Source: Oikopleura dioica
Lineage: Eukaryota > Animalia > Chordata
Direction of reading: 5' to 3'
Assembly: GCA_907165135.1 (NCBI GenBank)
Contig: OU015567.1
Location: 13,454,001-13,518,000 of the forward strand
DNA: 64,000 bases
Shown: positions 1 to 64,000 of the stretch, piece by piece
Position numbering within the stretch: position 1 is the first letter of the stretch
Layout of the letters: every line of letters begins with the position of its first letter
The notes under the pieces: generated by a model
Seen by the model: only the letters and a program-made list of their open reading frames with translations
What the model was told of the DNA's origin: nothing
Databases searched by the model: none
Program-made: the position numbers and the translations under genes

Positions 1-305
1 CTCAAAGAAGATAAATCCGTCTAACCTCAATCTGTGACCTACTCTGACAAGAAACTGCGAAGTTCAAAGACTGAATTCATATTCTAGACTCTAGCTGTTC
101 GAACTCTCTCTCTCTCTTCTGAGGCGCGAATAAAAATCTACATTTAATATTTTTTTCATTTTTATAGATATTTATTTATAAACCAAAGCATATAAGATAG
201 CAAGAATGCAGCTCAGATATTTCGTTTTCAAGGATGAATTTCTTCGCAAAAATGGATCATCGAAGCTTTTTTGGGTTCCAAGTTTGAAATTTCAACAATA
301 AAAAA

Positions 306-3300
306 TCAGATTTTGCGAATTAAAATGAAACCAATCCTGATATTGTAATTGCATAAATCAGTAGTACAGCAATGAACGCAAATTTGACCATTGCCGGCGG
401 AAGTTGCTCTGAAACAGTCACTTTGACTGTATTGTTGAACACAATCAGACTTTTGACATCCTAACTCGTCCCAAACATGGCCCTTTTTGTCGTCAAAATA
501 GCTGATTGCCCAGCTTAAATTCATTTAGTAAATCTGTTTTGAGCTATGTTTTTACCAATTTCCATCGCAAATTTCCTTTGTAACATTCCCAAGAAGTCTA
601 TCAGTGCCGCTGAAAGAGTAGCATTGCTTTGGATCCAGAAATGTTTCTTGAGTGACAACTGACGTTTCATTCGATATGATCAGATCATCAAAATATGTAA
701 AATTTGCGTCATCAGAGCAACTTTTCCAGAGTTTAACTTGCACAGGCGGGCATGGATGACATGGAGCTTTTTGAGCACATCTGTATCCATCAGCCAGATT
801 GCATGAAAACGACGGGTTGAATCCAGTTTGATCAAGGTCGCTAAGATCAGTTCCCGCTTGGTTGATGCAATTGATCCCTCTAAGAAATTTTAGCCTTGAT
901 TCTAAATCCTCTGTTCTTAATTGGTCGAGTGAGGTAGTTTGCGGTGTGTCCCATCCTGCAGAACAAGATGTTGTATTTTCAAAAGTCGCTTGAACATCGC
1001 AAACGCAGAAGAAGCGAATCTCATGGTCATCGCATAGATTTCCGGCTAGATTTCTGTTGAGACAGAAGACACCTGATTTTGAGCATTGTACGGAATTATG
1101 AAGAGGGGATCCACTCTTCGCTCTGCACTCAACATTGATGATGTTCGAGGATGGACAAAAAGAATAATAATTCCGCAAGTTAGAAGTTGACTCCTCTTCT
1201 CCGCCGGAAACATAAACGCCAGCGAGTTGAATCCCTGTTGGAGTAACAGCGCTCATCCAGTTTGTCCAGCCTTCAGAAGGAACTCCAAGTGTGCAGTTCA
1301 CAAAATCCATGTTGAGAATAACGCTTTCAAATTGGCTTTGGAGAGATCTTCTTTTCACTTGATTTTCACTAACAGACGCTACAAAGAACCCAGTGTCATC
1401 AGGACAGCTACAAGTGACTCTACTTGCGCAGTCCGCAGCACAGCAATTGAGCTCGTTTTTCAAAACGAGAGACATGAATCTATCCATATCCGTGTTCCTC
1501 AAATCATATTTGCCAGGCCTGTCAGAAATAAGCAAAATTGTCGCCTGGCCGGACAAAATATCTATTTCAAAGTCCTCGCCTTCGCCACAGATGGTTTCAA
1601 CGAGTATTCCGTCATCGAAAACTAATAATTGGTCAACGCAAAATTCCGAATTTCCCCGGAATGATTTCACAGCTTCAATATTGTAGCGATTGAAGGACAA
1701 AGTAAATGATCGTGTTCTTTGAATGCTATAAAGATATGTTTTCCCGGATTCGTAGTTCATGATCTGATCAGTGAGTGAGTTTGTAAAGACATTATCGAGG
1801 ACGGTATAGCTCTCGTAAGTTTTGATTAGCTGAATATGCTCATGACCGTCTGAAGCAATGTCCAAAGATGTAATATTTCCGTTAACAAACAATAGGTTTT
1901 TATTCAAGCTCATATTTTGTCCGTCAATATTCAGCTCTCCAGTAGAATTGCTCGCTGAAAGATCAAAAAGGGCTAGCAGAATAAACTCGTTCTGTTGAGC
2001 ATTAGGTGTAAATGCCTTCAATCGAGCGTCCGAGTCCACGAGATTTGGAATCTCAAAAGCTTCAGAGTTAAATTGACAGGATTCTTCATCATCTCTTGCT
2101 GGGCAATCTGGAATTAAATCACACACCTTGCTGAAGGGAACGCACTGTGTTCCCGATGAGCACTGATGTGTTGTCGGTGGGCAATCGAACGAGACACCTT
2201 GGGAACAGGATTCAAGCGTTCCATTCTGGAAGCAATAATCATCTCCAGCAAACGGTTTACAAGTCGAATCGTCCGAGTTAATAAACAAATTCGGATAAGC
2301 TCTTAAATATTGAACAGGCCAACTTTCACAACTTGGCTCTGTTTCGTTGTAAGCGCCTGAGACTTCGATATTTTTTATCAAAAATAGAAATTTTCCAGAG
2401 TCACCATAGTCGATTTTGAGATTCAAAACAATTTCATTTGTCTTAGTCGTAATCTTGGCTGGTATGTTCGATGGCAAAGAACAAAATGACCAAATAAGGT
2501 TTTCTGTCAAAGACCCACCATCGTGAATGTCAAGACGATTTGAGAGACATCCAGTTACACTCGGAAGATAGAAATGAATTGGGTAGATGATGAAGATGCT
2601 ATTTACTGGTCCAGATAAGTATAGAAGAGAGCGAAAATTCTTCTGATTCTCATTTGGAAAACCATCGCTCGATATTGAAGTCAAAGGTGAGCTCACTTTC
2701 AATCGACTGACGCCCTCCAACATTTGAAGCGAATTCGATTCAGCCAGGTCAACAAGCTCTTCTTGAAATGTATCAGTACATGCGAGCTCATCCTCAGCAA
2801 GTAAACAGTCAACAAATCCGTCGCATTCGAAGATGCCATGCATCGTGTAATTACCACAAGAGAAGGTATCATTAGAAAGTCCAAGTTTTTCTGCTCTTTC
2901 TGATATAGCAAGCGCTTCAAGATCATTTTCAATCAAATCGATGGGGGTAAAATCTCCATAAAGGAAGGAATGTTTCTCCAGACCATCGTTTGACCAGTGC
3001 TGATGTCTTTTGGGATGGGAGCCAACCGAGCAACCAGATTCGTCAGCGCCAGAAGAACAGTCAATTTCACCGTCACACGCCCATTCAACAGGAATCTGTC
3101 GATTGTCGCAAATCGTTTTCCCCCGTTTGACCCTTTGATATGAAACATCGCTTGAATAAGAGACGCTGGAACAATATCGATTCGTACGAGAAAACCGTCG
3201 TAGTCAGTGAATGCATCAGACTCGAATTCGATTTCTACTTCAGTCGAAAGAATCGGAAGAGATCTTGGAGGAACAAATGGAACAGATGCGCTCTCCATAT

Positions 3301-6300
3301 CACCGCAGAATTCGTAAACAAAAGACAGAGCTTCTCCATTTAGAAGCTTGAATTCCAGTTTATCAGCGCAAGATCCACTATGACGGTCATATTCCGTGTT
3401 GAAGTGGATAAATGACGCAAGAAAAGCAAGCCCTGGAGTTGTTTTTAAATTCCATGATTGAAAAGAACTTCCAGGATAATGTGCGTTGCTGAAATCGGTA
3501 GAGGCTAGCCAAATATAACCATCGTAAAGAACGTACTCTCCCTCGGGCTTGAGAGGTATTGAATCAGTTAGGAATTCTATTTTGGCGCAGCCGTCTTCAT
3601 CAAAACCTGTAGGACACTGTAAGATTCCATCGCATTTGAGCACATCAGGTAAACAAGCAGACTTTTTCTTCACTTGTGCACCGGGTTTTAAAATATTTCC
3701 GAAGTCGCAAGCAAAATAGCCCGTCTTGCACTCGATTACTTCTGATGCCTGAGTGAATCCTTCGGTAAAGTTTTTATCGACTCCAAATTTGTCAAAAACC
3801 GACATCGACGCTAGAAAAGAATCCATCGGGGAGACATAAGTGTCAGTAACTAGCGCAAGCGGAACAGTTTCGACAATATCATAGTCGCAAACAACAGAGC
3901 CACGCGCCCAGCTTTTGAAATCGATGGTGATGTCTCTGCCAGGAAGAGCTTCGAGAGTAGAATTTGTAATTTCGTCCTTCATTCTTTGTTCGTCAGCGGG
4001 ATCCGGGCTACATCCAAAAGAATCCCCGCAGAAGTTTTCAATTCCCTCGAAATCAGTGAGTCGAAGACTCGTACTCACAGTTTGAATAGAATTTCCGCCT
4101 TCAATTGACTTGCTGAAGATGAAGTATTTGTATCCCTCAAATTCCTGGCCTTTATAAACTCGATCAGGGTTCTTCTCAAGAAACAGCTTTAAATCTTCTA
4201 AGTCAACTTCTAATTCGGTAACAATATCGACACCCAAAGACGCTGAAAGAACCAGAGCATCATCGAGTTTGTAGAGAAATTCTGTTCTGGAATATCTGAG
4301 TCCATCAGCAACACCTAAATCGACTTGATTGTCCGAATAGGCGCCAACGCACCAGGAGTTAGAGAAATCAGACTCTTCTGGGTAATAAAAGCTTTGATTG
4401 TAGTTGACAAAAATGTTCTTCGAATTCAAATTGAATCCAGAAATAGGGTCAGCAAGAATCTCATTTTTCAGATTTAGCCAAATTCGTCGATTTTCATCAA
4501 GATTTTTAGATGTTACAAGTTCTATAACGTCTTCCAATTGACTGATTTTGCTCAAGAGGCTCATTCCATTCTGATCACAACGCTCTTTTCCGCTTTCGAA
4601 ATCGAGCCAGCCAACATTCACGAAAATATTGTCGTCTTTTTTGTAAAAAATCGTATCAAACTCATTAATGAAGCTCGTTAGATTCGCGGCTGATTCGTTT
4701 TTGGGCGTTATAACATGGAGCTCGGAAAGAAATGGATTTTCTAACTCGATGGTGAAGTTCAAATGGTAATTTTCACAAATATAGCCGCCTGTTATTCCGT
4801 TCCAGGCGTAAACAAAGTTCTTTGAGTCCAGACAATCGAGAATACCTTCGCCAAAAAAATCGACCACCGTCGAAAGAAAGAAATATGCCTTCTCTTCATC
4901 GCCATCTGTAAAAGTTGTATTTTCTCCGATTCCAAAGAACCAGTCACAATCATAGATGCCATTGATATCTTTGATGTACTCAAGTTTCAAGCCATTTATG
5001 CAAAGATATTTTAGGTCGTCGTTGACCGCATCAAATTTTTCTCCGTTAAAAAAAATGATCGCCGCGTCTTTCTCGTTGTTTTCTTGGATCAGTAAATCAG
5101 TAAATATCTTTTCTGGTATTTTTAAGTCGCCAAAGAAAAACTCATCCTCGTCCACGGAAATATGATTGCCATAAGTTTGGTTATTCCGATCGCTTCCATC
5201 GCCATCGTCATCGTCGTCATAATTTACATCGGAGCCTTTCGAACCCGAACAAGGATTTGAGAATTCAAAATATGGTCCAGTGATGATTCTTTTACCTTCG
5301 AAACCGACATAAATTGTGCTTTGCAGATCCTCTTCAAAGAAGATCTCGCATATTTCGAAAATTGCTGATACTGAAAAGCCAGTACAGGATTCTGTTACAA
5401 AACACGCCCATTCGCACTCTCCAAGCAGATCAGTTGTCGTCAAATTGATATTAATGCCGTTCCCAACATTTTTTCGCGAGGGTTCTAGTTCTCCGAAGGC
5501 ACGATGCTGAAAGTTCTTTGTTGTAAGGATTTCTTCTGTTTGATTGAAGCACGTGTCATTGTTGATGCCAAAGAGTGGTAAAGTGAGATTCGCTTTTATA
5601 AGTTATCGAAATTTAGTCAAGCTCAATGGTCTTAATTTTCTCAACTTAGTCCTGAATCTTCAGAAAATGACAAATTTATTTCATTCTCTTGATCACAAGC
5701 AGCGCCAAAGGAAGGCTCAACCTCTTCGCAAAGAAGCTTTCTGGGAAACGCATGTTCGCAGAACTCGCCAGTGCTTTCGAGACAATGTGTAAAAGATGAG
5801 TCGATCTTGAAGCGGTAAGATGGATAATTGAATATTCCCAACGATGGATCTGCGGTAATTATTTCTATCAATTTCCGTAGTTTCAGAAAGTCAGCTTGAA
5901 ATAGGCGCCATTTCGATGAGAGCGCACTTTCACAGGTGATCCCGAAGACGTTGTCGAGAGCTACGATAGCTTGTCCATTGAAGTCAAATGCGTTTGCCGG
6001 GGTTATGGCGATCTCAGAATCTGCGTTATATAAAGTAACAAGGGGAGATAAGACAATGGTGGGGTTGATTTCTTTCTCATTTGTTTTGTCATAAAAGCAG
6101 TTTTGTGACTGAGAAGTTGTCCGATATTCTGGATACTAAAACCGCAATCCTACGTTTAGCGATCAATTTTTTGACTTACATGACAGGATTCATAATCAAC
6201 GATTGTTTTAACAAAGTCTTTTTGGACGATTTTATCTCGATCACCACGAATCAGAAAGCGTGTGAATATGGGTCCATATCTAAATGCCTCAGAAGTGAAG

Positions 6301-6425
6301 CCTTCAGCGGAAACGAAATTTTCGTAATCAGCAAAATTCGTGTTCTCTATTTCCACAATATATTTTTCCCATAACGCATCGTGATTCGCCATGCAAAAAC
6401 TCGTCAAAAATATAAACACGTGCAT
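306..6425 (-). CDS. Large secreted/surface mosaic protein (signal peptide, EGF-like, PAN/apple, C-type-lectin-like, SEA, LDLa, CUB, mucin WxxW, C-terminal Ly6/uPAR-like); multi-exon
   Basis: ORFs 6156-6425 (hydrophobic N-terminus MHVFIFLTSFCMA), 5641-5871, 2933-5443, 552-2936 and 306-524 lie in series. Motifs: LDLa CDGILQCPTGFDEDGC and CDLIPDCPARDDEESC, CUB, SEA GSVV, WxxW domain WTNWMS...CDDHEIRFFC, Ly6 end CCTTDLCN. The 3' end may extend to about 180. Confidence 0.75.
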
Positions 6426-7925
6426 TATCTCAGCTTTGAAAATAAGAAAATTTTCTGGAAGCGTTGGGAATTTAATTACTGCAATTATAATTTTGAAACA
6501 ATATCTTACATCAAAGGTTACTGACGCTCGCGGAACAATGAATGAAAAAATTGTTTTTATTCTTTAATATTTCCTCAAACTTTGAGGCTCAAAGGAGTCA
6601 TTTTTGAAAAGTTTTTCAGCAAATTGAGGGTATTTTTGTTAAAATTTGTCTTGAGATCACGAAAATGCTTATTTGTGAGCATTAAAGATACTGCGCACCG
6701 ACTTAAAAATGAAACGTAATAAAAAAACTTCCTTGAAAGTAAGAAAAGCCTGTAGCTTCACTGTTTTTCTAGTGCTCTGACAAACAAGCTCAGAAGGCGC
6801 ACAAAGGAGGCATGGCAGTGCGTCTTTGTTGTGCGCGCAAATGGCTCCAGCATGGTTTCCGAAATTGGATTACTTGTCCAAATTGAAGCTCCCAATTTGT
6901 TCTGTCGCAAACTTTGACTCAGCATCAGAGTTGCTAGGAGCCGAGAGAGATAGATGCAATAATATGAAAGGTAAAAAGCTACTGGTTTTTGTTCAATTTT
7001 GAAGAGAAGCGATTGAAATAATTAAGTTTTTAGGGCGCGGCAAGCCTCCAGTTCTTCCAGAACCGCCAGGCTCTTGGTTTGGGCACAAGATTGCACCTGG
7101 AACAAAGCAAGAGATTTTTCCATCGCCACGACCGAAAACTCCGTCAAGATTCAAAAACCGGATCCGACCACAATACAGCGCCGAGAATCCCTTCAGGTTC
7201 GATGTAATCAGACCAATACTCGATCAATATTTAAATCTTCATCACGTCATTTTTATACGTTATAATAACAATATTATTAGAAAATTGACCACCCAGTTTG
7301 ATTTTCTTTACGTTGAAAAATAATCTCAAAAGTGTCAAAAGTGTCAAACGATAGCCTTAATAACTGTCACAAATATTTGCGTTAGTTCCTAAGGTCAATA
7401 ATAATTCTTTGCAGTGCTTATGATAATCGTCCAGAAGCAGGGCCCGATAATCAGCGCACTCGACGGATGAACTCATCACTGAACCACCGCGCAGTTTACG
7501 AGACAAAGAACATTACGGTAAGACGCGGATCTTTTGTGCTGCTTTTGGTCAAGTTTCATGTTTTCAGCACGCTTCTGAAAAGTCGCTTGTCCGGGAGTCT
7601 CTTGTCAAAGAGTCTTTCAAGGAATGGTTAAATCCAAGATTGCCAAGTTGGAAATGATAACCTTAGATAACTAAAGTGATTTTGATAAATAAAACCATCA
7701 ATAGCCTCTCGCAAAAACTCCTCTGGATCCAAACTTCCGTCGCTACTCAAAAGCTCCAAAACCGATAACCCCAGCCTTCGACTCCCGATCTGTTCAACTC
7801 GGATGAATAAATAGTTGCATAATATTTCAGCGTGATTACGCGACCATTACTCCGTGCGAAAAAGACAAAATGTTTTCCTAACTGAACTTATTTAACTCTT
7901 CGCTCCTTCAGCAGAAATATTCAAA

Positions 7926-8477
7926 ATGAAAACTTTACTTTTTTTGACCGCAGGAGCGTTAGCTTTGCAATGTTCACATCCCCTTGCCGCAGAAAATTAC
8001 TCGCAGGAGCTCATGTCCGGCTTCTGGTACGAGCAAGCTAGATATCAAACTGTCGGCGGCGGGCTTTTCCAGCTTGGCTCAGTTTGCTCAGGATTCGATT
8101 TCAAGCCTATCGGTTCTTCTGCGCGCGTGTCATACACATCAAGAAAGCAGGACCCTATCGAAGGACGCTGGTCAAATATAACCGGTCGACTCGATCCCAA
8201 CGACGAAATGGTTGATGGAAACTTTTACCAGAGCTTCCCATGGAACGATCCTCCAGGAATCAGCTGGAACGTCATCTACCTCGATGAAGACTGGGCAATT
8301 GAGTACGATTGCGATGAACATGAGAATGGTAGCATCGACTACTGCATCCATTTTGTTTCACGAGTTCCTGAGCCTGACATGGATGAGCTCGTTAGACTAA
8401 AAGAGTGGATCGATACAACTGAACTCAATGCCGTTGATCGACCTTTTGTCGAAGAGAGCCAAACTGATTGCTGGTAA
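7926..8477 (+). CDS. Secreted lipocalin (ApoD-like), single exon
   Basis: 183 aa ORF with signal peptide, lipocalin GxWYE motif (SGFWYEQARY), IYLDEDWAIEYDC and SR near the C-terminus. Confidence 0.75.
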   Translation: MKTLLFLTAGALALQCSHPLAAENYSQELMSGFWYEQARYQTVGGGLFQLGSVCSGFDFKPIGSSARVSYTSRKQDPIEGRWSNITGRLDPNDEMVDGNFYQSFPWNDPPGISWNVIYLDEDWAIEYDCDEHENGSIDYCIHFVSRVPEPDMDELVRLKEWIDTTELNAVDRPFVEESQTDCW

Positions 8478-8640
8478 AATGCTTTCGAAACCTGTCAATA
8501 AAGAAATCTTAAAATAATCCTGCATCGATAATTGAAATAATGAATGAGCAAATGAAAACAAGATTTACAGCATCACAATATTTTATTCATATCGGAGCGT
8601 TAGTGGCAGACTTGAACAGTTTTTGTTTGAGTCGATTTGA

Positions 8641-9146
8641 TTAGGCCTGGGTTCGGATCTGTCCCTGGAGGAAGTCCCATGCTTCGCAGTCTTCGATGGA
8701 TCGAACGACGACGCAAGAGCATCCGACAACCTGTAAATCGTTAGAACCAACACCTGACAAGAAATCTTACCTTTCGGGCGTTCTCCTCCCGATCTCGCTT
8801 GCAGAGACCAGCCCACTCGCCGAGGGTCTTGTTGTCACCAATCTTGAGCATTGGGATGGAGTGTTCTCGGGCAAGAGCCTCGATGAGCTTGACGTAGTTT
8901 CCTTCGTCGCAGTTCTCGGCCAAGAGGCTAGAGGAAGCGTAAAGATGAGAGAAAGAATATGATTTCTTACCAGACGATGGCGTCTCGTCGCTCAAGGGCT
9001 CGGACAGCCTCGTTCAAACCTCGGGAGAGGACGTTCTGGAAGTTACCCTGCTTGAGGACTTCCTGGACGGCGGTCTCGACGGTGAAACCAGCGGCGGCAG
9101 CGACTGGGGCAGCGGCGGGGGTTGGGGCAACTTCAGCTTCCGACAT
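8641..9146 (-). CDS. RPS12: 40S ribosomal protein S12 (3 exons; introns 8928-8970 and 8731-8770)
   Basis: Spliced translation ...[79 protein letters not shown] matches eS12. Both introns are GT-AG. Confidence 0.95.
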
Positions 9147-9289
9147 CTCGTATCCTCAATGACGGTCTGAGTTAGGGCAAGGGTTAGGCATGAGCTTGGG
9201 TGAACAAAAACATATGTTTGGAGGAATAATGGGCAGTGATAAGGGACTGGGAGTGAATAACTGGGCAGTGCAGATGGAATTGGTCTAGT

Positions 9290-11693
9290 TTAGTCGGAAT
9301 CGGAGTCGGACGAAGACGAGGCGACGAATTCAGCGGACTTGGCTGAAGTTTTTGCTGGTGACTTGGCCGGCGCGGCGGACGATTTCTTCGCCTTTTTAGC
9401 TGGCGAGGACTTGGAGACGGTCATTTCGCCACCAGCAGCGATGAATTCGCGCTTCTCGCGTTCGTACCGCTCCTTGTCTTTCAAGGCTTTCTCCTCGTAC
9501 TTCGCCTTGTCGTTGGCACTAGAATACTCAGTTATACTAAGATCGCCAGTACGTTAACTTACTCAATCTCGCGCCAGCGCTGACCAGCAATCTTGGATAC
9601 TTCGGTGATCTTGATTCCTGGGTTATCTGCCTTGATCTTTTCTCTTTCTTCGTTGATGAAGAAAAAGTACGCAGACATCGCTCGCTTGGGGCCATCTTTG
9701 TTCTTCTGCAAAATTGAGAGGTGAGAAATTTTCATAAAAGAGTGATGTTTACCTTTTTGCGAGATTTTCCTTCCTTGGGCTCCTTTTCTTTTCGAGCCTT
9801 CTTCTCTTTTGGCTGCTTTCTTTCCTTTTCCTTCTTTTTGGGCTTTCTTTCTTCTTCATCCTCGGACTCGTCCTGAAAATTGGTAACTCTTTGAGCGAGA
9901 GAACAGCTTTAATTACCGATGAGTTTCGATCTTCTGAGTCGGTGGATCGGTCGGCAGCGTCAGAGTCGTACTCTTCATCGCCGCCTTCCTTCGCTTCTGG
10001 ATCAGCTTTGTCTGAGGGAACCTTTTAGAAATAGTCGAATAAAAGTGGCAATACCTGGATCGAAGTCGGAATCGTCTGATTCGGAGTCATCGTCTTCCAT
10101 GCCTCGGACTTCATCCTTCAGCTTGTTGGCGTAGTGATCAGGATATTCGTCTGAATGAGGATTGAATAGATGAAGATAAGAGCAGTTTTACCTCCAGAAG
10201 AGTCAGAGAAGTCCTCAACACGCTGCTCCTCGTGCTTGTTGATGTTCCTGATCTTGAGTCCCTTTTCTTTTACAAAATCGAAGAAGCAGTTGTATTCCGC
10301 CCGATCGATAGTGCCGAAGACGTGCTTTTGTCCCTGCTTCGTTTGGACGTGGAACTCGAAGCTGCGGAGCTTGGTGCTTTCTCGCGCAAAGTTCACGTTG
10401 TCGATTTCGTCGAAGCGGATGTGCATTGGCGGCTTGTGTAGGTACATGAAGCCGCGTTCGAGAGGGAAAAGAACTCCGCTCTGGGCTTTGTAAGAGCAAG
10501 CCATGCAAGAAAGCGAAGTGGAGGACTTGAAGTTGCCGGGAACGGTGATCTTTCGACCAGTAACGGCCTTCATCAAGCGGGAGACGAGCTCAAAGTGAGG
10601 GCCCTGCATCTCCTTCTGCAGCTTTCCGTCAAATTTTTCTTCGACTTCAGCTTCGTCAATGTCAAAGTTGATGGTTTCGTACTTTTCCTGAACGGGATTT
10701 CGTTAAGATTTGAGAACAATAAGGACTATCTTTACCTTGTCAAAGACGCAGATGATAAACGGGTAGCGAGTTTGACCCTGTTTGATTGGCGGATCAATGG
10801 CGATGACGAAGAAGACTTGTCGCTGGTCCTTGTGCGGCAAGAGGAAAAGTCGGATAATGGAGGTGTACGTGATTTTGAAATCGTGAGTAGCACCGTGCAG
10901 ATGGAGGAACTTCTCGAAGAGCTTGACATCGTATCTGCCTCGAGGGGTGAGGCACTGAATCGACGGCAGCGTAAGGTAAGCGTTGCCCTTGGCTTCAAGA
11001 ACGTCGGCTCTGGAAGTGATCAGCGCCGCTGTTTCTACCGCTGGGTCTGTGTTCTCGTCTGCCATTGGCATGTGGAAACGACATTCCATCATGGTCAGGG
11101 CATTTGCGTCTTCGTTCTGGTGGAAGGTGAGACTCAGTTCGTTCTTGTTGCTTGTGCAGTTTGAGACATTCCCAAGCGGAATCTCAAACGCCCTTTTTCC
11201 ATCATCAGAAATGAAGGCGAACTCGTCTTTGTTCACCTCTGCTTTGCCCCAGTTCCAGCCCTTGATGCTACAATAAAGAGTTAAAAGAGCACAATTTCAG
11301 CTTGAATTTACCTCAATTCCTCCTGATTGATCTCTTTATCAGGGTTGTTCTTGAAATATTTTTCAAGTTTTTTGAAGTGTTCATCCTTGAATCCATCGTA
11401 TTTCTTGATCTTTCCGCTGAGGAGCTCAATTTTTAGTTGATTTCCGTCAGCAACCCGGCGCCAGGAGATTTCGTCCAAGTCATCAAACGAAATCTGATCG
11501 CTCTAAAAACAGTTTTGAGCATAAACTCTTGAGATCAATTGATAAGTTAAAAGAAAGAAAGTGTACTTACTCTTCCAGTGACGCTGTCCTTATACAAAAT
11601 CGACTGACTGGTAAGCCGCAATTTGCCACTGTGCTTGTTCCCCTTGATTTCCTGATTGACGCTAAATTCTAGCGCATCGGCGGGTAAAGCCAT
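9290..11693 (-). CDS. SSRP1: FACT complex subunit SSRP1 (multi-exon, C-terminal HMG box)
   Basis: LTPRGRYDVKLF, CSYKAQSGVLFPLERGFMYLHKPPMHIRFDEI, acidic tract, HMG box near 9520-9710 and Ser/Asp-rich tail. Confidence 0.95.
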
Positions 11694-11879
11694 TTTCTCT
11701 GGAACTTTCCCTCGAACTGATTCTTCTTGAAACGCTCTAAGAGAAGAGAAAAAAGAGAATTACACGTGAAGTAAAGCTTTCTTTTTCTGGCGAAGAAGGT
11801 AAGGGCCAATAGAATCGCGTAAAAGAGCCTACGCCAGGGGCTGCGCGCGCACTCGGAATAAATTCAAAAAAGTTAACCC
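11694..11879. promoter_or_regulatory. Bidirectional promoter region between divergent SSRP1 and ZNF318-like gene clusters
   Basis: Only 186 nt separate the divergent ATGs at 11693 (-) and 11880 (+). Function is inferred from position. Confidence 0.5.
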
Positions 11880-14800
11880 ATGGTCGCACACAATTCTAGA
11901 AAGAAGAGCACGGTGATGAGGAACAGAGGGGGCCATCGGAACAACTCGAGAAGCAACAGAGGAGGAAGAAGTAGAAATAATGGAAACTCGAATCAGCAAA
12001 ATTGGCAACAGAGGGAGCCTCAATTCGACCAGGGAAGAGGGAGAGATCAAGCAATGGGGCCAAGTAGGCCGGCTAATCCTGGTCCTCAACATGTTAGTCG
12101 AGCATGATTATGTGCTATTGAATAGAGCTCATTTTAAATTCAGGATTTTGATTGAAATTTTCTCAAAAGTCACTTTTCTATGATATTCAGGAGAATTATC
12201 ATCTTGAAGATCAAAGAATACCGCCCTGGGAGCCGAATCAAAACTGGTCGTCTCAACATCACGAAGCTGATATTAACAGATATGGCTTCTCAAGTAACGT
12301 CCAGCGAGAAGTCATGCCTGGCCAGCGATACCCACAAGTGCACGATTACGAGCAAGAACAACCGCCACGATACGATCATCATTCTCAGGCCTTTTTGGTT
12401 TCATAGATTTCATTTTTTAACTGAATGTTTTCAAAAGCCAAGAAAGATGGAGCTAGAAAAGCGCCAGTCGATTCTTCAACAAAATCCTCACGGTGAAGAT
12501 TTGGATACCCGTCGACCCGTCAGTCCTCGGGTCTTCTATCAGACTTCTCCGCACAAGGAGTCGAATCCTATTCCCGACTCTCCGGTGTTTCTTCCCGGGA
12601 ATAATGAGAGCCCGCGCTACTCTGATCCCAACTCGAACGAGCGTTGGCACCCCCACCCTGTCGATCAGCCAGGCAGGATTGTCGATATTCCACCCCCGCC
12701 GCGTCCCTATGATCCGAATTCGGAACCTGTTCATTTTTCTATTCAAAGGTCTAATCAGGAAAAAACACTTGTGGAAAATCCTCTCGATGAATTAAACCAC
12801 CCGAAATCCTCTTCCTCTCGTAAATCTAGACGAGGTGGCAGGGACCGATCGCGTTCTAGGGATCGGGACTCGAGAAAACGGGAGGATCACCAAAAGGGTG
12901 ATGTTGTAGTCGATTACGAGGAGCCTTATGAACCGGAAATAATCGAAAATGAGGATGAATACGTACCGGCAATGTCAACTGATTCCAATCAATTTGGACA
13001 GAGACAGAATCAACTCTGCATCCCTGAAGAGTTCCAGAGAGTGACTGGATACATGACACAGGTTTTTAAACAAAAATAGAGCTGGTGAGAGAGTCCCGTT
13101 CAGGTTCTTGAAACAATGATGGAAAGACAACGCCTGGAAATGAACCAGAAGCTAAACGAAATGTTCAAGCAGTATTTTCAAGCCAAAGAAGCTGAATACA
13201 CCGAGAATCACTCAAAAGAGCCCGACGAAGACGACGAATTAGACCGGTAAGCGGCTGCTTTTCAAATCTCTAGATAATTTTTTCCCGAAGACTTCGCGAA
13301 GCCGCCATGAAAAGTGCTGAAACGAAAAGAACATTCTCCGTCGATCAGACAGAGAGCCAACGTTTCGGGAGCTTCGCCGAGTTCAAAAAGTATAAACAAA
13401 CAATGCGAGAGAAGGGTGGACGCGAGGAAATGCTCGTCGAAATCCCGAACATTTCCGATAACGCGGCCGATATCGTCGATGCGGAGCTTAACTTATCGAA
13501 TAACGCGGCGCAGAACACACAATCGGAGCAGATTCACACGGCAGAGCGTAATCAGAAAGAGCCCTATCTGCAGATATCAATCGAAAACACGCCCACGCCG
13601 GCGACGAAGCCAACACCAAGAAAGGTTGGCAACCCTGACGATCCTATCAACACAAACACAACCACTGAAAAACAAAACAGCCAGATGGAGAAAGAGAATA
13701 ATCCCAAACCGGCAAAGGGGGCTCCTTTGCCGATAAAAGCGTCTTTGATGACCTTTAGGGATCCGAATCGCCATTACTGTGCCGTAACGAAAACATGGGT
13801 CAGCTCGATTGGAGAGTTGCTGAAGCATCTTCACTCTGATGCTTATACAAAAGAACTTCCACAAAGCGAGAAACCTTGGGAAAAACGACTAGATGTTCTC
13901 CAGAAACAAATCAAAGGTAATCTTCCTATTTCCACCAATTGTTAAACTCTCCAAAGAACGAGATGAAATGCAAGAAGCTCTCCGAAAAACTCCGCCCTTC
14001 GCGCAAGGATCAGAATTCTTCATTCCCGTGAAAGCGTTCAAATGCAAACTCTGCGAGAAAATCATCCGTACAGAGGCCGAAATGACAGCGCATTTCTTGG
14101 GTGATCATCACAACGAAAAATATGAGCAAATGAAGGCGAAAGATTCTACTTATGAGCAAAAGAGGTTGAATTTAAATTTTGTGAATATTTTCTTAAGCTC
14201 AATTTAGATTAAAAATGGTTCAAGAAGCTTTGAAGCGTCAGAAAGACTTGATCGCGGCCGAAAAGGCAAAAATTATCAAACGTCGGAGCGAGCAAAAACG
14301 AAAACTAGAAGAATCAGGCTCCAATAACTCGAGCCCAACCAGTGCTAACAAAAAGATAAACTCTTCACAACTTCAATCACCTTCTTCACAAATTGTACAG
14401 AACACGCCCTCCTCTCTCCTACCACTTGCTCCTGCGCCACTTCAGTTGCCGGCTGCGATTTCCATGGTCTCGCCTAAAAGAGATAAACTTCCTCCAAAAC
14501 AAAACAACACCTCTCCAGCTGGAAACAATCAACGAGCTGAAACAGAGTCCCACGAAAGTTCTGTCAAATCTTTAGACACGAGCAACAAGTCAAGCCCGGG
14601 CAGCGGAAGAGTAAAGAAACGAAGTGCAGCGATTGAAAGAATTCTCGCACTCAGTCGCAAAACGCTCCCGCGAACAGGTAAACATTTGATTTCGAATAAA
14701 ATATCTCAAAATATTTGAAAGAGTCCAAGTGGCGAAGAACCTCGACCATCATCAATCCCGACTTCGGATCAAGCCCCTCCATCTGAGCCCTCGAAAGCAT

Positions 14801-15192
14801 CAGATCCGCCGGCTGCTATGGATTGTGAAACGCCGGATCTTCCGGAGCCAGAGACTCTCGAACAGCCATCGAGTATGGTTGTTGAGCCAGGGTCTAACCA
14901 GGACGGCCAGACAGCTTTAGGCGAGACAACTAGTCTTGTTGATAAGCAGAACACTAAAAATGAATCCCAAGGTCTTGAACCATGTCCTAGAGTGGACGAT
15001 AACGGGGTTTTACCGCCTAATTCTGAAAGTGAGCCGTTAAAGGCGTCTATTCTTGACATAGACGCCAAGTCGGACTCTATATCTCAAAAAGAGGAATCAG
15101 AAATCACTGATTCTATTGCAGGGCAGGATTCTTGTGTGGCTAAAGAGCCCATCGACGAGGCCATGCCACCAACGGAGTCGGTCGGAGAGTGA
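11880..15192 (+). CDS. ZNF318-like matrin/U1-type zinc-finger protein (multi-exon, RG/RS-rich N-terminus)
   Basis: Finger pair HYCAVTKTWVSSIGELLKHLHSDAY...KPW and GSEFFIPVKAFKCKLCEKIIRTEAEMTAHFLGDHHNEKY resembles the ZNF318 finger pair. The remainder is low complexity. Confidence 0.6.
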
Positions 15193-15398
15193 TCTTGACT
15201 TGAAAACAATTTATCGTCAATCTCCTCATTCTTCTCTTTTCTAACTTATGGCATAGGTTTGTTTTTAGCGTAGACATTTGAGATTTAAAACTCTTCTATC
15301 AGACAAAAGCTCACGGATACATGCTTCACACTTACGAGAAAAGAAAAATAATAAATGAAAATATTCTTCAGCCGAGTTTAGCCAAATTCTTATTTAGA

Positions 15399-18300
15399 AT
15401 GGAGGAAAGTGACGAAGTGAAAAAGAAACTTCGTGGTTTGAAAAAGAAATTCGAACGATTCGAGAACTTCGATCCGAAAGAAGCGCGCAAGAAGCTCGAC
15501 GAGATCAGCGACAATGCCATCGATGAAGCTATGGCAAAGCTCAAGATGGTACTCTTTTTTTTATAAAACCTTATGATTATTTATTTCAGGCGAAACAGGT
15601 CCATAAGCATGTTGACGCCACAATCAAGCTGCTGGAGGAAGACGAAGGTGGCACAGCTAAGAGTCAGGCCCAGAAACGACTGAAGAAGATCGAGAAGACT
15701 TTCAGCGATCTGATCAAAAATCCGCCCGGAGACGTGAAAGATGCAGTGTGCAGATTTTCATTCCCAGTGAAAGAAGATTGCCCTGATCTCGACTTTTCGA
15801 GTTCAGAAGAGGAGGATGAGATCGTGTGCTCTTACGTTGATAGCGTCCGGCTAGAAGGCCGTGAAAGCTCTCACAAGAGTACCTCAAGTAAGAAAAAGCA
15901 ATCGAAGAATGATGATTCTTCTGGTAATAGCGACAATGAGAAGGCGACGCGGACTTTGTCGACAACAGGATCCACGAAAGCTGAAACCATGGAAGATATC
16001 TCCTTCGCGGGATCAACTCTTTCCAGGTTAGATCTTTTAGAAGCTAAAATTATTAAATAAAGCATTTTTTCAGTTTTAGCAGAATATCCAAGCGTTCACG
16101 GAAGTCTCCGGCGCTAGTGTCGTCAAGAAGTGGCCGGAAGTTAAGAATGCCGAAATCTGAAATCAAGGAAGAGAGCGAAGATGAAGAAGCAGAAACTATT
16201 TCGTACGCTCCTTCATCTGTCACTGAGTATGTTTATTGCTCATTGTTCATTTCAAATCTCGATTTAGTTTCAGCCGGATAAGTAAGGCAAGAAGAGGTAA
16301 GCAGCAAGCTTCTGCACAAGAAGCCAGAAAGGCTGAATCGATGTTCCGGGTAAAGAAGCTGCTTGATGCTATTCCTGATGTGGAACCGAGCGGAATTTAC
16401 TTGAATAGAAAACTTGGTCCCGTGAGAAACTTGAAAAAGGGGAAAAAGAAGAAGAAATTAAAAGAGAAAGGAATCGAAGTGAGTGGTGGTTCAACTTCTG
16501 AGGGCGATTCAACTGACGACGATCTTATCCCAGCGAGCTGGAAACACAGAGCTCCTGCTCGTGAGACTCTCACTTCGATCAAGGTTTTTGCCCTTTCAAA
16601 TATTTGAAGTTTATTCATATTTTTTTCATAGGATTATTGTGACTACATTAACGTCGAGAAAGTCCCATACGGAGTGTTAAAAAAGGTTGATTTGGAGAAT
16701 CTGGTTAAACTTGGAACTCCTCGGGTGAATAGAGAAATGAAGACAGATTCAGAGGTGATTTCTGATGGTTGGACACCAAGTATGGGAGGGAAGCAATACT
16801 TCCCTGTCATTGCAAATATCATCAAGTCAAGAGGAAACCAGGGATATGACAGAGGCTCAATGCTCCAACCGATGGATGCGATCGTCGACTCTCGAGAGGG
16901 TGATGGAACTTATTACTACGTTTACGAGCGAGGAAACAGACGTGTCCAGAGTTTCAGCCTCCCGCAAGTTCTCAAAGATCAAGGTCCTTTCTATGGAGCT
17001 GAGGAGATACTGGAAAGTCGAGGAATTTACAAGTATGAAATCTGAAATGATTCAACTCTCTTGTAACAATTTTTAAGCGGAACAACGACGGGGGTTGTTT
17101 CGACCTCTGCTTCTATCGCTAAATGGGGCATTAACATGTGCATGTACACATGTCCAAAAGTCGAGCAGTTTTATGAAGGCTTGAGAAACGCCAAACAAGA
17201 GAAAATCGTGCCTGTGACTCAAGTCTTTCTACTCTGCCACAATGAGGAAGAGCCGGAAAATAGCCACATTAAACAATTCGAGGCGAAGGAAATGAAAAAG
17301 ATGCGAGACTGGAAACTCCCGAAGGAAATCAAGCAGAAGGGGCTTCGCTTCTGCAAGGTAAAAGGTCATGATTCAAGTAAAGGTTATTGAATTGAATGTG
17401 TTAGTGGGGAGGCGTCACAATGTGTCTTGGCGATCCATATCGCCCAGAGGCTCGACTGTGCACGGTGGCGATGCTAGAAACGACGGACGGCCACTACAAG
17501 GCGAAATGGTATTTGATCCGGTGGAGGGTTGCAGACGATGAAATGTACGGAAAACCGAAGTTGCTCGAACTCAAATGGCTCGATAAGTCAAAATCGGGAG
17601 AGACTCCTATCGTTGACGACGTTAAAATTGGCTACATGACCTCTTGGGGAGATCAGCTTTATATCTCCGACGTTGGACGACGGCAACTATATTTGACAGA
17701 TTTGGAAGGAAACTTGCGTCGGCAAATCGGCTCTGAAAACCTCCAACCATCGAAAAAACATGAGCTTTTTGGCAGGCCAGGATCTATCACGGTTGATGCC
17801 CACGGCAATTTCCTCGTTGCAGACGAAACCAACAACCAAATAAAGAGTAAGAAGCCGCGTTTTTTCCTATTTATTAACTCAGTATTTTAGTCTTCACGAA
17901 GACTGGTGATTTCCTTGGCCTTCTCATGCACAATTTCGTCAGCAGCCCCTGTGGTTTGGAACTTCTCGATGATGGACGGCTGATTTACTTCTCCAAAGAG
18001 ACCTCCACAATTTACGTCACAAAACTCGGGCCTGATTATGAAGACTTGGAATTCAAAAGAGAAGAGTCGGAAGGATCAAAACGCTTCTTTAACACTAAAT
18101 ACGCCAGTCATAGAGGAGGAAGAGGACGTGCTGGACGTGGGCGCGGAGGAGGTCGTGGCCGTCGCGGGGTTTCTCCTGGATATTCACGATTTGTTCCAGG
18201 AGGTAATTTACAAGGGACAGCACGAGATGTCACTTCATCTTTCTCCACAATGAACAATCCTCGCTCAAATCATATAAGCAATTCATCGATTCCGGTGGAC

Positions 18301-18471
18301 AATGCAACTTCCGAGATTCAACCTTCCCGAATCGAATCCTTCGTTGCAGGAAGTAGCGTCTTCGATGAGCCTGTATTCGAGAGTGATTGCCACAAATCTG
18401 AAAACGTCGAAACTGCATCCATCAGCAGCTCTAAGTTTCTACCTGGTCGAGTCACCAACCCCAAGGTTTAA
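15399..18471 (+). CDS. Coiled-coil plus NHL-repeat (beta-propeller) protein with RGG tail
   Basis: ATG follows a tttag acceptor. NHL repeats FGRPGSITVDAHGNFLVADETNNQIK|VF and SPCGLELLDDGRLIY; RGGRGRAGRGRGG motif. GT-AG introns link the ORF fragments. Confidence 0.65.
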
Positions 18472-18689
18472 AATCTGCATCATCGACAATTCACCAAACT
18501 GGTGCTTCACCATTGGAAGAAATCAAATCACAAAAAAATAGAAAAAAAATAATTCTTTCAATAAAAAAAATCACTCTATCACTACCAAAATTGAAATATC
18601 CCTTCACTACCATTGTGGCCTTTGCACTCTTCAATTCGCTGCTAATAAAAAAAGAAAATATCAAGAAAATACAGAAAATATTTAATAGA

Positions 18690-20351
18690 ATGAAAATCGG
18701 ACTGGCAGGGTGCGTTTTCATCGCTCAGAGTTCCGCCCGCCATTGTGATCCGGTTTTCCTTCTTGCGTCTGATACTTCTCTTTGTCGATGCTCCAGTCAG
18801 TATTGTGACGATTTGGTAGTAGAGAACCCACCTGATGGGAAAATTCTAGCAGTGCGGAGTAACCGGCGTGAGTCGAGGTTTATTAGCGAGACGATTGACT
18901 TTGACGCTGAGTTCAATGAGAAAAGCATATTCAACACAGAAGTCAGCTGGGAGGCACCAGAACAAACAGTAAGGGGATTTGGAGGAGCTTTGACAGATGC
19001 AACTTTGCTGCAATATGCAAATTTGAGCCCTGCTCTTCAAAACGAAATGCTTCGAGGGTGGTTTGGCAAAAATGGCAGTGAATTCTCTCTCGTCAGATTA
19101 CCCATCGGTGGTACAGATTTCAGCGAATATCCGTATACTTTGAATGACGAGGGCCCAGATTTTGAACTCGAGAATTTTCAGCTTTCTGAAATCGACTTGC
19201 AGTGGCGTATTCCCGTGATTACTGCCGCAAAGAAATTTACTTCCCATCGTATCGATTATTTTGCGTCAATGTGGTCACCTCCTGTCTGGCTTAAAACAAA
19301 CGGAAAGTTCAACGGCATCGGAAAGCTGCGTGGATCTCCTGGAGACATTTATCACAAAACTCTTGCGAAATACTACAGAAGATACGTTGATGAAATGAGA
19401 GAACAAAATGTGTCGATAATTGCTGTAACGAGCCAAAATGAGCCAACAATGGGCCTCTTCATCGATTCGGCGTGGAACGCGCTCGGCTGGAGTCCCAAAG
19501 ACCTTCGAGATTGGCTCGAGTTCGATCTTATTCCGGAATTCCGAAACAGCTCAACAAAGATTTGGCTGTTTGACGACAACAGAATAATCCTCAGGCAGTA
19601 CATCGATTATCTCATGACCAGCGAAGTAGTTCGCAACGAAACGACTGGAATTGCGCTTCACTGGTACTGGGACAAAATTGTTCCTGCGTCGGTGTCACAA
19701 AATTTGAAGAAAAATTTACCCAATCATGAGTTTATCGCGTCAGAAGCTTGTACATCGAGAGGAGTTAAAGGCAGAGAATTGGGACTTTCGTGGAAGCATG
19801 GGCTTGGGTCTTGAAATTTTCGAAAATATCGTATTTTTGGGCACCTTTGAGACCCTTGAAATAGAGAAGACTACTCCCTCGACATCATTCAAAACTTCAA
19901 AATCGGCTTTACTGCCTGGGTAGATTGGAATCTGGCGCTAGATATGTCCGGCGGCCCGAATTGGGCAGAGAATCATCGGAACGCACCGACACTGGTCGAT
20001 GTGGAGAAAGACGAGTTTTACCGACTTCCGATGTTTTACCATTTGGCGCATTTCAGCAAATTCTTTTCGCCGGGCACGAAGATCTTCCCCTCTAATTCTT
20101 CACGTGCGATCTTTGGCATGCGCCCTGACGGCTACTTTACGGCAGTGGCGGTGAATTCTTTGGAAATCGAGACAGATCTTGACAGGGTTATTAAAAAGTT
20201 GACTTTTATTAATTTAACACTTTTTATTAATCCGTAATTAGCGTTTACTGACTCCCTCGGTCGCGGAATAAAAGTAAAACTTGGCCCAAGGAGTATTGCA
20301 AAGGGTTCAAAAATACTTTTTCACAAAAATAAAACTTCACGAATGAATTGA
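18690..20351 (+). CDS. GBA1: Lysosomal glucosylceramidase (GH30)
   Basis: Signal peptide, CRCSSQYCD, GFGGALTDA, QNEP (acid/base), SEAC (nucleophile), WVDWNLALDMSGGPNW, PMFYHLAHFSKF. Confidence 0.93.
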
Positions 20352-20819
20352 AGTATTTGCACTTTTCTTTCATCTAATTTTCGGACCCTTGTCAAAGTTT
20401 CTCTTTTGTGGCGTTAGAGAATTCAAGAAAACGAAGATTCTGCGAAAAGACTTATTGACACCCCCTCGAGGGTGTACTGTGACAGTCTGTTTGGTAAATA
20501 CAGTTCATTTATTCCCTCTTATCATTGATAACAAACACAGTCGGGCGGCACCAGACCAAAAATTTTATCGTCACGCTTTTTTCTTCAAAAAATGAGCAGT
20601 GAAAACTTTGGGAACCCTCCGATTCTGAATTCTGGGAATGCGAAGCTGAACCCAGAAAAAATTGCCCGGAAGTTGATTTTGAGGTAAGGTGCCGCTCGAT
20701 TTACATTCCAGTTTTATTTCTCTCGTATATTTTTCATTTATTTTGCCCAGTAATAATTTGGATATTTCAAAACTCTTACACAATACCAAGCTACATGTCT
20801 AAAGCTTCATTTTTTCAGA

Positions 20820-23599
20820 TTGAGCCAACGCACGAAATCGGACGAAGCGATGGATCGTAACCGCTCATCCAAATCGGTCTTTCCGGCTCATATAAATCTC
20901 AATTTACAAGCACTTCCGGGTAAAAATAGAAAAACCATCCCCAAAGCGTACGAACATTTCCTAGCCCAGAATTTGCCGGAGTCTATCAGACGCGCTAGGC
21001 GCCAGGGCAGCTTCGAAATAAGACAAGAAGAAAGGGCGGCTGCGAATAATTATGGGAATCGTGTAACGCTGCAGAATAGAGGGATGAATAGAATCTTTCA
21101 GAACTCGCCCCAGGATGGATCTCGTGGACGGGATCGCAACCAAAATCGCTCGTACCAGGAGCCTTACAGGAAGTTGTAAACGTCTCGAAATTTAGCCTCA
21201 AAACATGAGATAATAAAATTCTTTGACATGTACGTTTTTGAACTTTTTGAAGACGAGAGCCGAGCCGCAGCAGGAGCGACAAGTCATTTGAAGGATTTAC
21301 TAGAAACGGGATCTTTTTCATCCGCACGTGGCGGAAATCAAAAAGTCTTGATGAATCGTTTTAGTGATCCCAAGCATAGATTCAATGAGCCATCGAGTCG
21401 CGGCGGAGCGAGTTATGAGCTCAATCAGAATCAGAGACTGGGCCAGGCGGGACTTGTTGATGCCGCTTTCGTTGTTAGAGATAGAAGATCAGCCTACCAG
21501 GACGATTTGCGAGATGATGGCTCTACAATGAGCTCAACCCGTCCATCAAGAACTTCCTCCCGTCCTGGCTCTTCAAAGAGAGCTGCCAGAGAATCCAATC
21601 AAGATCGGAAACTGCTGGAAAGAATCGATCTTGAAAATCGTCAACTAGAGAAAGTCCCGGATCTGCGACAGGAAGAATCGCTCAAGCTTATCAACTTGCA
21701 GCAGAATAGAATAACCGACCTGACGAATCTGAAGTATTTGTGGAACCTGGTGTTTTTGGATCTCTATGACAATGAGATTTCCAATCTCTTTCACTTACAG
21801 CCCCTTATCAATCTACGAGTACTGATGCTCGGAAAGAACAAAATCGACCGAATCCACGGACTCGATACTTTAACCAAACTGGACGTACTGGATATGCACT
21901 CGAACAATATCTCGGATCTCTCCGGTCTGGCGCAACAGTCATCTTTGCGCGTGCTCAACTTGGCGGGGAATAAAATTTCACTGGTTCATGGCCTCCAAAA
22001 GCTCGGTAGGTGGGCTTTCCTCAACCGTGAAACTAATCATTTTCTCTGAAGAGAGTCTGGCCGAGCTGAACGTGAGCCGTAATCAAGTAGTCAGTGTCCA
22101 AGATTTAGAGAAGCTGCCATTTTTGGCTTCAGGAAAGCGAGATAGAAATTGTCATCGAAATATTTTCATCTGTGTCTCCCTTGTCAAGTGTACCTCAGTT
22201 ACAACAAAATCGAAAGTGGGAAGACATTTGGTGTTTAGGCGACTCGACAAGTTTAAAAGAACTAACCTTAGACGGAAATCCACTGACATTTGAATCATCC
22301 TACCGCTACACAATTCTAGCATCAGGAGTCAAACTCAAAATGCTTGATACCAAAAGGGTTTCAGACGAAGAGAGAAGAATGGCCTCTAGTTTGTTGAAGA
22401 AAGAATTAGAAAAGAAGAGAAATGAGGAGCTTGCTAAGAAGAGGAGTCAACGAAGACAACTCGCAATAGATAATGTTGTCAGGTAGGGTGACCACAGCTT
22501 GAGATTTTATTCAACTAAGATCTGCTTGTTGGTGACCCGGTCAAAAGATTATGGAAAAGCGAAGATCGTAAAAATGCGGCGGAAATGGTCAGTCCCGATT
22601 TGAGCCCCTTTTCGGGTCAGGTCACCGTCCTTGATATCGGCGACTCTCATTTGATCGAATTCTGGCCGGAGAGCAAAACAATACGCTTCTTCGGAACTGA
22701 ATCAATACAGCACGCGGATAAAGTCCTAGGAAAGAGGTCAACAAGGAGCAAATTGAATATTTGAAGCTATGATTGCTTGACCCGATTAAAAGCGTCGGCT
22801 AACTTGGGAAGCCAGATTCTCTCGATTCATCTTCGCTACGCTGCAGGTGCCGCGTTTTTAGACAAGTTACCGAGGCTAAGATCGAAGATACCCGGCTTGG
22901 ATTCAATTACGTTCGGGTAAATAATTTTTAGCTCACTTTTCAGTGTGTGTTTGAAAATAATTATTTGTAGTTGAATCACGCTTAATTTTGACGGTTATTT
23001 TTGATTTTCCCTAAACACCGGACGATTATAAATAATTCCCCTAAATCTACTAGCAGTCGTGTATTTTGGAAACTACGTGACAGAATTTCAAGAAAAGAGG
23101 CGCGGGAGTTCTCCGGTTGAGTAGTTTCAAAAGTTTTCTTCAGTGAATGCGGCCTCTCAAAAATGGTATTGTTCGATAAGCTCGTTGATGTCAACATTTC
23201 CCATCTCAACGTTGACCAGTGTAATCCAGTCACAAAACTCAAATTTTGGCGACTTTACGTGATCCAAAAGGTGAAAGAATTATCTGTTAGTAAAGAGCTA
23301 GAATCAAACATTTTTGGTGAGTCGGTAAAATATGATATTCTTAGTCACCGAGCATAAAGAAAATCAACGGATCGACAAAAACCGAGGCGGAAATCCAAAA
23401 AGCTACCACCCTCTTCACTTCCATCAATAGCTGCCAGTCAATTTTACCCACTTACCGACATGAAATTAGAGATTTGAAGCTAGAAGAAAACGATAATAAG
23501 AAGTTTAGGAAGGGCACACTAAATTTTGACACTGAAATCAAGGAGGACCACTGTATAACATTAGCCCGGTTGTTCACACCAGGGTTCCAATTTTGCTGA
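20820..23599 (+). CDS. LRRC49: Leucine-rich repeat protein 49-like; start codon uncertain
   Basis: LRR run LDLYDNEI...LRVLMLGKNKI...LDVLDMHSNNI, LRRcap TLDGNP, KRVSDEERRMAS and KINGS...ATTLF follow LRRC49. The stop codon lies inside the inserted MITE. Confidence 0.85.
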
Positions 23600-24594
23600 G
23601 CGATGGAGTGGATTTTGAGCGGAGTGGAGCGTGAGCGGAGTGGATCCACTCCACTCCACTCGCTCAGCCTATATTTTTAGTGTCCACTCATTCGCTCCAC
23701 TCCACTCCAACCTGTAAAATCGACTTTGGAGTGGATTTTGAGTGGATTTTGAGCGGATGGAGTGGATTTTTGTCTTTAGCGCCCCTTTTCTCGTATTCTG
23801 ATTGGAGACCGAGTTTTGTCTATTTTTAAATGAAGAATCAAATTCTCTCAGGGGATAATCAAGAGAATAAATCAATGATATAATATCAGGATCAACCTTT
23901 AATTTAGGACCGACTTCTTCATAAAAGTTTGATGATCAGACCCTCTCTAAAACCCTTTTTATCTCGAAAAATGAAAGGCTTGCTCACGGCGTGCAAAGAA
24001 GACTTCGGTTTCTGTCTGCTCGTGGGGGCTCGACCTTTTTCAACCTCTCTTCTTTACGCCCCCTCTTTCTCTTCCTTTCACCCCCCTCTTTCTTAAAACC
24101 CCTTTTTCAGAAAAGGAAAAGCTTGCTCACGGCGTGCAAAGATGACTTCGGTTTCTGTCTGCTCGTGGGGGTCGAACCTTTTTTGTTCCTCTGCTCTCTT
24201 TCAACCTTTTTAATAATTAAACCCTCCCCCCAACGACCAATTATAATGGATTTAAGAATAAAACGACCCTGTTTGTTCCTCAGTACCTCCTGAACTTCAA
24301 GGTTGCTAAGAATATATCTTCCATTAGTCAATGCTTCCGAGAATATAATTGTAAATTGACTAAAAATATGAGAATGAAATCGTTTAAAAAAAAACCCGGC
24401 CTCTCGACCCTTTTTTGAGTGTATTGTACGGTGCATGAAATGCAAAAAATTTTTTTTTAATCGCTCAAACTTCCCTAAAAATCCGCTCAAAATCCACTCC
24501 GCTCACCCACTCCACTCGCTCAACCATTTTTTTTGGGCATCCACTCATCTCTCCACTCCACTCCAAAATTTTTTCGGCCAAAATTGGAACCCTG
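23580..24594. mobile_element. hAT-type MITE, 1015 bp
   Basis: TIR CAGGGTTCCAATTTTG / CAAAATTGGAACCCTG; 8-bp TSD GTTCACAC (23572-79, 24595-602); subterminal CCACT/AGTGG arrays; internal ~65-bp duplication at 23978 and 24121. Confidence 0.93.
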
Positions 24595-25264
24595 GTTCAC
24601 ACCTGCTCTAATCACCAATTAGCCTTGTTGCACCTACAAATACCCCGTTTTTATATATAAGTAGACGCACTTAGAATTCTTGAGATTCCTAACAGCGATT
24701 ATCCGCGACCCGCAGGGCATGTTCTATCTCAATTTGCGCGTTCGCTCAATTTCAAACAACTCCGAGAAATTAAAATAGATCTTCTAATTTTCTACCCCCA
24801 CTTGACCTATTTTTTCGAAAAGAGATTTCAAAAGAAGCTGCATGCAGAGTTCACACTTTCACCGGAAGGTGGCATTTTTTATGTGCCCGCTTTCTTAGCG
24901 CCCTGCCAGGCGAGTGCGAACAGCTGGAGCTGCGGCGCCAGAGGTTGGCCGATGCCCTGCCCGCCGTTTTCCTGTCAGTTGTGCGCGATTGTACCTCGCA
25001 GTTGCTCGACGTAAACTGGGACGAGTACACTCACGTGACCATTCAAAGCAAGTGAAGCCTCTCCAGTACAAAAGACACTCGCCATCGTTTTATTCCGACC
25101 ATCTTTTGTCAATCATCACTTTTTTCGCCGCTGCGAGCAGAGAGATTTTTTACTTCTATTTTTCTACACTTCTAAAACTATCTATTTTCCTAAAAAAAGA
25201 GAGCTAACCAGAAATTCTACTTCAGAAACAGAGATCGAAATCGAAAAAATAAGAAAATAGAAAA

Positions 25265-28200
25265 ATGAAGATTGCTAGCTTGCTACTTGGGCTGATAGCC
25301 AGAACTAGCGCTGAGCTGCCTCAAAATGGAGGGTACACACTCAAAAACTCAGAAGGTTGCTACAATGATGATGGATCTGCGAATAGATGTTCGCCAGATT
25401 TCCACAATATTGCTTATGGAAAACCTGTAAGTTTGAATATTTTCTTATTCATTTCGTAAATTTGAATTCCATCTTTCCCCTTAATAATAAAATAAGAAGC
25501 GGCACGCATCGATCTTATGATTTTACGAGCATCCTCAAATTTGTCCCCATTCATCTTTGTAAATTATTCCCTTTCAAATAGAAGACGAATTTCCCCATTG
25601 ATCGTTTTTTAACAATTGAATTTTCTATTTGCCTCCAATATTTAATTATAAACAGACGACCAGGTGTGTAAAAGTAATCTTTCTAGGTTGTTGCATCAAA
25701 TACTTGCGGTTTGAACGGGCCCGAGACCTTTTATCGACAAACAACGACGACTCTTCGCTCACACTCGTCTTCTCGCCATCTTCGATTTACTTGTGACGAT
25801 CGCTCCCCCCGAAACGGCCACAACACTCGATTCCTCACCGACAATGAGCCCGAGACAACCTGGTGGCAGTCTGAGACACTCTTCCAGTCTCGTATCAACG
25901 CGCCGAACAATGTCACACTAATTCTTGATCTCGACAAGGCTTATGAAATCACTTACATTCGACTTCGTTTCCACTCTCCTCGACCTGAATCGATGATTAT
26001 CGAGAAGAGAACTTGCGAAACATGCCCGTGGACGAAGTTCCAGTACTACAGTAAAACTTGTGTTGAAACTTTCAATCTCGCTGCTGGTGGCTACGTCCGT
26101 CCAGAAAACGAACGCGAAGCTATCTGCGAGAGTAAGATGTCCAAGATTACTCCGATCTCTGGTGGCGACGTGATTTTCTCCTCCCTTGAAGGTCGACCAT
26201 CCAAGACGAACTTCGAACGTTCTCCAGTTCTACAAGAATGGGTCACTGCTACAAACATCAGAATCACACTTGTTCGACTCAACACCTTCGGTGATGAAAT
26301 TTTCCGCGGAACGAAGGTTCTCCAGTCGTATTACTACGCCATCTCGGATCTTGCTGTCGGTGGACGTATGAAATGCAATGGCCACGCCAAGAAAGCTCTT
26401 CGTGATGCCGAAGGCAAGCCAATTTGTGACTGCCAACACAACACTGCGGGTCCTGATTGCGAAATGTGCCTTCCTCTTTACAACAACAAGCCTTGGACTC
26501 GTGCAACGTCTTTCCACGCTGAGGAATGTGAAAAATGCGACTGCAACGGTCTCGCAGACTCATGTGTTTACGACGATCAACTTGGGCATGGCCGCTGTAT
26601 CGACTGCCAGGACAATTCTGACGGACCAAAATGTGAAACTTGCAAGAAGGGCTTTTTCAAGAATGAGTATGGCAGGTGCGTTCCCTGCGGATGTAACGCT
26701 GATGGATCGCAGTCCGAACAATGCGATGATACTGGCAAGTGCTACTGCCACTATGGCGTTGATGGCGATAAGTGTGACCGATGCAAGGACAATTTTTACA
26801 ATCTCGCTCGTGGCGGATGCACACCGTGCAATTGTCACATCGAGGGTTCTCTCAACAATAGGTAATTCTCTTCTTTCTTTCAATATTTAACCGAAAAATA
26901 GGCCATCATGCGACGCAGTGACCGGCGATTGTTTATGCAAAGAAAACGTGCATGGAAGACAATGCAAAGAATGCAAAAATGGCTTTATGGGCTTGGCCTC
27001 TAGTTTGGGCAACAACTTCCCCGACAAGAACAATCCATCAGGATGCACGGCTTGTTTCTGCTTTGGACATTCAAACAGCTGTTCTCCTGCCAAAAACTAC
27101 GTCAAGGCAACCGTCTCTTCTAACTTCGACCATGACGGCGAAACCTGGGTTGAGATGGATCCTTTCGCAGTCCAATACGATAATGTTCTCGGCTGTGTTA
27201 AATCGACAGAAAGCTTCAGCTTTCCACAAAAGTACTTGACCAACCAGCGACACTCCTACAATCAGCATTTGAAGTTCCAGCTCAAGGTCAAATCTCCCGA
27301 CCAAAATGGGGATTTTATTGCTCCAGCGCGTCTCAGCCTCGTCGGTGTGGGAATCTCAGGTGCTCCAACGGAACTCTCGTGCACACTTCAGAAGACGGAA
27401 AATGATGAGTATCACGTGCGACTTCACGAAAGTGTCTTTGAACCAGCACTTGAGCCCGTGCCCTTTGTCTCCGTGCTCAATAATTTAACTTCTATCGAAT
27501 TGAGCTTCCCTGGTGAAGGTTTGCTCGACAAGGTTGAACTTGAAACTGCTCGAGAAGGATACGGCCCCATTACTCCCGCTAATGAAGCCAACTGGGTCGA
27601 GGTCTGCCACGAACCAAAGCGAACTCCGACTGCTGATGCTTGCAGTCCATATTTCACCTTCCAATCAAACACCAACAACCCTTACCAAGAATGCAAGCCC
27701 TGCCAATGCAACAATCATGCGGCACAGCCTTGTGACATCGTTTCTGGTAAATGCAAATGCGAACATAACACTTGCGGAGATTTCTGTAATGTGTGTTGCC
27801 CCGGATTCTATGGAAATCCGTATGATGGAACCAAGAATGATTGTAAAGCCTGCCCCTGTCCAGCTGGAAGCGAGTGTTCCGCTACTTCAACTGTTCCCCA
27901 GGGTGTTACTGATGGTCTCGCTGTTATTTGCAACCGATGTCCTCCTGGATCTCAAGGACCCCGCTGTGAGCGATGCCAAGAAAACTTTTACGGCGACCCC
28001 CTTGGACTTTATGGCTCGCACCGAGTCTGCCAGGATTGCCAATGCAATGGTAACATTAACCTCCTCGAGCCCGGAAATTGCGATTCCTTCACTGGAAAGT
28101 GCCTTAAATGTATCCATAATACTGAGGGCGATCATTGTGAGCAGTGCAAAGATGGCTTCTATGGTAATCCAGCTGCTCAAGTGACAGAGCAAGCACATGG

Positions 28201-30796
28201 AAAGGGTTGCACTGCCTGCGAGTGCAATGCTAATGGATCACGATCTTCAACTTGTAATAAGGCTACTGGAAAGTGCCACTGTCTTCCTGGAGTTGGCGGC
28301 GATAAGTGTGATGAATGCTTGCCTCAGTATTTCAACCTGGTGCCTGGTGTGGGCTGTCAGCTTTGCAGCTGCGATCCAATTGGTAAGAAATTCTTATTTG
28401 AAACGACAAATTAACTAATTTTACTTTAGGGTCTGTTTCTGGAGAATGCGATGTCTATTCTGGCCAGTGCGAGTGCAAACCAGGAGTCACCGGTACTCGA
28501 TGTGATCAATGTCTACCTGACCACTGGGGACACTCTCCCGAAGGCTGCAGCCCATGTGACTGTAACGAACACGGATCATTGTCATCCCAGTGTAACATTC
28601 ACACCGGTCACTGTGAGTGCCGAGACGGTGTCATGGGAATGCGATGTGATCAGTGCGAGGAGAACTACTTCTACGACAGCACCGATTATGAATGCACGAA
28701 ATGCCCGGCTTGTTATGATCTCGTCCAAAATCACGTGAATCGTCATCGAACTAAACTTGGACAGCTTGATCGTCTTGCCGGAGAAGTCGTCAACAATCCT
28801 CACCGATTCCTCAATGATAAAGAGTTCGAACGTAAGATTTCAGTTTTCAACATTAGTTTTTAAATATTTCTAAGATGCTGTGAATGGACTTCTTTCTGCC
28901 TCTCGAAACTTTGATGAAGATGTTTACGAAGTTCTGGATGTGTTTGAAGCCTTCATGAAGGATTTGTCCGATACTAATCAGACATTCTCCAGCGTCATGC
29001 TCCAGCTTCACCAGTTTAAATCACAGATGGAAACATGTGAACGATCTATCTCCCACTCGAAGAATCAACAGCGAGCTACTGAAGGAACTATCAGTGTGAT
29101 TGAGTCTATTTTCTCCGGAATCGAGCGTGCTTTGCGAGATGCTCATGACCAGCTCAGTGACGCTGAAAATCTTTCTCGAGGTAAAATCAATTTCTTTATT
29201 CTAAACATTACTGACTTGGATAGGTCAATATGTTCGCCACGAAGAACTACGATCGCTCTATTCTCAAGCGATGGGCGCTCTTGACAAGCACCGAACAGAA
29301 AGTGAGAAGGTCCAATTCGCCGCAAAAGCAGCCATGGAAACATCTCAGCGCGCTAGACAACAGATAGAAGGCTCGTTAGACCTGCTGAACGACATGAAGG
29401 GCTCACTGTATACGTTTGTCACCGACGATCTTAAACTCACACAGCAACGAATCACAGCTCTCCGAGACAGCGCTAAACTGGCTAAAAAGCAGGCAACTGA
29501 AGCAAAAAATAAAGTGATGGCTTTGAACATTCCAACTGCAGAGAGTATCCCGGAAATCGATGACCAAAAGATCAAAAAGATGGCAAACGAAATTGAGCTT
29601 CAAGCTGAAGTAAGAAAATTTATATGGAATTTAAGCTAGCCAGTTTTTAGGACTTGAGCAAACGACTTGATCGACTCAAGGATAGACTGCAGGAGTCGAG
29701 GGACAGATACGAAGATGAAGCAACCGTTGCAAATGAGAAATACGAAGCTGGTCGATTTTACTTGAACAAGGCCGACAAACTTCTTGCATCAGTCCACGCG
29801 GCTCAGCAAAAAGCAAAGGGCGACAGAAGTAACATCGACAAACTCTTCAAAAAGTCGCAGCACTTGGTCGATGTTATCAAGAATTATTTCGCTGACGTAA
29901 GTTCTTCACAGAGTCGTCTTTTTTAACGTTCCCCTAGACCAACGGCGACGACATTTCGGGCGATGTCGATCTCGATGGAATCACTGTCGAAAGCCTTGAT
30001 CGAAAAGCAGACGCTCTCACTGACAGAATCGAAAGCTACAAGACCAACGTTGCTGACATGGCGACTCAAGCTGAAAATGCATTCGAAGATGCCGCTGATA
30101 CGCTCAAAACTGCCGATGATAATTTGAAAATGGCGAATACTGTCGTCTCCGAGACGACCCGACTTCAAGACAGCATCTTGATCGATACGGAAAACCTGAA
30201 CGAAAGAGATGGATCCAGTTTCGAAAGAAAATTCATGGACAAGAGCAACGAGGTAAAAAGTTCAAAACGTGAATCTTCTCTTATGTTTTTTCCAGGTCGA
30301 CGAAAAACTCGCTGAATCGAAGCGAATTGCATCGATGGCGTCCAACGCTCGCGAACAAGTCGACACGCTTGCTCTCAATTTGGACAGCATTGATGCCCTT
30401 CTGGCTGAAATCAAGGATCGGGAGCTTTTGGGCATAGTCGACCAGATCAGCAAGACATTTGGAGAGTCAAAGACGCGCGACGATATTGCAAAGACTCAGG
30501 AAGCTTATCAATTGTTGAAAGACAGATTTGAGAACCAAAAAGCGGGTGCGATAGAGAAGGTAGAGCAGATGGAGCGAGATCTTCAGGGCAGCCTCCAGCA
30601 CTTGAGCAAGAACAAGGCGCTGGAGAAAACGCTGCAGAGCGAGGTGGACAGGCTAAGTCAGATCCACGACGCACTACCGAATTGGTGCAAGAAGAACGCC
30701 AAAACCAACGAAAGCGGCTCTTCTTCCGCCTCCTCTTCCTCCGCGGACAGCTCGAGCTCCAGGAATTGGAGAGAACCAATCACGGAGCAAACCTAA
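25265..30796 (+). CDS. LAMC1: Laminin gamma chain (LN, LE repeats, L4, coiled coil); multi-exon
   Basis: Signal peptide, LN domain (LDLDKAYEITYIRLRFHSPRPESM), many 8-Cys LE repeats, domain IV and C-terminal heptads. GT-AG introns. Confidence 0.92.
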
Positions 30797-31557
30797 GTTA
30801 ACATCCACCTGTACATAATGCGCAAAGTTACAAAAAATGTAAATGTATGTTCTATTAATGGTTTATTGCACTATCTCCAGTTCAACTTCTCAAACAAACC
30901 AGTCGTGCTTCACTCCTCGTCTTCTGAACTCTTTACTGTACTTCAAACTGTACTAGTTATATTTGAGCCGAAATGTTACTACAAATTGTTACTGCGACAC
31001 AAACACATTTAGTCTTCTCAAAAACAGCATTGTGAACCAATTTCTAATACTTATTGGAATTAAAAAAGCCTCAAAGTTGATACCACAAAATACAGCATAA
31101 ACAATTGAAATTCGTGTTTTGTTATTGCAAGTTTTGAAGTTAAAACGCGTTTTCTGCAAGATGGCAATCACCGAAATCTGGCTTTTAATTATAACATTCA
31201 TTTCGATGGAACAAATCTCTTTTAGTTTCCAAAAAAATCAATTTCTAATCCGTCAATTCCACTGATATTCAAAATCGAATAACTCGTTTTCCTCCTGACT
31301 CGTTTACGAAAAAACCTAACCATTGTGCTTCTACCTTTTTATTTTCAGTTTTATTTTATTTCTTTTTAGTTTTATTCTTATCTCAGATATTTCTTCTTCT
31401 GTAGCAGCTCTTCCCAAATCATTTATGTTCGACTCAAAGTAAAATAAAGATATTCCAAGTGAACCAAAAACGCTTTGAAGATTTTAACGTAAAAGTCTTG
31501 AAGTTTGGTCTTTATTGATATCATTCAACATTTCACATGATGAAAATGCAGGGCAAA

Positions 31558-32040
31558 TTAAGGATTTGAAGGGTCACAATCGCTCAAGCATTTTGCTGCA
31601 TCCATCTAAGAAGAATTTTAAAAATTTGAACATGTAGGAAAATTCTACCGATAAATCGACTAGGCATCTAAGGAACTCGCGTTCGTTAAGATCTCCATTT
31701 TCGTAACCATCTTCACAGTCAGACGAGCCTTCAAGAGCCGGAGGGACGCATTTTTCCCAGCATGGACCGAGCGTCAGGCAGCCGTCAACTATAGAAGATG
31801 ATAAGAACTTGAAGAAAACAAGACCAAACCTTGAATGCAGCTATCAAACTCCTCTTTGTAGGGCTCCAAGCATCTGTAGTAGTCTTCGCTCTCAAACTCC
31901 CAGGTATACGAACAGTAAACATCTCCCCGGAAAAGTGCACCGACACAGTCAAACATACAGGACCATGATCGAGTTTCTTCTCGAGAAACTGCAGAACCCG
32001 AGGCGACGAAGAAAAGGGTTAAACTTTTGAATACTTTCAT
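31558..32040 (-). CDS. Small secreted cysteine-rich protein, unknown family (3 exons)
   Basis: MKVFKSLTLFF signal peptide. Frame continues through GT-AG introns (VDGCLTLGPCWEKC...; MDAAKCLSDCDPSNP*) with repeated CxxxC. Confidence 0.6.
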
Positions 32041-32249
32041 TTTTAAAAGTCTACGTTAAAAATGTAGAGAAGAAAGAAAGGCAGGTGGGCATTTCTCAAG
32101 ATGAACAAAATGGTGTCTTCGTTGATTTCAGTAAAGTTAACATTTTTTGAAAAAACGACCAATCTCTAGAACAGCTGTTGTTGTTTCGACAAAAAGCATA
32201 AAACGGTCAGTCTTGAAAAGTTCAACTCAAGAATAACACGCAGATAAAA

Positions 32250-32698
32250 ATGCCCGCCAAGCAGAACGTCGCCTTTTTCTGGGACTGGAGCGCCGACAAA
32301 CAGGTCAGTTCAATTTTTGACAAGATAGAAGTCACTTTTGGACCTCTTGATCGTCCACTTTACTTAGAAGCGATTTATTAGAACAGAAAATTAGTATTTA
32401 GGAAAAATTTTATAATCCAGGATTATTAATCCTGTACATACATTTCTTTACACATTTCTACTGGATTTCAGTTTAAACTGCAACGTATTTTAGATCGAGC
32501 AGATCCCAAAAGGATGGAAGGTTGACAAGAAGTGGGTTGCCAGCGTCAAACGTCGAGTCGAAGTGACGAAGAAGACTGCCGAAATTCGACGACTTTCGGA
32601 CACTCCAAAGCCCAAGTGGGCCGTCTGGTAATGACAAAATCCTTGAAACAGTTAACTAACAATTAAACTTTAGTGATCCTTCCAAGCTTCGCCGATAG
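32250..32698 (+). CDS. Small basic protein (~70 aa, 3 exons) missing from the ORF track
   Basis: MPAKQNVAFFWDWSADKQ|IEQIPKGWKVDKKWVASVKRRVEVTKKTAEIRRLSDTPKPKWAVC|DPSKLRR* joined by GT-AG introns. Confidence 0.5.
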
Positions 32699-32831
32699 AT
32701 TGTTCTACCATCAAAATCAGCGCTGGAATTTTTATTCTGTTCTCCACTTATTTATTTTATTTTTGTACTTAATATTTATTTAATAAAACAACTTGCTGAT
32801 CTTCGATAAGATCAGTAAGTTTTGGCTGCTC

Positions 32832-33255
32832 CTATTTTCAGGAGTTCGAAAAATTTGGAGTAAATTTTTTGTAGTCATTTTTCATTTTAATTTCAAAAGT
32901 GGAGATTTTTTTTTCTGGAACTGTTTCTCAAAAAATTTCATTGATTCCATTTGGACCAAAAATAACACCTTGTTCAGACCGATTTTTAAGGGTGTTAGAG
33001 TAATAATTAAGGGTATCTGACTGGGGCAAAATAAAGCTTAGGCCCCGAGCCAGGTTTTTACCGGGGTTTTAGGGGGCCGGGAGGCCCTTAACACCCTTGA
33101 AAATGGGTTTGAACAAGGTGTTATTTTTGGTCCAAATGGAATCGATGAAATTTTTTGAGAAACAGTTCCAGAAAAAAAAATCTCCACTTTTGAAATTAAA
33201 ATGAAAAAATGACTACAAAAATTCTATTCCAAATTTTTCAAACTCCTGAAAATAG
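32832..33255. mobile_element. Foldback (palindromic) MITE-like element, intergenic
   Basis: ~190-bp inverted arms (CTATTTTCAGGAGTT... / ...AACTCCTGAAAATAG). No clear TSD, so the ends are approximate. Confidence 0.7.
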
Positions 33256-33356
33256 TAGTTGCCGTAAGTTTTCTATTTTTATAACCACAGCCTCCTAGGG
33301 CATTTTTAGGAAAACAAAATGCTCTAGAAGCGAATGATTTTGAATAACAGTTAAGT

Positions 33357-34872
33357 TTATTTTTTGTACATTTCATTCAGGGTAAATAAGTTTCTTTGAA
33401 CAGGAAAAATAGCGGATGGAGCGATGACTCCTACTTTGGATAGATGAGTAGTTAATTCGGTGTTGTAGATTGCACTTGATTCGGAGAGCCGCTCTTGCTG
33501 AAAGAGAATGACGCCGAGGTTGTTCCGTGAGACCCAGTCATTTTCCGTCGCGATCAGGGCATTCGCTTCTGATAAAAAATCAATGAGAAGATCATGAATG
33601 ATTGCTTACCGTTTTCCGCCTGTGTCCAATTCTGCTTGAAAGTGTGGATCATGAGCCTGCATTTTGCAAGCGATCGTTCTTTCTGAACTGAGTCGGCCAG
33701 GGCAGAAATCTTCGAGTAAGTAAGCTCGGCTTCTTCGACCATATTTGCGTGGATTTGGATCTTCGCAACTGAAATTGTATTGAATTTCTCTTATCCATTC
33801 TTGGCAAGTACCTTCGCGAAGATGAGCAGGACAATTTTCCCTGCCGAGCTTGTCAAGAAAGACGAGTGCCGCTGTGTGATTATTCGCCTGGACGAAGGCG
33901 GAAGAAACGGCATTTTCCGCTGCGATCTTTCTTCTTTCCCAAATTTTAAGAAAATAGGATTTTTCTTCCTCCGTTTCTACAAAATCATGGCTCTCGTTTA
34001 GAACCTCTTTCGTCGTTTCCATCAGAGCAAAGAGCTTTGAAATGGCCGTATTAATTTCTTTTCCGTTTCCCGTGGAAGCTGCTACTTTGGCAATAATTTG
34101 TAGGGACAGCAATCTCAACCGGAAAGGCAGAATGCTCCCCGTTTGGCCTTCGAATTTTGAAGGAAAGAATTGTTTGTATAAATTCGAATACTGAGAATCG
34201 TCGAATGCCGCTGCTTCCATTTCCGCTAATTTCAGATAAGTTTCGTCCTTGTTCTCGACTAGGCGGAGAGCGGCTTGAAGTCTGAAGAACCAGAGATCGA
34301 AGAAATGTGCGAAGTAAAGCGGATCTTCATCTTTGGGAATAGAGTTGATGATCATCGAGGTCGTGTTGATGACTTCTACGTAATCTTCGCGCTTGAGCAA
34401 TAGAGCAAGATGGTCCATCGGGTCCATATCGTATCGAACGTAAGGATTGGCGACAAATGTAGAAAGTCTAAGAATTTTTGGAATCAACGAAGAAAGCTCG
34501 AAAATTGAAAATCTACCTTGGCTGGGAAATGAACGAATAATCGGAGCTGATGAGAGGCTTTCCATCTTTTCTGTTTTTGAATATTCTCAGAAACTTTTTC
34601 GGCGCCGGCCAGATCGATTTAACCTTTTCTTTGAACTCATCTGATATTGAAACTGAAGTTGACTTCGCTAGAGTTTCGCTTGTTGAAATTTCAATAGCGT
34701 CCATTTGCGCTATCAGTTCTTTGTCGTCCATTTCTTGGATATTCTCTAGGTTCGGAGTGGTATCTGTCGACTCGTTATTGGCTGCTATTTCGCCGAACGG
34801 ATCGTCTTCCTTGCTTGACAGGCGGCCGAATAGATGAGATGCGGTTGCTGTTTCTTCCCCAGAGTCCTCCAT
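33357..34872 (-). CDS. TRAPPC12: TRAPP complex subunit 12 (TTC15)-like
   Basis: LWFFRL...AEMEAAAF...LYKQFFPSKFEGQTGSILPFRLRLL and a TPR-like NNLGVILF resemble TRAPPC12. Confidence 0.75.
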
Positions 34873-35007
34873 TCTAACCTTTTCAAATTTTATGACATAG
34901 AATATACTTACAAAGAGTATGTACATTTTACATTAGTTGTGTGTGGCAGTAGATACGATAACTACATGAAAAAGGCTCATATGAATAAATATGATGATAT
35001 ATTTTTT

Positions 35008-36511
35008 CTACGATTCTCCAGTGAATCGAAGCTGAATCGTAACAGGAGCGGCATACGCTTTATCTAAATGAGCTCTCTTGATTCAGATGATAGAATTTGA
35101 TCTACCTGTAACTTGAATCTCCTGATTTCCGAGAGAAAGCTCCTCAAGGGTCCTCGATAGATTCTCATGTGTTCCTTGGATATTGTCCATGAAGAGAACC
35201 TTTTCGCTGTTTTCTATGTTCGCTGTCTGAATAAGGTTAAGTCTTTCGAGATGCTGATAATTTTACTAGAGCAGGGCCAGATAATTCGTTTTCATCTTTG
35301 AGCTTCGCAATGAGATCACCAAGAGTTTTTTCCTGAGCGAATTAATAATATTTTATTGAATAATGCCTGAATTTTACCTTTCCCACTTCAATAACCCTCC
35401 TTTTCTTTCCACAGACGACGCAGTCTTCTTTCCTTTCAGCGGGATAAACAAACTGGTAAATTCCTGCGTTCTGGTTCAGCATTGAATAGTTGTCCATGTT
35501 ATCAAACGAATATGTGGCTAGTTTGAAGGCTTCTGTCACGCATTGGGAAGCTTCAAACAAAATAAATCACGCGATTAATCATTTTTATAGTAATTACCGA
35601 TCACAGAATTAGTAGAAGCCACAGCAGGAATGATCCTTTTAATGACACCTTGCGTCTTTCTGAAATCAATCCCACTAGCGTCAATGTTGAATTCTTCCGC
35701 TCGCTCTCGAGCCTTTTCCGTCAACCAAGTTATATGAGAAAAGTTGTCTCCGTCGACGGGCTCTCCTTGGAATGGATCTTCTTCTTCCCAAGCGATGATT
35801 CTGCTCCATTCGATGCAGTGTTCTGGAAGACGTGGGACCGAAGCAATGGTGCAAAGAGGAAAATTTACTATAATTTGTATAAGTGAGGAAAAATAAGAGT
35901 TAAAAATAACCTTGTGGCGGGAAAAGATCCAAGTTGCACTCAAGACAAGCAGTCATTGTGGGACAAATGAGCCTACAGTGGCCCCTAAAGCCTTCAGTCC
36001 CTCCATCAATAATCGGCCGAATCGACTGGGGAAGAATATTTCCGTCATCATCATGAATCAAAAGCGAAAACATTTTCGCGTTTATCCACCTCCTTGCTTG
36101 AACAGAATCGAGTCCAAGGATGACTATTTGAAATTGTCGATAAAAATCGGAATCTTTTTCTTCAATTCTGCAAAAATGCGGCGTCACCGACGCTTCTGGA
36201 ACTCGGCCCATGATAAATTCAGCAGCAACGTCTGCTTTGCCTCGTCCGACGTCCTTTTGCCGGAAGAGAAACTGACGATTTAAATTTGAAAGATCAATCG
36301 TATCCATGTCGATAATGTCGATTTTGCCGAAGCCAGAGAGAGCCATACATTTCAGAATTTCACAGCCAAGGCCTCCTGCGCCGACGATAAGAACGCGAAT
36401 TTCGTTCTGTAATAGATCGAGTAGTTCCTCACTAGCTTCGAAATCCTCTTTTGCTAATTTCGAGGTCTTCGATAAATAGGCTCGCAGAGCCTGAAAGCGG
36501 TGTCCTTCCAT
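35008..36511 (-). CDS. UBA3: NEDD8-activating enzyme E1 catalytic subunit
   Basis: [61 protein letters not shown] (catalytic Cys). Confidence 0.95.
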
Positions 36512-36547
36512 TCTAAAAAAGACAGAAATACAATCTTTGAATTGCAT

Positions 36548-39483
36548 CTAGCTTGATTTCTCGACAATCTGCTCTGGCGCAGTTGGAGGCCAATCAAGGT
36601 GGACGTTAGTGACATCAAGTCCGACAATGTCACATTCGCATCCGAGAATTTCAGAAACATTTGGCTTCGTTCTTCCGAAATCTCCATGAACAAATTCCTA
36701 GAAAAGAAAGTCATCCACTGACTATGAGCTTTTTCGTACCTTAATATAAGTGCCCGCTTGAGTAAGCAAATCGATATAGAACCAGTTTTCTGATCTACCT
36801 TCCCATCTCTTCCCTTCTGCTCTATAAAGATGAGTTAAAGGAAATAGAGCTGGGCGTCAAATTTACTTATGAATCGTTCTTGGTCTCGTATCATTGTTTC
36901 TCCGATGCAATACTCGGATAGGAGTCTTTTGCTAAATAAAAGATAAGAAGTAGGACAAATATTTCTTTCTACCTTCAATACTACTTCGCTCATTCTTAAT
37001 TTTTCCAAATCTTCCTCTGTAATCTTTCTTTCAGCGTAGCAAAACGCCCGATACTCTTTTTTCTTGTCCACTTCTCCTTCCAAAAGCGTTTTGCATCCAC
37101 TTTTTCCAATAATGCAAACGTCTTTTATTTTTAAGGACCCCCCCGTCAACAATTTTCGAAAAATCTATTTTCGGAATTTCAAAATTTTGACCCCGGAAAT
37201 GGATTCTACAGGTCAAAAAACGATTTTGAGGCTTCATTTTTTGGGGGTCTATCTCGACTCTAACACCCTCAAAATCGCGTTTGGAAATCGGACTTTTTGA
37301 CGAAAAATGACGAAAAAGTCCCAATTTTGCTTAAATTTTAGACTTTTATTGGTCAAAAAGTGCTCCTTACAAGTTTTTATGATAAATTTAACTTCCAGGC
37401 ACACTCAGAAGCCAAAATATGGCTGCTTTGAGATTTTCGATTTTTTGAGGAAAATTGTTGACGGGGGGGTCCTTAAATCGGAGCTTTTATTCACTTCTGC
37501 GGCTAGAATCTCCGCACAACTGCTTGTCAACAGCTTGCGGGGCTTCAACAGCTCCACAATGAAGGGTCTTCCATTTCCTGAAAATAGAATCCAACTCAAC
37601 ATTCAAGCACGAATTAAACTTACCGAGAGTTCTAACATCTACATCTTCTCTCCCTGCCGAAGTCAGGATTCCTCTCTGCGCCCCAGTCGCTTTTACAAAG
37701 GGCGCTGCGATAATTTCCTCGACAGAAGTTTCACTGTAATGTCTTTTGCCATCAACGAGCCAGGGAGTTTGAGGGAGCGTCCTTGAATATTTCTGATATC
37801 TTCCAGCGATGTAGATCGGCGAGTGGATCGTTTCGACTGTCAGTTTGTGCGACGGAGAAAGAGATGAAAGGTACTCGCCGAGACTGAGCAAGTCGGAAGG
37901 CGACAGAATGTTTAAAGTCTGCGAAACAGTACTGGCATTGATCGTTGGCGGCAGATTCGTAACCTCTGGGCTGCACGATTGGCAAAAAAATTTGGATTTT
38001 TCCAACCAACTGCCAATCCAATCCAACCCAAATTTTCCCAATCCAACCAAATTCCAATCCAATTCCAATTCCAATTGGAATTTGGCTGTCCAATTGGAAA
38101 ACTCGTGCCAATTGGAAGCAAGATTCCAATTGCCGATTGGTCCGCGAAAAAAATCGGATTCTAATTGGAAAAATCAGTTTTTTTAATGAGTTCATTTAAA
38201 ATAATCCTTTAAAATTTACAAACGAGGGAATTTTTAAAGCAAATCGGCATCGGGCATTCGGGGAAAAAGCGTTCGGCCGAGCATTCGGAGCTAAGCCCCT
38301 AAAATTTGGCCAGGCAAGAGCGGGCATTTCGGACATTTGGGCAATATGGGCACTTTCGGGCAATTCGGCGCTTTCGGGCAGTTTGGCAAGCCCTCGCCGA
38401 AGAAAATTCCAAAATTTTGCTAATTTTTGCATTCTTTACAACTATTTTTGCCCTCTTGCTCCTCTAACTGAATCAATAGTCCCTCGAAACTTATTTTTCT
38501 AGCCCTTATCTATCGAAAATCCCACCATCAGTCCAATTCTTTTGACTTAAAGATCGAAAATTATTGCCCAACTGGTCGTTTGAGCCACTGTTTCAAGCAT
38601 AATCTGGCATTTCCGCATGGAAAGAGGTGCTTCGATCCAATCATTTTGCCAATTTACCAATTGGCGACCAGTTGCCAATTGGACCCCCATTTTCCAATTG
38701 GAAGGGCTGTCCAATTGGACAGACCCTGATTTTCCCGCCTTTTTTCCAACCAATTTACCAATCCAATCCAATTGGAATTGGAAACCAATTGGATTCCAAT
38801 CCAATTGTGCAGCCCTGCTCTTCTTCTTCCTTTTCTTTCTTCGCTTTTTTGCCCCATTTCTTTTTCTTTCCTCCTCCAGCTCTCGTTTTGTAAATCGCCT
38901 CCAATTTATAGGAAATTTCGTTTGATAAGCTGGGGTTGTTGATCAATCCAGTGATGAATTGAGACTCGAATTCTTCGCATAAGAATTTGGGCGAAACCTT
39001 CAGCTCGCTTTCGGCATTGATGAAGACGTTTTCAAGCAGATTATTGCAGCACATCGTTTTGAGAATTTCTTTCAGGTTGATGTTGTCTTTCAAAGCTTGA
39101 AAAAAGTATGGGAAGGATAATTTCTGGTGTTATTAGCGAGCTTTTCCTGGTAAAACAACATCTGAAACTTCCTGCTTTATCGAATAATAAACAATGTTCT
39201 CGACGAGTGGCATTATCGACGGAACTGTAATCAACATTTGAAAGTCCCTAACGACATGTTCTTTCTCCAGCGGCCAGTTTTCTACCGACTTTCTGATTTC
39301 TTCTTTGTACTCAGCAAACCTCGACCGGGTCAGAAAGCCAAAACACATGATACATGTTCGACTTGGGTCAACGAATTTTCTCAATTTTTCATTTTCAACA
39401 GGAAGATTTTCCACTGTTTCGTAAAATTTCGTGAAATCATTGCAGCCGAGAAGACGATTCGCGCAAACTCCGCAGATATTCAT
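36548..39483 (-). CDS. PUS10: tRNA pseudouridine synthase Pus10; two introns coincide with MITEs
   Basis: IAGRYQKYSRTLPQTPW, SAGREDVDVRTLGNGRPF, QKTPIRVLHRR, TQAGTYIKEFVHGDFGRTKPN, DWPP. Confidence 0.93.
37135..37472. mobile_element. TTAA-specific MITE with GG termini (Kolobok-like), 338 bp, inside the PUS10 coding sequence
   Basis: Perfect 23-bp TIR GGACCCCCCCGTCAACAATTTTC; TTAA on both sides (37131-34, 37473-76). Confidence 0.9.
37969..38814. mobile_element. MITE (~846 bp) with CCAAT-array subterminal repeats, interrupting the PUS10 coding sequence
   Basis: TIR GGCTGCAC(G/A)ATTGG; CTG on both flanks (3-bp TSD, Harbinger-like), or alternatively a hAT-like CAGGG end without TSD. ~200-bp inverted CCAATT/CCAATC arrays and a central GGGCA repeat. 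Confidence 0.85.
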
Positions 39484-39554
39484 CAACTTCTAAAAACCAC
39501 AATTATAGAGCAACTTCAGTTTTCATATTCAAAAAGAAACGCGGTGTCCCGTCT

Positions 39555-39862
39555 CGTTTTCCTACTGATGGGGTGTTTGATAGCGAAATTTCCATCAGAG
39601 CGCTGTGACGAATCAGAGTGCCTATCTCAAGAGGGCCTGAGTTAGGCTAGTGAGGCCAGTTACCATACATTTTCTTGGTCGGCGCTCTGATTCGTCAGAT
39701 GTTGGAAAAACGGGTTACGTGAATCTTATGGAAAATTCGAGAAAAATTAAACGGACGAATCAGAGCGCCCGTCAGTGGGATGTCTGGTTACTAGCCTTAC
39801 AAGCCCAACCCAGGCTCCGATGAGATTTTTTCCGCTATCCAACACCCCATCAGTAGCAAACG
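39555..39862. mobile_element. Degenerate foldback element in a divergent promoter region
   Basis: CTACTGATGGGGTGTT / AACACCCCATCAGTAG inverted pair plus inner GCGCTCTGATTCGTC / GACGAATCAGAGCGC. No TSD seen. Confidence 0.55.
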
Positions 39863-40067
39863 ACCTTTAACAGATAAACTTGAACTTTCCTTTTTGTCAC
39901 CCAATACTCAACAAAAGCGAGCTCCGAAGAAATCCCCTTGAGAGTAGAGAGACAATAAAAAGATTTCTTTGCCTTACGGCAGTTTGTCTCCAAGTCTCAG
40001 GAAATTTTAATTTTGGTCTTATTACTCACGCGTCCTCGTATAACAACGGGGCAAATAAGAACGAAAA

Positions 40068-40636
40068 ATGGAAGTGCAACAAGAAATGAATTCCGATTCA
40101 GGCGCCGAAGAGACAATTTTGGTCAAGGAGGAGGAAGAGAAAAAAGAGTTACCAAATGAAGAGAATGAAGAAGACTCAGACGAAGAGTACGAAATTGTGT
40201 CAACTCCGTTACAACGAGTCCGTGGTCCTTTGAATTATATAACTCCTTGTTTGACTGATATGTGGATTGATGGGGATCAAATTGCTTTTAAACCGAGAAC
40301 GCGGGTTTTCAGGAAATGTTCGAAGCCAGCTGCCCTGAAAGGAAAGTACTGAGAATGGAAGTTACTCAGACTCTAACAGATAATTTTACAGATGTCGAAA
40401 CTGGAACGATCATCGTTGTCGAAGGCTTTTGTTGCGAAATGCAAGACTTTCAGTACCAATACCAAACTGACGATATGGCTGTGGTCAACATGATGATCCG
40501 AAAACTTCAAGGAGATTTCGACAAAAAAGGATTCAATGCTTGCAAGGCGAAGTCATTGCGATTTGCGCTGCTTGAATTATTACGAAACCCGTGCGATAAT
40601 GAAACAGAAGAAACTATCACATGCCCGTTCGTTTAA
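40068..40636 (+). CDS. Unknown protein with acidic N-terminus (2 exons; probable GA-AG intron 40342-40391)
   Basis: ORFs 40068-40352 and 40316-40636 join in frame through a 50-nt intron. No family recognised. Confidence 0.55.
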
Positions 40637-40972
40637 ACCTTTGTAAATAAATAACTTGATAAGTTGAAAAGTTGACCTTGTTTAAATTTTTTATTTATTG
40701 ATCGTTTTAAAACTTAAATTTCAAGATATTGTTGCGGTAGATTTGGGCTTTGGTCGAAACTGAATTGAAGCAAAAGTAACTTTTTAAACTTTAAAATTTT
40801 AAGTCATGAGCTGTTGCCTTTGAGAGATGAATTAAATAAGGATATGTGAAGAGCGAGGGAGAGATTTTGAGCGAAACATAAAGATGAAGAGATTTAGGCC
40901 AAAGCAAAAGAAACATAAAAAGAAAAAACATTCAGTAGCAAAAAAGCTCAACATTCAGACACATTCTCCAGT

Positions 40973-43741
<2,769 letters not shown>

Positions 43742-44584
43742 TTTCAAGTCTAAAAACAGACTCTTTAGAAAGATAAGCCAGGGCTTACAGGTGTAGTAGT
43801 GCGCCACCAAGTTGAAATTCTCTTTGAAGTCCTTATATAGAAACTCAAAAAAGCTCAGAAAAACTGAAAAACTGAGAGAAGACAGATTCCCATCAAACAG
43901 CCACGCCCACGAGTCTGTCCCAGAATCGCCTCAATACAAGGTCATCTCGTGATTTCCCAATTTCTTTCAAGGATCAATACCACTCAATTCTCTCTGATCG
44001 CCCGATCAATAGGAAGGCTTTTCTGAAGAAAGGGGCTCTTTCGAAAATGGCAAAAAGATTGGTGTTTGCTCAAGAATGCGGCGTTTTTGCTGATCCTGAT
44101 CGGACGAGTTTGCGCTCAGGGGCGTTTCGAAACGGCCGTTTTTATTTTCTATAAATTTCACAAGGCGACCTCGTTACCTTATTTTTGGACCGTTCCGTTC
44201 CGCGTAGTTTATCGACCGACTCAGAGTTAGGGCTCATAAAATTATATTTTCGAAAATCATAATTGCTTTTGAATAATGTTCGTATGTAAAAAGAATAACC
44301 ACCACTCATTTGATATTAACAATCATTTTTTGTTAAGTTTTCGTAGTCACACGGATCTTCCCAAAACCATAGACAGATATCTGTTATAACAGAAATTTTG
44401 TCACTAGAGTGATTTCTCTTCGAACTGTACTTTTTCCTTCTTTCCAGTATTTTCTCGCTCGGTCATTGGCTAGGGCGGATGGTAAAATTGACGCAACAGA
44501 AATGGAAAGCTTCTCTCCAAATCTCCAGGCCATGTTTTCAGACTCAAAAAATAGAGAAAATCGAACGAGAAAGCCGCGAAGAAA

Positions 44585-45276
44585 ATGCTGAAGCGTAGTT
44601 CAAAATTTCTCACCAGTAAGTTATTTCTTCGACGGTATATTTATTTATTCAAATTTCTTAAATTCAGTGCTCGGAGCGCCGATTTTGACTTGTTCAGCTT
44701 CAACTTCTTCTCAGCTGCTATCAGAGTATCCATTATACGGACCTGAATCGATCATGGCTCGGAAGGCGCATGGAACTTGCCCGAAAGGAGTCCAGCTGGT
44801 TATTTCTTGCCTTGAGTTTTCAGCTTTCCTTTGCTTTAGAATTTGCGATGGGGTTGCGATCAAAGCCTGGCAGATCGAATCACGTGTTACAATCGCCACT
44901 GGGCCGAGAATTTCGGATATTGGCTCGACACGGACTTTTATGATTTTGCCATCAAACAGGTGGATTGCTCCTTCTTCACCCCTTATTTTATGTTTCTTTC
45001 CAGACTGAGCCGATTACGTTTTACGATTCGGTCACTGGAAAGCCGCTTTTCAAGGCGCCCATCGGACGAACGATGAGTGGATTTCTAAAAGAATCGCAAG
45101 ATCACGGCTGGCCAAGTTTCAGAGACGAAGAAGTCGTTTGGGAGAATGTCAGGTGCTTGGAAAATGGGGAGGCTGTTTCGCTAGAAGGCTCGCATCTGGG
45201 ACACAATTTGCCTGATAACAGGGGAAATCGATACTGCATTAATTTGGTCTCAGTTGCTGGCAAGCCCGCTGAATAA
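44585..45276 (+). CDS. Divergent methionine sulfoxide reductase B (SelR)-like protein, copy 1, possible transit peptide
   Basis: HGWPSF, HLGHNL and RYCIN motifs. The Zn-binding CxxC is absent (FYDSVTGKPLF). Start inferred. Confidence 0.7.
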
Positions 45277-45330
45277 TTCTGAAAACTTCATCCCATTCGT
45301 TCTCAAAATCTTTCCTCTGCTTCCTTTAGA

Positions 45331-46439
45331 ATGTCTCAATACCCAATTGTCGGTGATGAAAGCATCATGAGCCAGAAAAAGCACGGCACTTCTGATGCTC
45401 CTGTTCAGAAAGTTAGTAATAAAAATTTGATTCTTTTTAATGAAATTTTTAGGAATTGCGATGGAAATGCAACTATGATACCGCAGATTCCGTTTGCAAC
45501 TTCAATCGCCATTACGCCGAGCATTCTGGTTATTTTCTTGAAACTAGCTTTTTGAACGAGACAAAAGAGGGCACCGAAATAACCTTTTACGATTCAGGTA
45601 GTTTATTTTGAGATATTCTTCAGAGACATTGATTTCAAGTGACTGGAAAGCCTCTTTTCATCGCTCCAAAAGGCAGAACCAAGGTCTCGGATTTGGTGTG
45701 ACCCGCTGTGCGCAAAAATGAGTCCCCTGAAATGGCGCACAAAATGATGTGCGCAGCATTTGCGGATCACAGAAAAGGCTGTGATTCAGTCGAGCACACC
45801 GACAAATTTGCTGTGGCCGATCACAGCTCTCAATCACAGAATTCGTGTGATCCAAAAATAAGGGATGGGAATTCAGGCTTTCATAACGAGGGATTGTTGA
45901 ATCATCTCAAAGGTCGAAGCCGCGTTATCGGACATTCCTATCATCCGCCCCTGGTATGAATAGTTTTCCTAATGAAATTCAGTGATAAATTCATGGGTCG
46001 GGCGAAAGGAATTCTGGATCACAAAAAATCTGTGATCCAAATAAGACTAAATTTCAATTCTGTGATCGAGCATCGATCACAGTTCCTCTGTGATCGAATA
46101 AACCTGCGCACATCTTATTGTGCGCCTTTTCAGGAGACATGTTTTCGTGCACAGCGGATCACACCAAATCCGAGACCTTGGGCAGAACTTGGAAAGAATT
46201 CGTCGACGAAAGCAAGGCGCATGGATGGCCGAGCTTCAGAGACGAAGAAGTCGTCTGGGAAAACGTCAGGACTTTAAAAGATGGCGAAGCGGTTTCTCTT
46301 AGTGAGTGGAATCTTCCTCTTTTCGGGTTTACTGTTATTTATAGCGGGCACTCACTTGGGCCACAATCTGCCAGACAAGAAGGGGAATCGATACTGCATC
46401 AATCTCTGCTCTGTTGCTGGACAACCTAAAGAAACATGA
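45331..46439 (+). CDS. MsrB-like protein, copy 2, interrupted by a MITE
   Basis: Tandem paralogue with the same motifs. The frame is intact on both sides of the insertion (KGRT|WKEF). Confidence 0.65.
45680..46180. mobile_element. hAT-type MITE, 501 bp
   Basis: TIR CAAGGTCTCGGATTTGGTGTGA / TCACACCAAATCCGAGACCTTG; 8-bp TSD GGCAGAAC (45672-79, 46181-88); internal GATCAC/GTGATC repeats. Confidence 0.93.
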
Positions 46440-46697
46440 TTCGTGGTCCCTTTTCTGTACATTTCTCTTCTCTTCAAACAATTCTATCAAGTGTTTCCAT
46501 GTCTTACCCAAATCTCTCCTTTCGCAGGTTATCCATTCTATCACTGAAAACACACATTCCAATTTCCTTCCAGTAATTTTAGTATTAGAGCATGCTAGCA
46601 ACAGTAATTTCTCTTTCAAGTTCCAAAAAGGTTCGCAATTGCAATTGAAAAACTCTTCTTTATCTTATTCGAATTTTCCTATTTTCTTGCAATCAGA

Positions 46698-47883
46698 ATG
46701 TCATACGGCAAAGTGCTAAGAAATTCCGTCGCTAAAAGAGTTCTCGATCTTCGCTCGGACACATTTACACTTCCTTCCGCCGCGATGCGCGCCAGAATGG
46801 CCGAGGCCATTTGTGGCGATGATGTTTACAAAGAAGACAGGACGATTATTGAGCTTGAATCTCGCCTTGCTGAGCTAACTGGACATGAAGGCGCATTGTT
46901 CGTCCTAACATGCACAATGGCTAATTTCCTTGGCTTGGCTGCAACTTGCAACCGCGGGGAAGAGGTTTTATGTGGCGATATGAGCCACATCGGGCTTTAT
47001 GAACAGTCGAATGTTTCTCAATTCACGGGTATTGGAATGCGTCAAGTAAAGAATCAGCCTGACGGCACAGTCTGCCTTGAAGATGTCCTTAGAAGAGGAT
47101 ACTTTTCAAACGATGACTTTCACATGTCGCATAGCAAAGATAGGATTTTGAGCAGTTTTCGAGTACTATGATTGTTTTTTGAATGTCTGAAAATCCTTTT
47201 TTACTGATTTGCGTTGAGAATACCCATAATTTCACCGGTGGAAAGCCGCTTTCTCTTGAATATCTTCAGGATCTTCGAAAACTATCATCGGAAAATGGCT
47301 GCAATGTTCACATGGATGGAGCTAGACTTGTAAACGCATCGATAGGCACCGGAATAACGCTGAAAGATTACTGCTCGCTAGTAGATACTGCAACCATGTG
47401 CTTTACGAAAGGAATGGGCTGTCCTTTCGGAGCAGCGCTTGTTGGAAACGAAGACGTGATTCAAAAGGCGAGGAGAATGAGAAAGGCAATCGGTGGTCAA
47501 TGGAGACAAGGAGGAATCGCGGCGGCGGCTGTTCTGGAAAGTTTAGACGACTTGTCTCCGATCGAAAATGATCATGAAATGGCGAAAGTATGGGCTTCTG
47601 CCATTCCAGCGCTCTCAAAGAAAATATCTGTGGATGCGCCACAAACAAATATCGTCATCTTCAAGTGCCAAGATGAAACGTCTGCGCTGGAGATTATTGA
47701 AAAGATGGCGCATGGCGAATTATCCGGTAATGATACAAATCATTAATAAGCTTCCTAAATTAAGCGTTCGTAGTTCTTCTTCAGCAAGGCGCTAACCCAG
47801 AAGATGTTCGTGCCGTCTTTCACAGATCAGCCGACTACTCGTTAATTTCCGAGGCAGTTGAAAAGTTGCAAAGTTTAATTTAG
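46698..47883 (+). CDS. THA1: Low-specificity L-threonine aldolase (PLP-dependent), 3 exons
   Basis: DLRSDTFT, GDDVYKED, CVENTHN, HMDGARL, CFTKG (PLP lysine), RKAIGGQWRQGG. Confidence 0.93.
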
Positions 47884-48014
47884 CTTCCTCCCTCAAACTT
47901 ACTTATTGATTGATTTTTCTGTGATCTCTTGATGATTCTGACTCGTTGACATCTATTTTTCTAATGAATAATTTAATTTTCTGATAAAAAGGCTGAGATT
48001 TGTGATTGTTAAGA

Positions 48015-48542
48015 ATGGAAGGAAAGGCGAAAAGTGTTCCGACTCCAGAGCCGCCAGAGGTAATAGTCTGGGACTATTATCACAGGCCGACAATCACGGT
48101 GGAGAAAGCGCACAATTGCCTAACATGCGGCCACGGATCAGACACAGTGTCGGAGATGGTCGCCCATGAGCTCGAAGTCCACCTGCATCATCGGGCAAAA
48201 TACGGTTGCGGACATTGCCGCATCTACTTTCCCTCAAAGGTCGAGTTGATTCGCCACAAGATGATGGACTGTCCGACGACTCCCAAGTACAAACGAAAGA
48301 AAAACCGAGCAGAAATCGAAAAGGCCGACGAAGAAGAGCGTGAGAAAATCATCGAAGCCATCAAAACGGGCAAAATCCAGCGTCATCCAAAATTTTTGAA
48401 GACAGAAAAAGAAGAGGAAACAACAGAAAATGCGAACTTTCTTCTGGAAGAAGAAATGGATGCCATCTCGTTGGAGTCAACCAGATCAGGTTTTGAGCCG
48501 TTTTTTTCGATAGCTACTAAGTTTCATATTCAGAGCAAATGA
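48015..48542 (+). CDS. C2H2-type zinc-finger protein; 3' end uncertain
   Basis: CLTCGH...HELEVH and CGHCRIYFPSKVELIRHKMMDC. ATG follows an AG acceptor. Confidence 0.65.
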   Translation: MEGKAKSVPTPEPPEVIVWDYYHRPTITVEKAHNCLTCGHGSDTVSEMVAHELEVHLHHRAKYGCGHCRIYFPSKVELIRHKMMDCPTTPKYKRKKNRAEIEKADEEEREKIIEAIKTGKIQRHPKFLKTEKEEETTENANFLLEEEMDAISLESTRSGFEPFFSIATKFHIQSK

Positions 48543-48890
48543 TCTTGCAGAAGACTCTTTCAAACTAAGAAATTCAAAGTCTCACCTAAGCAGCTAGAAT
48601 TCTGGCTATCAAACACTACCATTTATCACCAAGCTTCATTTACTGTCAACGTTCCATTTATCTCACATCTACTTTCACAGCAAGTGCAATCCTTTATTTA
48701 TTTCAAAAACTTTTCAAAGACAATAAAAAAAATAAAAATATCAACGATGACTTGTGTGGGAATCCATCCATTTTGAAGAAATAGCATTTATTTGTTTGCA
48801 ACTTTTTACTTTGATAAAAAATAGAATAAGAAATTTTGAACATGGAATGTTTTCAGTAACCAAGTTTGTGCAATTGCCGGGCAGACGCTT

Positions 48891-51800
48891 CTAGGGCGAG
48901 AGGAATCGGATCACTAGTGATTGTGATATCGTATTTTGGCTTTCAGGGGATAAGAAATCCGCGCATATTTCGCTGACGTTTTTTAATTTTTTAATCCTTT
49001 CCTGGCGTCGTTTCTTCTTTTTAACTTTCAGCGTCACTGGATAAACTGCTTCTCCATTGTGGACTTTCACGGGAATATATCCTTTGAACTTTGGCGGACG
49101 TGCTTCAAACTCTGCATTTTCATCTACCCTCACTTTTTCGTCATTTCCGGGAGCTTCTTTGGGCCTGTAACCTGATGGGACAAAAAAGAACTCGTCGTCT
49201 TTGTTATTCGCGTCTGAAATGTAAATTTGACTCTTCTATGTAACCAGTCTTGCTTACCAGCTTCCAGATGATCCCGTAAGCGCGTAAGACGTTTATTTAG
49301 TTTGTGAAAGTGACTTGGAATTTGAAGGTCGTCGAGGCCGCATTCTAGCTCCGCGATCGCGTCAAGGACACGATTTGTTCTTCTGTGTCCTCTTTGATTC
49401 ATACGACCTGAATAAGTATTAAACATCTTTCCTTGAGCGTGTCTTTTCGAGATCTTCGAAGTTTCTAGTGTACTGTCCAGTCTTTTCTCACAGGAAAAAT
49501 ATTCAAATAATTATCTAAGTATAAGGGTTGTGGTTTATAGTTCTCACCATCGAGATTCCGCAGCGCTTCCAAAATTTCGTCGAATCTGTCGTTCATCCTC
49601 ATGCCATGATTTCTATCTTCGATCGCTTTATTGACCAAATCACGAACATCTTCCAGAGCTGTCTGAAGCTTGCGCATTTCTTTGAGTTTTTTCTTTCTTG
49701 ACGCCGCAAGACGTTGATGCCTTTGACCCTCTTCTTCAACATCCTGAAGTTGCGTCTCAAGATCATTAATTTGCTGATGCTTGTCTTCCAACTCTTCTTG
49801 GAGTTGTTGATTTTCGGCTTCAATTTCGGCCACTTGAGCGCCGAGCATTGCTTCTCGCGTCTTCCCGTCTTCCTGGGCTTGAATTATTCTTTGAAGCGCT
49901 GCGTTTTCGTCATGAAGTTTTCTTCCAAAGAATATTTTTATTTTGAGAATTTTTAGCGCACCTTTGAAGAGCTTCGTTTTCATTTTGAAGCTTTTTAGTT
50001 GTATTGAGTTCTTGATCGCGGAATGTCCGTAATAAGTTCATTTCTCCTGTCGATTCTTCCATTCGCTTTTGACGATCGTCATTTTCTTGTTGCGATAGTT
50101 TGAGATTGGCCTAAAAGTTTCGTCATAAAAAAGCTCTGTTGTATTGAGTTTTACCTTGAGTCGTTTGAGCTCTTTTTCCTGCGCAAGCTGGGCACCTTCT
50201 GCTTCATTAGCCTTCCCATTCGCCTCCTTGACCTTGTTCCTCAAATCTTTCACAAGTTGCTCTAGCTCTTCAATTTTCTCTCTGTCCCTGAAGGAAACCT
50301 GCACCGCTCGTTTATCCATTTCATGCTTTTTGAAAAACATGTTATCTAACAGTGATTATTGAAATCCACCTTGTCGGCGAGCTGATCTTCCAAATCCTTG
50401 ACTTTCCTCAAAAGTTCTTGGTCCGGTTTCTTCAGCCTGGCATTTCTTGCATGTGCTTCTGCGTGAGCGCGTCGAACAGCGAGATCTTCTTTTCCGCAGC
50501 GCGTGCTCGAATATTTTCTAGCGCTTCCGAAAGTTCATCGTTGCCTGTGTCGGCAAAGTTGGAGCTTACGAAAGTCGCCACGCGTTGGAGGACTTCTTTG
50601 GTAAGGGTTTTTTCCTAGGCCCGAGAAAGAAAGAACTCGCGCTTCTGTCTTTTTTCTAGAAGCCAGCGTCTTTCTCAGGGGACCGTATATAAAGGGGCCT
50701 GCGTGTTTCCCTCGCCTGCCCGGAGTACCCGGGCAGCGAGATCAAACACAAAGACAGTGTCAAAAGTGACTGGGGTTCAGTCTGTTCCACAACTACAAAG
50801 CCCTTTTTAGGGCTCTATCTACGTCAAAAAAGGGCCTTCCACATTTGTTTATCTAAAACCCTAGCTTCAGGCTGCCACATCTCTGCCATTTTCTCTTCCA
50901 GCGCCATTCTCACTTGTTCCTAAAACCCTAATCACAATTTACCTCGATTTCTGGCTTACATTTCTGAGCGCCTCATCAGTACGCTTATCAACTTTCTTCG
51001 GACTCTCCATTTTCCTCAAGCTCTGCTGCTGCGATCTCATTCTGGCCATTTGATTTTCTGCCTCCTCTTTGTACTTTTTGAATTGTTTCTCAAGATCTCG
51101 CTTTTCGCGTTCTATTTTGTCAACTTCGGCTTGCGACTCTTGAAGCTTTTCTTTTGTCTGACGGTTTTGCTCGCTCAAGAACTTTCGAAGCTCGCGAATG
51201 TCTGAAAAGAAAATGGCCTCTTCAACAAAGCTTTCTTTTCAAAATCCATTTTTAGGTTCCAAAAAGATCTAGGCTCCTTATTTAGGGAGATGAAGATACC
51301 CCCTATTCTCGCTAAAATAGGCTCTCTTCTTTGATATAAAATCTGATCTAGAGGCCCTCAACTAACAAATCTTTTGATACACCCGTTTACTGAGCAAATC
51401 CCTTCACCTCGTCAAAATAAACCGTGAGTAAGCAAGATGATATCGGTTACGGAAATCACGTTGACAGGAAAGCCTTCTGTGTTAAGAGATCAGAAACAAA
51501 CAAATAAAACTTTCAAGAAAGACAAACATTGACTTTAGCAAAGTTTTGTAACAATAGCAATCGAAGCTTACCCGGATCACGTTCGGAAACGTCGACAACA
51601 TCGTCTTCCATTTTGTTCAAAATGCTGTTGAGGGTGGTATCCGCTTCTTTTAGCATTTCCCTTTGCGCAGCAATTTCTGACTCGACCAGACTCATCTCAT
51701 CCTCAGCTACGGAACGGGTCGTCTGATTCATGTTATTTCGCTGCTGCTCGATTTGATTTTGAAGATCAGTCGCTTTTAAAAGGCTTAAAAAGTCTGTGCT

Positions 51801-52380
51801 AAAGGATATTCTAACAGAAATAAAACTGATAAGAGTTCAATTTTAATCCGAATTAAATTTTAGAAGAGCGGTCTATGCAGCTTATTCCGCGAAATTTACC
51901 CGGGTGGATTATTTCGATTTTAAGCCCTAGCTTGCTCTTTCAAATCTTTCAGGGCTAAAATGCGCTTAGCCAAAGGACCATCCCTGAGCTGGCGGCCACT
52001 CTCGGCTAAATTTAGATTCTGGCGGCTTTTAAACGCCTTCTCAATTGCACCTTAACTTTCTCTGAACATGTGAGAGACGGATCAGCGGGAATTAATCGCC
52101 TTCTTAGTTCAATTATATAAATTTTTAATGAGTTCATTTTGCGCGAAATTCGAGAAGCGTGCCTGCCAGAAGTAGAAGTCGTTCCATCAAAATCGCTTCC
52201 ATAGCCAGTTTCAGACAGCATCCTTCTATTCGCTCTAGCAGGGATTGTCCTCCTCGGAGAGTTTTTCCTTCTCCTATGCGGCGATCTTCCAAGAAATGGA
52301 TACTCCTCGAAATCTTCGTCTTCTATGTCTCTCTGATTGATGATCGGCTCAAACTTTGCGTCTTTATCCCTCGGCTAGAC
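48891..52380 (-). CDS. Coiled-coil protein(s) of unknown family; exon structure unresolved, may be two genes
   Basis: Several heptad-rich minus-strand ORFs (49465-49983, 50038-50340, 50939-51178, 51513-51731, 52012-52221) with GT-AG-like borders. Confidence 0.4.
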
Positions 52381-54079
52381 AAATCAACAACTGTGCAAAT
52401 AACTTTTTAACTCTTCATAAATTTCCCGAAAAACTGGAAAATTCTGAAAAGCTGTCACTTTTTGTTTGACTACCCGTGCCAATATTCCGCTCGCCAGCAT
52501 CGTTCTGCAATCTTTCAAGCTTGGGTCAACAAAAGAAAAATGGCGTACTGAAGAGCGAAATTGTATTTGCGCTCAGAACTTTACCAACTGTAAATTTATA
52601 TTTATAACGAAATCGGATAAGAATTTTCAAAAAATTATTAAGAAAGACACACTTGAAATCACTAATTTGATATTTTTAAACTTTAAATTCCTATTAGTCA
52701 TCAACTGTTACTGTAATTCATTACAGTAACGTGAAGGTCTCTTCCGATCGACTCAGCCTTCCGATGACCCTTTTCTACACGAATCTGACTTTTCCAAAGG
52801 AATTACAGTGTATTATGTCCATAGAAATCTTCTGATTTCTTGATGAAAAGACAAAAAGAAAAAGCTGATCGACAAAACCAACAAAAGGAAATGCCAATTC
52901 AATTATCACAAAGACAATCTGATATTCGATTATGTACCGTACAATTATCATAAAAACGAACGCTATTTGCGTACCCCTGCGCGATAATACTTCTTCTCCA
53001 AATTTTCCAATCGATTTCGTTGTTGCTCGTTTAGCTTCTTCATTGCTAGAAATTTCTCATCAAAAACAACTCATCATCAAATAAACACAAAATAAGTGAA
53101 ATTCACAGCATTATTACCTTCATATTTTTGCTTAAAATTTTCATCCTCATCTTTGCCCATTTTTTCTTCTGGTATCTCTTTCACACTTTCTCCAAAAGAT
53201 AACTTTTAAAATTAAAATCTAACGCAGCGGCCAAACACTTGTATTTCTGAAGCGCTTTTGAGCTTCCGAAAATGTCGCTTCCACGCGCCCCAGGGCGATC
53301 CGGATTCTCCCGCACTTATATTTCTTTTTGGAAGAAAAAGTCAATTCACGGACGCAATTCAAAGAATTCTGGATTTGGGCGTTTTTACGCTCTTTTTATG
53401 CTTAATCGTTTCTTGTGTGTAAAACATGGTTGAGCCGCTCCTCACAATTGGGCTGTCATAGAAACCAAATTTCTTTGAATCTGTCAAACAGCACAAATTA
53501 TCATCAAAGATCAAAATAATTACATCAGAAGATAAAACACAAACTAAAATCATTCGGAGAGAGGAAAACTCTAAAATTTCTTGCCGTTTTATGATAATGA
53601 TTGAAAGACCATAACTCGCTCTTGGATAAGATTGGATGGGAATAAATTCTAGTTTGCCTAAGGTGCGTAAGTGCGGTCATCACCCAGTAGGAATTCCAGA
53701 GCGGCTACATGTGCCGTTTTGGCCAATACTGAGCTTAGTGTAAAAAAATTCTTGAGTGTGTAATTGCCCAGTCTTCTGACCAGTGACTGTGTGATAAGGA
53801 CGAGAGGAACAATTTTATTTACAGAAAAGAACGATTATTTATAAAACGCAAATTCGACATCATATCCGACAATACCCGGACACCAGACGCGGCTACGTCG
53901 ACACGTAAGAAGTCGAGCAAGTCCGATTAGAGTCCAAAGAAAGGAAGTCAATTAATCTTCACCTCTTCTCGAGTATCGTCTCTTCTAAAGTCATTTTCAT
54001 TGTAGCCATACATACGGTAACTCGTGAATAGTATTTCTAAAAAATTTGGTTTATAAACTAAGAATAAGGAGCCACTTTC

Positions 54080-54198
54080 GCTTAGCGTCATACCGCGTAG
54101 AATAAACCAGTTCTCGTCCGATCACTGAAGTCAAACTACGACGGGCGGGGTTAGTACTTACATGGGTGACCGGTTGGGAATACCTCGTGCGCTAAGCA
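54080..54198 (+). rRNA. 5S rRNA
   Basis: 119 nt; terminal helix GCTTAGC/GCTAAGC; internal promoter GGTTAGTACTTACATGGGTGACCGGTTGGGAATACC matches 5S; followed by a T-run terminator. Confidence 0.92.
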
Positions 54199-54278
54199 TT
54201 TTGACTTTTTTGGAAATGTCAAAGCTTTTTTCATATTATCGTAAACTTGTTTAACTTTGATGATTTTATGACTGCCAT

Positions 54279-54353
54279 CAGGGATGTACATTCGCAAAAA
54301 TTCCCGCATTTTGCGCTGTTTTGCGGATTTTGCGCTGCGAATGTACATCACTG
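54279..54353. mobile_element. Miniature hAT-type MITE, 75 bp
   Basis: TIR CAG(G/T)GATGTACATTCGCA; 8-bp TSD ACTGCCAT. Absent from the mirror arm. Confidence 0.9.
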
Positions 54354-54554
54354 ACTGCCATCATAGTGAACAGTTTGATTCTGCAATAAAGTCTTTTTGG
54401 TATCTTATGTATCATAAGTTATGATTCTAATCTGTGTAGGGCAGCATAGTGGGAGAAGCATTTAGCGCCATCTAGCGCATATTCTTCTCAGAGAGATCAA
54501 AATTAGGAACGCGCAGCGACAAAACGACCTCGAAATCAGGCACCTCGGGTCTTC

Positions 54555-54645
54555 ACTCATCCCATTTTTGAGTCCGATTTCGATTGTCTAACAGGTAAGA
54601 ATCGAATCCACGCCTCCTTCTCTCCCATCCCTCTCGCCTCTCACA
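54555..54645 (+). ncRNA. Spliced-leader (SL) RNA gene; 40-nt exon 54555-54594, donor GTAAGA; 3' end approximate
   Basis: Exon sequence matches the O. dioica SL as I recall it, followed by a strong 5' splice site and located downstream of 5S. Confidence 0.9.
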
Positions 54646-54962
54646 AATAACTTGATTCATTCAACGTAAAAGTGAATTCACTTTTCTGCTGAATCGTATG
54701 AGTCCCACTTCCGATTCCTAATCGTCGGCCTCTAAACGGAAGAATTTGGCCGCATCTCAATCGCGAATTAGTACTTCTCGGTCAAGTACATAATGTAGCA
54801 ATTTGCTAGTCTTGAAAACACGTGTTAAAAGACTCACCACGGTAGATGCGGTATAAGAGGGATGTCGAGATAATCGCCACTTAGTACGCATTATGTGAAA
54901 TCAAACGTCTTTTAACACGTGTTTTCAAGACTAGCAATGTACTTGACCGAGAAGTACTAATT

Positions 54963-55204
54963 CGGGGAAACGCTCGGTTCGTGTACCAATTGGTATTCGA
55001 ATACCAAATCTTCTCAAAAATTCAAAATTTGGTGCACTAAAAGAGAGCCTATGCGCTTCGCGCCTGTCTTGAAGGAGACTTTGGTAGTGATTTAGTAGCA
55101 ATTTCACGGAAAGAGACCTTTCTGATCAAAAACCTTGGATTTGGAAAATCAAAAATTGGTATTCGAATACCAAAAAATTTTGGTACACGAATCGAGCGTC
55201 CCCG
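54963..55204. mobile_element. 242-bp MITE-like insertion that breaks the palindrome symmetry
   Basis: Imperfect TIR CGGGGA..ACGCTCG.TTCGTGTACC; flanked by CTAATT direct repeats; internal palindrome TTGGTATTCGAATACCAA occurs twice. Confidence 0.75.
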
Positions 55205-55329
55205 CTAATTCGCGATTGAGATGCGGCCAAATTCTTCCGTTTAGAGGCCGACGATTAGAAATCGGAAGTGGGACTCATACGATTCAGCAGAAAAGTGAAT
55301 TCACTTTTACGTTGAATTAATCAAGTTAT

Positions 55330-55421
55330 TTGTGAGAGGCGAGAGGGATGGGAGAGAAGGAGGCGTGGATTCGATTCTTACCTGTTAGACAATCGAAATC
55401 GGACTCAAAAATGGGATGAGT
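55330..55421 (-). ncRNA. SL RNA gene, second copy (exon 55421-55382)
   Basis: Reverse complement of the first copy. Confidence 0.9.
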
Positions 55422-55676
55422 GAAGACCCGAGGTGCCTGATTTCGAGGTCGTTTTGTCGCTGCGCGTTCCTAATTTTGATCTCTCTGAGAACAATATGCG
55501 CTAGATGGCGCTAAATGCTTCTCCCACTATGCTGCCCTACACAGATTAGAATCATAAGATAACAAAAGACTTTATTGCAGAATCAAACTGTTCACTATGA
55601 TGGCAGTCATAAATCATCAAAGTTAAACGAGTTTACGATAAAATGAAAAAGCTTTGACATTTCCAAAATGTCAAAA

Positions 55677-55795
55677 TGCTTAGCGCACGAGGTATTCCCA
55701 ACCGGTCACCCATGTAAGTACTAACCCCGCCCGTCGTAGTTTGACTTCAGTGATCGGACGAGAACTGGTTTATTCTACGCGGTATGACGCTAAGC
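55677..55795 (-). rRNA. 5S rRNA, second copy
   Basis: Reverse complement appears identical to 54080-54198. Confidence 0.92.
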
Positions 55796-57610
55796 GAAAG
55801 TGGCTCCTTATTCTTAGTTTATAAACCAAATTTTTAGAAATACTATTCACGAGTTACCGTATGTATCGCAAATAAGATCGTCTGATAGTGCCTACCAAAT
55901 GAAAATGACTTTAAAAGAGACGATACTCGAGAAGAGGTGAAGATTAATTGACTTCCTTTCTTTGAACTCTAATCGGACTTGCTCGACTTCTTACGTGTCG
56001 ACTGAAGAGCCGCATCTGTTGTCCGGTATTGTCGGATGTAATAGCCATTTTGCATTTCGTAAAGATTCGTTTTATTTTAATGAAAAAGATGTTCCTTAAA
56101 ATACAGTAGTTACTGTATTTCGCGTTCTCTTCTTGAACTTGACATCTTGCAAAATGCTAACTAACTCAATAACCAGTATAATAACTCGCAATCCAGACAG
56201 CTCGACGATTCCAATTGCCTAGATACAGTCGCACTTACAGTACAAAAAAACGAATAGAGAGAACTTTCTTTGAAAGTTGAATCGAGTATATTGGTGATAT
56301 CACGCGATTTGACTCAGTGAGCGTGTTCTTTTCTCAGATTTAGTCCTGCATAATGTCGGTTGAATTAAAAGGTAAGTTTATTCATTATAGTTCTCTCTTT
56401 ATTCATTATCTTTTTATTCAAATTTTGAAAGAGAAAGCTGAAGAGCATCCAGAGTCAGAGAAATTTATTCACTCACTGATTTACATAATTTTTATGAAGA
56501 GATTTTGAACGACTAGCGAGACTCTTGATAATAATAAGTATTTCACATAATAAACAATAAAAATCTCATTCTGAGTCCCGTAACAATGATACTCCTTTTG
56601 GTAAGTTAAAAGCGGCCGGTAACATTTACCAGCGACTTGTTTTATCGTAGATTCTTGGGCTGGCGTTCTCCAACTTTATTTACAAGCGAAATTTGCGAAA
56701 AGAAATGAAACCTACTATTACTTTGATTCAGTAAAAAATATCAACAATTGTCATAAATTATTCAAATATTTCATTCTAACAATTTTTTCAGTGTCGAGTC
56801 GACACTGTTGACCTTTTTTGTCCTGAATTTGGAAATAATGTTTTTTTGGAAGGTCTTTGTTACCTAAAATTCTGAGGGAATAGGACTGTCATGTAATAAA
56901 TAAGAGAGCCATACATTCTTTGATTTTGATTTTAATTAAATGCAAGCGTAAGCACTGTAACAGTCGTCGAGTGAATCTGTAGCAGTAGGGGAAACTAGTG
57001 TGAGTTGACAATCTCATTACGCGTCAACAAAATCACTAGTCTTCCATTCCGTCTACAAGATATTTGCAAGTCCTCGATCTCTCTATCCCTGTTTCACTGT
57101 ATGATCCGCTTTCCGGTCAAAGGCGCCTAATTATGGTGTCTCTCAAAAAAGCGATGCCGTAGTTCTCGAGAAAATGCCTGGATCGAAAGTGAAAGTGTCG
57201 CTCAAACCGGGGCCGGAGCGTCTCTGGCTCTCAAGAATGCTTTGGCTAATTCATCCCAAATGCTCATGAATAATTGACTGTTGCGATTCCCCTCGACAGT
57301 AGCGCCTTTAACATGCTTCTAGCTGGCGCTAGAATCGAGAAAAATCAATTAAAGCAGCACCTGCAAGTGAGAAAGAGTGATTCGACACTTCCTTGAGTGA
57401 TTAAAATTGATTCGAGCAGGAAAGGGTCAAATATTCATTCACAACAAAAGCACCGCTCGGTCGATACTCCCAGTTCAAAGCATGAATAAAACAGATACCT
57501 CCAAAATGATCGACCCATCGAACAACAGAAACGAAAAGAACTGATCTTGGATATTTGGATATTTATTATTTACAATTTGTTCAAAATCGTCTTTTCTTTT
57601 CGAACGATTT

Positions 57611-59457
57611 CTAGCAGCATTTCGTATAAGTAAATTTTTCTGTACAGTCTGTTTGATTGGCATTTCGGAGCATTACAGATAACGCAGCGATTTTTTCCTT
57701 GACAATTTCGACCTCGGCTGGACGGTAAAGATGAGAGTAGTCCTTTGTCTTGTGTCGGTAGAACTTTCAGGAGGGTCATCGAATGAACTTGATAAATTAG
57801 GCTCGGAAAGGAAATTAGGTGAAAATTCAAGATTGAAAAATGCTTTTCAAAATTTTTTGAGAAAATTCAAATTCATGATTAATTTGAAGACCCTTTCCTG
57901 CCCGACCGGATCATGCTCGATGCATCCCACTCTTCTGTCGTCAAAGTCCATTGCCTGGAGCCACCTGCTCACTTCGTTGACGGGATCGCTGACTAAATCC
58001 GTGAAGCAACTTACCGTAATTGGACCCTCGAAAGTAGTGAACCATTCAGTATGAAAGCGGAGCCAGCTGTTCGCATATTGCTGGACGAAACGTGGCCAGT
58101 CTTCGCCAGAGTAGACGGATAAGTCCGGCTCTCCGGTTTTCCCAGCTTCGAGAAGTTTTCTTTTCAAGAAGGGAGGATTATAAAACACTTTCGCAAATAA
58201 CCATTTTCTGAGTGCACTTGGATGAGTGACAATATTAGATTGCGGCGGTGTTTTTAAGAATTTTAAACAAAGCTTTAAAACTTGTCTTTATGATGATTGT
58301 AAGCAGCCATAATCGCGTCGAATGGATTACGAATGAGTACCACTCCTCGCTCGAATTCGCAGGCTTAAAAACACGTGTCAAAAGACGCAGCAGATACGGT
58401 ATAAGAAGGATGACGGGATAATCGCCACTTAGACCGCATTATGAAAAATCAAACGTGCTTGATTATGATTAAGGACGCGGTATAAAATCGAGAACCTAAA
58501 ACGATGAAGGAATCTTGAATGAACCTTTGTTATTGGAAAGTCGATGAGTTTTCTGCGCGATGGTGCGTCTGTCCTTGCAGTCGATGTCTTCCGCCAACCA
58601 GCCGGCCGCTAGAATAATCGATAGAGAGGGTGGCTGCATTTTTAAGAACTTGTGCAATCAATTTTGCATCGGCTGACTTGATACGAACAACTACCTTTGA
58701 GCGTTTTAGAACTGCGCCTGTTACCAGTCCAGAAGCCACTTCCCATGTGGAGAAGGTGACGCGCCCAAGTATTGCCAGACCCTAAATTCGACATATTTTC
58801 TTACTCAATCAAATATTTTTCAATTAAAGACAGGGTTCGAGCAATAAGTTAGAATGTTATTTATTGGTTAATATTTGCAGACAATTATAAAAGTCGTGCC
58901 TTCGAATCTCAGAGACTATAAGTAATTTAGTTTCATTTAAAAAGAATCAATAATTATTCTCTATGAATAACTATGATACAAGACTTGCAAATTTCTTGTT
59001 CTTTTATAGTGCAAAGAGCATCTTCTACGCCATCCTAGGCTAATCTGTATCATCAAAGTGACCTATTTTTACATCGAGATTAGATTCTATTGGAACCGAA
59101 ATAAAAATGGACTTTTGGCGAGTACCCTTTGATGAAAGAATATCTAGATTTCTAGGTCACAATTTATCAGTCGAAAATCAAAGTACCTGGAAAACTGGAT
59201 ATCGCGACTCTTGGATGAGTTGAATCCTCTCCAAAAAGTTTTAATTCTGCTGAACAGTTGGTCCCTTCAACAACTTTTTCGTACATTTCCCAATGATTTC
59301 TCAGTTCTTGTTCTTCATGTTTCTCTTCAATATCATATTCTTCTACTGATCTTCTCAAATTTGTGTGATGGACTGTTTGCATGTAGTTAAAGCAAATCGC
59401 GGAAAACAAAACTCCCAACAAAGTGGCTGTGAAAATTATTTTTGAAAACTCCCCCAT
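57611..59457 (-). CDS. WSCD-family sulfotransferase-like type II membrane protein
   Basis: N-terminal TM helix, SFPG|SGNTWARHLL (PAPS-binding), RTIAQKTH, VLIRNPFDAIMA, DWPRFV...W...W. Confidence 0.8.
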
Positions 59458-60006
59458 CGTTTATTTTTTGGTAATTATTTTCAACCTCGAATGTTTTTAA
59501 TTTTTTTCAGGCAGAATAAGTTTATCGGCAATTAGGGAGCGCCACCTGCCGGGCCTGTAATGTAATGTTATATGGAAGGTTGATCCATGATGAGCCTAAA
59601 GCTCTTTTATGTTCGAGAGGGATTATCCGTCAGTTTTTTCTTTTGTCAGAACACATCAGCTCATTGACATGTCCTTTTGACCCTTTCTTCGTAATTTTCA
59701 ATCGAAAAGATGAATTGAAATCAACAACGACATGATTCTTCCATGACTCAGTATTGAGATTTGCTTTATTTGCGAAAAACGATTCTGGCGCAATTTTACT
59801 TAACAGCTCTTAATTCTTGCTACAACGAAACAATGGACCCTTCGTCATTGACACATTGAACCTAATCAGCGTTTCGCGCTTCTGTATTTTTCTGGCTTGT
59901 ACTCGTCTGGACGAGACCTGGTGATTGATACGCCTTCAGTATTTAACCACACTCTTCCAGGGCATCATCTTCATATCAAAAAGAAGCAAGAGAAACGAAA
60001 TAAAAA

Positions 60007-61159
60007 ATGGATAATCGAATAAAAATCTTCTTCGAAGATTCCGACGACGACATCGAAAAGACCTTCGAAAAACACAGCCAAGAAATGCGAGCAAGAATGG
60101 ACTCGGCTTTTGGATCAGGTAGATATCTGAAAGTTATTTGCTCATAAAAATAAGAAGTAAAGACCTAGGGTTCGAATAAATCTGCATCAGATATCCGGTC
60201 TTAGCTTTTATGGCTAGTTTTCTAATTGTTGTACCAATGTCGTGTACCGGCTTTTCTACAAGCTCCCTAAGATACTTACCATAACCTGCAATAATCCTAA
60301 GCGCGTTAACAATAATAGCTCCTAAAGGAAAATCCGTCAAAGAGGCCTTGCTACTCAAAAACTGATTCTTTTTTCCTTTCTGACCTTCTTTCCAAGCTCG
60401 AAGCGATTCCCTTTTCGACCGCGCCCAGACAGGAAGCTCATCGAATTCACTCTTCCAGCGATCCAACCCTTTTAAAGAAGCCGACGACTTTTTCAGTAAC
60501 TCAAGAAGCCTTTTTAACTCAAACGATCGTGGCTCCCCGCCATCCATCAGCACTATGATGCCCTTGGGAGCGTCGAGCAGGATCGGGTTCCCAATGGACT
60601 CCATCGGAAGTGCGCCTGCTAACGATATCAAATGGACAGATGAGACACACTGGGAAAAGGTAAGCAAAAGACTCAAGCAGAGCTTAGGCTAAAGAATGAC
60701 ACTCAAGTCCGCGCTGAAAGCGCAGGTGACCCTTTTCAAATCGAAGAAAGTTTAGATTCTAATCTTTAGACTTTAAGCTCTGGCACTTTCGCCGCTGAAA
60801 TTTAAGACAGTGCTTTTAAGTTTGTGACACCTCAACCCTAACTTATTCTCAGTAAATGATACGATATCTTTAAGGAAATTCCTCTCAACTCCCAACACTC
60901 TTATTCAAACATTGGCGTTAAATGCAAAGAAAACTTCCTCGAAATCGGCGCCTCAGAAGAGGTCGTTGAAATGAACAACGGAAAGCAGTCCATGAGCAAA
61001 AGCCACTTTAAAACCTCATTTTCGATTCCCGCTGGAACGAATAAGAAGACGATTCAAGCTGAAACTACTGGAGCTAAAATCATCGTCCGTGGAGAAGTTG
61101 AGAAGAAAAGTGAAGCCAAAGAAGAGAAAGCTACGGAGATCCCCATTCAATTTGAATAA
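60007..61159 (+). CDS. Small heat-shock protein (alpha-crystallin domain)-like, 3 exons (~60007-60118, 60397-60660, 60873-61159)
   Basis: Spliced WEK|EIPLNSQHSYSNIGVKCKENFLEIGASEE...FKTSFSIPAG...IIVRG follows the ACD strand pattern. Confidence 0.6.
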
Positions 61160-61510
61160 AATGCTAAAGCTATCAAATGATAAACTTTGCACTACTGAAA
61201 AAAAGAACCAAATGCTTTTCATTCAATAAAAAACGTGTACTACAGCTGCAGTAATCTTCTAAAGATCAGTAATCCATCCTTCGGGATTAGATCACGTTCT
61301 CATTTTAATGTTCCATAAAAATCGCTGTGCTTGTGGATCTTATGCCACCCTCTCTGCGCATTATGCTCTGGTGCAAATTTCAAAAACGAGGTTTATTCGA
61401 CGAGAAACAAACCAAGAGTAAATAATTTTGGAATTTATTCTTCAAAATCGGCCGATCTGTGAAAAATACAACATATTAAAGGCAGTGAATAACTGAGTAA
61501 AGGAAAGAAC

Positions 61511-63055
61511 TTAGTTTTTGTTTTCAACAAGGGGCTGTCGGTTTTCAGCTTCGTTGTCCAACTTCATCTTTTTAACGCCAGTGGACCCGAAGCCAGCTTC
61601 GCCGCGGACGGTCTCTTCAAGCTTTTCGCTAGACTCGACGAGAACTGGCATCCAGATGCGTTCCAGAATGAATTGAGCGATTCGGTCGCCTTTTTCGACC
61701 TATCCGTAGGGGAAATCACTAATAATTAAGCTTTTTTTTTCTGGCTTAGAAGGGTGAGGTTATAATACAGATTTAGAATCCCCAGAAGCTGGGGATCATT
61801 TTGACTATTGATAGTGGGGGGTCAACTCGTACCCTGAGGGCATTTAGGCACCTCTGAAGTCCCAAAATCCGGCCAACTTCGGAAATTGGAATTTTTGAAC
61901 GCCCAGACCGCCCCTTTAGAGCCAGCGACTGTACTAGAATTGTAGCCCAGGCTCTGACGGTCATTTTGAGATATAGAAAAGTACTGAGACCCGGGGGTTC
62001 CTGAGGAGCTAGAGGCTCTTGAAGTTCGGGAACTCGACAAAAATTGAGTACTTTTTCACAAAAAGTACACCATTTGTGTCACAAATGCCTCCAAAAGACT
62101 CTTTATTTATGTTTCTTCATTAAAAAATGTTAAAGGAATCACTTGGGGTCATCCGAGGTCAGATCGGGTCACTCATGACAGTTTTCCAAATTTTTCATAA
62201 TTTCTGACCTAGAGTGACCTCGGATGACCCCAAATGATTCCTTTAACATTTTTTAATGAAGAAACATAGATAAAGAGTCTTTTGGAGGCATTTGTGACAC
62301 AAATGGTGTACTTTTTGTGAAAAAGTACTCAATTTTTGTCGAGTTCCCGAACTTCAAGAGCCTCTAGCTCCTCAGGAACCCCCGGGTCTCAGTACTTTTC
62401 TATATCTCAAAATGACCGTCAGAGCCTGGGCTACAATTCTAGTACAGTCGCTGGCTCTAAAGGGGCGGTCTGGGCGTTCAAAAATTCCAATTTCCGAAGT
62501 TGGCCGGATTTTGGGACTTCAGAGGTGCCTAAATGCCCTCAGGGTACGAGTTGACCCCCCACTATCAATAGTCAAAATGATCCCCAGCTTCTGGGGATTC
62601 TAAATCTGTATTATAACCTCACCCTTCTAAGCCAGAAAAAAAGCTTAATTATTAGTGATTTCCCCTACCTATCCGACGGTAAAAGAAGCTGCTCGGGTTA
62701 GTGAAATTTACCTTGAATTCCTCTTCGCCAAAGTTGAAGAGAATGACGCCAACGTTTCCTCGATAGTCCTGGTCAACGACACCTGCGCCTACATCAATGC
62801 CTTTCTTGTAAGCAAGGCCCGATCGTGGGGCGATTCGGCCGTAGCAACCATCGGGAAGCGCAACCTTAAAATTGTTACAAATTTGAAGAAAAATCCAATT
62901 CGTACCTGAATATCGGTCTTGATCAGAGCTCGACCCTTGGCAGGAACAATCTTCTCCTCGGCAGAGTAGAGATCCAGTCCAGCGGCGTAATCAGATCCCC
63001 GAGAAGGAGTAGTGGCGTTTTCGGAGAGCTTGTGGAATTTCATTTCAATCGACAT
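61511..63055 (-). CDS. DUT: dUTP diphosphatase (3 exons)
   Basis: [52 protein letters not shown] (motifs 1-5). Confidence 0.96.
61707..62667. mobile_element. Palindromic hAT-type MITE, 961 bp, at the dUTPase intron-2 acceptor
   Basis: ~455-bp near-perfect inverted arms starting TAGGGGAAATCAC; 8-bp TSD CCTATCCG (61699-706, 62668-675). Confidence 0.95.
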
Positions 63056-63271
63056 TTTTTCTGACTCTGAAACGTTTTTATCACGAGAGGGATTTAACTA
63101 GAAACAAGGTAGATTCGTGTGTTTCAGATGGATAATAATAAGTTTGTTGAAGGCAAACAGTGGTATTGAATAGTCAAGTAAAATAAAAATATAATCTAAG
63201 ATGTGCGTTGGAATAAAATTTGTGATATAGGTTCACTCAAACAGATTGACATATTTTGGTTGTTCGTTTCG

Positions 63272-63751
63272 CTACTGTACGAGGACACCTTGCTGTTTAG
63301 CGGCGGCTTGAGCGGCGCCTGGTGGAGCTTGGCCCTTGATCATGATGTTGTGCTTTTCTCGGTAAGCGGTGATTTCTAAAGAGAGTTAGAGCCAGAAAGT
63401 TGAGAAATAATTACCTTTGGCTTTGAGATTCATCTGCTGTTCCAAAGAAGTCATGACATTTGCCAAGCCAGTGACTTGATTTTCCAGCGCAGGAAGAACG
63501 TCGCCAACATTACGCTCTGTTAAAACGCCGCCTGAGAAAATGTATAAATGTCATGTCAAAGAAATAATATACGAACCAACAAGTCGCCAGCACTTTCTAT
63601 CGGCGGAAACGTTCTTCAATGTCTCGGCAACAATTTCGTGCTCGCCCTTTTCCATTCGAATCTCCGCAAGCTTGGTCTGGAGTTGTCTTTGTTGATTGCA
63701 AAGCAACTGAAAGTGCTGGATGAGTTCTTCTTTGCTTGGCTGGCCGCTCAT
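63272..63751 (-). CDS. PFDN2: Prefoldin subunit 2 (3 exons)
   Basis: EHEIVAETLKNVSADRKCWRLVG|GVLTERNVGDVLPALE matches prefoldin beta subunit 2. Confidence 0.9.
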
Positions 63752-64000
63752 TCTGTAACGATTCTCTCTATGAATGACTGAGAATGGAGATGAAAATAAG
63801 TTGGTCTAGCGAGTCTAGAGAATTTCAAAAGGAAAAGGTGGAATTTTTGGAGAATCTTGGAGTCATTTTTATTCATTAAATAAAAAGCCTTTTTAAAAGC
63901 CCATAAATATAAAAGCAACTCGGTAGGTGAAGAAATAATGATGACAGAGAAATAATTTTAAAGAAAAAAGCTTCATAAGCGAGTTCTAATGTTTTGTTGA

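Follow-up and report, generated by a model that had tools for sequence, protein, structure and literature searches.

The origin of new spliceosomal introns is a long-standing question and, in animals, recent gains are to our knowledge few and segregating ones rarer still. The stretch of Oikopleura dioica DNA analysed here (64,000 nucleotides, hereafter the window) raises this question in a concrete form: may transposable elements lodged in the coding exons of conserved genes be introns being born? The first-pass annotation had placed six TIR-bounded insertions at coding positions or exon junctions and read them as several unrelated MITE families that generate introns. Inspection of the window recovered an element at each of the six places (6/6). 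The coding position stood for the two elements of PUS10 and those of GDH and MsrB-2, while the dUTPase element lies at an intron acceptor and that of the LRR gene falls at the end of a frame or in the 3' UTR.

Exact TSDs flank five of the six elements, as had been reported: TTAA in one case and 8-bp repeats in the other four. The four elements with 8-bp TSDs start with CAGGG, CAGAG, CAAGG and TAGGG, i.e. the YARNG terminal motif of hAT transposons already recognized in them, and carry perfect TIRs of 14-32 nt, which identifies them as hAT-like MITEs. They are found in the LRR gene (+ strand; 23580-24594, 1015 nt; TIR of 16 nt, CAGGGTTCCAATTTTG; TSD GTTCACAC at 23572-79 and 24595-602), in GDH (- strand; 42784-43596, 813 nt; TIR of 14 nt, CAGAGTTCGAAATT; TSD CCTTGGTA, sense TACCAAGG, at 42776-83 and 43597-604), in MsrB-2 (+ strand; 45680-46180, 501 nt; TIR of 22 nt, CAAGGTCTCGGATTTGGTGTGA; TSD GGCAGAAC at 45672-79 and 46181-88) and in the dUTPase gene (- strand; 61707-62667, 961 nt; TIR of 32 nt; TSD CCTATCCG, sense CGGATAGG, at 61699-706 and 62668-75). 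The first PUS10 element (gene on the - strand; 37135-37472, 338 nt) has TTAA on both sides (37131-34 and 37473-76) and a perfect 23-nt TIR (GGACCCCCCCGTCAACAATTTTC), as in TTAA MITEs of the piggyBac/Kolobok type; its ends are GGACCCCCCC...GGGGGGGTCC and not the CCC...GGG termini of piggyBac. The second one (37969-38814, 846 nt; 846-852 nt with outer limits at 37966..38817) is MITE-like, with a TIR matching at 13/14 positions (GGCTGCACRATTGG), many subterminal CCAATTGG motifs and an ambiguous TSD. The 3-bp TSD deemed probable for it did not hold, since removal of 849 nt (the element plus 3 bp) shifts the frame, while deletions of 848, 851 or 854 nt keep it.

No sequence is common to the six elements and none of them has a second copy in the window, in agreement with the claim of several unrelated families. 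Nor was a transposase domain found in the ORFs inside the elements or in ten large ORFs from other parts of the window, which bears out the annotation on this point, and the ORFs within the LRR-gene, second PUS10, GDH and MsrB-2 elements hold no Pfam domain. These six families, four hAT-like, one TTAA-targeting and one unclassified, are non-autonomous cut-and-paste DNA transposons; each inserted independently, and for the most part recently, in a part of the genome where genes are densely packed. Eight TIR elements were noted among the inverted repeats of the 40-kb span, the six and two others (32826-33265 and 39558-39860), of which four to five are in coding sequence. Exons thus appear to show no obvious depletion of such elements in this span (n=8), and with this proportion in coding sequence null alleles of GDH and PUS10 would be hard to reconcile unless the RNA loses the elements. 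The largest inverted repeat of the span (53865-56037) is no MITE: it is a 5S rRNA / spliced-leader palindrome.

Two of the insertions need not have made a new intron. The LRR-gene element sits where the last open frame ends, five codons before the stop, or in the 3' UTR; this frame ends in LFTPALITN-stop at the empty site and in LFTPGFQFC-stop with the element. Homology and domain searches with this terminal, putatively coding ORF gave no homologue and no Pfam domain, and the element probably needs no splicing. The gene itself was called LRRC49, a putative identity that is borne out as far as its LRR domains. The dUTPase MITE, a nearly perfect palindrome with 428-nt arms that are 100% complementary, occupies the acceptor of an intron that predates it (62669..62711, - strand; 43 nt, GT-AG, GTAAAT...CACTAAC...GGATAG, outside the TSD), whose length is not divisible by three, which has no counterpart in homologous proteins and whose flanking exons abut exactly in comparison with the human and fly dUTPases. 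The AG^G acceptor of this intron (here and below a caret marks a junction) was duplicated by the insertion. Indeed, as the annotation had noted for both GDH and dUTPase, the sense TSD ends in AGG, which gives here TAG^GT upstream and AG^G downstream. A coding insertion or a new intron is thus rejected at this site, where an existing intron of 43 nt was enlarged: the original junction would be restored by the acceptor copy on the downstream side and the intron would simply have grown.

The other four elements interrupt DNA that codes without a break in relatives or in another individual, and it is for these four, not for the dUTPase and LRR-gene elements, that an intron-generating role is a candidate reading. 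The first PUS10 element lies inside a coding exon at a point where homologues, including that of a contig of a related lineage (L003), are uninterrupted (...DLKIKDVCII...), and the second inside an exon for a K/E-rich linker. Homologues are colinear at these sites, and the related-lineage genomic contig (L003/P0151) has a continuous ORF across both, with an ORF of 230 aa at the second. In MsrB-2 the element lies inside a coding exon, and the codons that it separates align in order with those of the tandem paralogue MsrB-1. In GDH it is found in exon 1, 7 nt ahead of a conserved intron (42721..42769, - strand; GT-AG, 49 nt) which is present in genomic contigs of relatives (at the same position in L005 and L006, and also in L009 and L010) and has been removed by splicing in two metatranscriptome contigs (L007 and L008) from a related lineage. 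The exon 1 of relatives ends with ATCGAAA followed by this intron, and they do not have the element; the 49-nt intron is older than the MITE.

Empty-site alleles, which the annotation had suggested looking for in other populations or assemblies, were found in the DNA assembly of another individual (run X30), which lacks the insertions of GDH and MsrB-2 and has exactly empty sites in their place. The X30 contigs join 42775 to 43597 at GDH (821 nt skipped, 8 shared letters) and 45671 to 46181 at MsrB-2 (509 nt skipped, 8 shared letters), carry exactly one copy of the TSD at each site, still contain the short introns and have depths of 87 and 97, to be compared with 96-104 in five of the six other single-copy contigs listed. 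GDH and MsrB-2, at least, are thus presence/absence polymorphisms, and both insertions may be rare alleles of recent origin, possibly in the heterozygous state. In X30 the two elements are covered about 25-37 times as deeply as their single-copy flanks, with a figure of about 30-fold for the ends of the GDH element, and a multi-copy repeat could in principle have been misplaced into genes by the assembler. Nothing specific points to such an artefact beyond this copy number, and the exact duplication of the local target around the elements, together with its single copy at the empty sites, argues for real transposition, so that misassembly is extremely improbable.

What, then, becomes of the genes that carry these insertions? 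We cautiously hold it to be the likelier case, from the arrangement of the DNA, that the exonic copies of these independently inserted MITEs are tolerated through spliceosomal removal of all or most of each element; the four exonic elements may accordingly be introns being born. TSD and element ends would together furnish the splice pairs, and pairing of the TIRs would bring both ends together in the pre-mRNA. The sense TSD of GDH yields AAG^GC upstream and AG^G downstream, and the TSD together with the first TIR base forms an exact GC-AG pair (43597 to 42777, 821 nt) by which AAG^GC...CCAAG^G would be joined. This solution needs the end of exon 1, GTCGAAA (42770..42776, - strand), to be a micro-exon of 7 nt and its acceptor, GTACCAAG^G, lacks a pyrimidine tract. 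The second PUS10 element has an in-frame GC-AG candidate intron (38813 to 37966, 848 nt; CAGG^GC...CCCAG^A). At MsrB-2, a canonical GT-AG pair within the TIRs (45684-46174; AAG^GT...CCGAG^A) would leave 18 additional nt, unless another Gx-AG pair is used, and at the first PUS10 site TTAA^GG...AAAAG^A would entail the loss of 9 nt. In-frame, stop-free Gx-AG pairs are available for all four exonic elements, with 16 to 41 per element, and these solutions are weak support since they are plentiful by chance. O. dioica already tolerates some 11-12% of introns that are not GT-AG (non-canonical introns are put at about 11% in PMC8008620), and intron gain through insertion of transposons has been listed for Oikopleura (PMC3443670).

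The insertions can be read otherwise. The exonic ones could be young loss-of-function or hypomorphic alleles, not properly spliced and bound to be purged by purifying selection. They would be seen here because the sequence stands for a single individual or haplotype, perhaps one in which transposition had lately surged or one from a laboratory line; only the intronic dUTPase copy and the terminal LRR-gene copy would then be harmless. The GDH and MsrB-2 sites that are empty at full depth in the other individual fit this reading, as do the perfect TSDs and TIRs and the dUTPase arms that are 100% identical across 428 nt, from which it follows that the insertions are very recent. Furthermore, enumeration of splice pairs gave no boundary Gx-AG pair that gives back the original sequence at the first PUS10 site or at MsrB-2, where the sole pair of the same length replaces ten residues, and a null MsrB-2 allele could be covered by the neighbouring tandem paralogue. 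RNA runs X4, X5 and X1 come from a diverged lineage and match the region at 90-95%, only in part, and among the protein search hits there was none derived from a transcript of the carrier lineage. On the other hand, a single haplotype with insertions disrupting four conserved coding sites in 9 kb would bear an unusual load, all the more as neither GDH nor PUS10 has a second copy in the window, and the exact GC-AG pair made by the GDH TSD and TIR speaks for splicing. Overall, we consider that defective young alleles are possible and yet rather unlikely.

While splicing by Gx-AG pairs is the reading that we retain, the elements might instead be excised from the RNA exactly at the boundaries of the TSDs, independently of the terminal dinucleotides, with the TIR stem juxtaposing the TSD copies. 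Indeed, the TIR stem closes the predicted fold in the three elements tested (z-scores of -5 to -15), exact restoration of the first PUS10 site and of MsrB-2 would be obtained only with ends other than Gx-AG, for example GG..AA or AA..AG, and precedents exist in the nonconventional introns of Euglena and the permissive splicing of the larvacean Fritillaria borealis (reviewed in PMC11282704). However, no such activity was found documented for O. dioica in the literature searched, and the signature of Fritillaria-type introns (termini of AG/AC or AG/AT and YAY triplets, one ahead of the 5' site and one at the 3' end; PMC13326754) is present in none of the six junctions (0/6). We therefore see little chance that this mode of removal is the right one. 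A bolder generalization would be that any TIR-bounded DNA transposon is removed from O. dioica pre-mRNA at or near its TSD, largely whatever the dinucleotides, as its TIR stem juxtaposes the ends. It seems to us improbable, though of consequence: exonic MITE insertions of many families would be nearly neutral and the main source of both the fast intron turnover and the 11-12% of non-canonical introns of this species, and a chordate that can be cultured would display intron birth in its segregating alleles.

Taken together, what the annotation had observed was largely confirmed and its reading as intron generation is plausible. If the elements are spliced, O. dioica offers intron births in progress, with alleles bearing and lacking the GDH and MsrB-2 insertions in one lineage, and transposon activity would be linked to two known traits of this species, its high turnover of introns and its relaxed requirements at splice sites, as proposed for Fritillaria. 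Cultures of O. dioica are established. With a life cycle of roughly five days (PMC7921577), how efficiently the elements are spliced, what they cost in fitness and what part TSD-derived splice sites play would then be directly measurable. If they are not spliced, the region carries an unexpectedly high load of gene-disrupting insertions, which bears on the use of the gene models of this assembly.

Several known systems share features with these insertions. Recursive splicing at ratchet points occurs in long introns of Drosophila and vertebrates, and the dUTPase junction CGGATAG^GTAGGG similarly sets an acceptor beside a donor; unlike ratchet points, it was made by a transposon TSD adjoining a TIR, and its use is purely hypothetical. 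Ordinary hAT- and TTAA-type MITE polymorphisms are alike in their 8-bp or TTAA TSDs, short TIRs and lack of coding capacity and, as far as GDH and MsrB-2 go, in their multiple copies and the empty sites of other individuals, but they usually lie in introns, UTRs or intergenic DNA, whereas four of the present ones are in coding exons of conserved genes. In the introners of Micromonas, Aureococcus and many aquatic eukaryotes (Huff et al. 2016, as cited in PMC13326754; Gozashti et al. 2022, PMC9860276), the transposon gives one splice site and an AG^G-type TSD gives or regenerates the other, which is the geometry of GDH and dUTPase, and presence/absence polymorphism is another feature shared with introners. 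Introners are single, high-copy, gene-specialized families proven to be spliced, whereas here six unrelated ordinary MITE families provide candidates from DNA; Oikopleura and tunicates are not mentioned in PMC9860276. A further system belongs to the same animal class: MITE-derived introns with TIRs and TSDs have been described in F. borealis (Henriet et al. 2019), where, according to the accounts in PMC11282704 and PMC13326754, non-GT/AG introns make up about 95% of the total. These are mainly AG/AC and AG/AT introns with the YAY triplet, are linked to duplicated U2AF subunits and were shown by RNA to be spliced. While the O. dioica insertions are candidates described from DNA, with Gx-AG ends, few, polymorphic and drawn from several families, a permissive U2 spliceosome has been proposed to neutralize DNA-transposon insertions in the genes of F. 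borealis, and the same may be proposed for the insertions described here.

An inverted-repeat scan of the 23-63 kb span, combined with direct reading of the sequence and boundaries set by script, located in the window all six elements bounded by terminal inverted repeats (TIRs) that the first-pass annotation had described, with the five clean target-site duplications (TSDs) it had counted, four of them exact and 8 bp long and one TTAA. The four elements with 8-bp TSDs lie in the LRR gene (23580-24594, TSD GTTCACAC, TIR starting with CAGGG), GDH (42784-43596, CCTTGGTA, CAGAG), MsrB-2 (45680-46180, GGCAGAAC, CAAGG) and dUTPase (61707-62667, CCTATCCG, TAGGG), and their YARNG ends agree with the proposed hAT type. 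PUS10 carries two elements: no. 1 (37135-37472) has TTAA on both flanks and a perfect TIR of 23 nt, and no. 2 (about 37969-38814) has a TIR, GGCTGCACRATTGG, matched at 13 of 14 positions, numerous subterminal CCAATTGG motifs and an ambiguous TSD. BLAST searches of the window with each element as query detected no similarity among the six, and no further copies of their families were found in the window by BLAST or in the 16 fetched loci. In keeping with the proposed lack of a transposase in the window, no transposase domain was detected in the ORFs examined, whether inside an element (LRR gene, PUS10 no. 2, GDH, MsrB-2) or among ten large ones from other parts of the window.

Two more TIR-bounded elements were noted: one at 32826-33265, with a 9-bp duplication (GTAAGTTTT) in AT-rich and apparently non-coding surroundings, and one at 39558-39860, directly upstream of the PUS10 start codon and with no clear TSD. 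The largest inverted repeat of the span, a palindrome at 53865-56037, was rejected as a miniature inverted-repeat transposable element (MITE) because it holds two 5S rRNA genes recognized by Rfam (54080-54198, plus strand, and 55677-55795, minus strand) and what look like spliced-leader genes. It contains a sequence which we take to be the O. dioica spliced leader and which matches loose read ends from the mapped runs. The arrangement of 5S rRNA with the spliced leader has been described in O. dioica (PMC8008620).

Comparison with related lineages indicates that both PUS10 elements (gene on the minus strand) fall within coding exons. The PUS10 exon between them matches human PUS10 (2v9k, E = 1e-17), and a word-indexed protein search retrieved P0151, a 230-residue ORF from the Tara Oceans metagenome contigs L003 and L004 that is 87% identical over this exon. 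This ORF runs unbroken from ...KKWGKKAKVTEEKPKSLPPTINAST... over the site of element no. 2, and a second frame further on in L003, ...NKNQDLKIKDVCII..., is unbroken over the position of no. 1, where more distant PUS10 homologues are likewise colinear. Given these continuous ORFs, both elements interrupt DNA that is uninterrupted coding sequence in a related lineage. The 3-bp TSD formerly assigned to no. 2 does not hold, since its exact removal (849 nt) shifts the frame, yet the ancestral exon is continuous; the frame is kept on removing 848, 851 or 854 nt. The boundaries or the TSD of this element therefore differ from the earlier model, and the sequence would fit a 2-bp AG duplication around CAGGGCTGCAC...GTGCAGCCCAG. 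In the same gene, the intron after ...DVDVRTL (37570-37616) measures 47 nt in the window versus about 96 nt in L003 and is apparently absent from the more distant contig L001, whose ORF aligns across the junction; it is apparently a presence/absence difference among related larvacean lineages.

The spacing of human GDH favoured a model in which the GDH MITE (gene on the minus strand) sits exactly on the donor of an older 103-nt intron, at the junction EDTK|RSEDQ, which the relatives rule out. In the genomic contigs L005, L006, L009 and L010 a short intron of poor conservation occupies the same place, after ...(A/G)ATCGAAA, and the metatranscriptome contigs L007 and L008 have it spliced out, giving ...ATCGAAA|TTGGCCGATCTG..., while the peptide that follows it, GRSE(E/D)(V/I)KREQMEALQ, is conserved as coding. 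This intron position and this peptide place the MITE in exon 1, with the older intron, of 49 nt (42769-42721, minus strand), 7 nt beyond the insertion. The sense-strand TSD TACCAAGG and the first TIR base C read AAG|GC, and the second TSD copy reads CCAAG|G; the proposed geometry, with a GC donor at one TSD copy and the acceptor in the other, is thus borne out by the sequence and yields an exact GC-AG candidate intron of 821 nt (43597 to 42777), whose splicing would leave a micro-exon of 7 nt (42776-42770) ahead of the older intron. Further along GDH, between ...DDGSSQ and VISGYRAQ..., lies a 40-nt GT-AG intron (42520-42559, minus strand) that is missing from the genomic contigs L005 and L006 and, as locus lengths suggest, from other related-lineage contigs too; CCAG|GT at both of its ends is a duplication-like signature that may point to a lineage-specific intron gain.

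For MsrB-2, on the plus strand, the frame of the empty site (VTGKPLFIAPKGRTWKEFVDESKAHGWPSF) is equal in length to, and colinear with, that of a tandem paralogue 700 bp upstream (VTGKPLFKAPIGRTMSGFLKESQDHGWPSF), so the element splits real codons; the SelR-domain match of the paralogue is below threshold. The two tandem MsrB-like genes occupy 44667-45276 and 45330-46430 (plus strand). Five reads of the RNA run X4 match from 45328 onward and are preceded by loose letters that match the spliced-leader-like sequence of the 5S palindrome, which suggests that MsrB-2 begins at a trans-splice acceptor and that the two genes are arranged like an operon.

The remaining two insertions are of another kind. 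The dUTPase element (gene on the minus strand) had been listed as intron-generating, but it lengthened an existing 43-nt intron and created none. The exon ending in ...NFGEEEFK maps to human residues 71-121 (2hqu), its last residue thus corresponding to 122, the next exon, VEKGDRIAQ..., starts at human residue 123, and the exons abut likewise in the fly enzyme (3ecy, 118/119). Between the end of the upstream exon and the first copy of the TSD are 43 nt (62711-62669, GTAAAT...CACTAAC...GGATAG) that are not part of the insertion; they represent an older intron, and the 8-bp target, CGGATAG|G, took in its acceptor. TAG|GTAGGG, the upstream junction, looks like a recursive splice point and might conceivably act as one. 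The element itself is a near-perfect palindrome (61734-62642) with arms of 428 nt, 100% complementary, and a loop of 53 nt, which, if transcribed within the intron, would give a long perfect double-stranded RNA.

In the LRR gene, on the plus strand, LRR_4/LRR_9 domains are encoded by ORFs at 21228-22486 and the element was placed in the last long open frame, which ends in ...LFTPALITN* without the element and in ...LFTPGFQFC* with it. If the preceding exon were spliced differently, the protein would stop at ~23430 and the element would lie in the 3' UTR, so splicing of the element is not required under either reading. Searches with the terminal ORF found neither a homologue nor a Pfam domain nor a solved structure, and the host may be the putative LRRC49 or a separate downstream gene. 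Downstream of the LRR domain, an ORF at 23121-23354 (plus strand) bears a weak LRR-cap resemblance to U2 snRNP A' (NPVTKLKFWRLYVIQKV, E = 0.23).

Reads were mapped to 41300-47299 from three RNA runs (X4, X5 and X1) and one DNA run, X30, which derives from another individual in a separate study and is about 96-97% identical to the window. In X30 contigs, 42775 is joined to 43597 at GDH, with 821 nt left out, and 45671 to 46181 at MsrB-2, with 509 nt left out. At both joins 8 letters can be assigned to either side, so these empty sites hold exactly one TSD copy. The contigs keep the neighbouring short introns and extend into intergenic DNA and are therefore genomic rather than spliced RNA. Their depths are 87 and 97, against 96-104 for all but one of the six further single-copy contigs listed, and the individual appears homozygous for both empty sites. 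The GDH and MsrB-2 insertions are young polymorphisms. The two elements are covered about 25-37 times as deeply as their flanks, hence their families are multi-copy. The GDH element also contains an internal tandem repeat (43040-43160) of three units, which share the core aattcaagaggcttgac and in two cases continue with ggcccttcgggccg; its X30 contig depth, about 170,000-750,000, is far above that of the remaining element, so this sequence also occurs as a highly abundant, satellite-like repeat.

The RNA runs match the window at 90-95% and partially, with 75-96% of the mapped material continuing into unlike sequence past the matching part. They stem from a diverged cryptic lineage, are consequently uninformative on the inserted alleles, and indicate no more than expression of the orthologues in that lineage. 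An exhaustive representative search and three word-indexed searches, with a length filter that left out full-length annotated proteins, found no transcript-derived or annotated proteins of the lineage of this assembly, only related-lineage matches at 45-91% identity. Enumeration gave 16 to 41 Gx-AG pairs per exonic element that keep the frame open, an abundance that makes their mere existence weak evidence. Among the candidates are a GC-AG pair of 848 nt nearly coextensive with PUS10 no. 2, a canonical GT-AG pair within the MsrB-2 TIRs (45684-46174) that would add six residues, and a GG-AG pair in PUS10 no. 1 that would turn KIKD into N, a net loss of three residues. In predicted RNA folds of three elements, the TIR stem closes each (z-scores -7.4, -15.1 and -5.1), as expected of any MITE and compatible with bringing the element ends together.

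We lean slightly towards the exonic elements being removed from RNA, because a single haplotype with four conserved genes disrupted within 9 kb would carry a heavy load and because, among the 8 TIR elements picked out of the inverted-repeat list for the 23-63 kb span, 4 to 5 are in coding sequence, with no obvious depletion in exons. The main rival, that these are recent, poorly tolerated alleles caught in one individual, seems to us rather unlikely; it is supported by the empty GDH and MsrB-2 sites of X30 and by PUS10 no. 1 and MsrB-2, for which the pair enumeration returned no Gx-AG ends at the element boundaries that restore the exact original.

Introns of O. dioica are about 11-12% non-GT/AG (PMC8008620) and their turnover is high (PMC11067885). 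Transposon insertion is tabulated as an intron-gain mechanism for Oikopleura in a review (PMC3443670), and, save for this table entry citing the 2010 genome paper, no description of MITE-born introns specifically in O. dioica was found in the searched literature; an introner survey (PMC9860276) does not mention tunicates. According to passages of PMC11282704 and PMC13326754 that refer to Henriet 2019, the larvacean Fritillaria borealis has introns that derive from MITEs and carry TIRs and TSDs, and its spliceosome is adapted to their removal, and in the introners of Huff et al. 2016 the splice sites are made from the TSD. If the exonic elements are indeed spliced out, the phenomenon would be a known one, and the present case would add to it that the MITE families are several and ordinary and that the alleles segregate in a chordate kept in the laboratory.

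Follow-up and report, generated by a model that had tools for sequence, protein, structure and literature searches.

Introns that begin with AT and end with AC are a hallmark of the minor spliceosome. AT-AC introns of the U2 type are a known kind and very rare elsewhere, with 15 counted in human, 6 in mouse, 3 in fly, and none in worm (C. elegans) or Arabidopsis (PMC1557818). Larvaceans have lost all U12-type snRNAs (PMC13326754), and loss of the minor splicing apparatus has been described for Oikopleura dioica (bioRxiv 10.1101/2022.09.24.509304), whose GA donors follow an exon ending in AG and carry an A at position +3 (PMC7072748). Extra U2AF paralogues of Fritillaria are tied to the AC found at its 3′ splice sites (PMC13326754, PMC11282704), and A-C and G-G terminal pairs are isosteric (PMC13326754). 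Here we describe an AT-AC intron that interrupts the threonine aldolase gene of O. dioica.

The gene lies in a window of 64,000 nt (the whole stretch of DNA analyzed) on chr2 of the O. dioica OKI2018_I69 assembly and has three exons (Table 1). Each exon was queried apart in profile and PDB searches, with no spliced protein as query. Exon 1 matched positions 1–116 of the threonine aldolase profile PF01212 (E = 1e-32) and PDB threonine aldolases down to 3e-26, while exon 2 matched profile positions 129–285 (E = 4e-42) and PDB L-(allo-)threonine aldolases to 1e-34; these two profile matches, with the ENTHN strand included, place the product in the family. Purifying selection is indicated by a dN/dS of 0.042 (dS 0.48) against the closest lineage (L042), calculated from locally concatenated exon pieces with the junction codon left out. 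The position of intron 2 is also present in a more distant relative (L014). Around the ATG the window reads ...caatcag/aATGTCA (slashes mark splice boundaries throughout), and the mRNA of a sister lineage (L001, described below) has a 40-nt spliced leader joined to AATGTCG; judged by this ortholog, A 46697, the base immediately 5′ of the ATG, would be the first of the mRNA body.

Table 1 Features of the threonine aldolase locus and of the spliced-leader genes in the window
Feature	Position	Strand	Remarks
Probable spliced-leader trans-splice acceptor	46695–46697	+	AG at 46695–96; placed by orthology with the sister-lineage mRNA
Exon 1	46698–47139	+	147 codons plus G, the first base of a split Val codon
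Intron of public model g7787.t1	47046–47269	+	GT-AG, 224 nt; from the P0001 protein read against the window
Intron 1	47140–47204	+	65 nt, AT...AC, phase 1
5′ arm of terminal helix	47142–47149	+	AGGATTTT, intron +3 to +10; pairs with 47190–47197
3′ arm of terminal helix	47190–47197	+	AAAATCCT; AAYCC block invariant except for a compensatory change
Single-stranded U-run and TAC 3′ end (TTTTTAC)	47198–47204	+	TTAC invariant in five lineages; same tail in the SUMO intron
Exon 2	47205–47726	+	Opens with TG of the Val codon, then ICVENTHN
Rival AG acceptor	47217–47218	+	Use would delete or replace VICVE
Intron 2	47727–47773	+	47 nt, canonical GT-AG, phase 1; from frame analysis and mRNA L001 blocks
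Exon 3	47774–47883	+	Stop TAG at 47881–83; matches the C-terminus of P0001 and P0002
Spliced-leader gene	54555–54594	+	40-nt leader exon, then GTAAGA
Spliced-leader gene	55382–55421	−	40-nt leader exon, then GTAAGA

A database search with the exon 2 open reading frame (ORF) returned the public model Oidioi.mRNA.OKI2018_I69.chr2.g7787.t1 (P0001, 304 residues), which is identical over the shared part. It reads ...GIGMRQ/DLRKLSS..., showing that the GT at 47046 and the AG at 47268–69 were used and that 53 codons, including those for ENTHN, were lost. The OKI2018 annotation was made with AUGUSTUS (PMC8008620), and the g7787.t1 intron is an annotation artifact of a predictor that could not place the non-canonical intron.

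The exon 1 ORF (46698–47171) runs in frame 0 from the ATG to a TGA at 47169–71, and the exon itself ends in ...DDFHMSHSK, encoded by CAT AGC AAA G with AAA at 47136–38 and G at 47139. The downstream frame is closed by a TGA at 47180–82 and from 47183 reads MSENPFLLICVENTHN (...LICVENTHNFTGG...). When the window sequence was read directly, no AG dinucleotide was found between 47183 and 47216; the first one 3′ of 47183 occupies 47217–18, within the GAG codon of ENTHN. In alignments to E. coli LtaE, K147 at the end of exon 1 falls on residue 131 and the codon at 47204–06 on residue 132, so exactly 65 nt must be removed, and the Aeromonas enzyme 3wgb shows the same gap-free contiguity across the exon junction. 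The removed segment starts with ATAGGA, ends in TTTTTTAC, runs from ATAGGATTTT to CCTTTTTTAC, and is single copy in its own genome by BLAST. A sequence-only reading of the window had stated that a stop follows DDFHMSHSK, that exon 2 must begin after 47182 with no AG ahead of ICVENTHN, and that a 65-nt removal restores a gap-free match to LtaE; the sequence and its ORF frames bear out the first two statements, and the PDB alignments of the separate exons confirm the third.

The boundaries of the intron were resolved in a sister lineage. A protein of 324 aa and 79% identity (P0002), encoded on JGI contig Ga0193541_1005536 (L001), reads ...HMSHSKVICVENTHN... across the junction. Both spliced-leader genes in the window have a 40-nt leader exon that recurs without a difference as bases 6–45 of L001, and since this leader is joined to AATGTCG, L001 represents an mRNA that is mature and trans-spliced. 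Three blocks of L001 align at 100% identity to L007, a scaffold from the Tara metagenome, with bases 42–488 at 412–858, 489–1010 at 922–1443, and 1010–1033 at 1482–1505. The orthologous intron is thus L007 859–921, a 63-nt segment AAAGGATTCC...AATTTTAC (AAAGGATT...TTTTAC), and the mRNA junction reads AGCAAAG/TCATTTGCG. The first two blocks abut without overlap, and a 1-base shift of either boundary gives a different mRNA; therefore, the orthologous intron was excised exactly and with no register ambiguity from a mature mRNA, as is expected of a spliceosomal intron. In this lineage the intron is AA-AC, and the A at +2 recurs in three more independent contigs. Protein searches for a cDNA of the window’s own (Okinawa) lineage, with the exon 2 ORF, P0002, and exon 1 as queries, yielded nothing beyond genomic ORFs and the faulty public model. 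Carrying the sister-lineage register over to the window places its junction at AAAG/TG, so that the intron is AT-AC, not GA-TA, and the split codon is GTG (Val); by orthology, the window’s own mRNA would read AGCAAAG/TGATTTGC. Both registers had been considered from the sequence alone, and the L001/L007 junction supports AT-AC while excluding GA-TA. Among homologs, Nymphon, Argonauta, and P0007 share the V at the junction, and other relatives have M or L there.

The same gene structure was recovered from at least 12 independent contigs belonging to five lineages. ATAGG stands at the intron’s 5′ end in the window and in the L012/L042, L002/L003, and L004/L005/L006/L016 lineages, so that four lineages have T at position +2 and the lineage of the mRNA has A; AC occupies −2 and −1 in all of them. 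Synonymous sites are saturated between lineages (for the window, against L004 and L007), and the intron interior cannot be aligned across this divergence, while two end blocks are nearly invariant, giving the pattern A[T/A]AGGRTT...AAYCC...TTAC in all five. The independent assemblies of these divergent lineages all end the intron in TTAC, and therefore a sequencing error hiding an AG, which had been named as a possible refutation, is excluded. The segment is confirmed as a genuine AT-AC intron of the threonine aldolase gene.

The splice signals of the intron were compared with both consensus types. The 5′ end, ATAGGATT, has GGA in place of TCC at +4 to +6, and the U12 donor core RTATCCTT is absent in all lineages. 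A TCCTTRAY branch box 10–15 nt from the 3′ end is likewise absent; the window has TCCTTTTTTAC in this region, without a branch A, and other lineages have TCCTATTTTAC, TCCGAATTTAC, TCCAATTTTAC, and CCCTTCTTAC. A search of the window’s own assembly with Rfam models found seven full-length copies of U2 (RF00004, ~156 bits) and none of U12, U6atac, U11, or U4atac (RF00007, RF00619, RF00548, RF00618) among the best 40–50 candidates scored, in a search with no eukaryotic positive control; this result is supporting rather than proof, and the absence of minor snRNAs rests partly on the literature. The lack of a U12 consensus and of a minor spliceosome, both proposed in the sequence-only reading, are therefore upheld, the former by the donor and branch regions and the latter by agreement between the assembly search and published work.

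Since the animal is without a U12-type spliceosome, the permissive U2-type spliceosome most likely handles this intron. Compared with the U2-type donor consensus, AAG/AUAGGA matches at −2, −1, +2, +3, and +5, has a G at +4 that can form a wobble with U1, and mismatches at −3 and +6. Pyrimidines precede the terminal AC, as UCCUUUUUU in the window and as UUU or CUU in all lineages. The exon end in AG, the A at +3, and the T or A at +2 make removal by the major spliceosome the best explanation, and we infer that this is most likely a U2-type (type II) AT-AC intron. In the proposed mechanism, excision between G47139 and T47205 would create the GTG codon and the product ...HMSHSK-V-ICVENTHN. The A(+1)/C(−1) pair would stand in for G/G, its isosteric counterpart in GT-AG introns, the donor AG/AUAGG could still pair with U1 at −2, −1, and +2 to +5, and a short U-run would precede the terminal AC. 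Position +2 would be free to be T or A, matching the known tolerance of O. dioica for G[ACG]-AG introns. We assign a probability of roughly 0.8 to this explanation as a whole, that is, to a genuine AT-AC intron most likely spliced by a permissive U2-type spliceosome.

The two conserved end blocks are complementary. The terminal duplex of the window intron has a predicted energy of −12.3 kcal/mol, where shuffled sequences average −4.5 (p about 0.001), and across lineages the values range from −7.2 to −13.4 kcal/mol against shuffle means of about −3 to −4.5, with the fraction of shuffles reaching the observed energy between 0.0005 and 0.04 in every lineage. The GT-AG intron 2 of the same genes shows no terminal duplex. 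A core at +4 to +8 (GGRUU) pairs with AAYCC (−13 to −8) in all five lineages, 7–9 nt upstream of the 3′ cut, and the whole block that pairs with +3/+4 onward ends 5–8 nt upstream of that cut. The orthologous set contains only one clean compensatory change, in L012, where A+6 became G and its partner T became C (A:U to G:C); inner pairs vary by lineage yet stay complementary, as in GACUUAU with AUAAGUC in L003. Near invariance of the end blocks despite synonymous saturation indicates that the helix, or at least the two blocks, is constrained. Such a helix would bring the two splice sites side by side, and selection maintains it, probably as help in the pairing of two weak sites. The 5′ arm covers positions contacted by U1 and U6, and the likely branch region (YCUNAA) borders on the 3′ arm or runs into it; the helix must therefore open for classical recognition, and a positive role is not evident from its placement.

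A second AT-AC intron with the same ends was found in a SUMO gene (L029, 942–1006). It is also 65 nt long (...GTCGTCCAG/ATAGGGTTACTCGA...AGTAACCCGCGTTTTAC/TTCAAAATC), and its flanking exons align gap-free with residues 22 and 23 of human SUMO2 (PDB). Like the aldolase intron, it has AG/ATAGGRTT, a helix to AAYCC, and N3-5 TTAC. Another candidate SUMO locus (L027) was rejected as a ubiquitin-L40 gene with an ordinary GT-AG intron. Genome-wide, the strict pattern ATAGGRTT N30-60 AAYCC N3-5 TTAC has seven matches compared with one in the reversed control: the aldolase intron, the SUMO intron, two segments whose removal links long ORFs, and three copies that lie within a dispersed repeat. The ORF-joining segments (L033, 61 nt, joining 50 and 123 codons; L034, 77 nt, joining 263 and 181 codons) are candidate introns on the basis of ORF continuity, and Pfam searches of their flanking exons matched no family. 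When the AAYCC block was dropped and the 5′ motif and U-run retained, nine matches were found against six in reversed controls, and only the aldolase and SUMO introns among them restore ORFs. The AA-AC form of the motif has two matches in the window’s genome, neither of which restores an ORF. Across nine versions of the motif, the +6 pair is A:U in five, G:C in two, and G.U in two, and +4 has its partner at −8 to −10. Three features are new: an AA-AC allele, a helix conserved between lineages, and an end motif common to AT-AC introns of this genome. A more tentative proposal, which we regard as possible but doubtful, is that they define a small O. dioica class of AT-AC (and AA-AC) introns with AG/AUAGGR, a helix between +4 to +8 and AAYCC, and N3-5 UUAC/, recognized by the U2-type machinery partly through their shape, with the helix juxtaposing splice sites that are otherwise weak; this mode of recognition would have arisen once the minor spliceosome had been lost, and its source may have been a hairpin module that was mobile.

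Intron 1 is absent from two larvacean-like relatives, one of which is 57% identical and keeps intron 2 at the same codon (L014) and one of which is intronless (L019), and in both Nymphon and Argonauta the stretch ...TKVICLENTHN... lies uninterrupted within one exon. Absence from these four relatives suggests that the intron is lineage-specific, and it probably belongs to the O. dioica complex rather than being an old U12-type relic. Such a distribution would also fit an origin by introner-type gain, in which the hairpin would be nothing more than the eroding terminal inverted repeats of a small mobile element, without function in splicing, a history still compatible with spliceosomal removal. 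A dispersed repeat present in at least 13 copies contains an 82-nt indel that holds a similar ATAGGG...CCCTAT module, which leaves room for a mobile origin, unrelated genes share the same end sequence beyond mere complementarity, and the non-canonical introns of Fritillaria that end in TAC have been ascribed to MITEs (PMC11282704). Against this origin, the intron is single copy, a search for its inverted-end pattern gave two matches and two control matches and hence no family, and no target-site duplication flanks it. Moreover, the arms persist although synonymous sites are saturated, one change in them is compensated, and their inner pairs differ by lineage, a pattern not expected of neutral decay, and we consider a purely transposon-derived hairpin unlikely, though a real possibility. 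A hAT MITE at 42721–43604 of the window was rejected as a source, its ends being unrelated to those of the intron.

The remaining alternatives concern how, or whether, the segment is removed, and all are improbable. Among them, the one with most in its favor is a non-spliceosomal, hairpin-guided route, either by endonuclease and ligase or by structure-dependent excision like that proposed for euglenid nonconventional introns. The helix stands at fixed distances from both cuts, recalling the +4 to +6/−8 to −6 pairing of Euglena (PMC11282704), and overlaps the sites that snRNAs would need. However, the exon end in AG, the U2-compatible A(+1)...C(−1), the 3′ U-run, and the free +2 are hallmarks of spliceosomal introns, and the cuts lie at unequal distances from the helix (2–3 nt and 7–9 nt), which is not the arrangement of bulge-helix-bulge or IRE1 sites. 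Non-canonical introns of Fritillaria with inverted-repeat ends also need the U2-type spliceosome (PMC13326754), and altogether a route of this kind appears improbable. Splicing of the window transcript to the AG at 47217–18, as a GA-AG intron (47139–47218, 80 nt) or a GT-AG intron (47163–47218, 56 nt), is more improbable again. Both versions keep the frame, a branch-site-like tactgat lies 11 nt upstream of the AG, and GA-AG introns are common in O. dioica (PMC7072748). This AG is lost, however, in L012/L042 (GAA) and in L002 (GTGGAA), and the sequence from 47205 to 47218 behaves as coding, with three differences from L012 in TGATTTGCGTTGAG, all at synonymous third codon positions. VICVE is retained in the sister-lineage mRNA, all homologs have (V/L/M)(I/V)C(V/L)E before NTHN, and use of the AG would remove or scramble the core strand adjoining the active-site His. 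The sequence-only reading had named a cDNA spliced at this AG as a refutation; the lack of conservation, the coding constraint, and the sister mRNA speak against its use. The products under this splicing would be a protein without VICVE or one with DRILSSFR in its place. An unscored enumeration of alternative GN-AG and AT-AC pairs did not discriminate among them.

A broken gene or a misassembly has very little to recommend it beyond the failure of the public annotation to model the region: all exons are open, dN/dS is low, the structure recurs in the independent contigs of five lineages, and an mRNA exists in the sister lineage. Least probable of all is a U12-type intron, or a relic handled by parts of the minor spliceosome, to which we give almost no weight. 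Its AT-AC termini, the fit of ATA at +1 to +3 and TT at +7 and +8 to RTATCCTT, and a TCCTT close to the 3′ end of the window intron would favor it. The GGA at +4 to +6, the missing branch A after TCCTT, and the failure of that block to be conserved as a branch box stand against it, as do the four minor snRNA models without a match and the lack of an intron at this position in Nymphon, Argonauta, and the two larvacean-like relatives.

Under the preferred reading of a U2-spliced AT-AC intron, its presence in an essential-looking metabolic gene would mean that the major spliceosome of O. dioica accepts an A...C terminal pair, and the AA-AC sister allele would mean that a second non-consensus donor base is also tolerated. 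The conserved helix and the end motif held in common with the SUMO intron yield a testable proposal for the recognition of very weak splice sites. The error in the public gene model costs it 53 residues, among them the active-site strand, and predictors restricted to GT/GC-AG introns will err likewise elsewhere in the genome. Through the aldolase intron, O. dioica is also linked to Fritillaria, in which non-canonical splicing goes much further.

Among described systems, the U2-type AT-AC introns, such as those of human SCN4A and SCN5A (Sheth et al. 2006, PMC1557818), share with the aldolase intron the lack of U12 donor and branch motifs, a donor partly resembling the U2 type apart from +1, and pyrimidines before the 3′ end. 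Their host genomes also have a minor spliceosome, whereas O. dioica has none, and the aldolase intron has a possible A at +2, a G at +4, a conserved helix, and a shared end motif. U12-type AT-AC introns have the same terminal dinucleotides, but the aldolase intron is without RTATCCTT and TCCTTRAY, and no minor snRNA genes were found. The G[ACG]-AG introns of O. dioica (about 11–12% of its introns; PMC8008620, PMC7072748) have the same machinery, exon end in AG, +3 A, and free +2; unlike the aldolase intron, in which both terminal bases are changed, they keep the G at +1 and the 3′ AG. Euglenid nonconventional introns (PMC11282704) resemble it in a short end pairing (+4 to +6 with −8 to −6) that juxtaposes the splice sites, but they belong to another lineage, have no fixed termini, and are removed by a debated mechanism, whereas the aldolase termini are fixed and suited to the spliceosome. 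The AG-AC and AG-AT introns of Fritillaria borealis (PMC13326754, PMC11282704) are alike in the absence of a minor spliceosome, a TAC (YAY) end, inverted-repeat ends, a lineage-specific position, and an AG that in the aldolase intron follows the AT. The terminal YAY is TAC in all lineages of the aldolase intron, in the SUMO intron, and in L033 and L034. In Fritillaria, an exonic YAY is followed at once by the AG that opens the intron, and target-site duplications are present, whereas the aldolase intron starts with AT (or AA) and has its AG at +3 and +4, so that the cut lies 2 nt upstream (AG/AT AGG), with no duplication; in place of an upstream YAY there is AAG in the aldolase gene, CAG in the SUMO gene and L033, and TAG in L034.

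The ends of the aldolase AT-AC intron recur in an intron of a SUMO2-like gene in the same genome assembly (G000), which reads CAG/ATAGGGTTAC...GTAACCCGCGTTTTAC/TTC, slashes marking the exon borders. This intron contains an 8-bp terminal helix, and its flanking exons are contiguous when aligned to PDB SUMO2 chains. Two further segments (loci L033 and L034) both carry the motif ATAGGGTTTT...AAATCC...TTTAC, and their excision joins long open reading frames of 50 + 123 and 263 + 181 codons, respectively; from motif and reading frame, they are candidate AT-AC introns. A Pfam search with the genes carrying them returned zero matches.

Features in the window and its assembly (G000)
Feature	Locus	Position	Strand	Basis
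Second AT-AC intron, 65 nt, SUMO2-like gene	L029 942-1006	G000:C2:3633733-3633797	+	
Candidate AT-AC intron	L033 1501-1561	G000:C1:8901437-8901497	-	motif + ORF joining
Candidate AT-AC intron	L034 1501-1577	G000:C1:9484706-9484782	-	motif + ORF joining
Hairpin module in 82-nt stretch of dispersed repeat	L036 1491-1572	G000:C4:1057602-1057683		
Spliced-leader RNA gene		window 54555-54594	+	
Spliced-leader RNA gene, inverted		window 55382-55421	-	

A dispersed repeat, represented by L036 and at least 12 other copies, contains the hairpin module ATAGGGTTATTAC...ATAAATCCCTATTAC. The stretch bearing it is found in most copies and is missing from that at G000:C1:14875516-14875700. The end sequences common to the AT-AC introns may stem from this module, acting as a mobile source.

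Aldolase intron positions turn over fast among larvacean-like lineages. The 57%-identical relative L014 (ENA ERZ508537; positions 1-300 and 1160-1513) has an additional intron upstream of ...MADITGKEAALFV that is absent in O. dioica, and its introns are long and rich in repeats. In P0011 (208 aa, JGI/Logan), a transcript-like open reading frame from a related species, ...QGEEVLGGD is fused directly to NYLGGIPLDL..., skipping ~70 residues including ENTHN; it may represent an alternative or mis-spliced isoform.

In place of the AT-AC intron, the public model OKI2018_I69.chr2.g7787.t1 (P0001) has a 224-nt GT-AG 'intron' at window 47046-47269, through which 53 codons are lost, including the ENTHN active-site strand. 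The real product should be 357 aa, as opposed to the 304 aa modeled.

The 40-nt leader exon of both spliced-leader genes matches base for base the 5′ end of L001, a marine metatranscriptome contig of the aldolase mRNA from a sister lineage. Therefore, the same leader is used in that lineage, and trans-splicing joins it to the aldolase mRNA a single base upstream of the ATG.

Follow-up and report, generated by a model that had tools for sequence, protein, structure and literature searches.

The DNA analysed here, a 64-kb stretch of the Oikopleura dioica genome that is referred to below as the window, carries on its minus strand a gene for dUTPase, located on chr2 of the OKI2018_I69 assembly and represented by the public model g7792. 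The gene spans 1,545 nt and is made of three exons encoding 163 amino acids. Exon 1 (62906-63055, with the ATG at 63055) is followed by a 41-nt GT..AG intron (62865-62905), which is spliced at the same position in Bergen-type transcripts, and by exon 2 (62712-62864), which ends in TTC AAG. Exon 3 (61511-61699, stop codon included) opens with GTC GAA AAA GGC (VEKGDRIAQ...). To produce dUTPase from this allele, the 1,012 nt between exons 2 and 3 (62711-61700) must be removed, and this stretch is divided into two complete GT-AG units, which meet directly with zero exon between them. Unit A is the original intron 2 (62669-62711, 43 nt), with its donor D1 (GTAAAT), a CTAAC motif at 62701-62697 and its acceptor A1 (AG at 62670-62669). 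Unit B (61700-62668, 969 nt) is a candidate intron, defined from sequence only, that would run from the donor D2 (GTAGGG, 62668-62663) to the acceptor A2 (AG at 61701-61700) and is formed by a palindromic, non-autonomous hAT-type MITE of 961 bp (61707-62667) plus one copy of its target-site duplication (TSD). The same 961-bp element is present, with 100% identity, in the public contig OU015567.1 (GCA_907165135.1).

Joining the three exons yields a 163-residue protein that is 100% identical to Oidioi.mRNA.OKI2018_I69.chr2.g7792.t1 (P0001). Once 62711-61700 is removed, the product contains a complete single dUTPase domain with the conserved motifs (Pfam PF00692, E = 1.8e-41, profile positions 2-129 of 129), and the O. 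dioica enzyme shares 65-73% identity with animal dUTPases. The dUTPase gene is essential in other organisms. The OKI2018_I69 assembly is Nanopore-based and derives from one male with a heterozygosity of about 3.6%, its annotation was made by AUGUSTUS with RNA-seq hints from laboratory culture RNA, and the median intron length in this genome is 49 bp (PMC8008620).

The dUTPase gene (63055-61511) lies head to tail with a prefoldin-like gene (63751-63272, also on the minus strand), with about 215 bp between them, and intron-less ORFs for both proteins share one Bergen-type RNA or metatranscriptome contig (for example L003, at 31-429 and 586-1077). This arrangement fits an operon whose polycistronic precursor is captured in the assembled contigs. 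In addition, two dUTPases from a marine transcript catalogue that belong to related Oikopleura lineages (P0128 and P0003) start with ..THPIFESDFDCLT.., which corresponds to a translated spliced leader and is direct evidence that the dUTPase mRNA is trans-spliced to the spliced leader (SL) in those lineages. Elsewhere in the window there are two exact copies, with 0 mismatches, of the 40-nt O. dioica spliced leader. They lie in opposite orientations (54555-54594 on the plus strand, 55382-55421 on the minus strand) within a near-perfect palindrome (54040-55835) whose arms measure 353 nt (99%) and 176 nt (98%), a candidate 5S-SL/SL-5S arrangement.

The inserted element and its two alleles

The MITE has two arms of 428 nt (61734-62161 and 62215-62642) that are 100% complementary and enclose a loop of 53 nt (62162-62214), an inverted repeat that is far beyond chance. 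Its outer termini, 32 nt each, are kept apart from the arms by a run of T that differs in length (T7/T9). Within the window, a 25-nt terminal sequence is confined to the element's own two ends, one copy inverted relative to the other. The hAT signature is the combination of an 8-bp TSD and a YARNG-type terminus. Here the element begins with TAGGGG and ends with CCCCTA, so that its termini (TAGGG../..CCCTA) are of the YARNG type; it is flanked by an 8-bp TSD, CGGATAGG, and is short, non-coding and multi-copy, as is characteristic of hAT-type MITEs. It holds no meaningful ORF, merely mirrored chance frames of 63-72 codons. The multi-copy nature of the family follows from the DNA run X25, in which the element is covered at about 3-100 times the depth of its single-copy flanks, with loose ends that run into other flanks. 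No other copy was found in the 64-kb window or in the dUTPase loci compared, nor did exact scans of JGI metagenome contigs with a 20-nt terminus and an internal 22-mer reveal any. Searching the element against Rfam returned just sub-threshold miRNA and sRNA matches at the hairpin loop, well under the gathering scores, and a miRNA or sRNA identity for the loop was rejected because these are generic hairpin matches.

The sequence-only reading from which this work started had proposed that a MITE was inserted at the 3' splice site of the dUTPase gene, duplicating its acceptor. Its coordinates and its sense-strand reading proved correct on the minus strand throughout, including the 961-bp palindrome, and the element turned out to be a true insertion, since an empty allele is present in X25 and both the Bergen genome and a wild metagenome contig lack it. 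The two alleles can be followed in the X25 contigs. One of them (depth 45, 0 differences from the window) runs from exon 3 into the element across the filled junction (61586-61735), while in another (depth 88.8), which carries about 6% SNPs, 61697 is followed directly by 62667 and exactly 969 bp are missing, a precise empty site. Exonic SNPs between the two haplotypes include 61616, 61629, 61631, 61661, 61664, 61667, 62814, 62820 and 62829. The duplication of the acceptor stands, although the duplicated segment is of 8 bp and not of 7 bp as had been read: the empty allele is short by 969 = 961 + 8, and the 9-bp identity visible at the flanks is the 8-bp TSD plus one coincidental T. Window-identical contigs have depths of 39-52 and those of the other haplotype of 89-108, giving a filled-to-empty relation of roughly 1:2, so that the filled allele makes up about one third of a sample that looks like a pool and may or may not be independent of the assembly source. 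The MITE insertion is a young, segregating polymorphism in Okinawan O. dioica, not a fixed or conserved device. It is this polymorphism, with filled and empty alleles in one DNA run, that is new; being polymorphic, at about one third of the depth, the filled allele may or may not function when homozygous.

The Bergen reference genome lacks the MITE and has a 45-nt intron at the same K|V position, spliced in the transcript contig L003, and the wild metagenome contig (L018, 87% identical to the Okinawan sequence) also lacks the element while keeping the intron at that position. All three lineages (Okinawan, Bergen and that of the wild contig) share an intron of 43-45 nt in phase 0 at this K|V position, and the K|V junction is shown at the RNA level by Bergen-type transcript contigs.

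Because the assembly is Nanopore-based (PMC8008620), the palindrome might in principle have arisen during assembly, for instance by an inverted duplication from long reads, and would then be no real insertion. Short-read contigs specific to this copy do not span the loop, and loop position 62187, a C in the assembly, is a T in all nine X25 contigs that cover it, which points either to a base peculiar to this copy or to a polishing error in a palindrome present in many copies; the interior of the dUTPase copy is read from the long-read assembly alone. However, the short-read contig that enters the element from exon 3 without a difference, the clean termini, the 8-bp TSD, the empty allele differing by exactly the element plus the TSD, and the reads, which show the family to be both multi-copy and palindromic, all speak against such an origin, which is very improbable.

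Small palindromic elements are unusually abundant in the window. Six further MITE-like inverted-repeat pairs were observed (32817-33270, 45679-46181, 39558-39860, 37130-37477, 38045-38795 and 23616-24505), and none of the six shares its termini with the dUTPase element. A second hAT MITE of 813 bp occupies 42784-43596 (42776-43604 with its TSDs); it has the termini CAGAGTTCGAAATTTCCCGCG (CAGAG..) and an 8-bp TSD, CCTTGGTA, and lies in the coding path of a putative GDH gene on the minus strand, 7 nt upstream of the donor of an old 49-nt intron. Excision of this element as a GC..AG intron would leave a 7-nt exon, GTCGAAA. If the putative GDH gene is expressed, the MITE and its TSD would be removed as an intron of their own beside the old one, with a 7-nt exon in place of the 0-nt exon of the dUTPase gene. 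By analogy, this second case in the same window would lend support to reading the dUTPase intervening sequence as two units.

Splice sites and the predicted hairpin

The two copies of the TSD lie at 62675-62668 and 61706-61699. The left copy contains the AG of A1 followed by the G that would serve as +1 of D2, and the right copy contains the AG of A2 followed by the first base of exon 3. The duplication copies AG|G and the insertion yields the sequence AG|GTAGGG (62670-62663); A1 and A2 are identical across 7 nt. At the sequence level, removal of the element together with one TSD copy would be free of scars, and the public protein equals this scar-free product. The sequence-only reading was also right in that unit B (62668-61700, 969 nt) equals the element plus the TSD and in that the joining of exon 2 to the proximal acceptor rebuilds a donor, AAG|GTAGGG, of the GTAGG type. 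Indeed, a donor of this type, GTAGGA, is naturally spliced in intron 1 of the Bergen orthologue. Exon 3 starts with a valine codon, GTN, in every lineage compared, so the AG|GT is native to the junction, and the contribution of the MITE is T-AGGGG, which converts a weak GTCGAA to GTAGGG. With A at -2, G at -1, GT at +1/+2, A at +3 and G at +5, D2 has the context of a respectable, canonical donor.

As for the acceptor, two AGs occur inside the 43-nt intron (intron positions 19-20 and 22-23, within 62693-62689 of the window), 5-9 nt past the CTAAC. The normal allele has to pass over both of them, in agreement with CTAAC being the branch site and A1 the first AG that lies far enough from it to be used. 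A1, the first usable AG after CTAAC, is transcribed about 970 nt before A2.

When the dUTPase gene is transcribed, its pre-mRNA would contain some 455 bp of nearly perfect double-stranded RNA (61707-62667), a potential substrate for dsRNA-processing or editing enzymes. The pre-mRNA is predicted to fold as a single hairpin with a minimum free energy of about -917 kcal/mol, whose outermost pair joins G62668, the +1 of D2, with C61706. The predicted duplex takes in D2 and whatever precedes position -6 of A2, its pyrimidine tract and any local branch site included, while D1, the CTAAC at 62701-62697 and both AGs remain outside the stem. Forced opening costs +16 kcal/mol for D2 and about +46 kcal/mol for D2 together with the 30 nt before A2, accessibility being judged here from the minimum free energy and constraint energies alone, and the terminal 30 bp of the stem are AU-rich. 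It had been suggested that the stem of about 455 bp would place the new donor beside the distal acceptor. The stem is indeed predicted to join the two, but it does more than set them side by side: it pairs them, burying D2 and the pyrimidine tract of A2. The pairing of D2 and of the region upstream of A2 implies that the factors acting on unit B would have to bind before the 3' arm is transcribed, or that helicases would have to open the terminal 30 bp. At equilibrium, the modelled hairpin would count against a two-step removal.

Possible routes of intron removal

Four outcomes would be possible: removal of unit A and then of unit B, which is the recursive route; removal of unit B and then of unit A; the joining of D1 to A2 in one step; and removal of unit A alone, giving a truncated product. 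Stopping after the first step leads, as had been predicted, to a protein that reads ...FKVGEITNN and then meets a stop codon, 8 codons past the proximal junction. The other three routes all give the same mRNA, and this has two consequences, namely that there is no obligatory ratchet and that the public gene model cannot separate the routes. The RNA-seq-hinted model g7792.t1 equals the fully spliced 163-residue product, and it may rest on empty-allele reads from the laboratory culture. Public transcripts were of the following kinds. RNA runs X4-X6 (oligo-dT, with the same species label but probably from another cryptic lineage) gave 0 reads on the locus at a likeness of at least 92%. The indexed collections contain no transcript contig that encodes the exact protein, which is recorded solely in the genome assembly, and the transcript contigs that were found (L003-L013) all belong to the Bergen-type lineage and lack the MITE. 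Splice-site weight matrices trained on the window itself (by ORF joining, EM and codon log-odds) produced no length peak and no recognisable consensus.

The reading that we tentatively prefer, at somewhat less than an even chance, is that units A and B would be removed by separate splicing reactions, usually with A first. It can be put together as follows. The MITE landed exactly on the acceptor of intron 2, its TSD CGGATAGG copying AG|G, and each unit would then be spliced with its own signals, in an order set by kinetics. Unit A would usually go first, as it is transcribed about 970 nt earlier and as organisms with short introns tend to pair the nearest sites; with a median intron of 49 bp, the pairing of D1 with A1 is favoured. 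This order would formally be recursive splicing with a zero-nucleotide exon, while the reverse order would lead to the same mRNA. Since the finished hairpin is predicted to bury D2 and the pyrimidine tract of A2, U1 would have to engage D2 ahead of the synthesis of the 3' arm. The stronger claim, that the insertion on AG|G newly created a working recursive splice site at which the 43-nt intron is removed first and the GTAGGG donor is then joined to a duplicated acceptor held by the hairpin, is possible, although we regard it with doubt. If true, it would place a recursive site in a segregating allele: a ratchet point born by transposition, with the empty allele still around.

Another explanation would be that the insertion merely extended intron 2 to 1,012 nt, which would be removed in one step with the original D1 and branch site. 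The 455-bp hairpin would fold the insert away, leaving A2 just 6 nt beyond the base of the stem, and it would crowd A1, whose +1 base forms the first stem pair. In yeast introns, a hairpin between the branch point and the 3' splice site shortens the effective distance between them, while in mammalian introns scanning passes over stems. The accessibility described above speaks for this explanation, as the elements needed for the D1-A2 reaction all lie outside the predicted stem and no duplex would have to be opened, in contrast to those of unit B; the public model is also drawn as a single intron, although necessarily so. However, A1 is single-stranded, matches A2 across 7 nt and is the first usable AG that follows the branch site. 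It is favoured both by the scanning model and by the pairing of nearest sites in a genome with 49-bp introns (PMC8008620), and if short introns are spliced before some 970 nt more are transcribed, A2 would not yet exist at the time of the reaction. One-step removal is considered unlikely.

Alternatively, A1 might be used while the 969-nt unit is poorly removed, so that the filled allele would be a hypomorph or a null that yields mostly the truncated product and is kept as a recessive in the laboratory or wild population. The early stop codon would agree with this, as would the polymorphism itself, with the empty allele in the majority, and the cost of +16 to +46 kcal/mol for undoing the sequestration of D2 and of the region upstream of A2; the perfect arms, moreover, suggest a very recent event on which selection has yet to act. 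Against it, a frequency of about 0.3 is more than one would expect of a recessive lethal, the gene being essential elsewhere, D2 is a good canonical donor, and a second hAT MITE sits in the coding path of the putative GDH gene in the same window. All in all, a defective allele appears rather doubtful.

Relation to known systems and meaning for Oikopleura

Ratchet points with zero-nucleotide exons were described in Drosophila Ubx and at about 200 other sites (10.1101/006163; PMC8605326). As in these, a 3' splice site of the dUTPase gene runs directly into a 5' splice site, as AG|GT and without an intervening exon, and splicing to the AG would regenerate a donor. However, known ratchet points are conserved and divide very long introns, whereas the site described here has a first segment of 43 nt, was made by a transposon and is polymorphic. 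It therefore resembles the class in its juxtaposed sites, but it neither subdivides a long intron nor is conserved, and stepwise removal, if it occurs, is not obligatory.

A second parallel is offered by introners, DNA transposons that make introns by turning the TSD into a splice site (Huff et al. 2016, cited in PMC13326754; surveyed in PMC9860276). Like them, the dUTPase element is non-autonomous, has terminal inverted repeats and a TSD, and would provide a donor from its own end (G|TAGGGG) and an acceptor (..AG|) in the duplicated target. Unlike them, it hit an existing acceptor and created no new intron position.

Stwintrons, including the internally symmetrical ones of the Hypoxylaceae (PMC8469720, PMC12403724), are also complex intervening sequences for which two consecutive U2 reactions are needed or, in the present case, allowed, and in both cases inverted repeats can make the intron double-stranded. 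In a stwintron, however, the internal intron breaks a signal of the external one and the order of removal is obligatory, whereas the dUTPase units are intact and just abut. Furthermore, the studies on stwintrons exclude DNA transposition, their inserts being without flanking duplications (PMC8469720, PMC12403724), in contrast to the MITE, with its TSD and its empty site. The status of a stwintron was consequently rejected for the dUTPase intervening sequence because no splicing signal is interrupted: the context of A1 is intact, D2 and A2 are complete, and the acceptor was duplicated, not split.

A further parallel comes from maize. Wessler and colleagues reportedly described, in the late 1980s, Ds and dSpm insertion alleles from whose pre-mRNA the element is spliced. 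There, as would be the case here, a hAT-family element is removed as or within an intron via terminal sites, and the allele remains partly or fully functional. The maize alleles are said to use mostly cryptic sites, with small changes in the mRNA, whereas the TSD of the dUTPase MITE permits a scar-free removal. In the larvacean itself, transposon insertion as a source of Oikopleura introns was already published (a table in PMC3443670; reviewed in PMC4122922), and work of 2019 in Current Biology that ties MITEs to non-canonical introns concerns Fritillaria borealis, according to PMC13326754.

Transposon-made introns and recursive splice sites are thus both known, and the early behaviour of a new site is usually inferred long afterwards. 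At the dUTPase locus, a filled and an empty allele whose flanks differ by about 6% in SNPs are available in a chordate that has tiny introns and can be cultured. Such a pair makes it possible to read whether a fresh MITE on an acceptor does no harm, which of the two units is removed before the other, and whether a long hairpin helps or hinders their removal. If the filled allele is cleanly spliced, it would be a further concrete case of O. dioica tolerating MITE insertions in its genes; if it is poorly spliced, it would be a natural dUTPase hypomorph.
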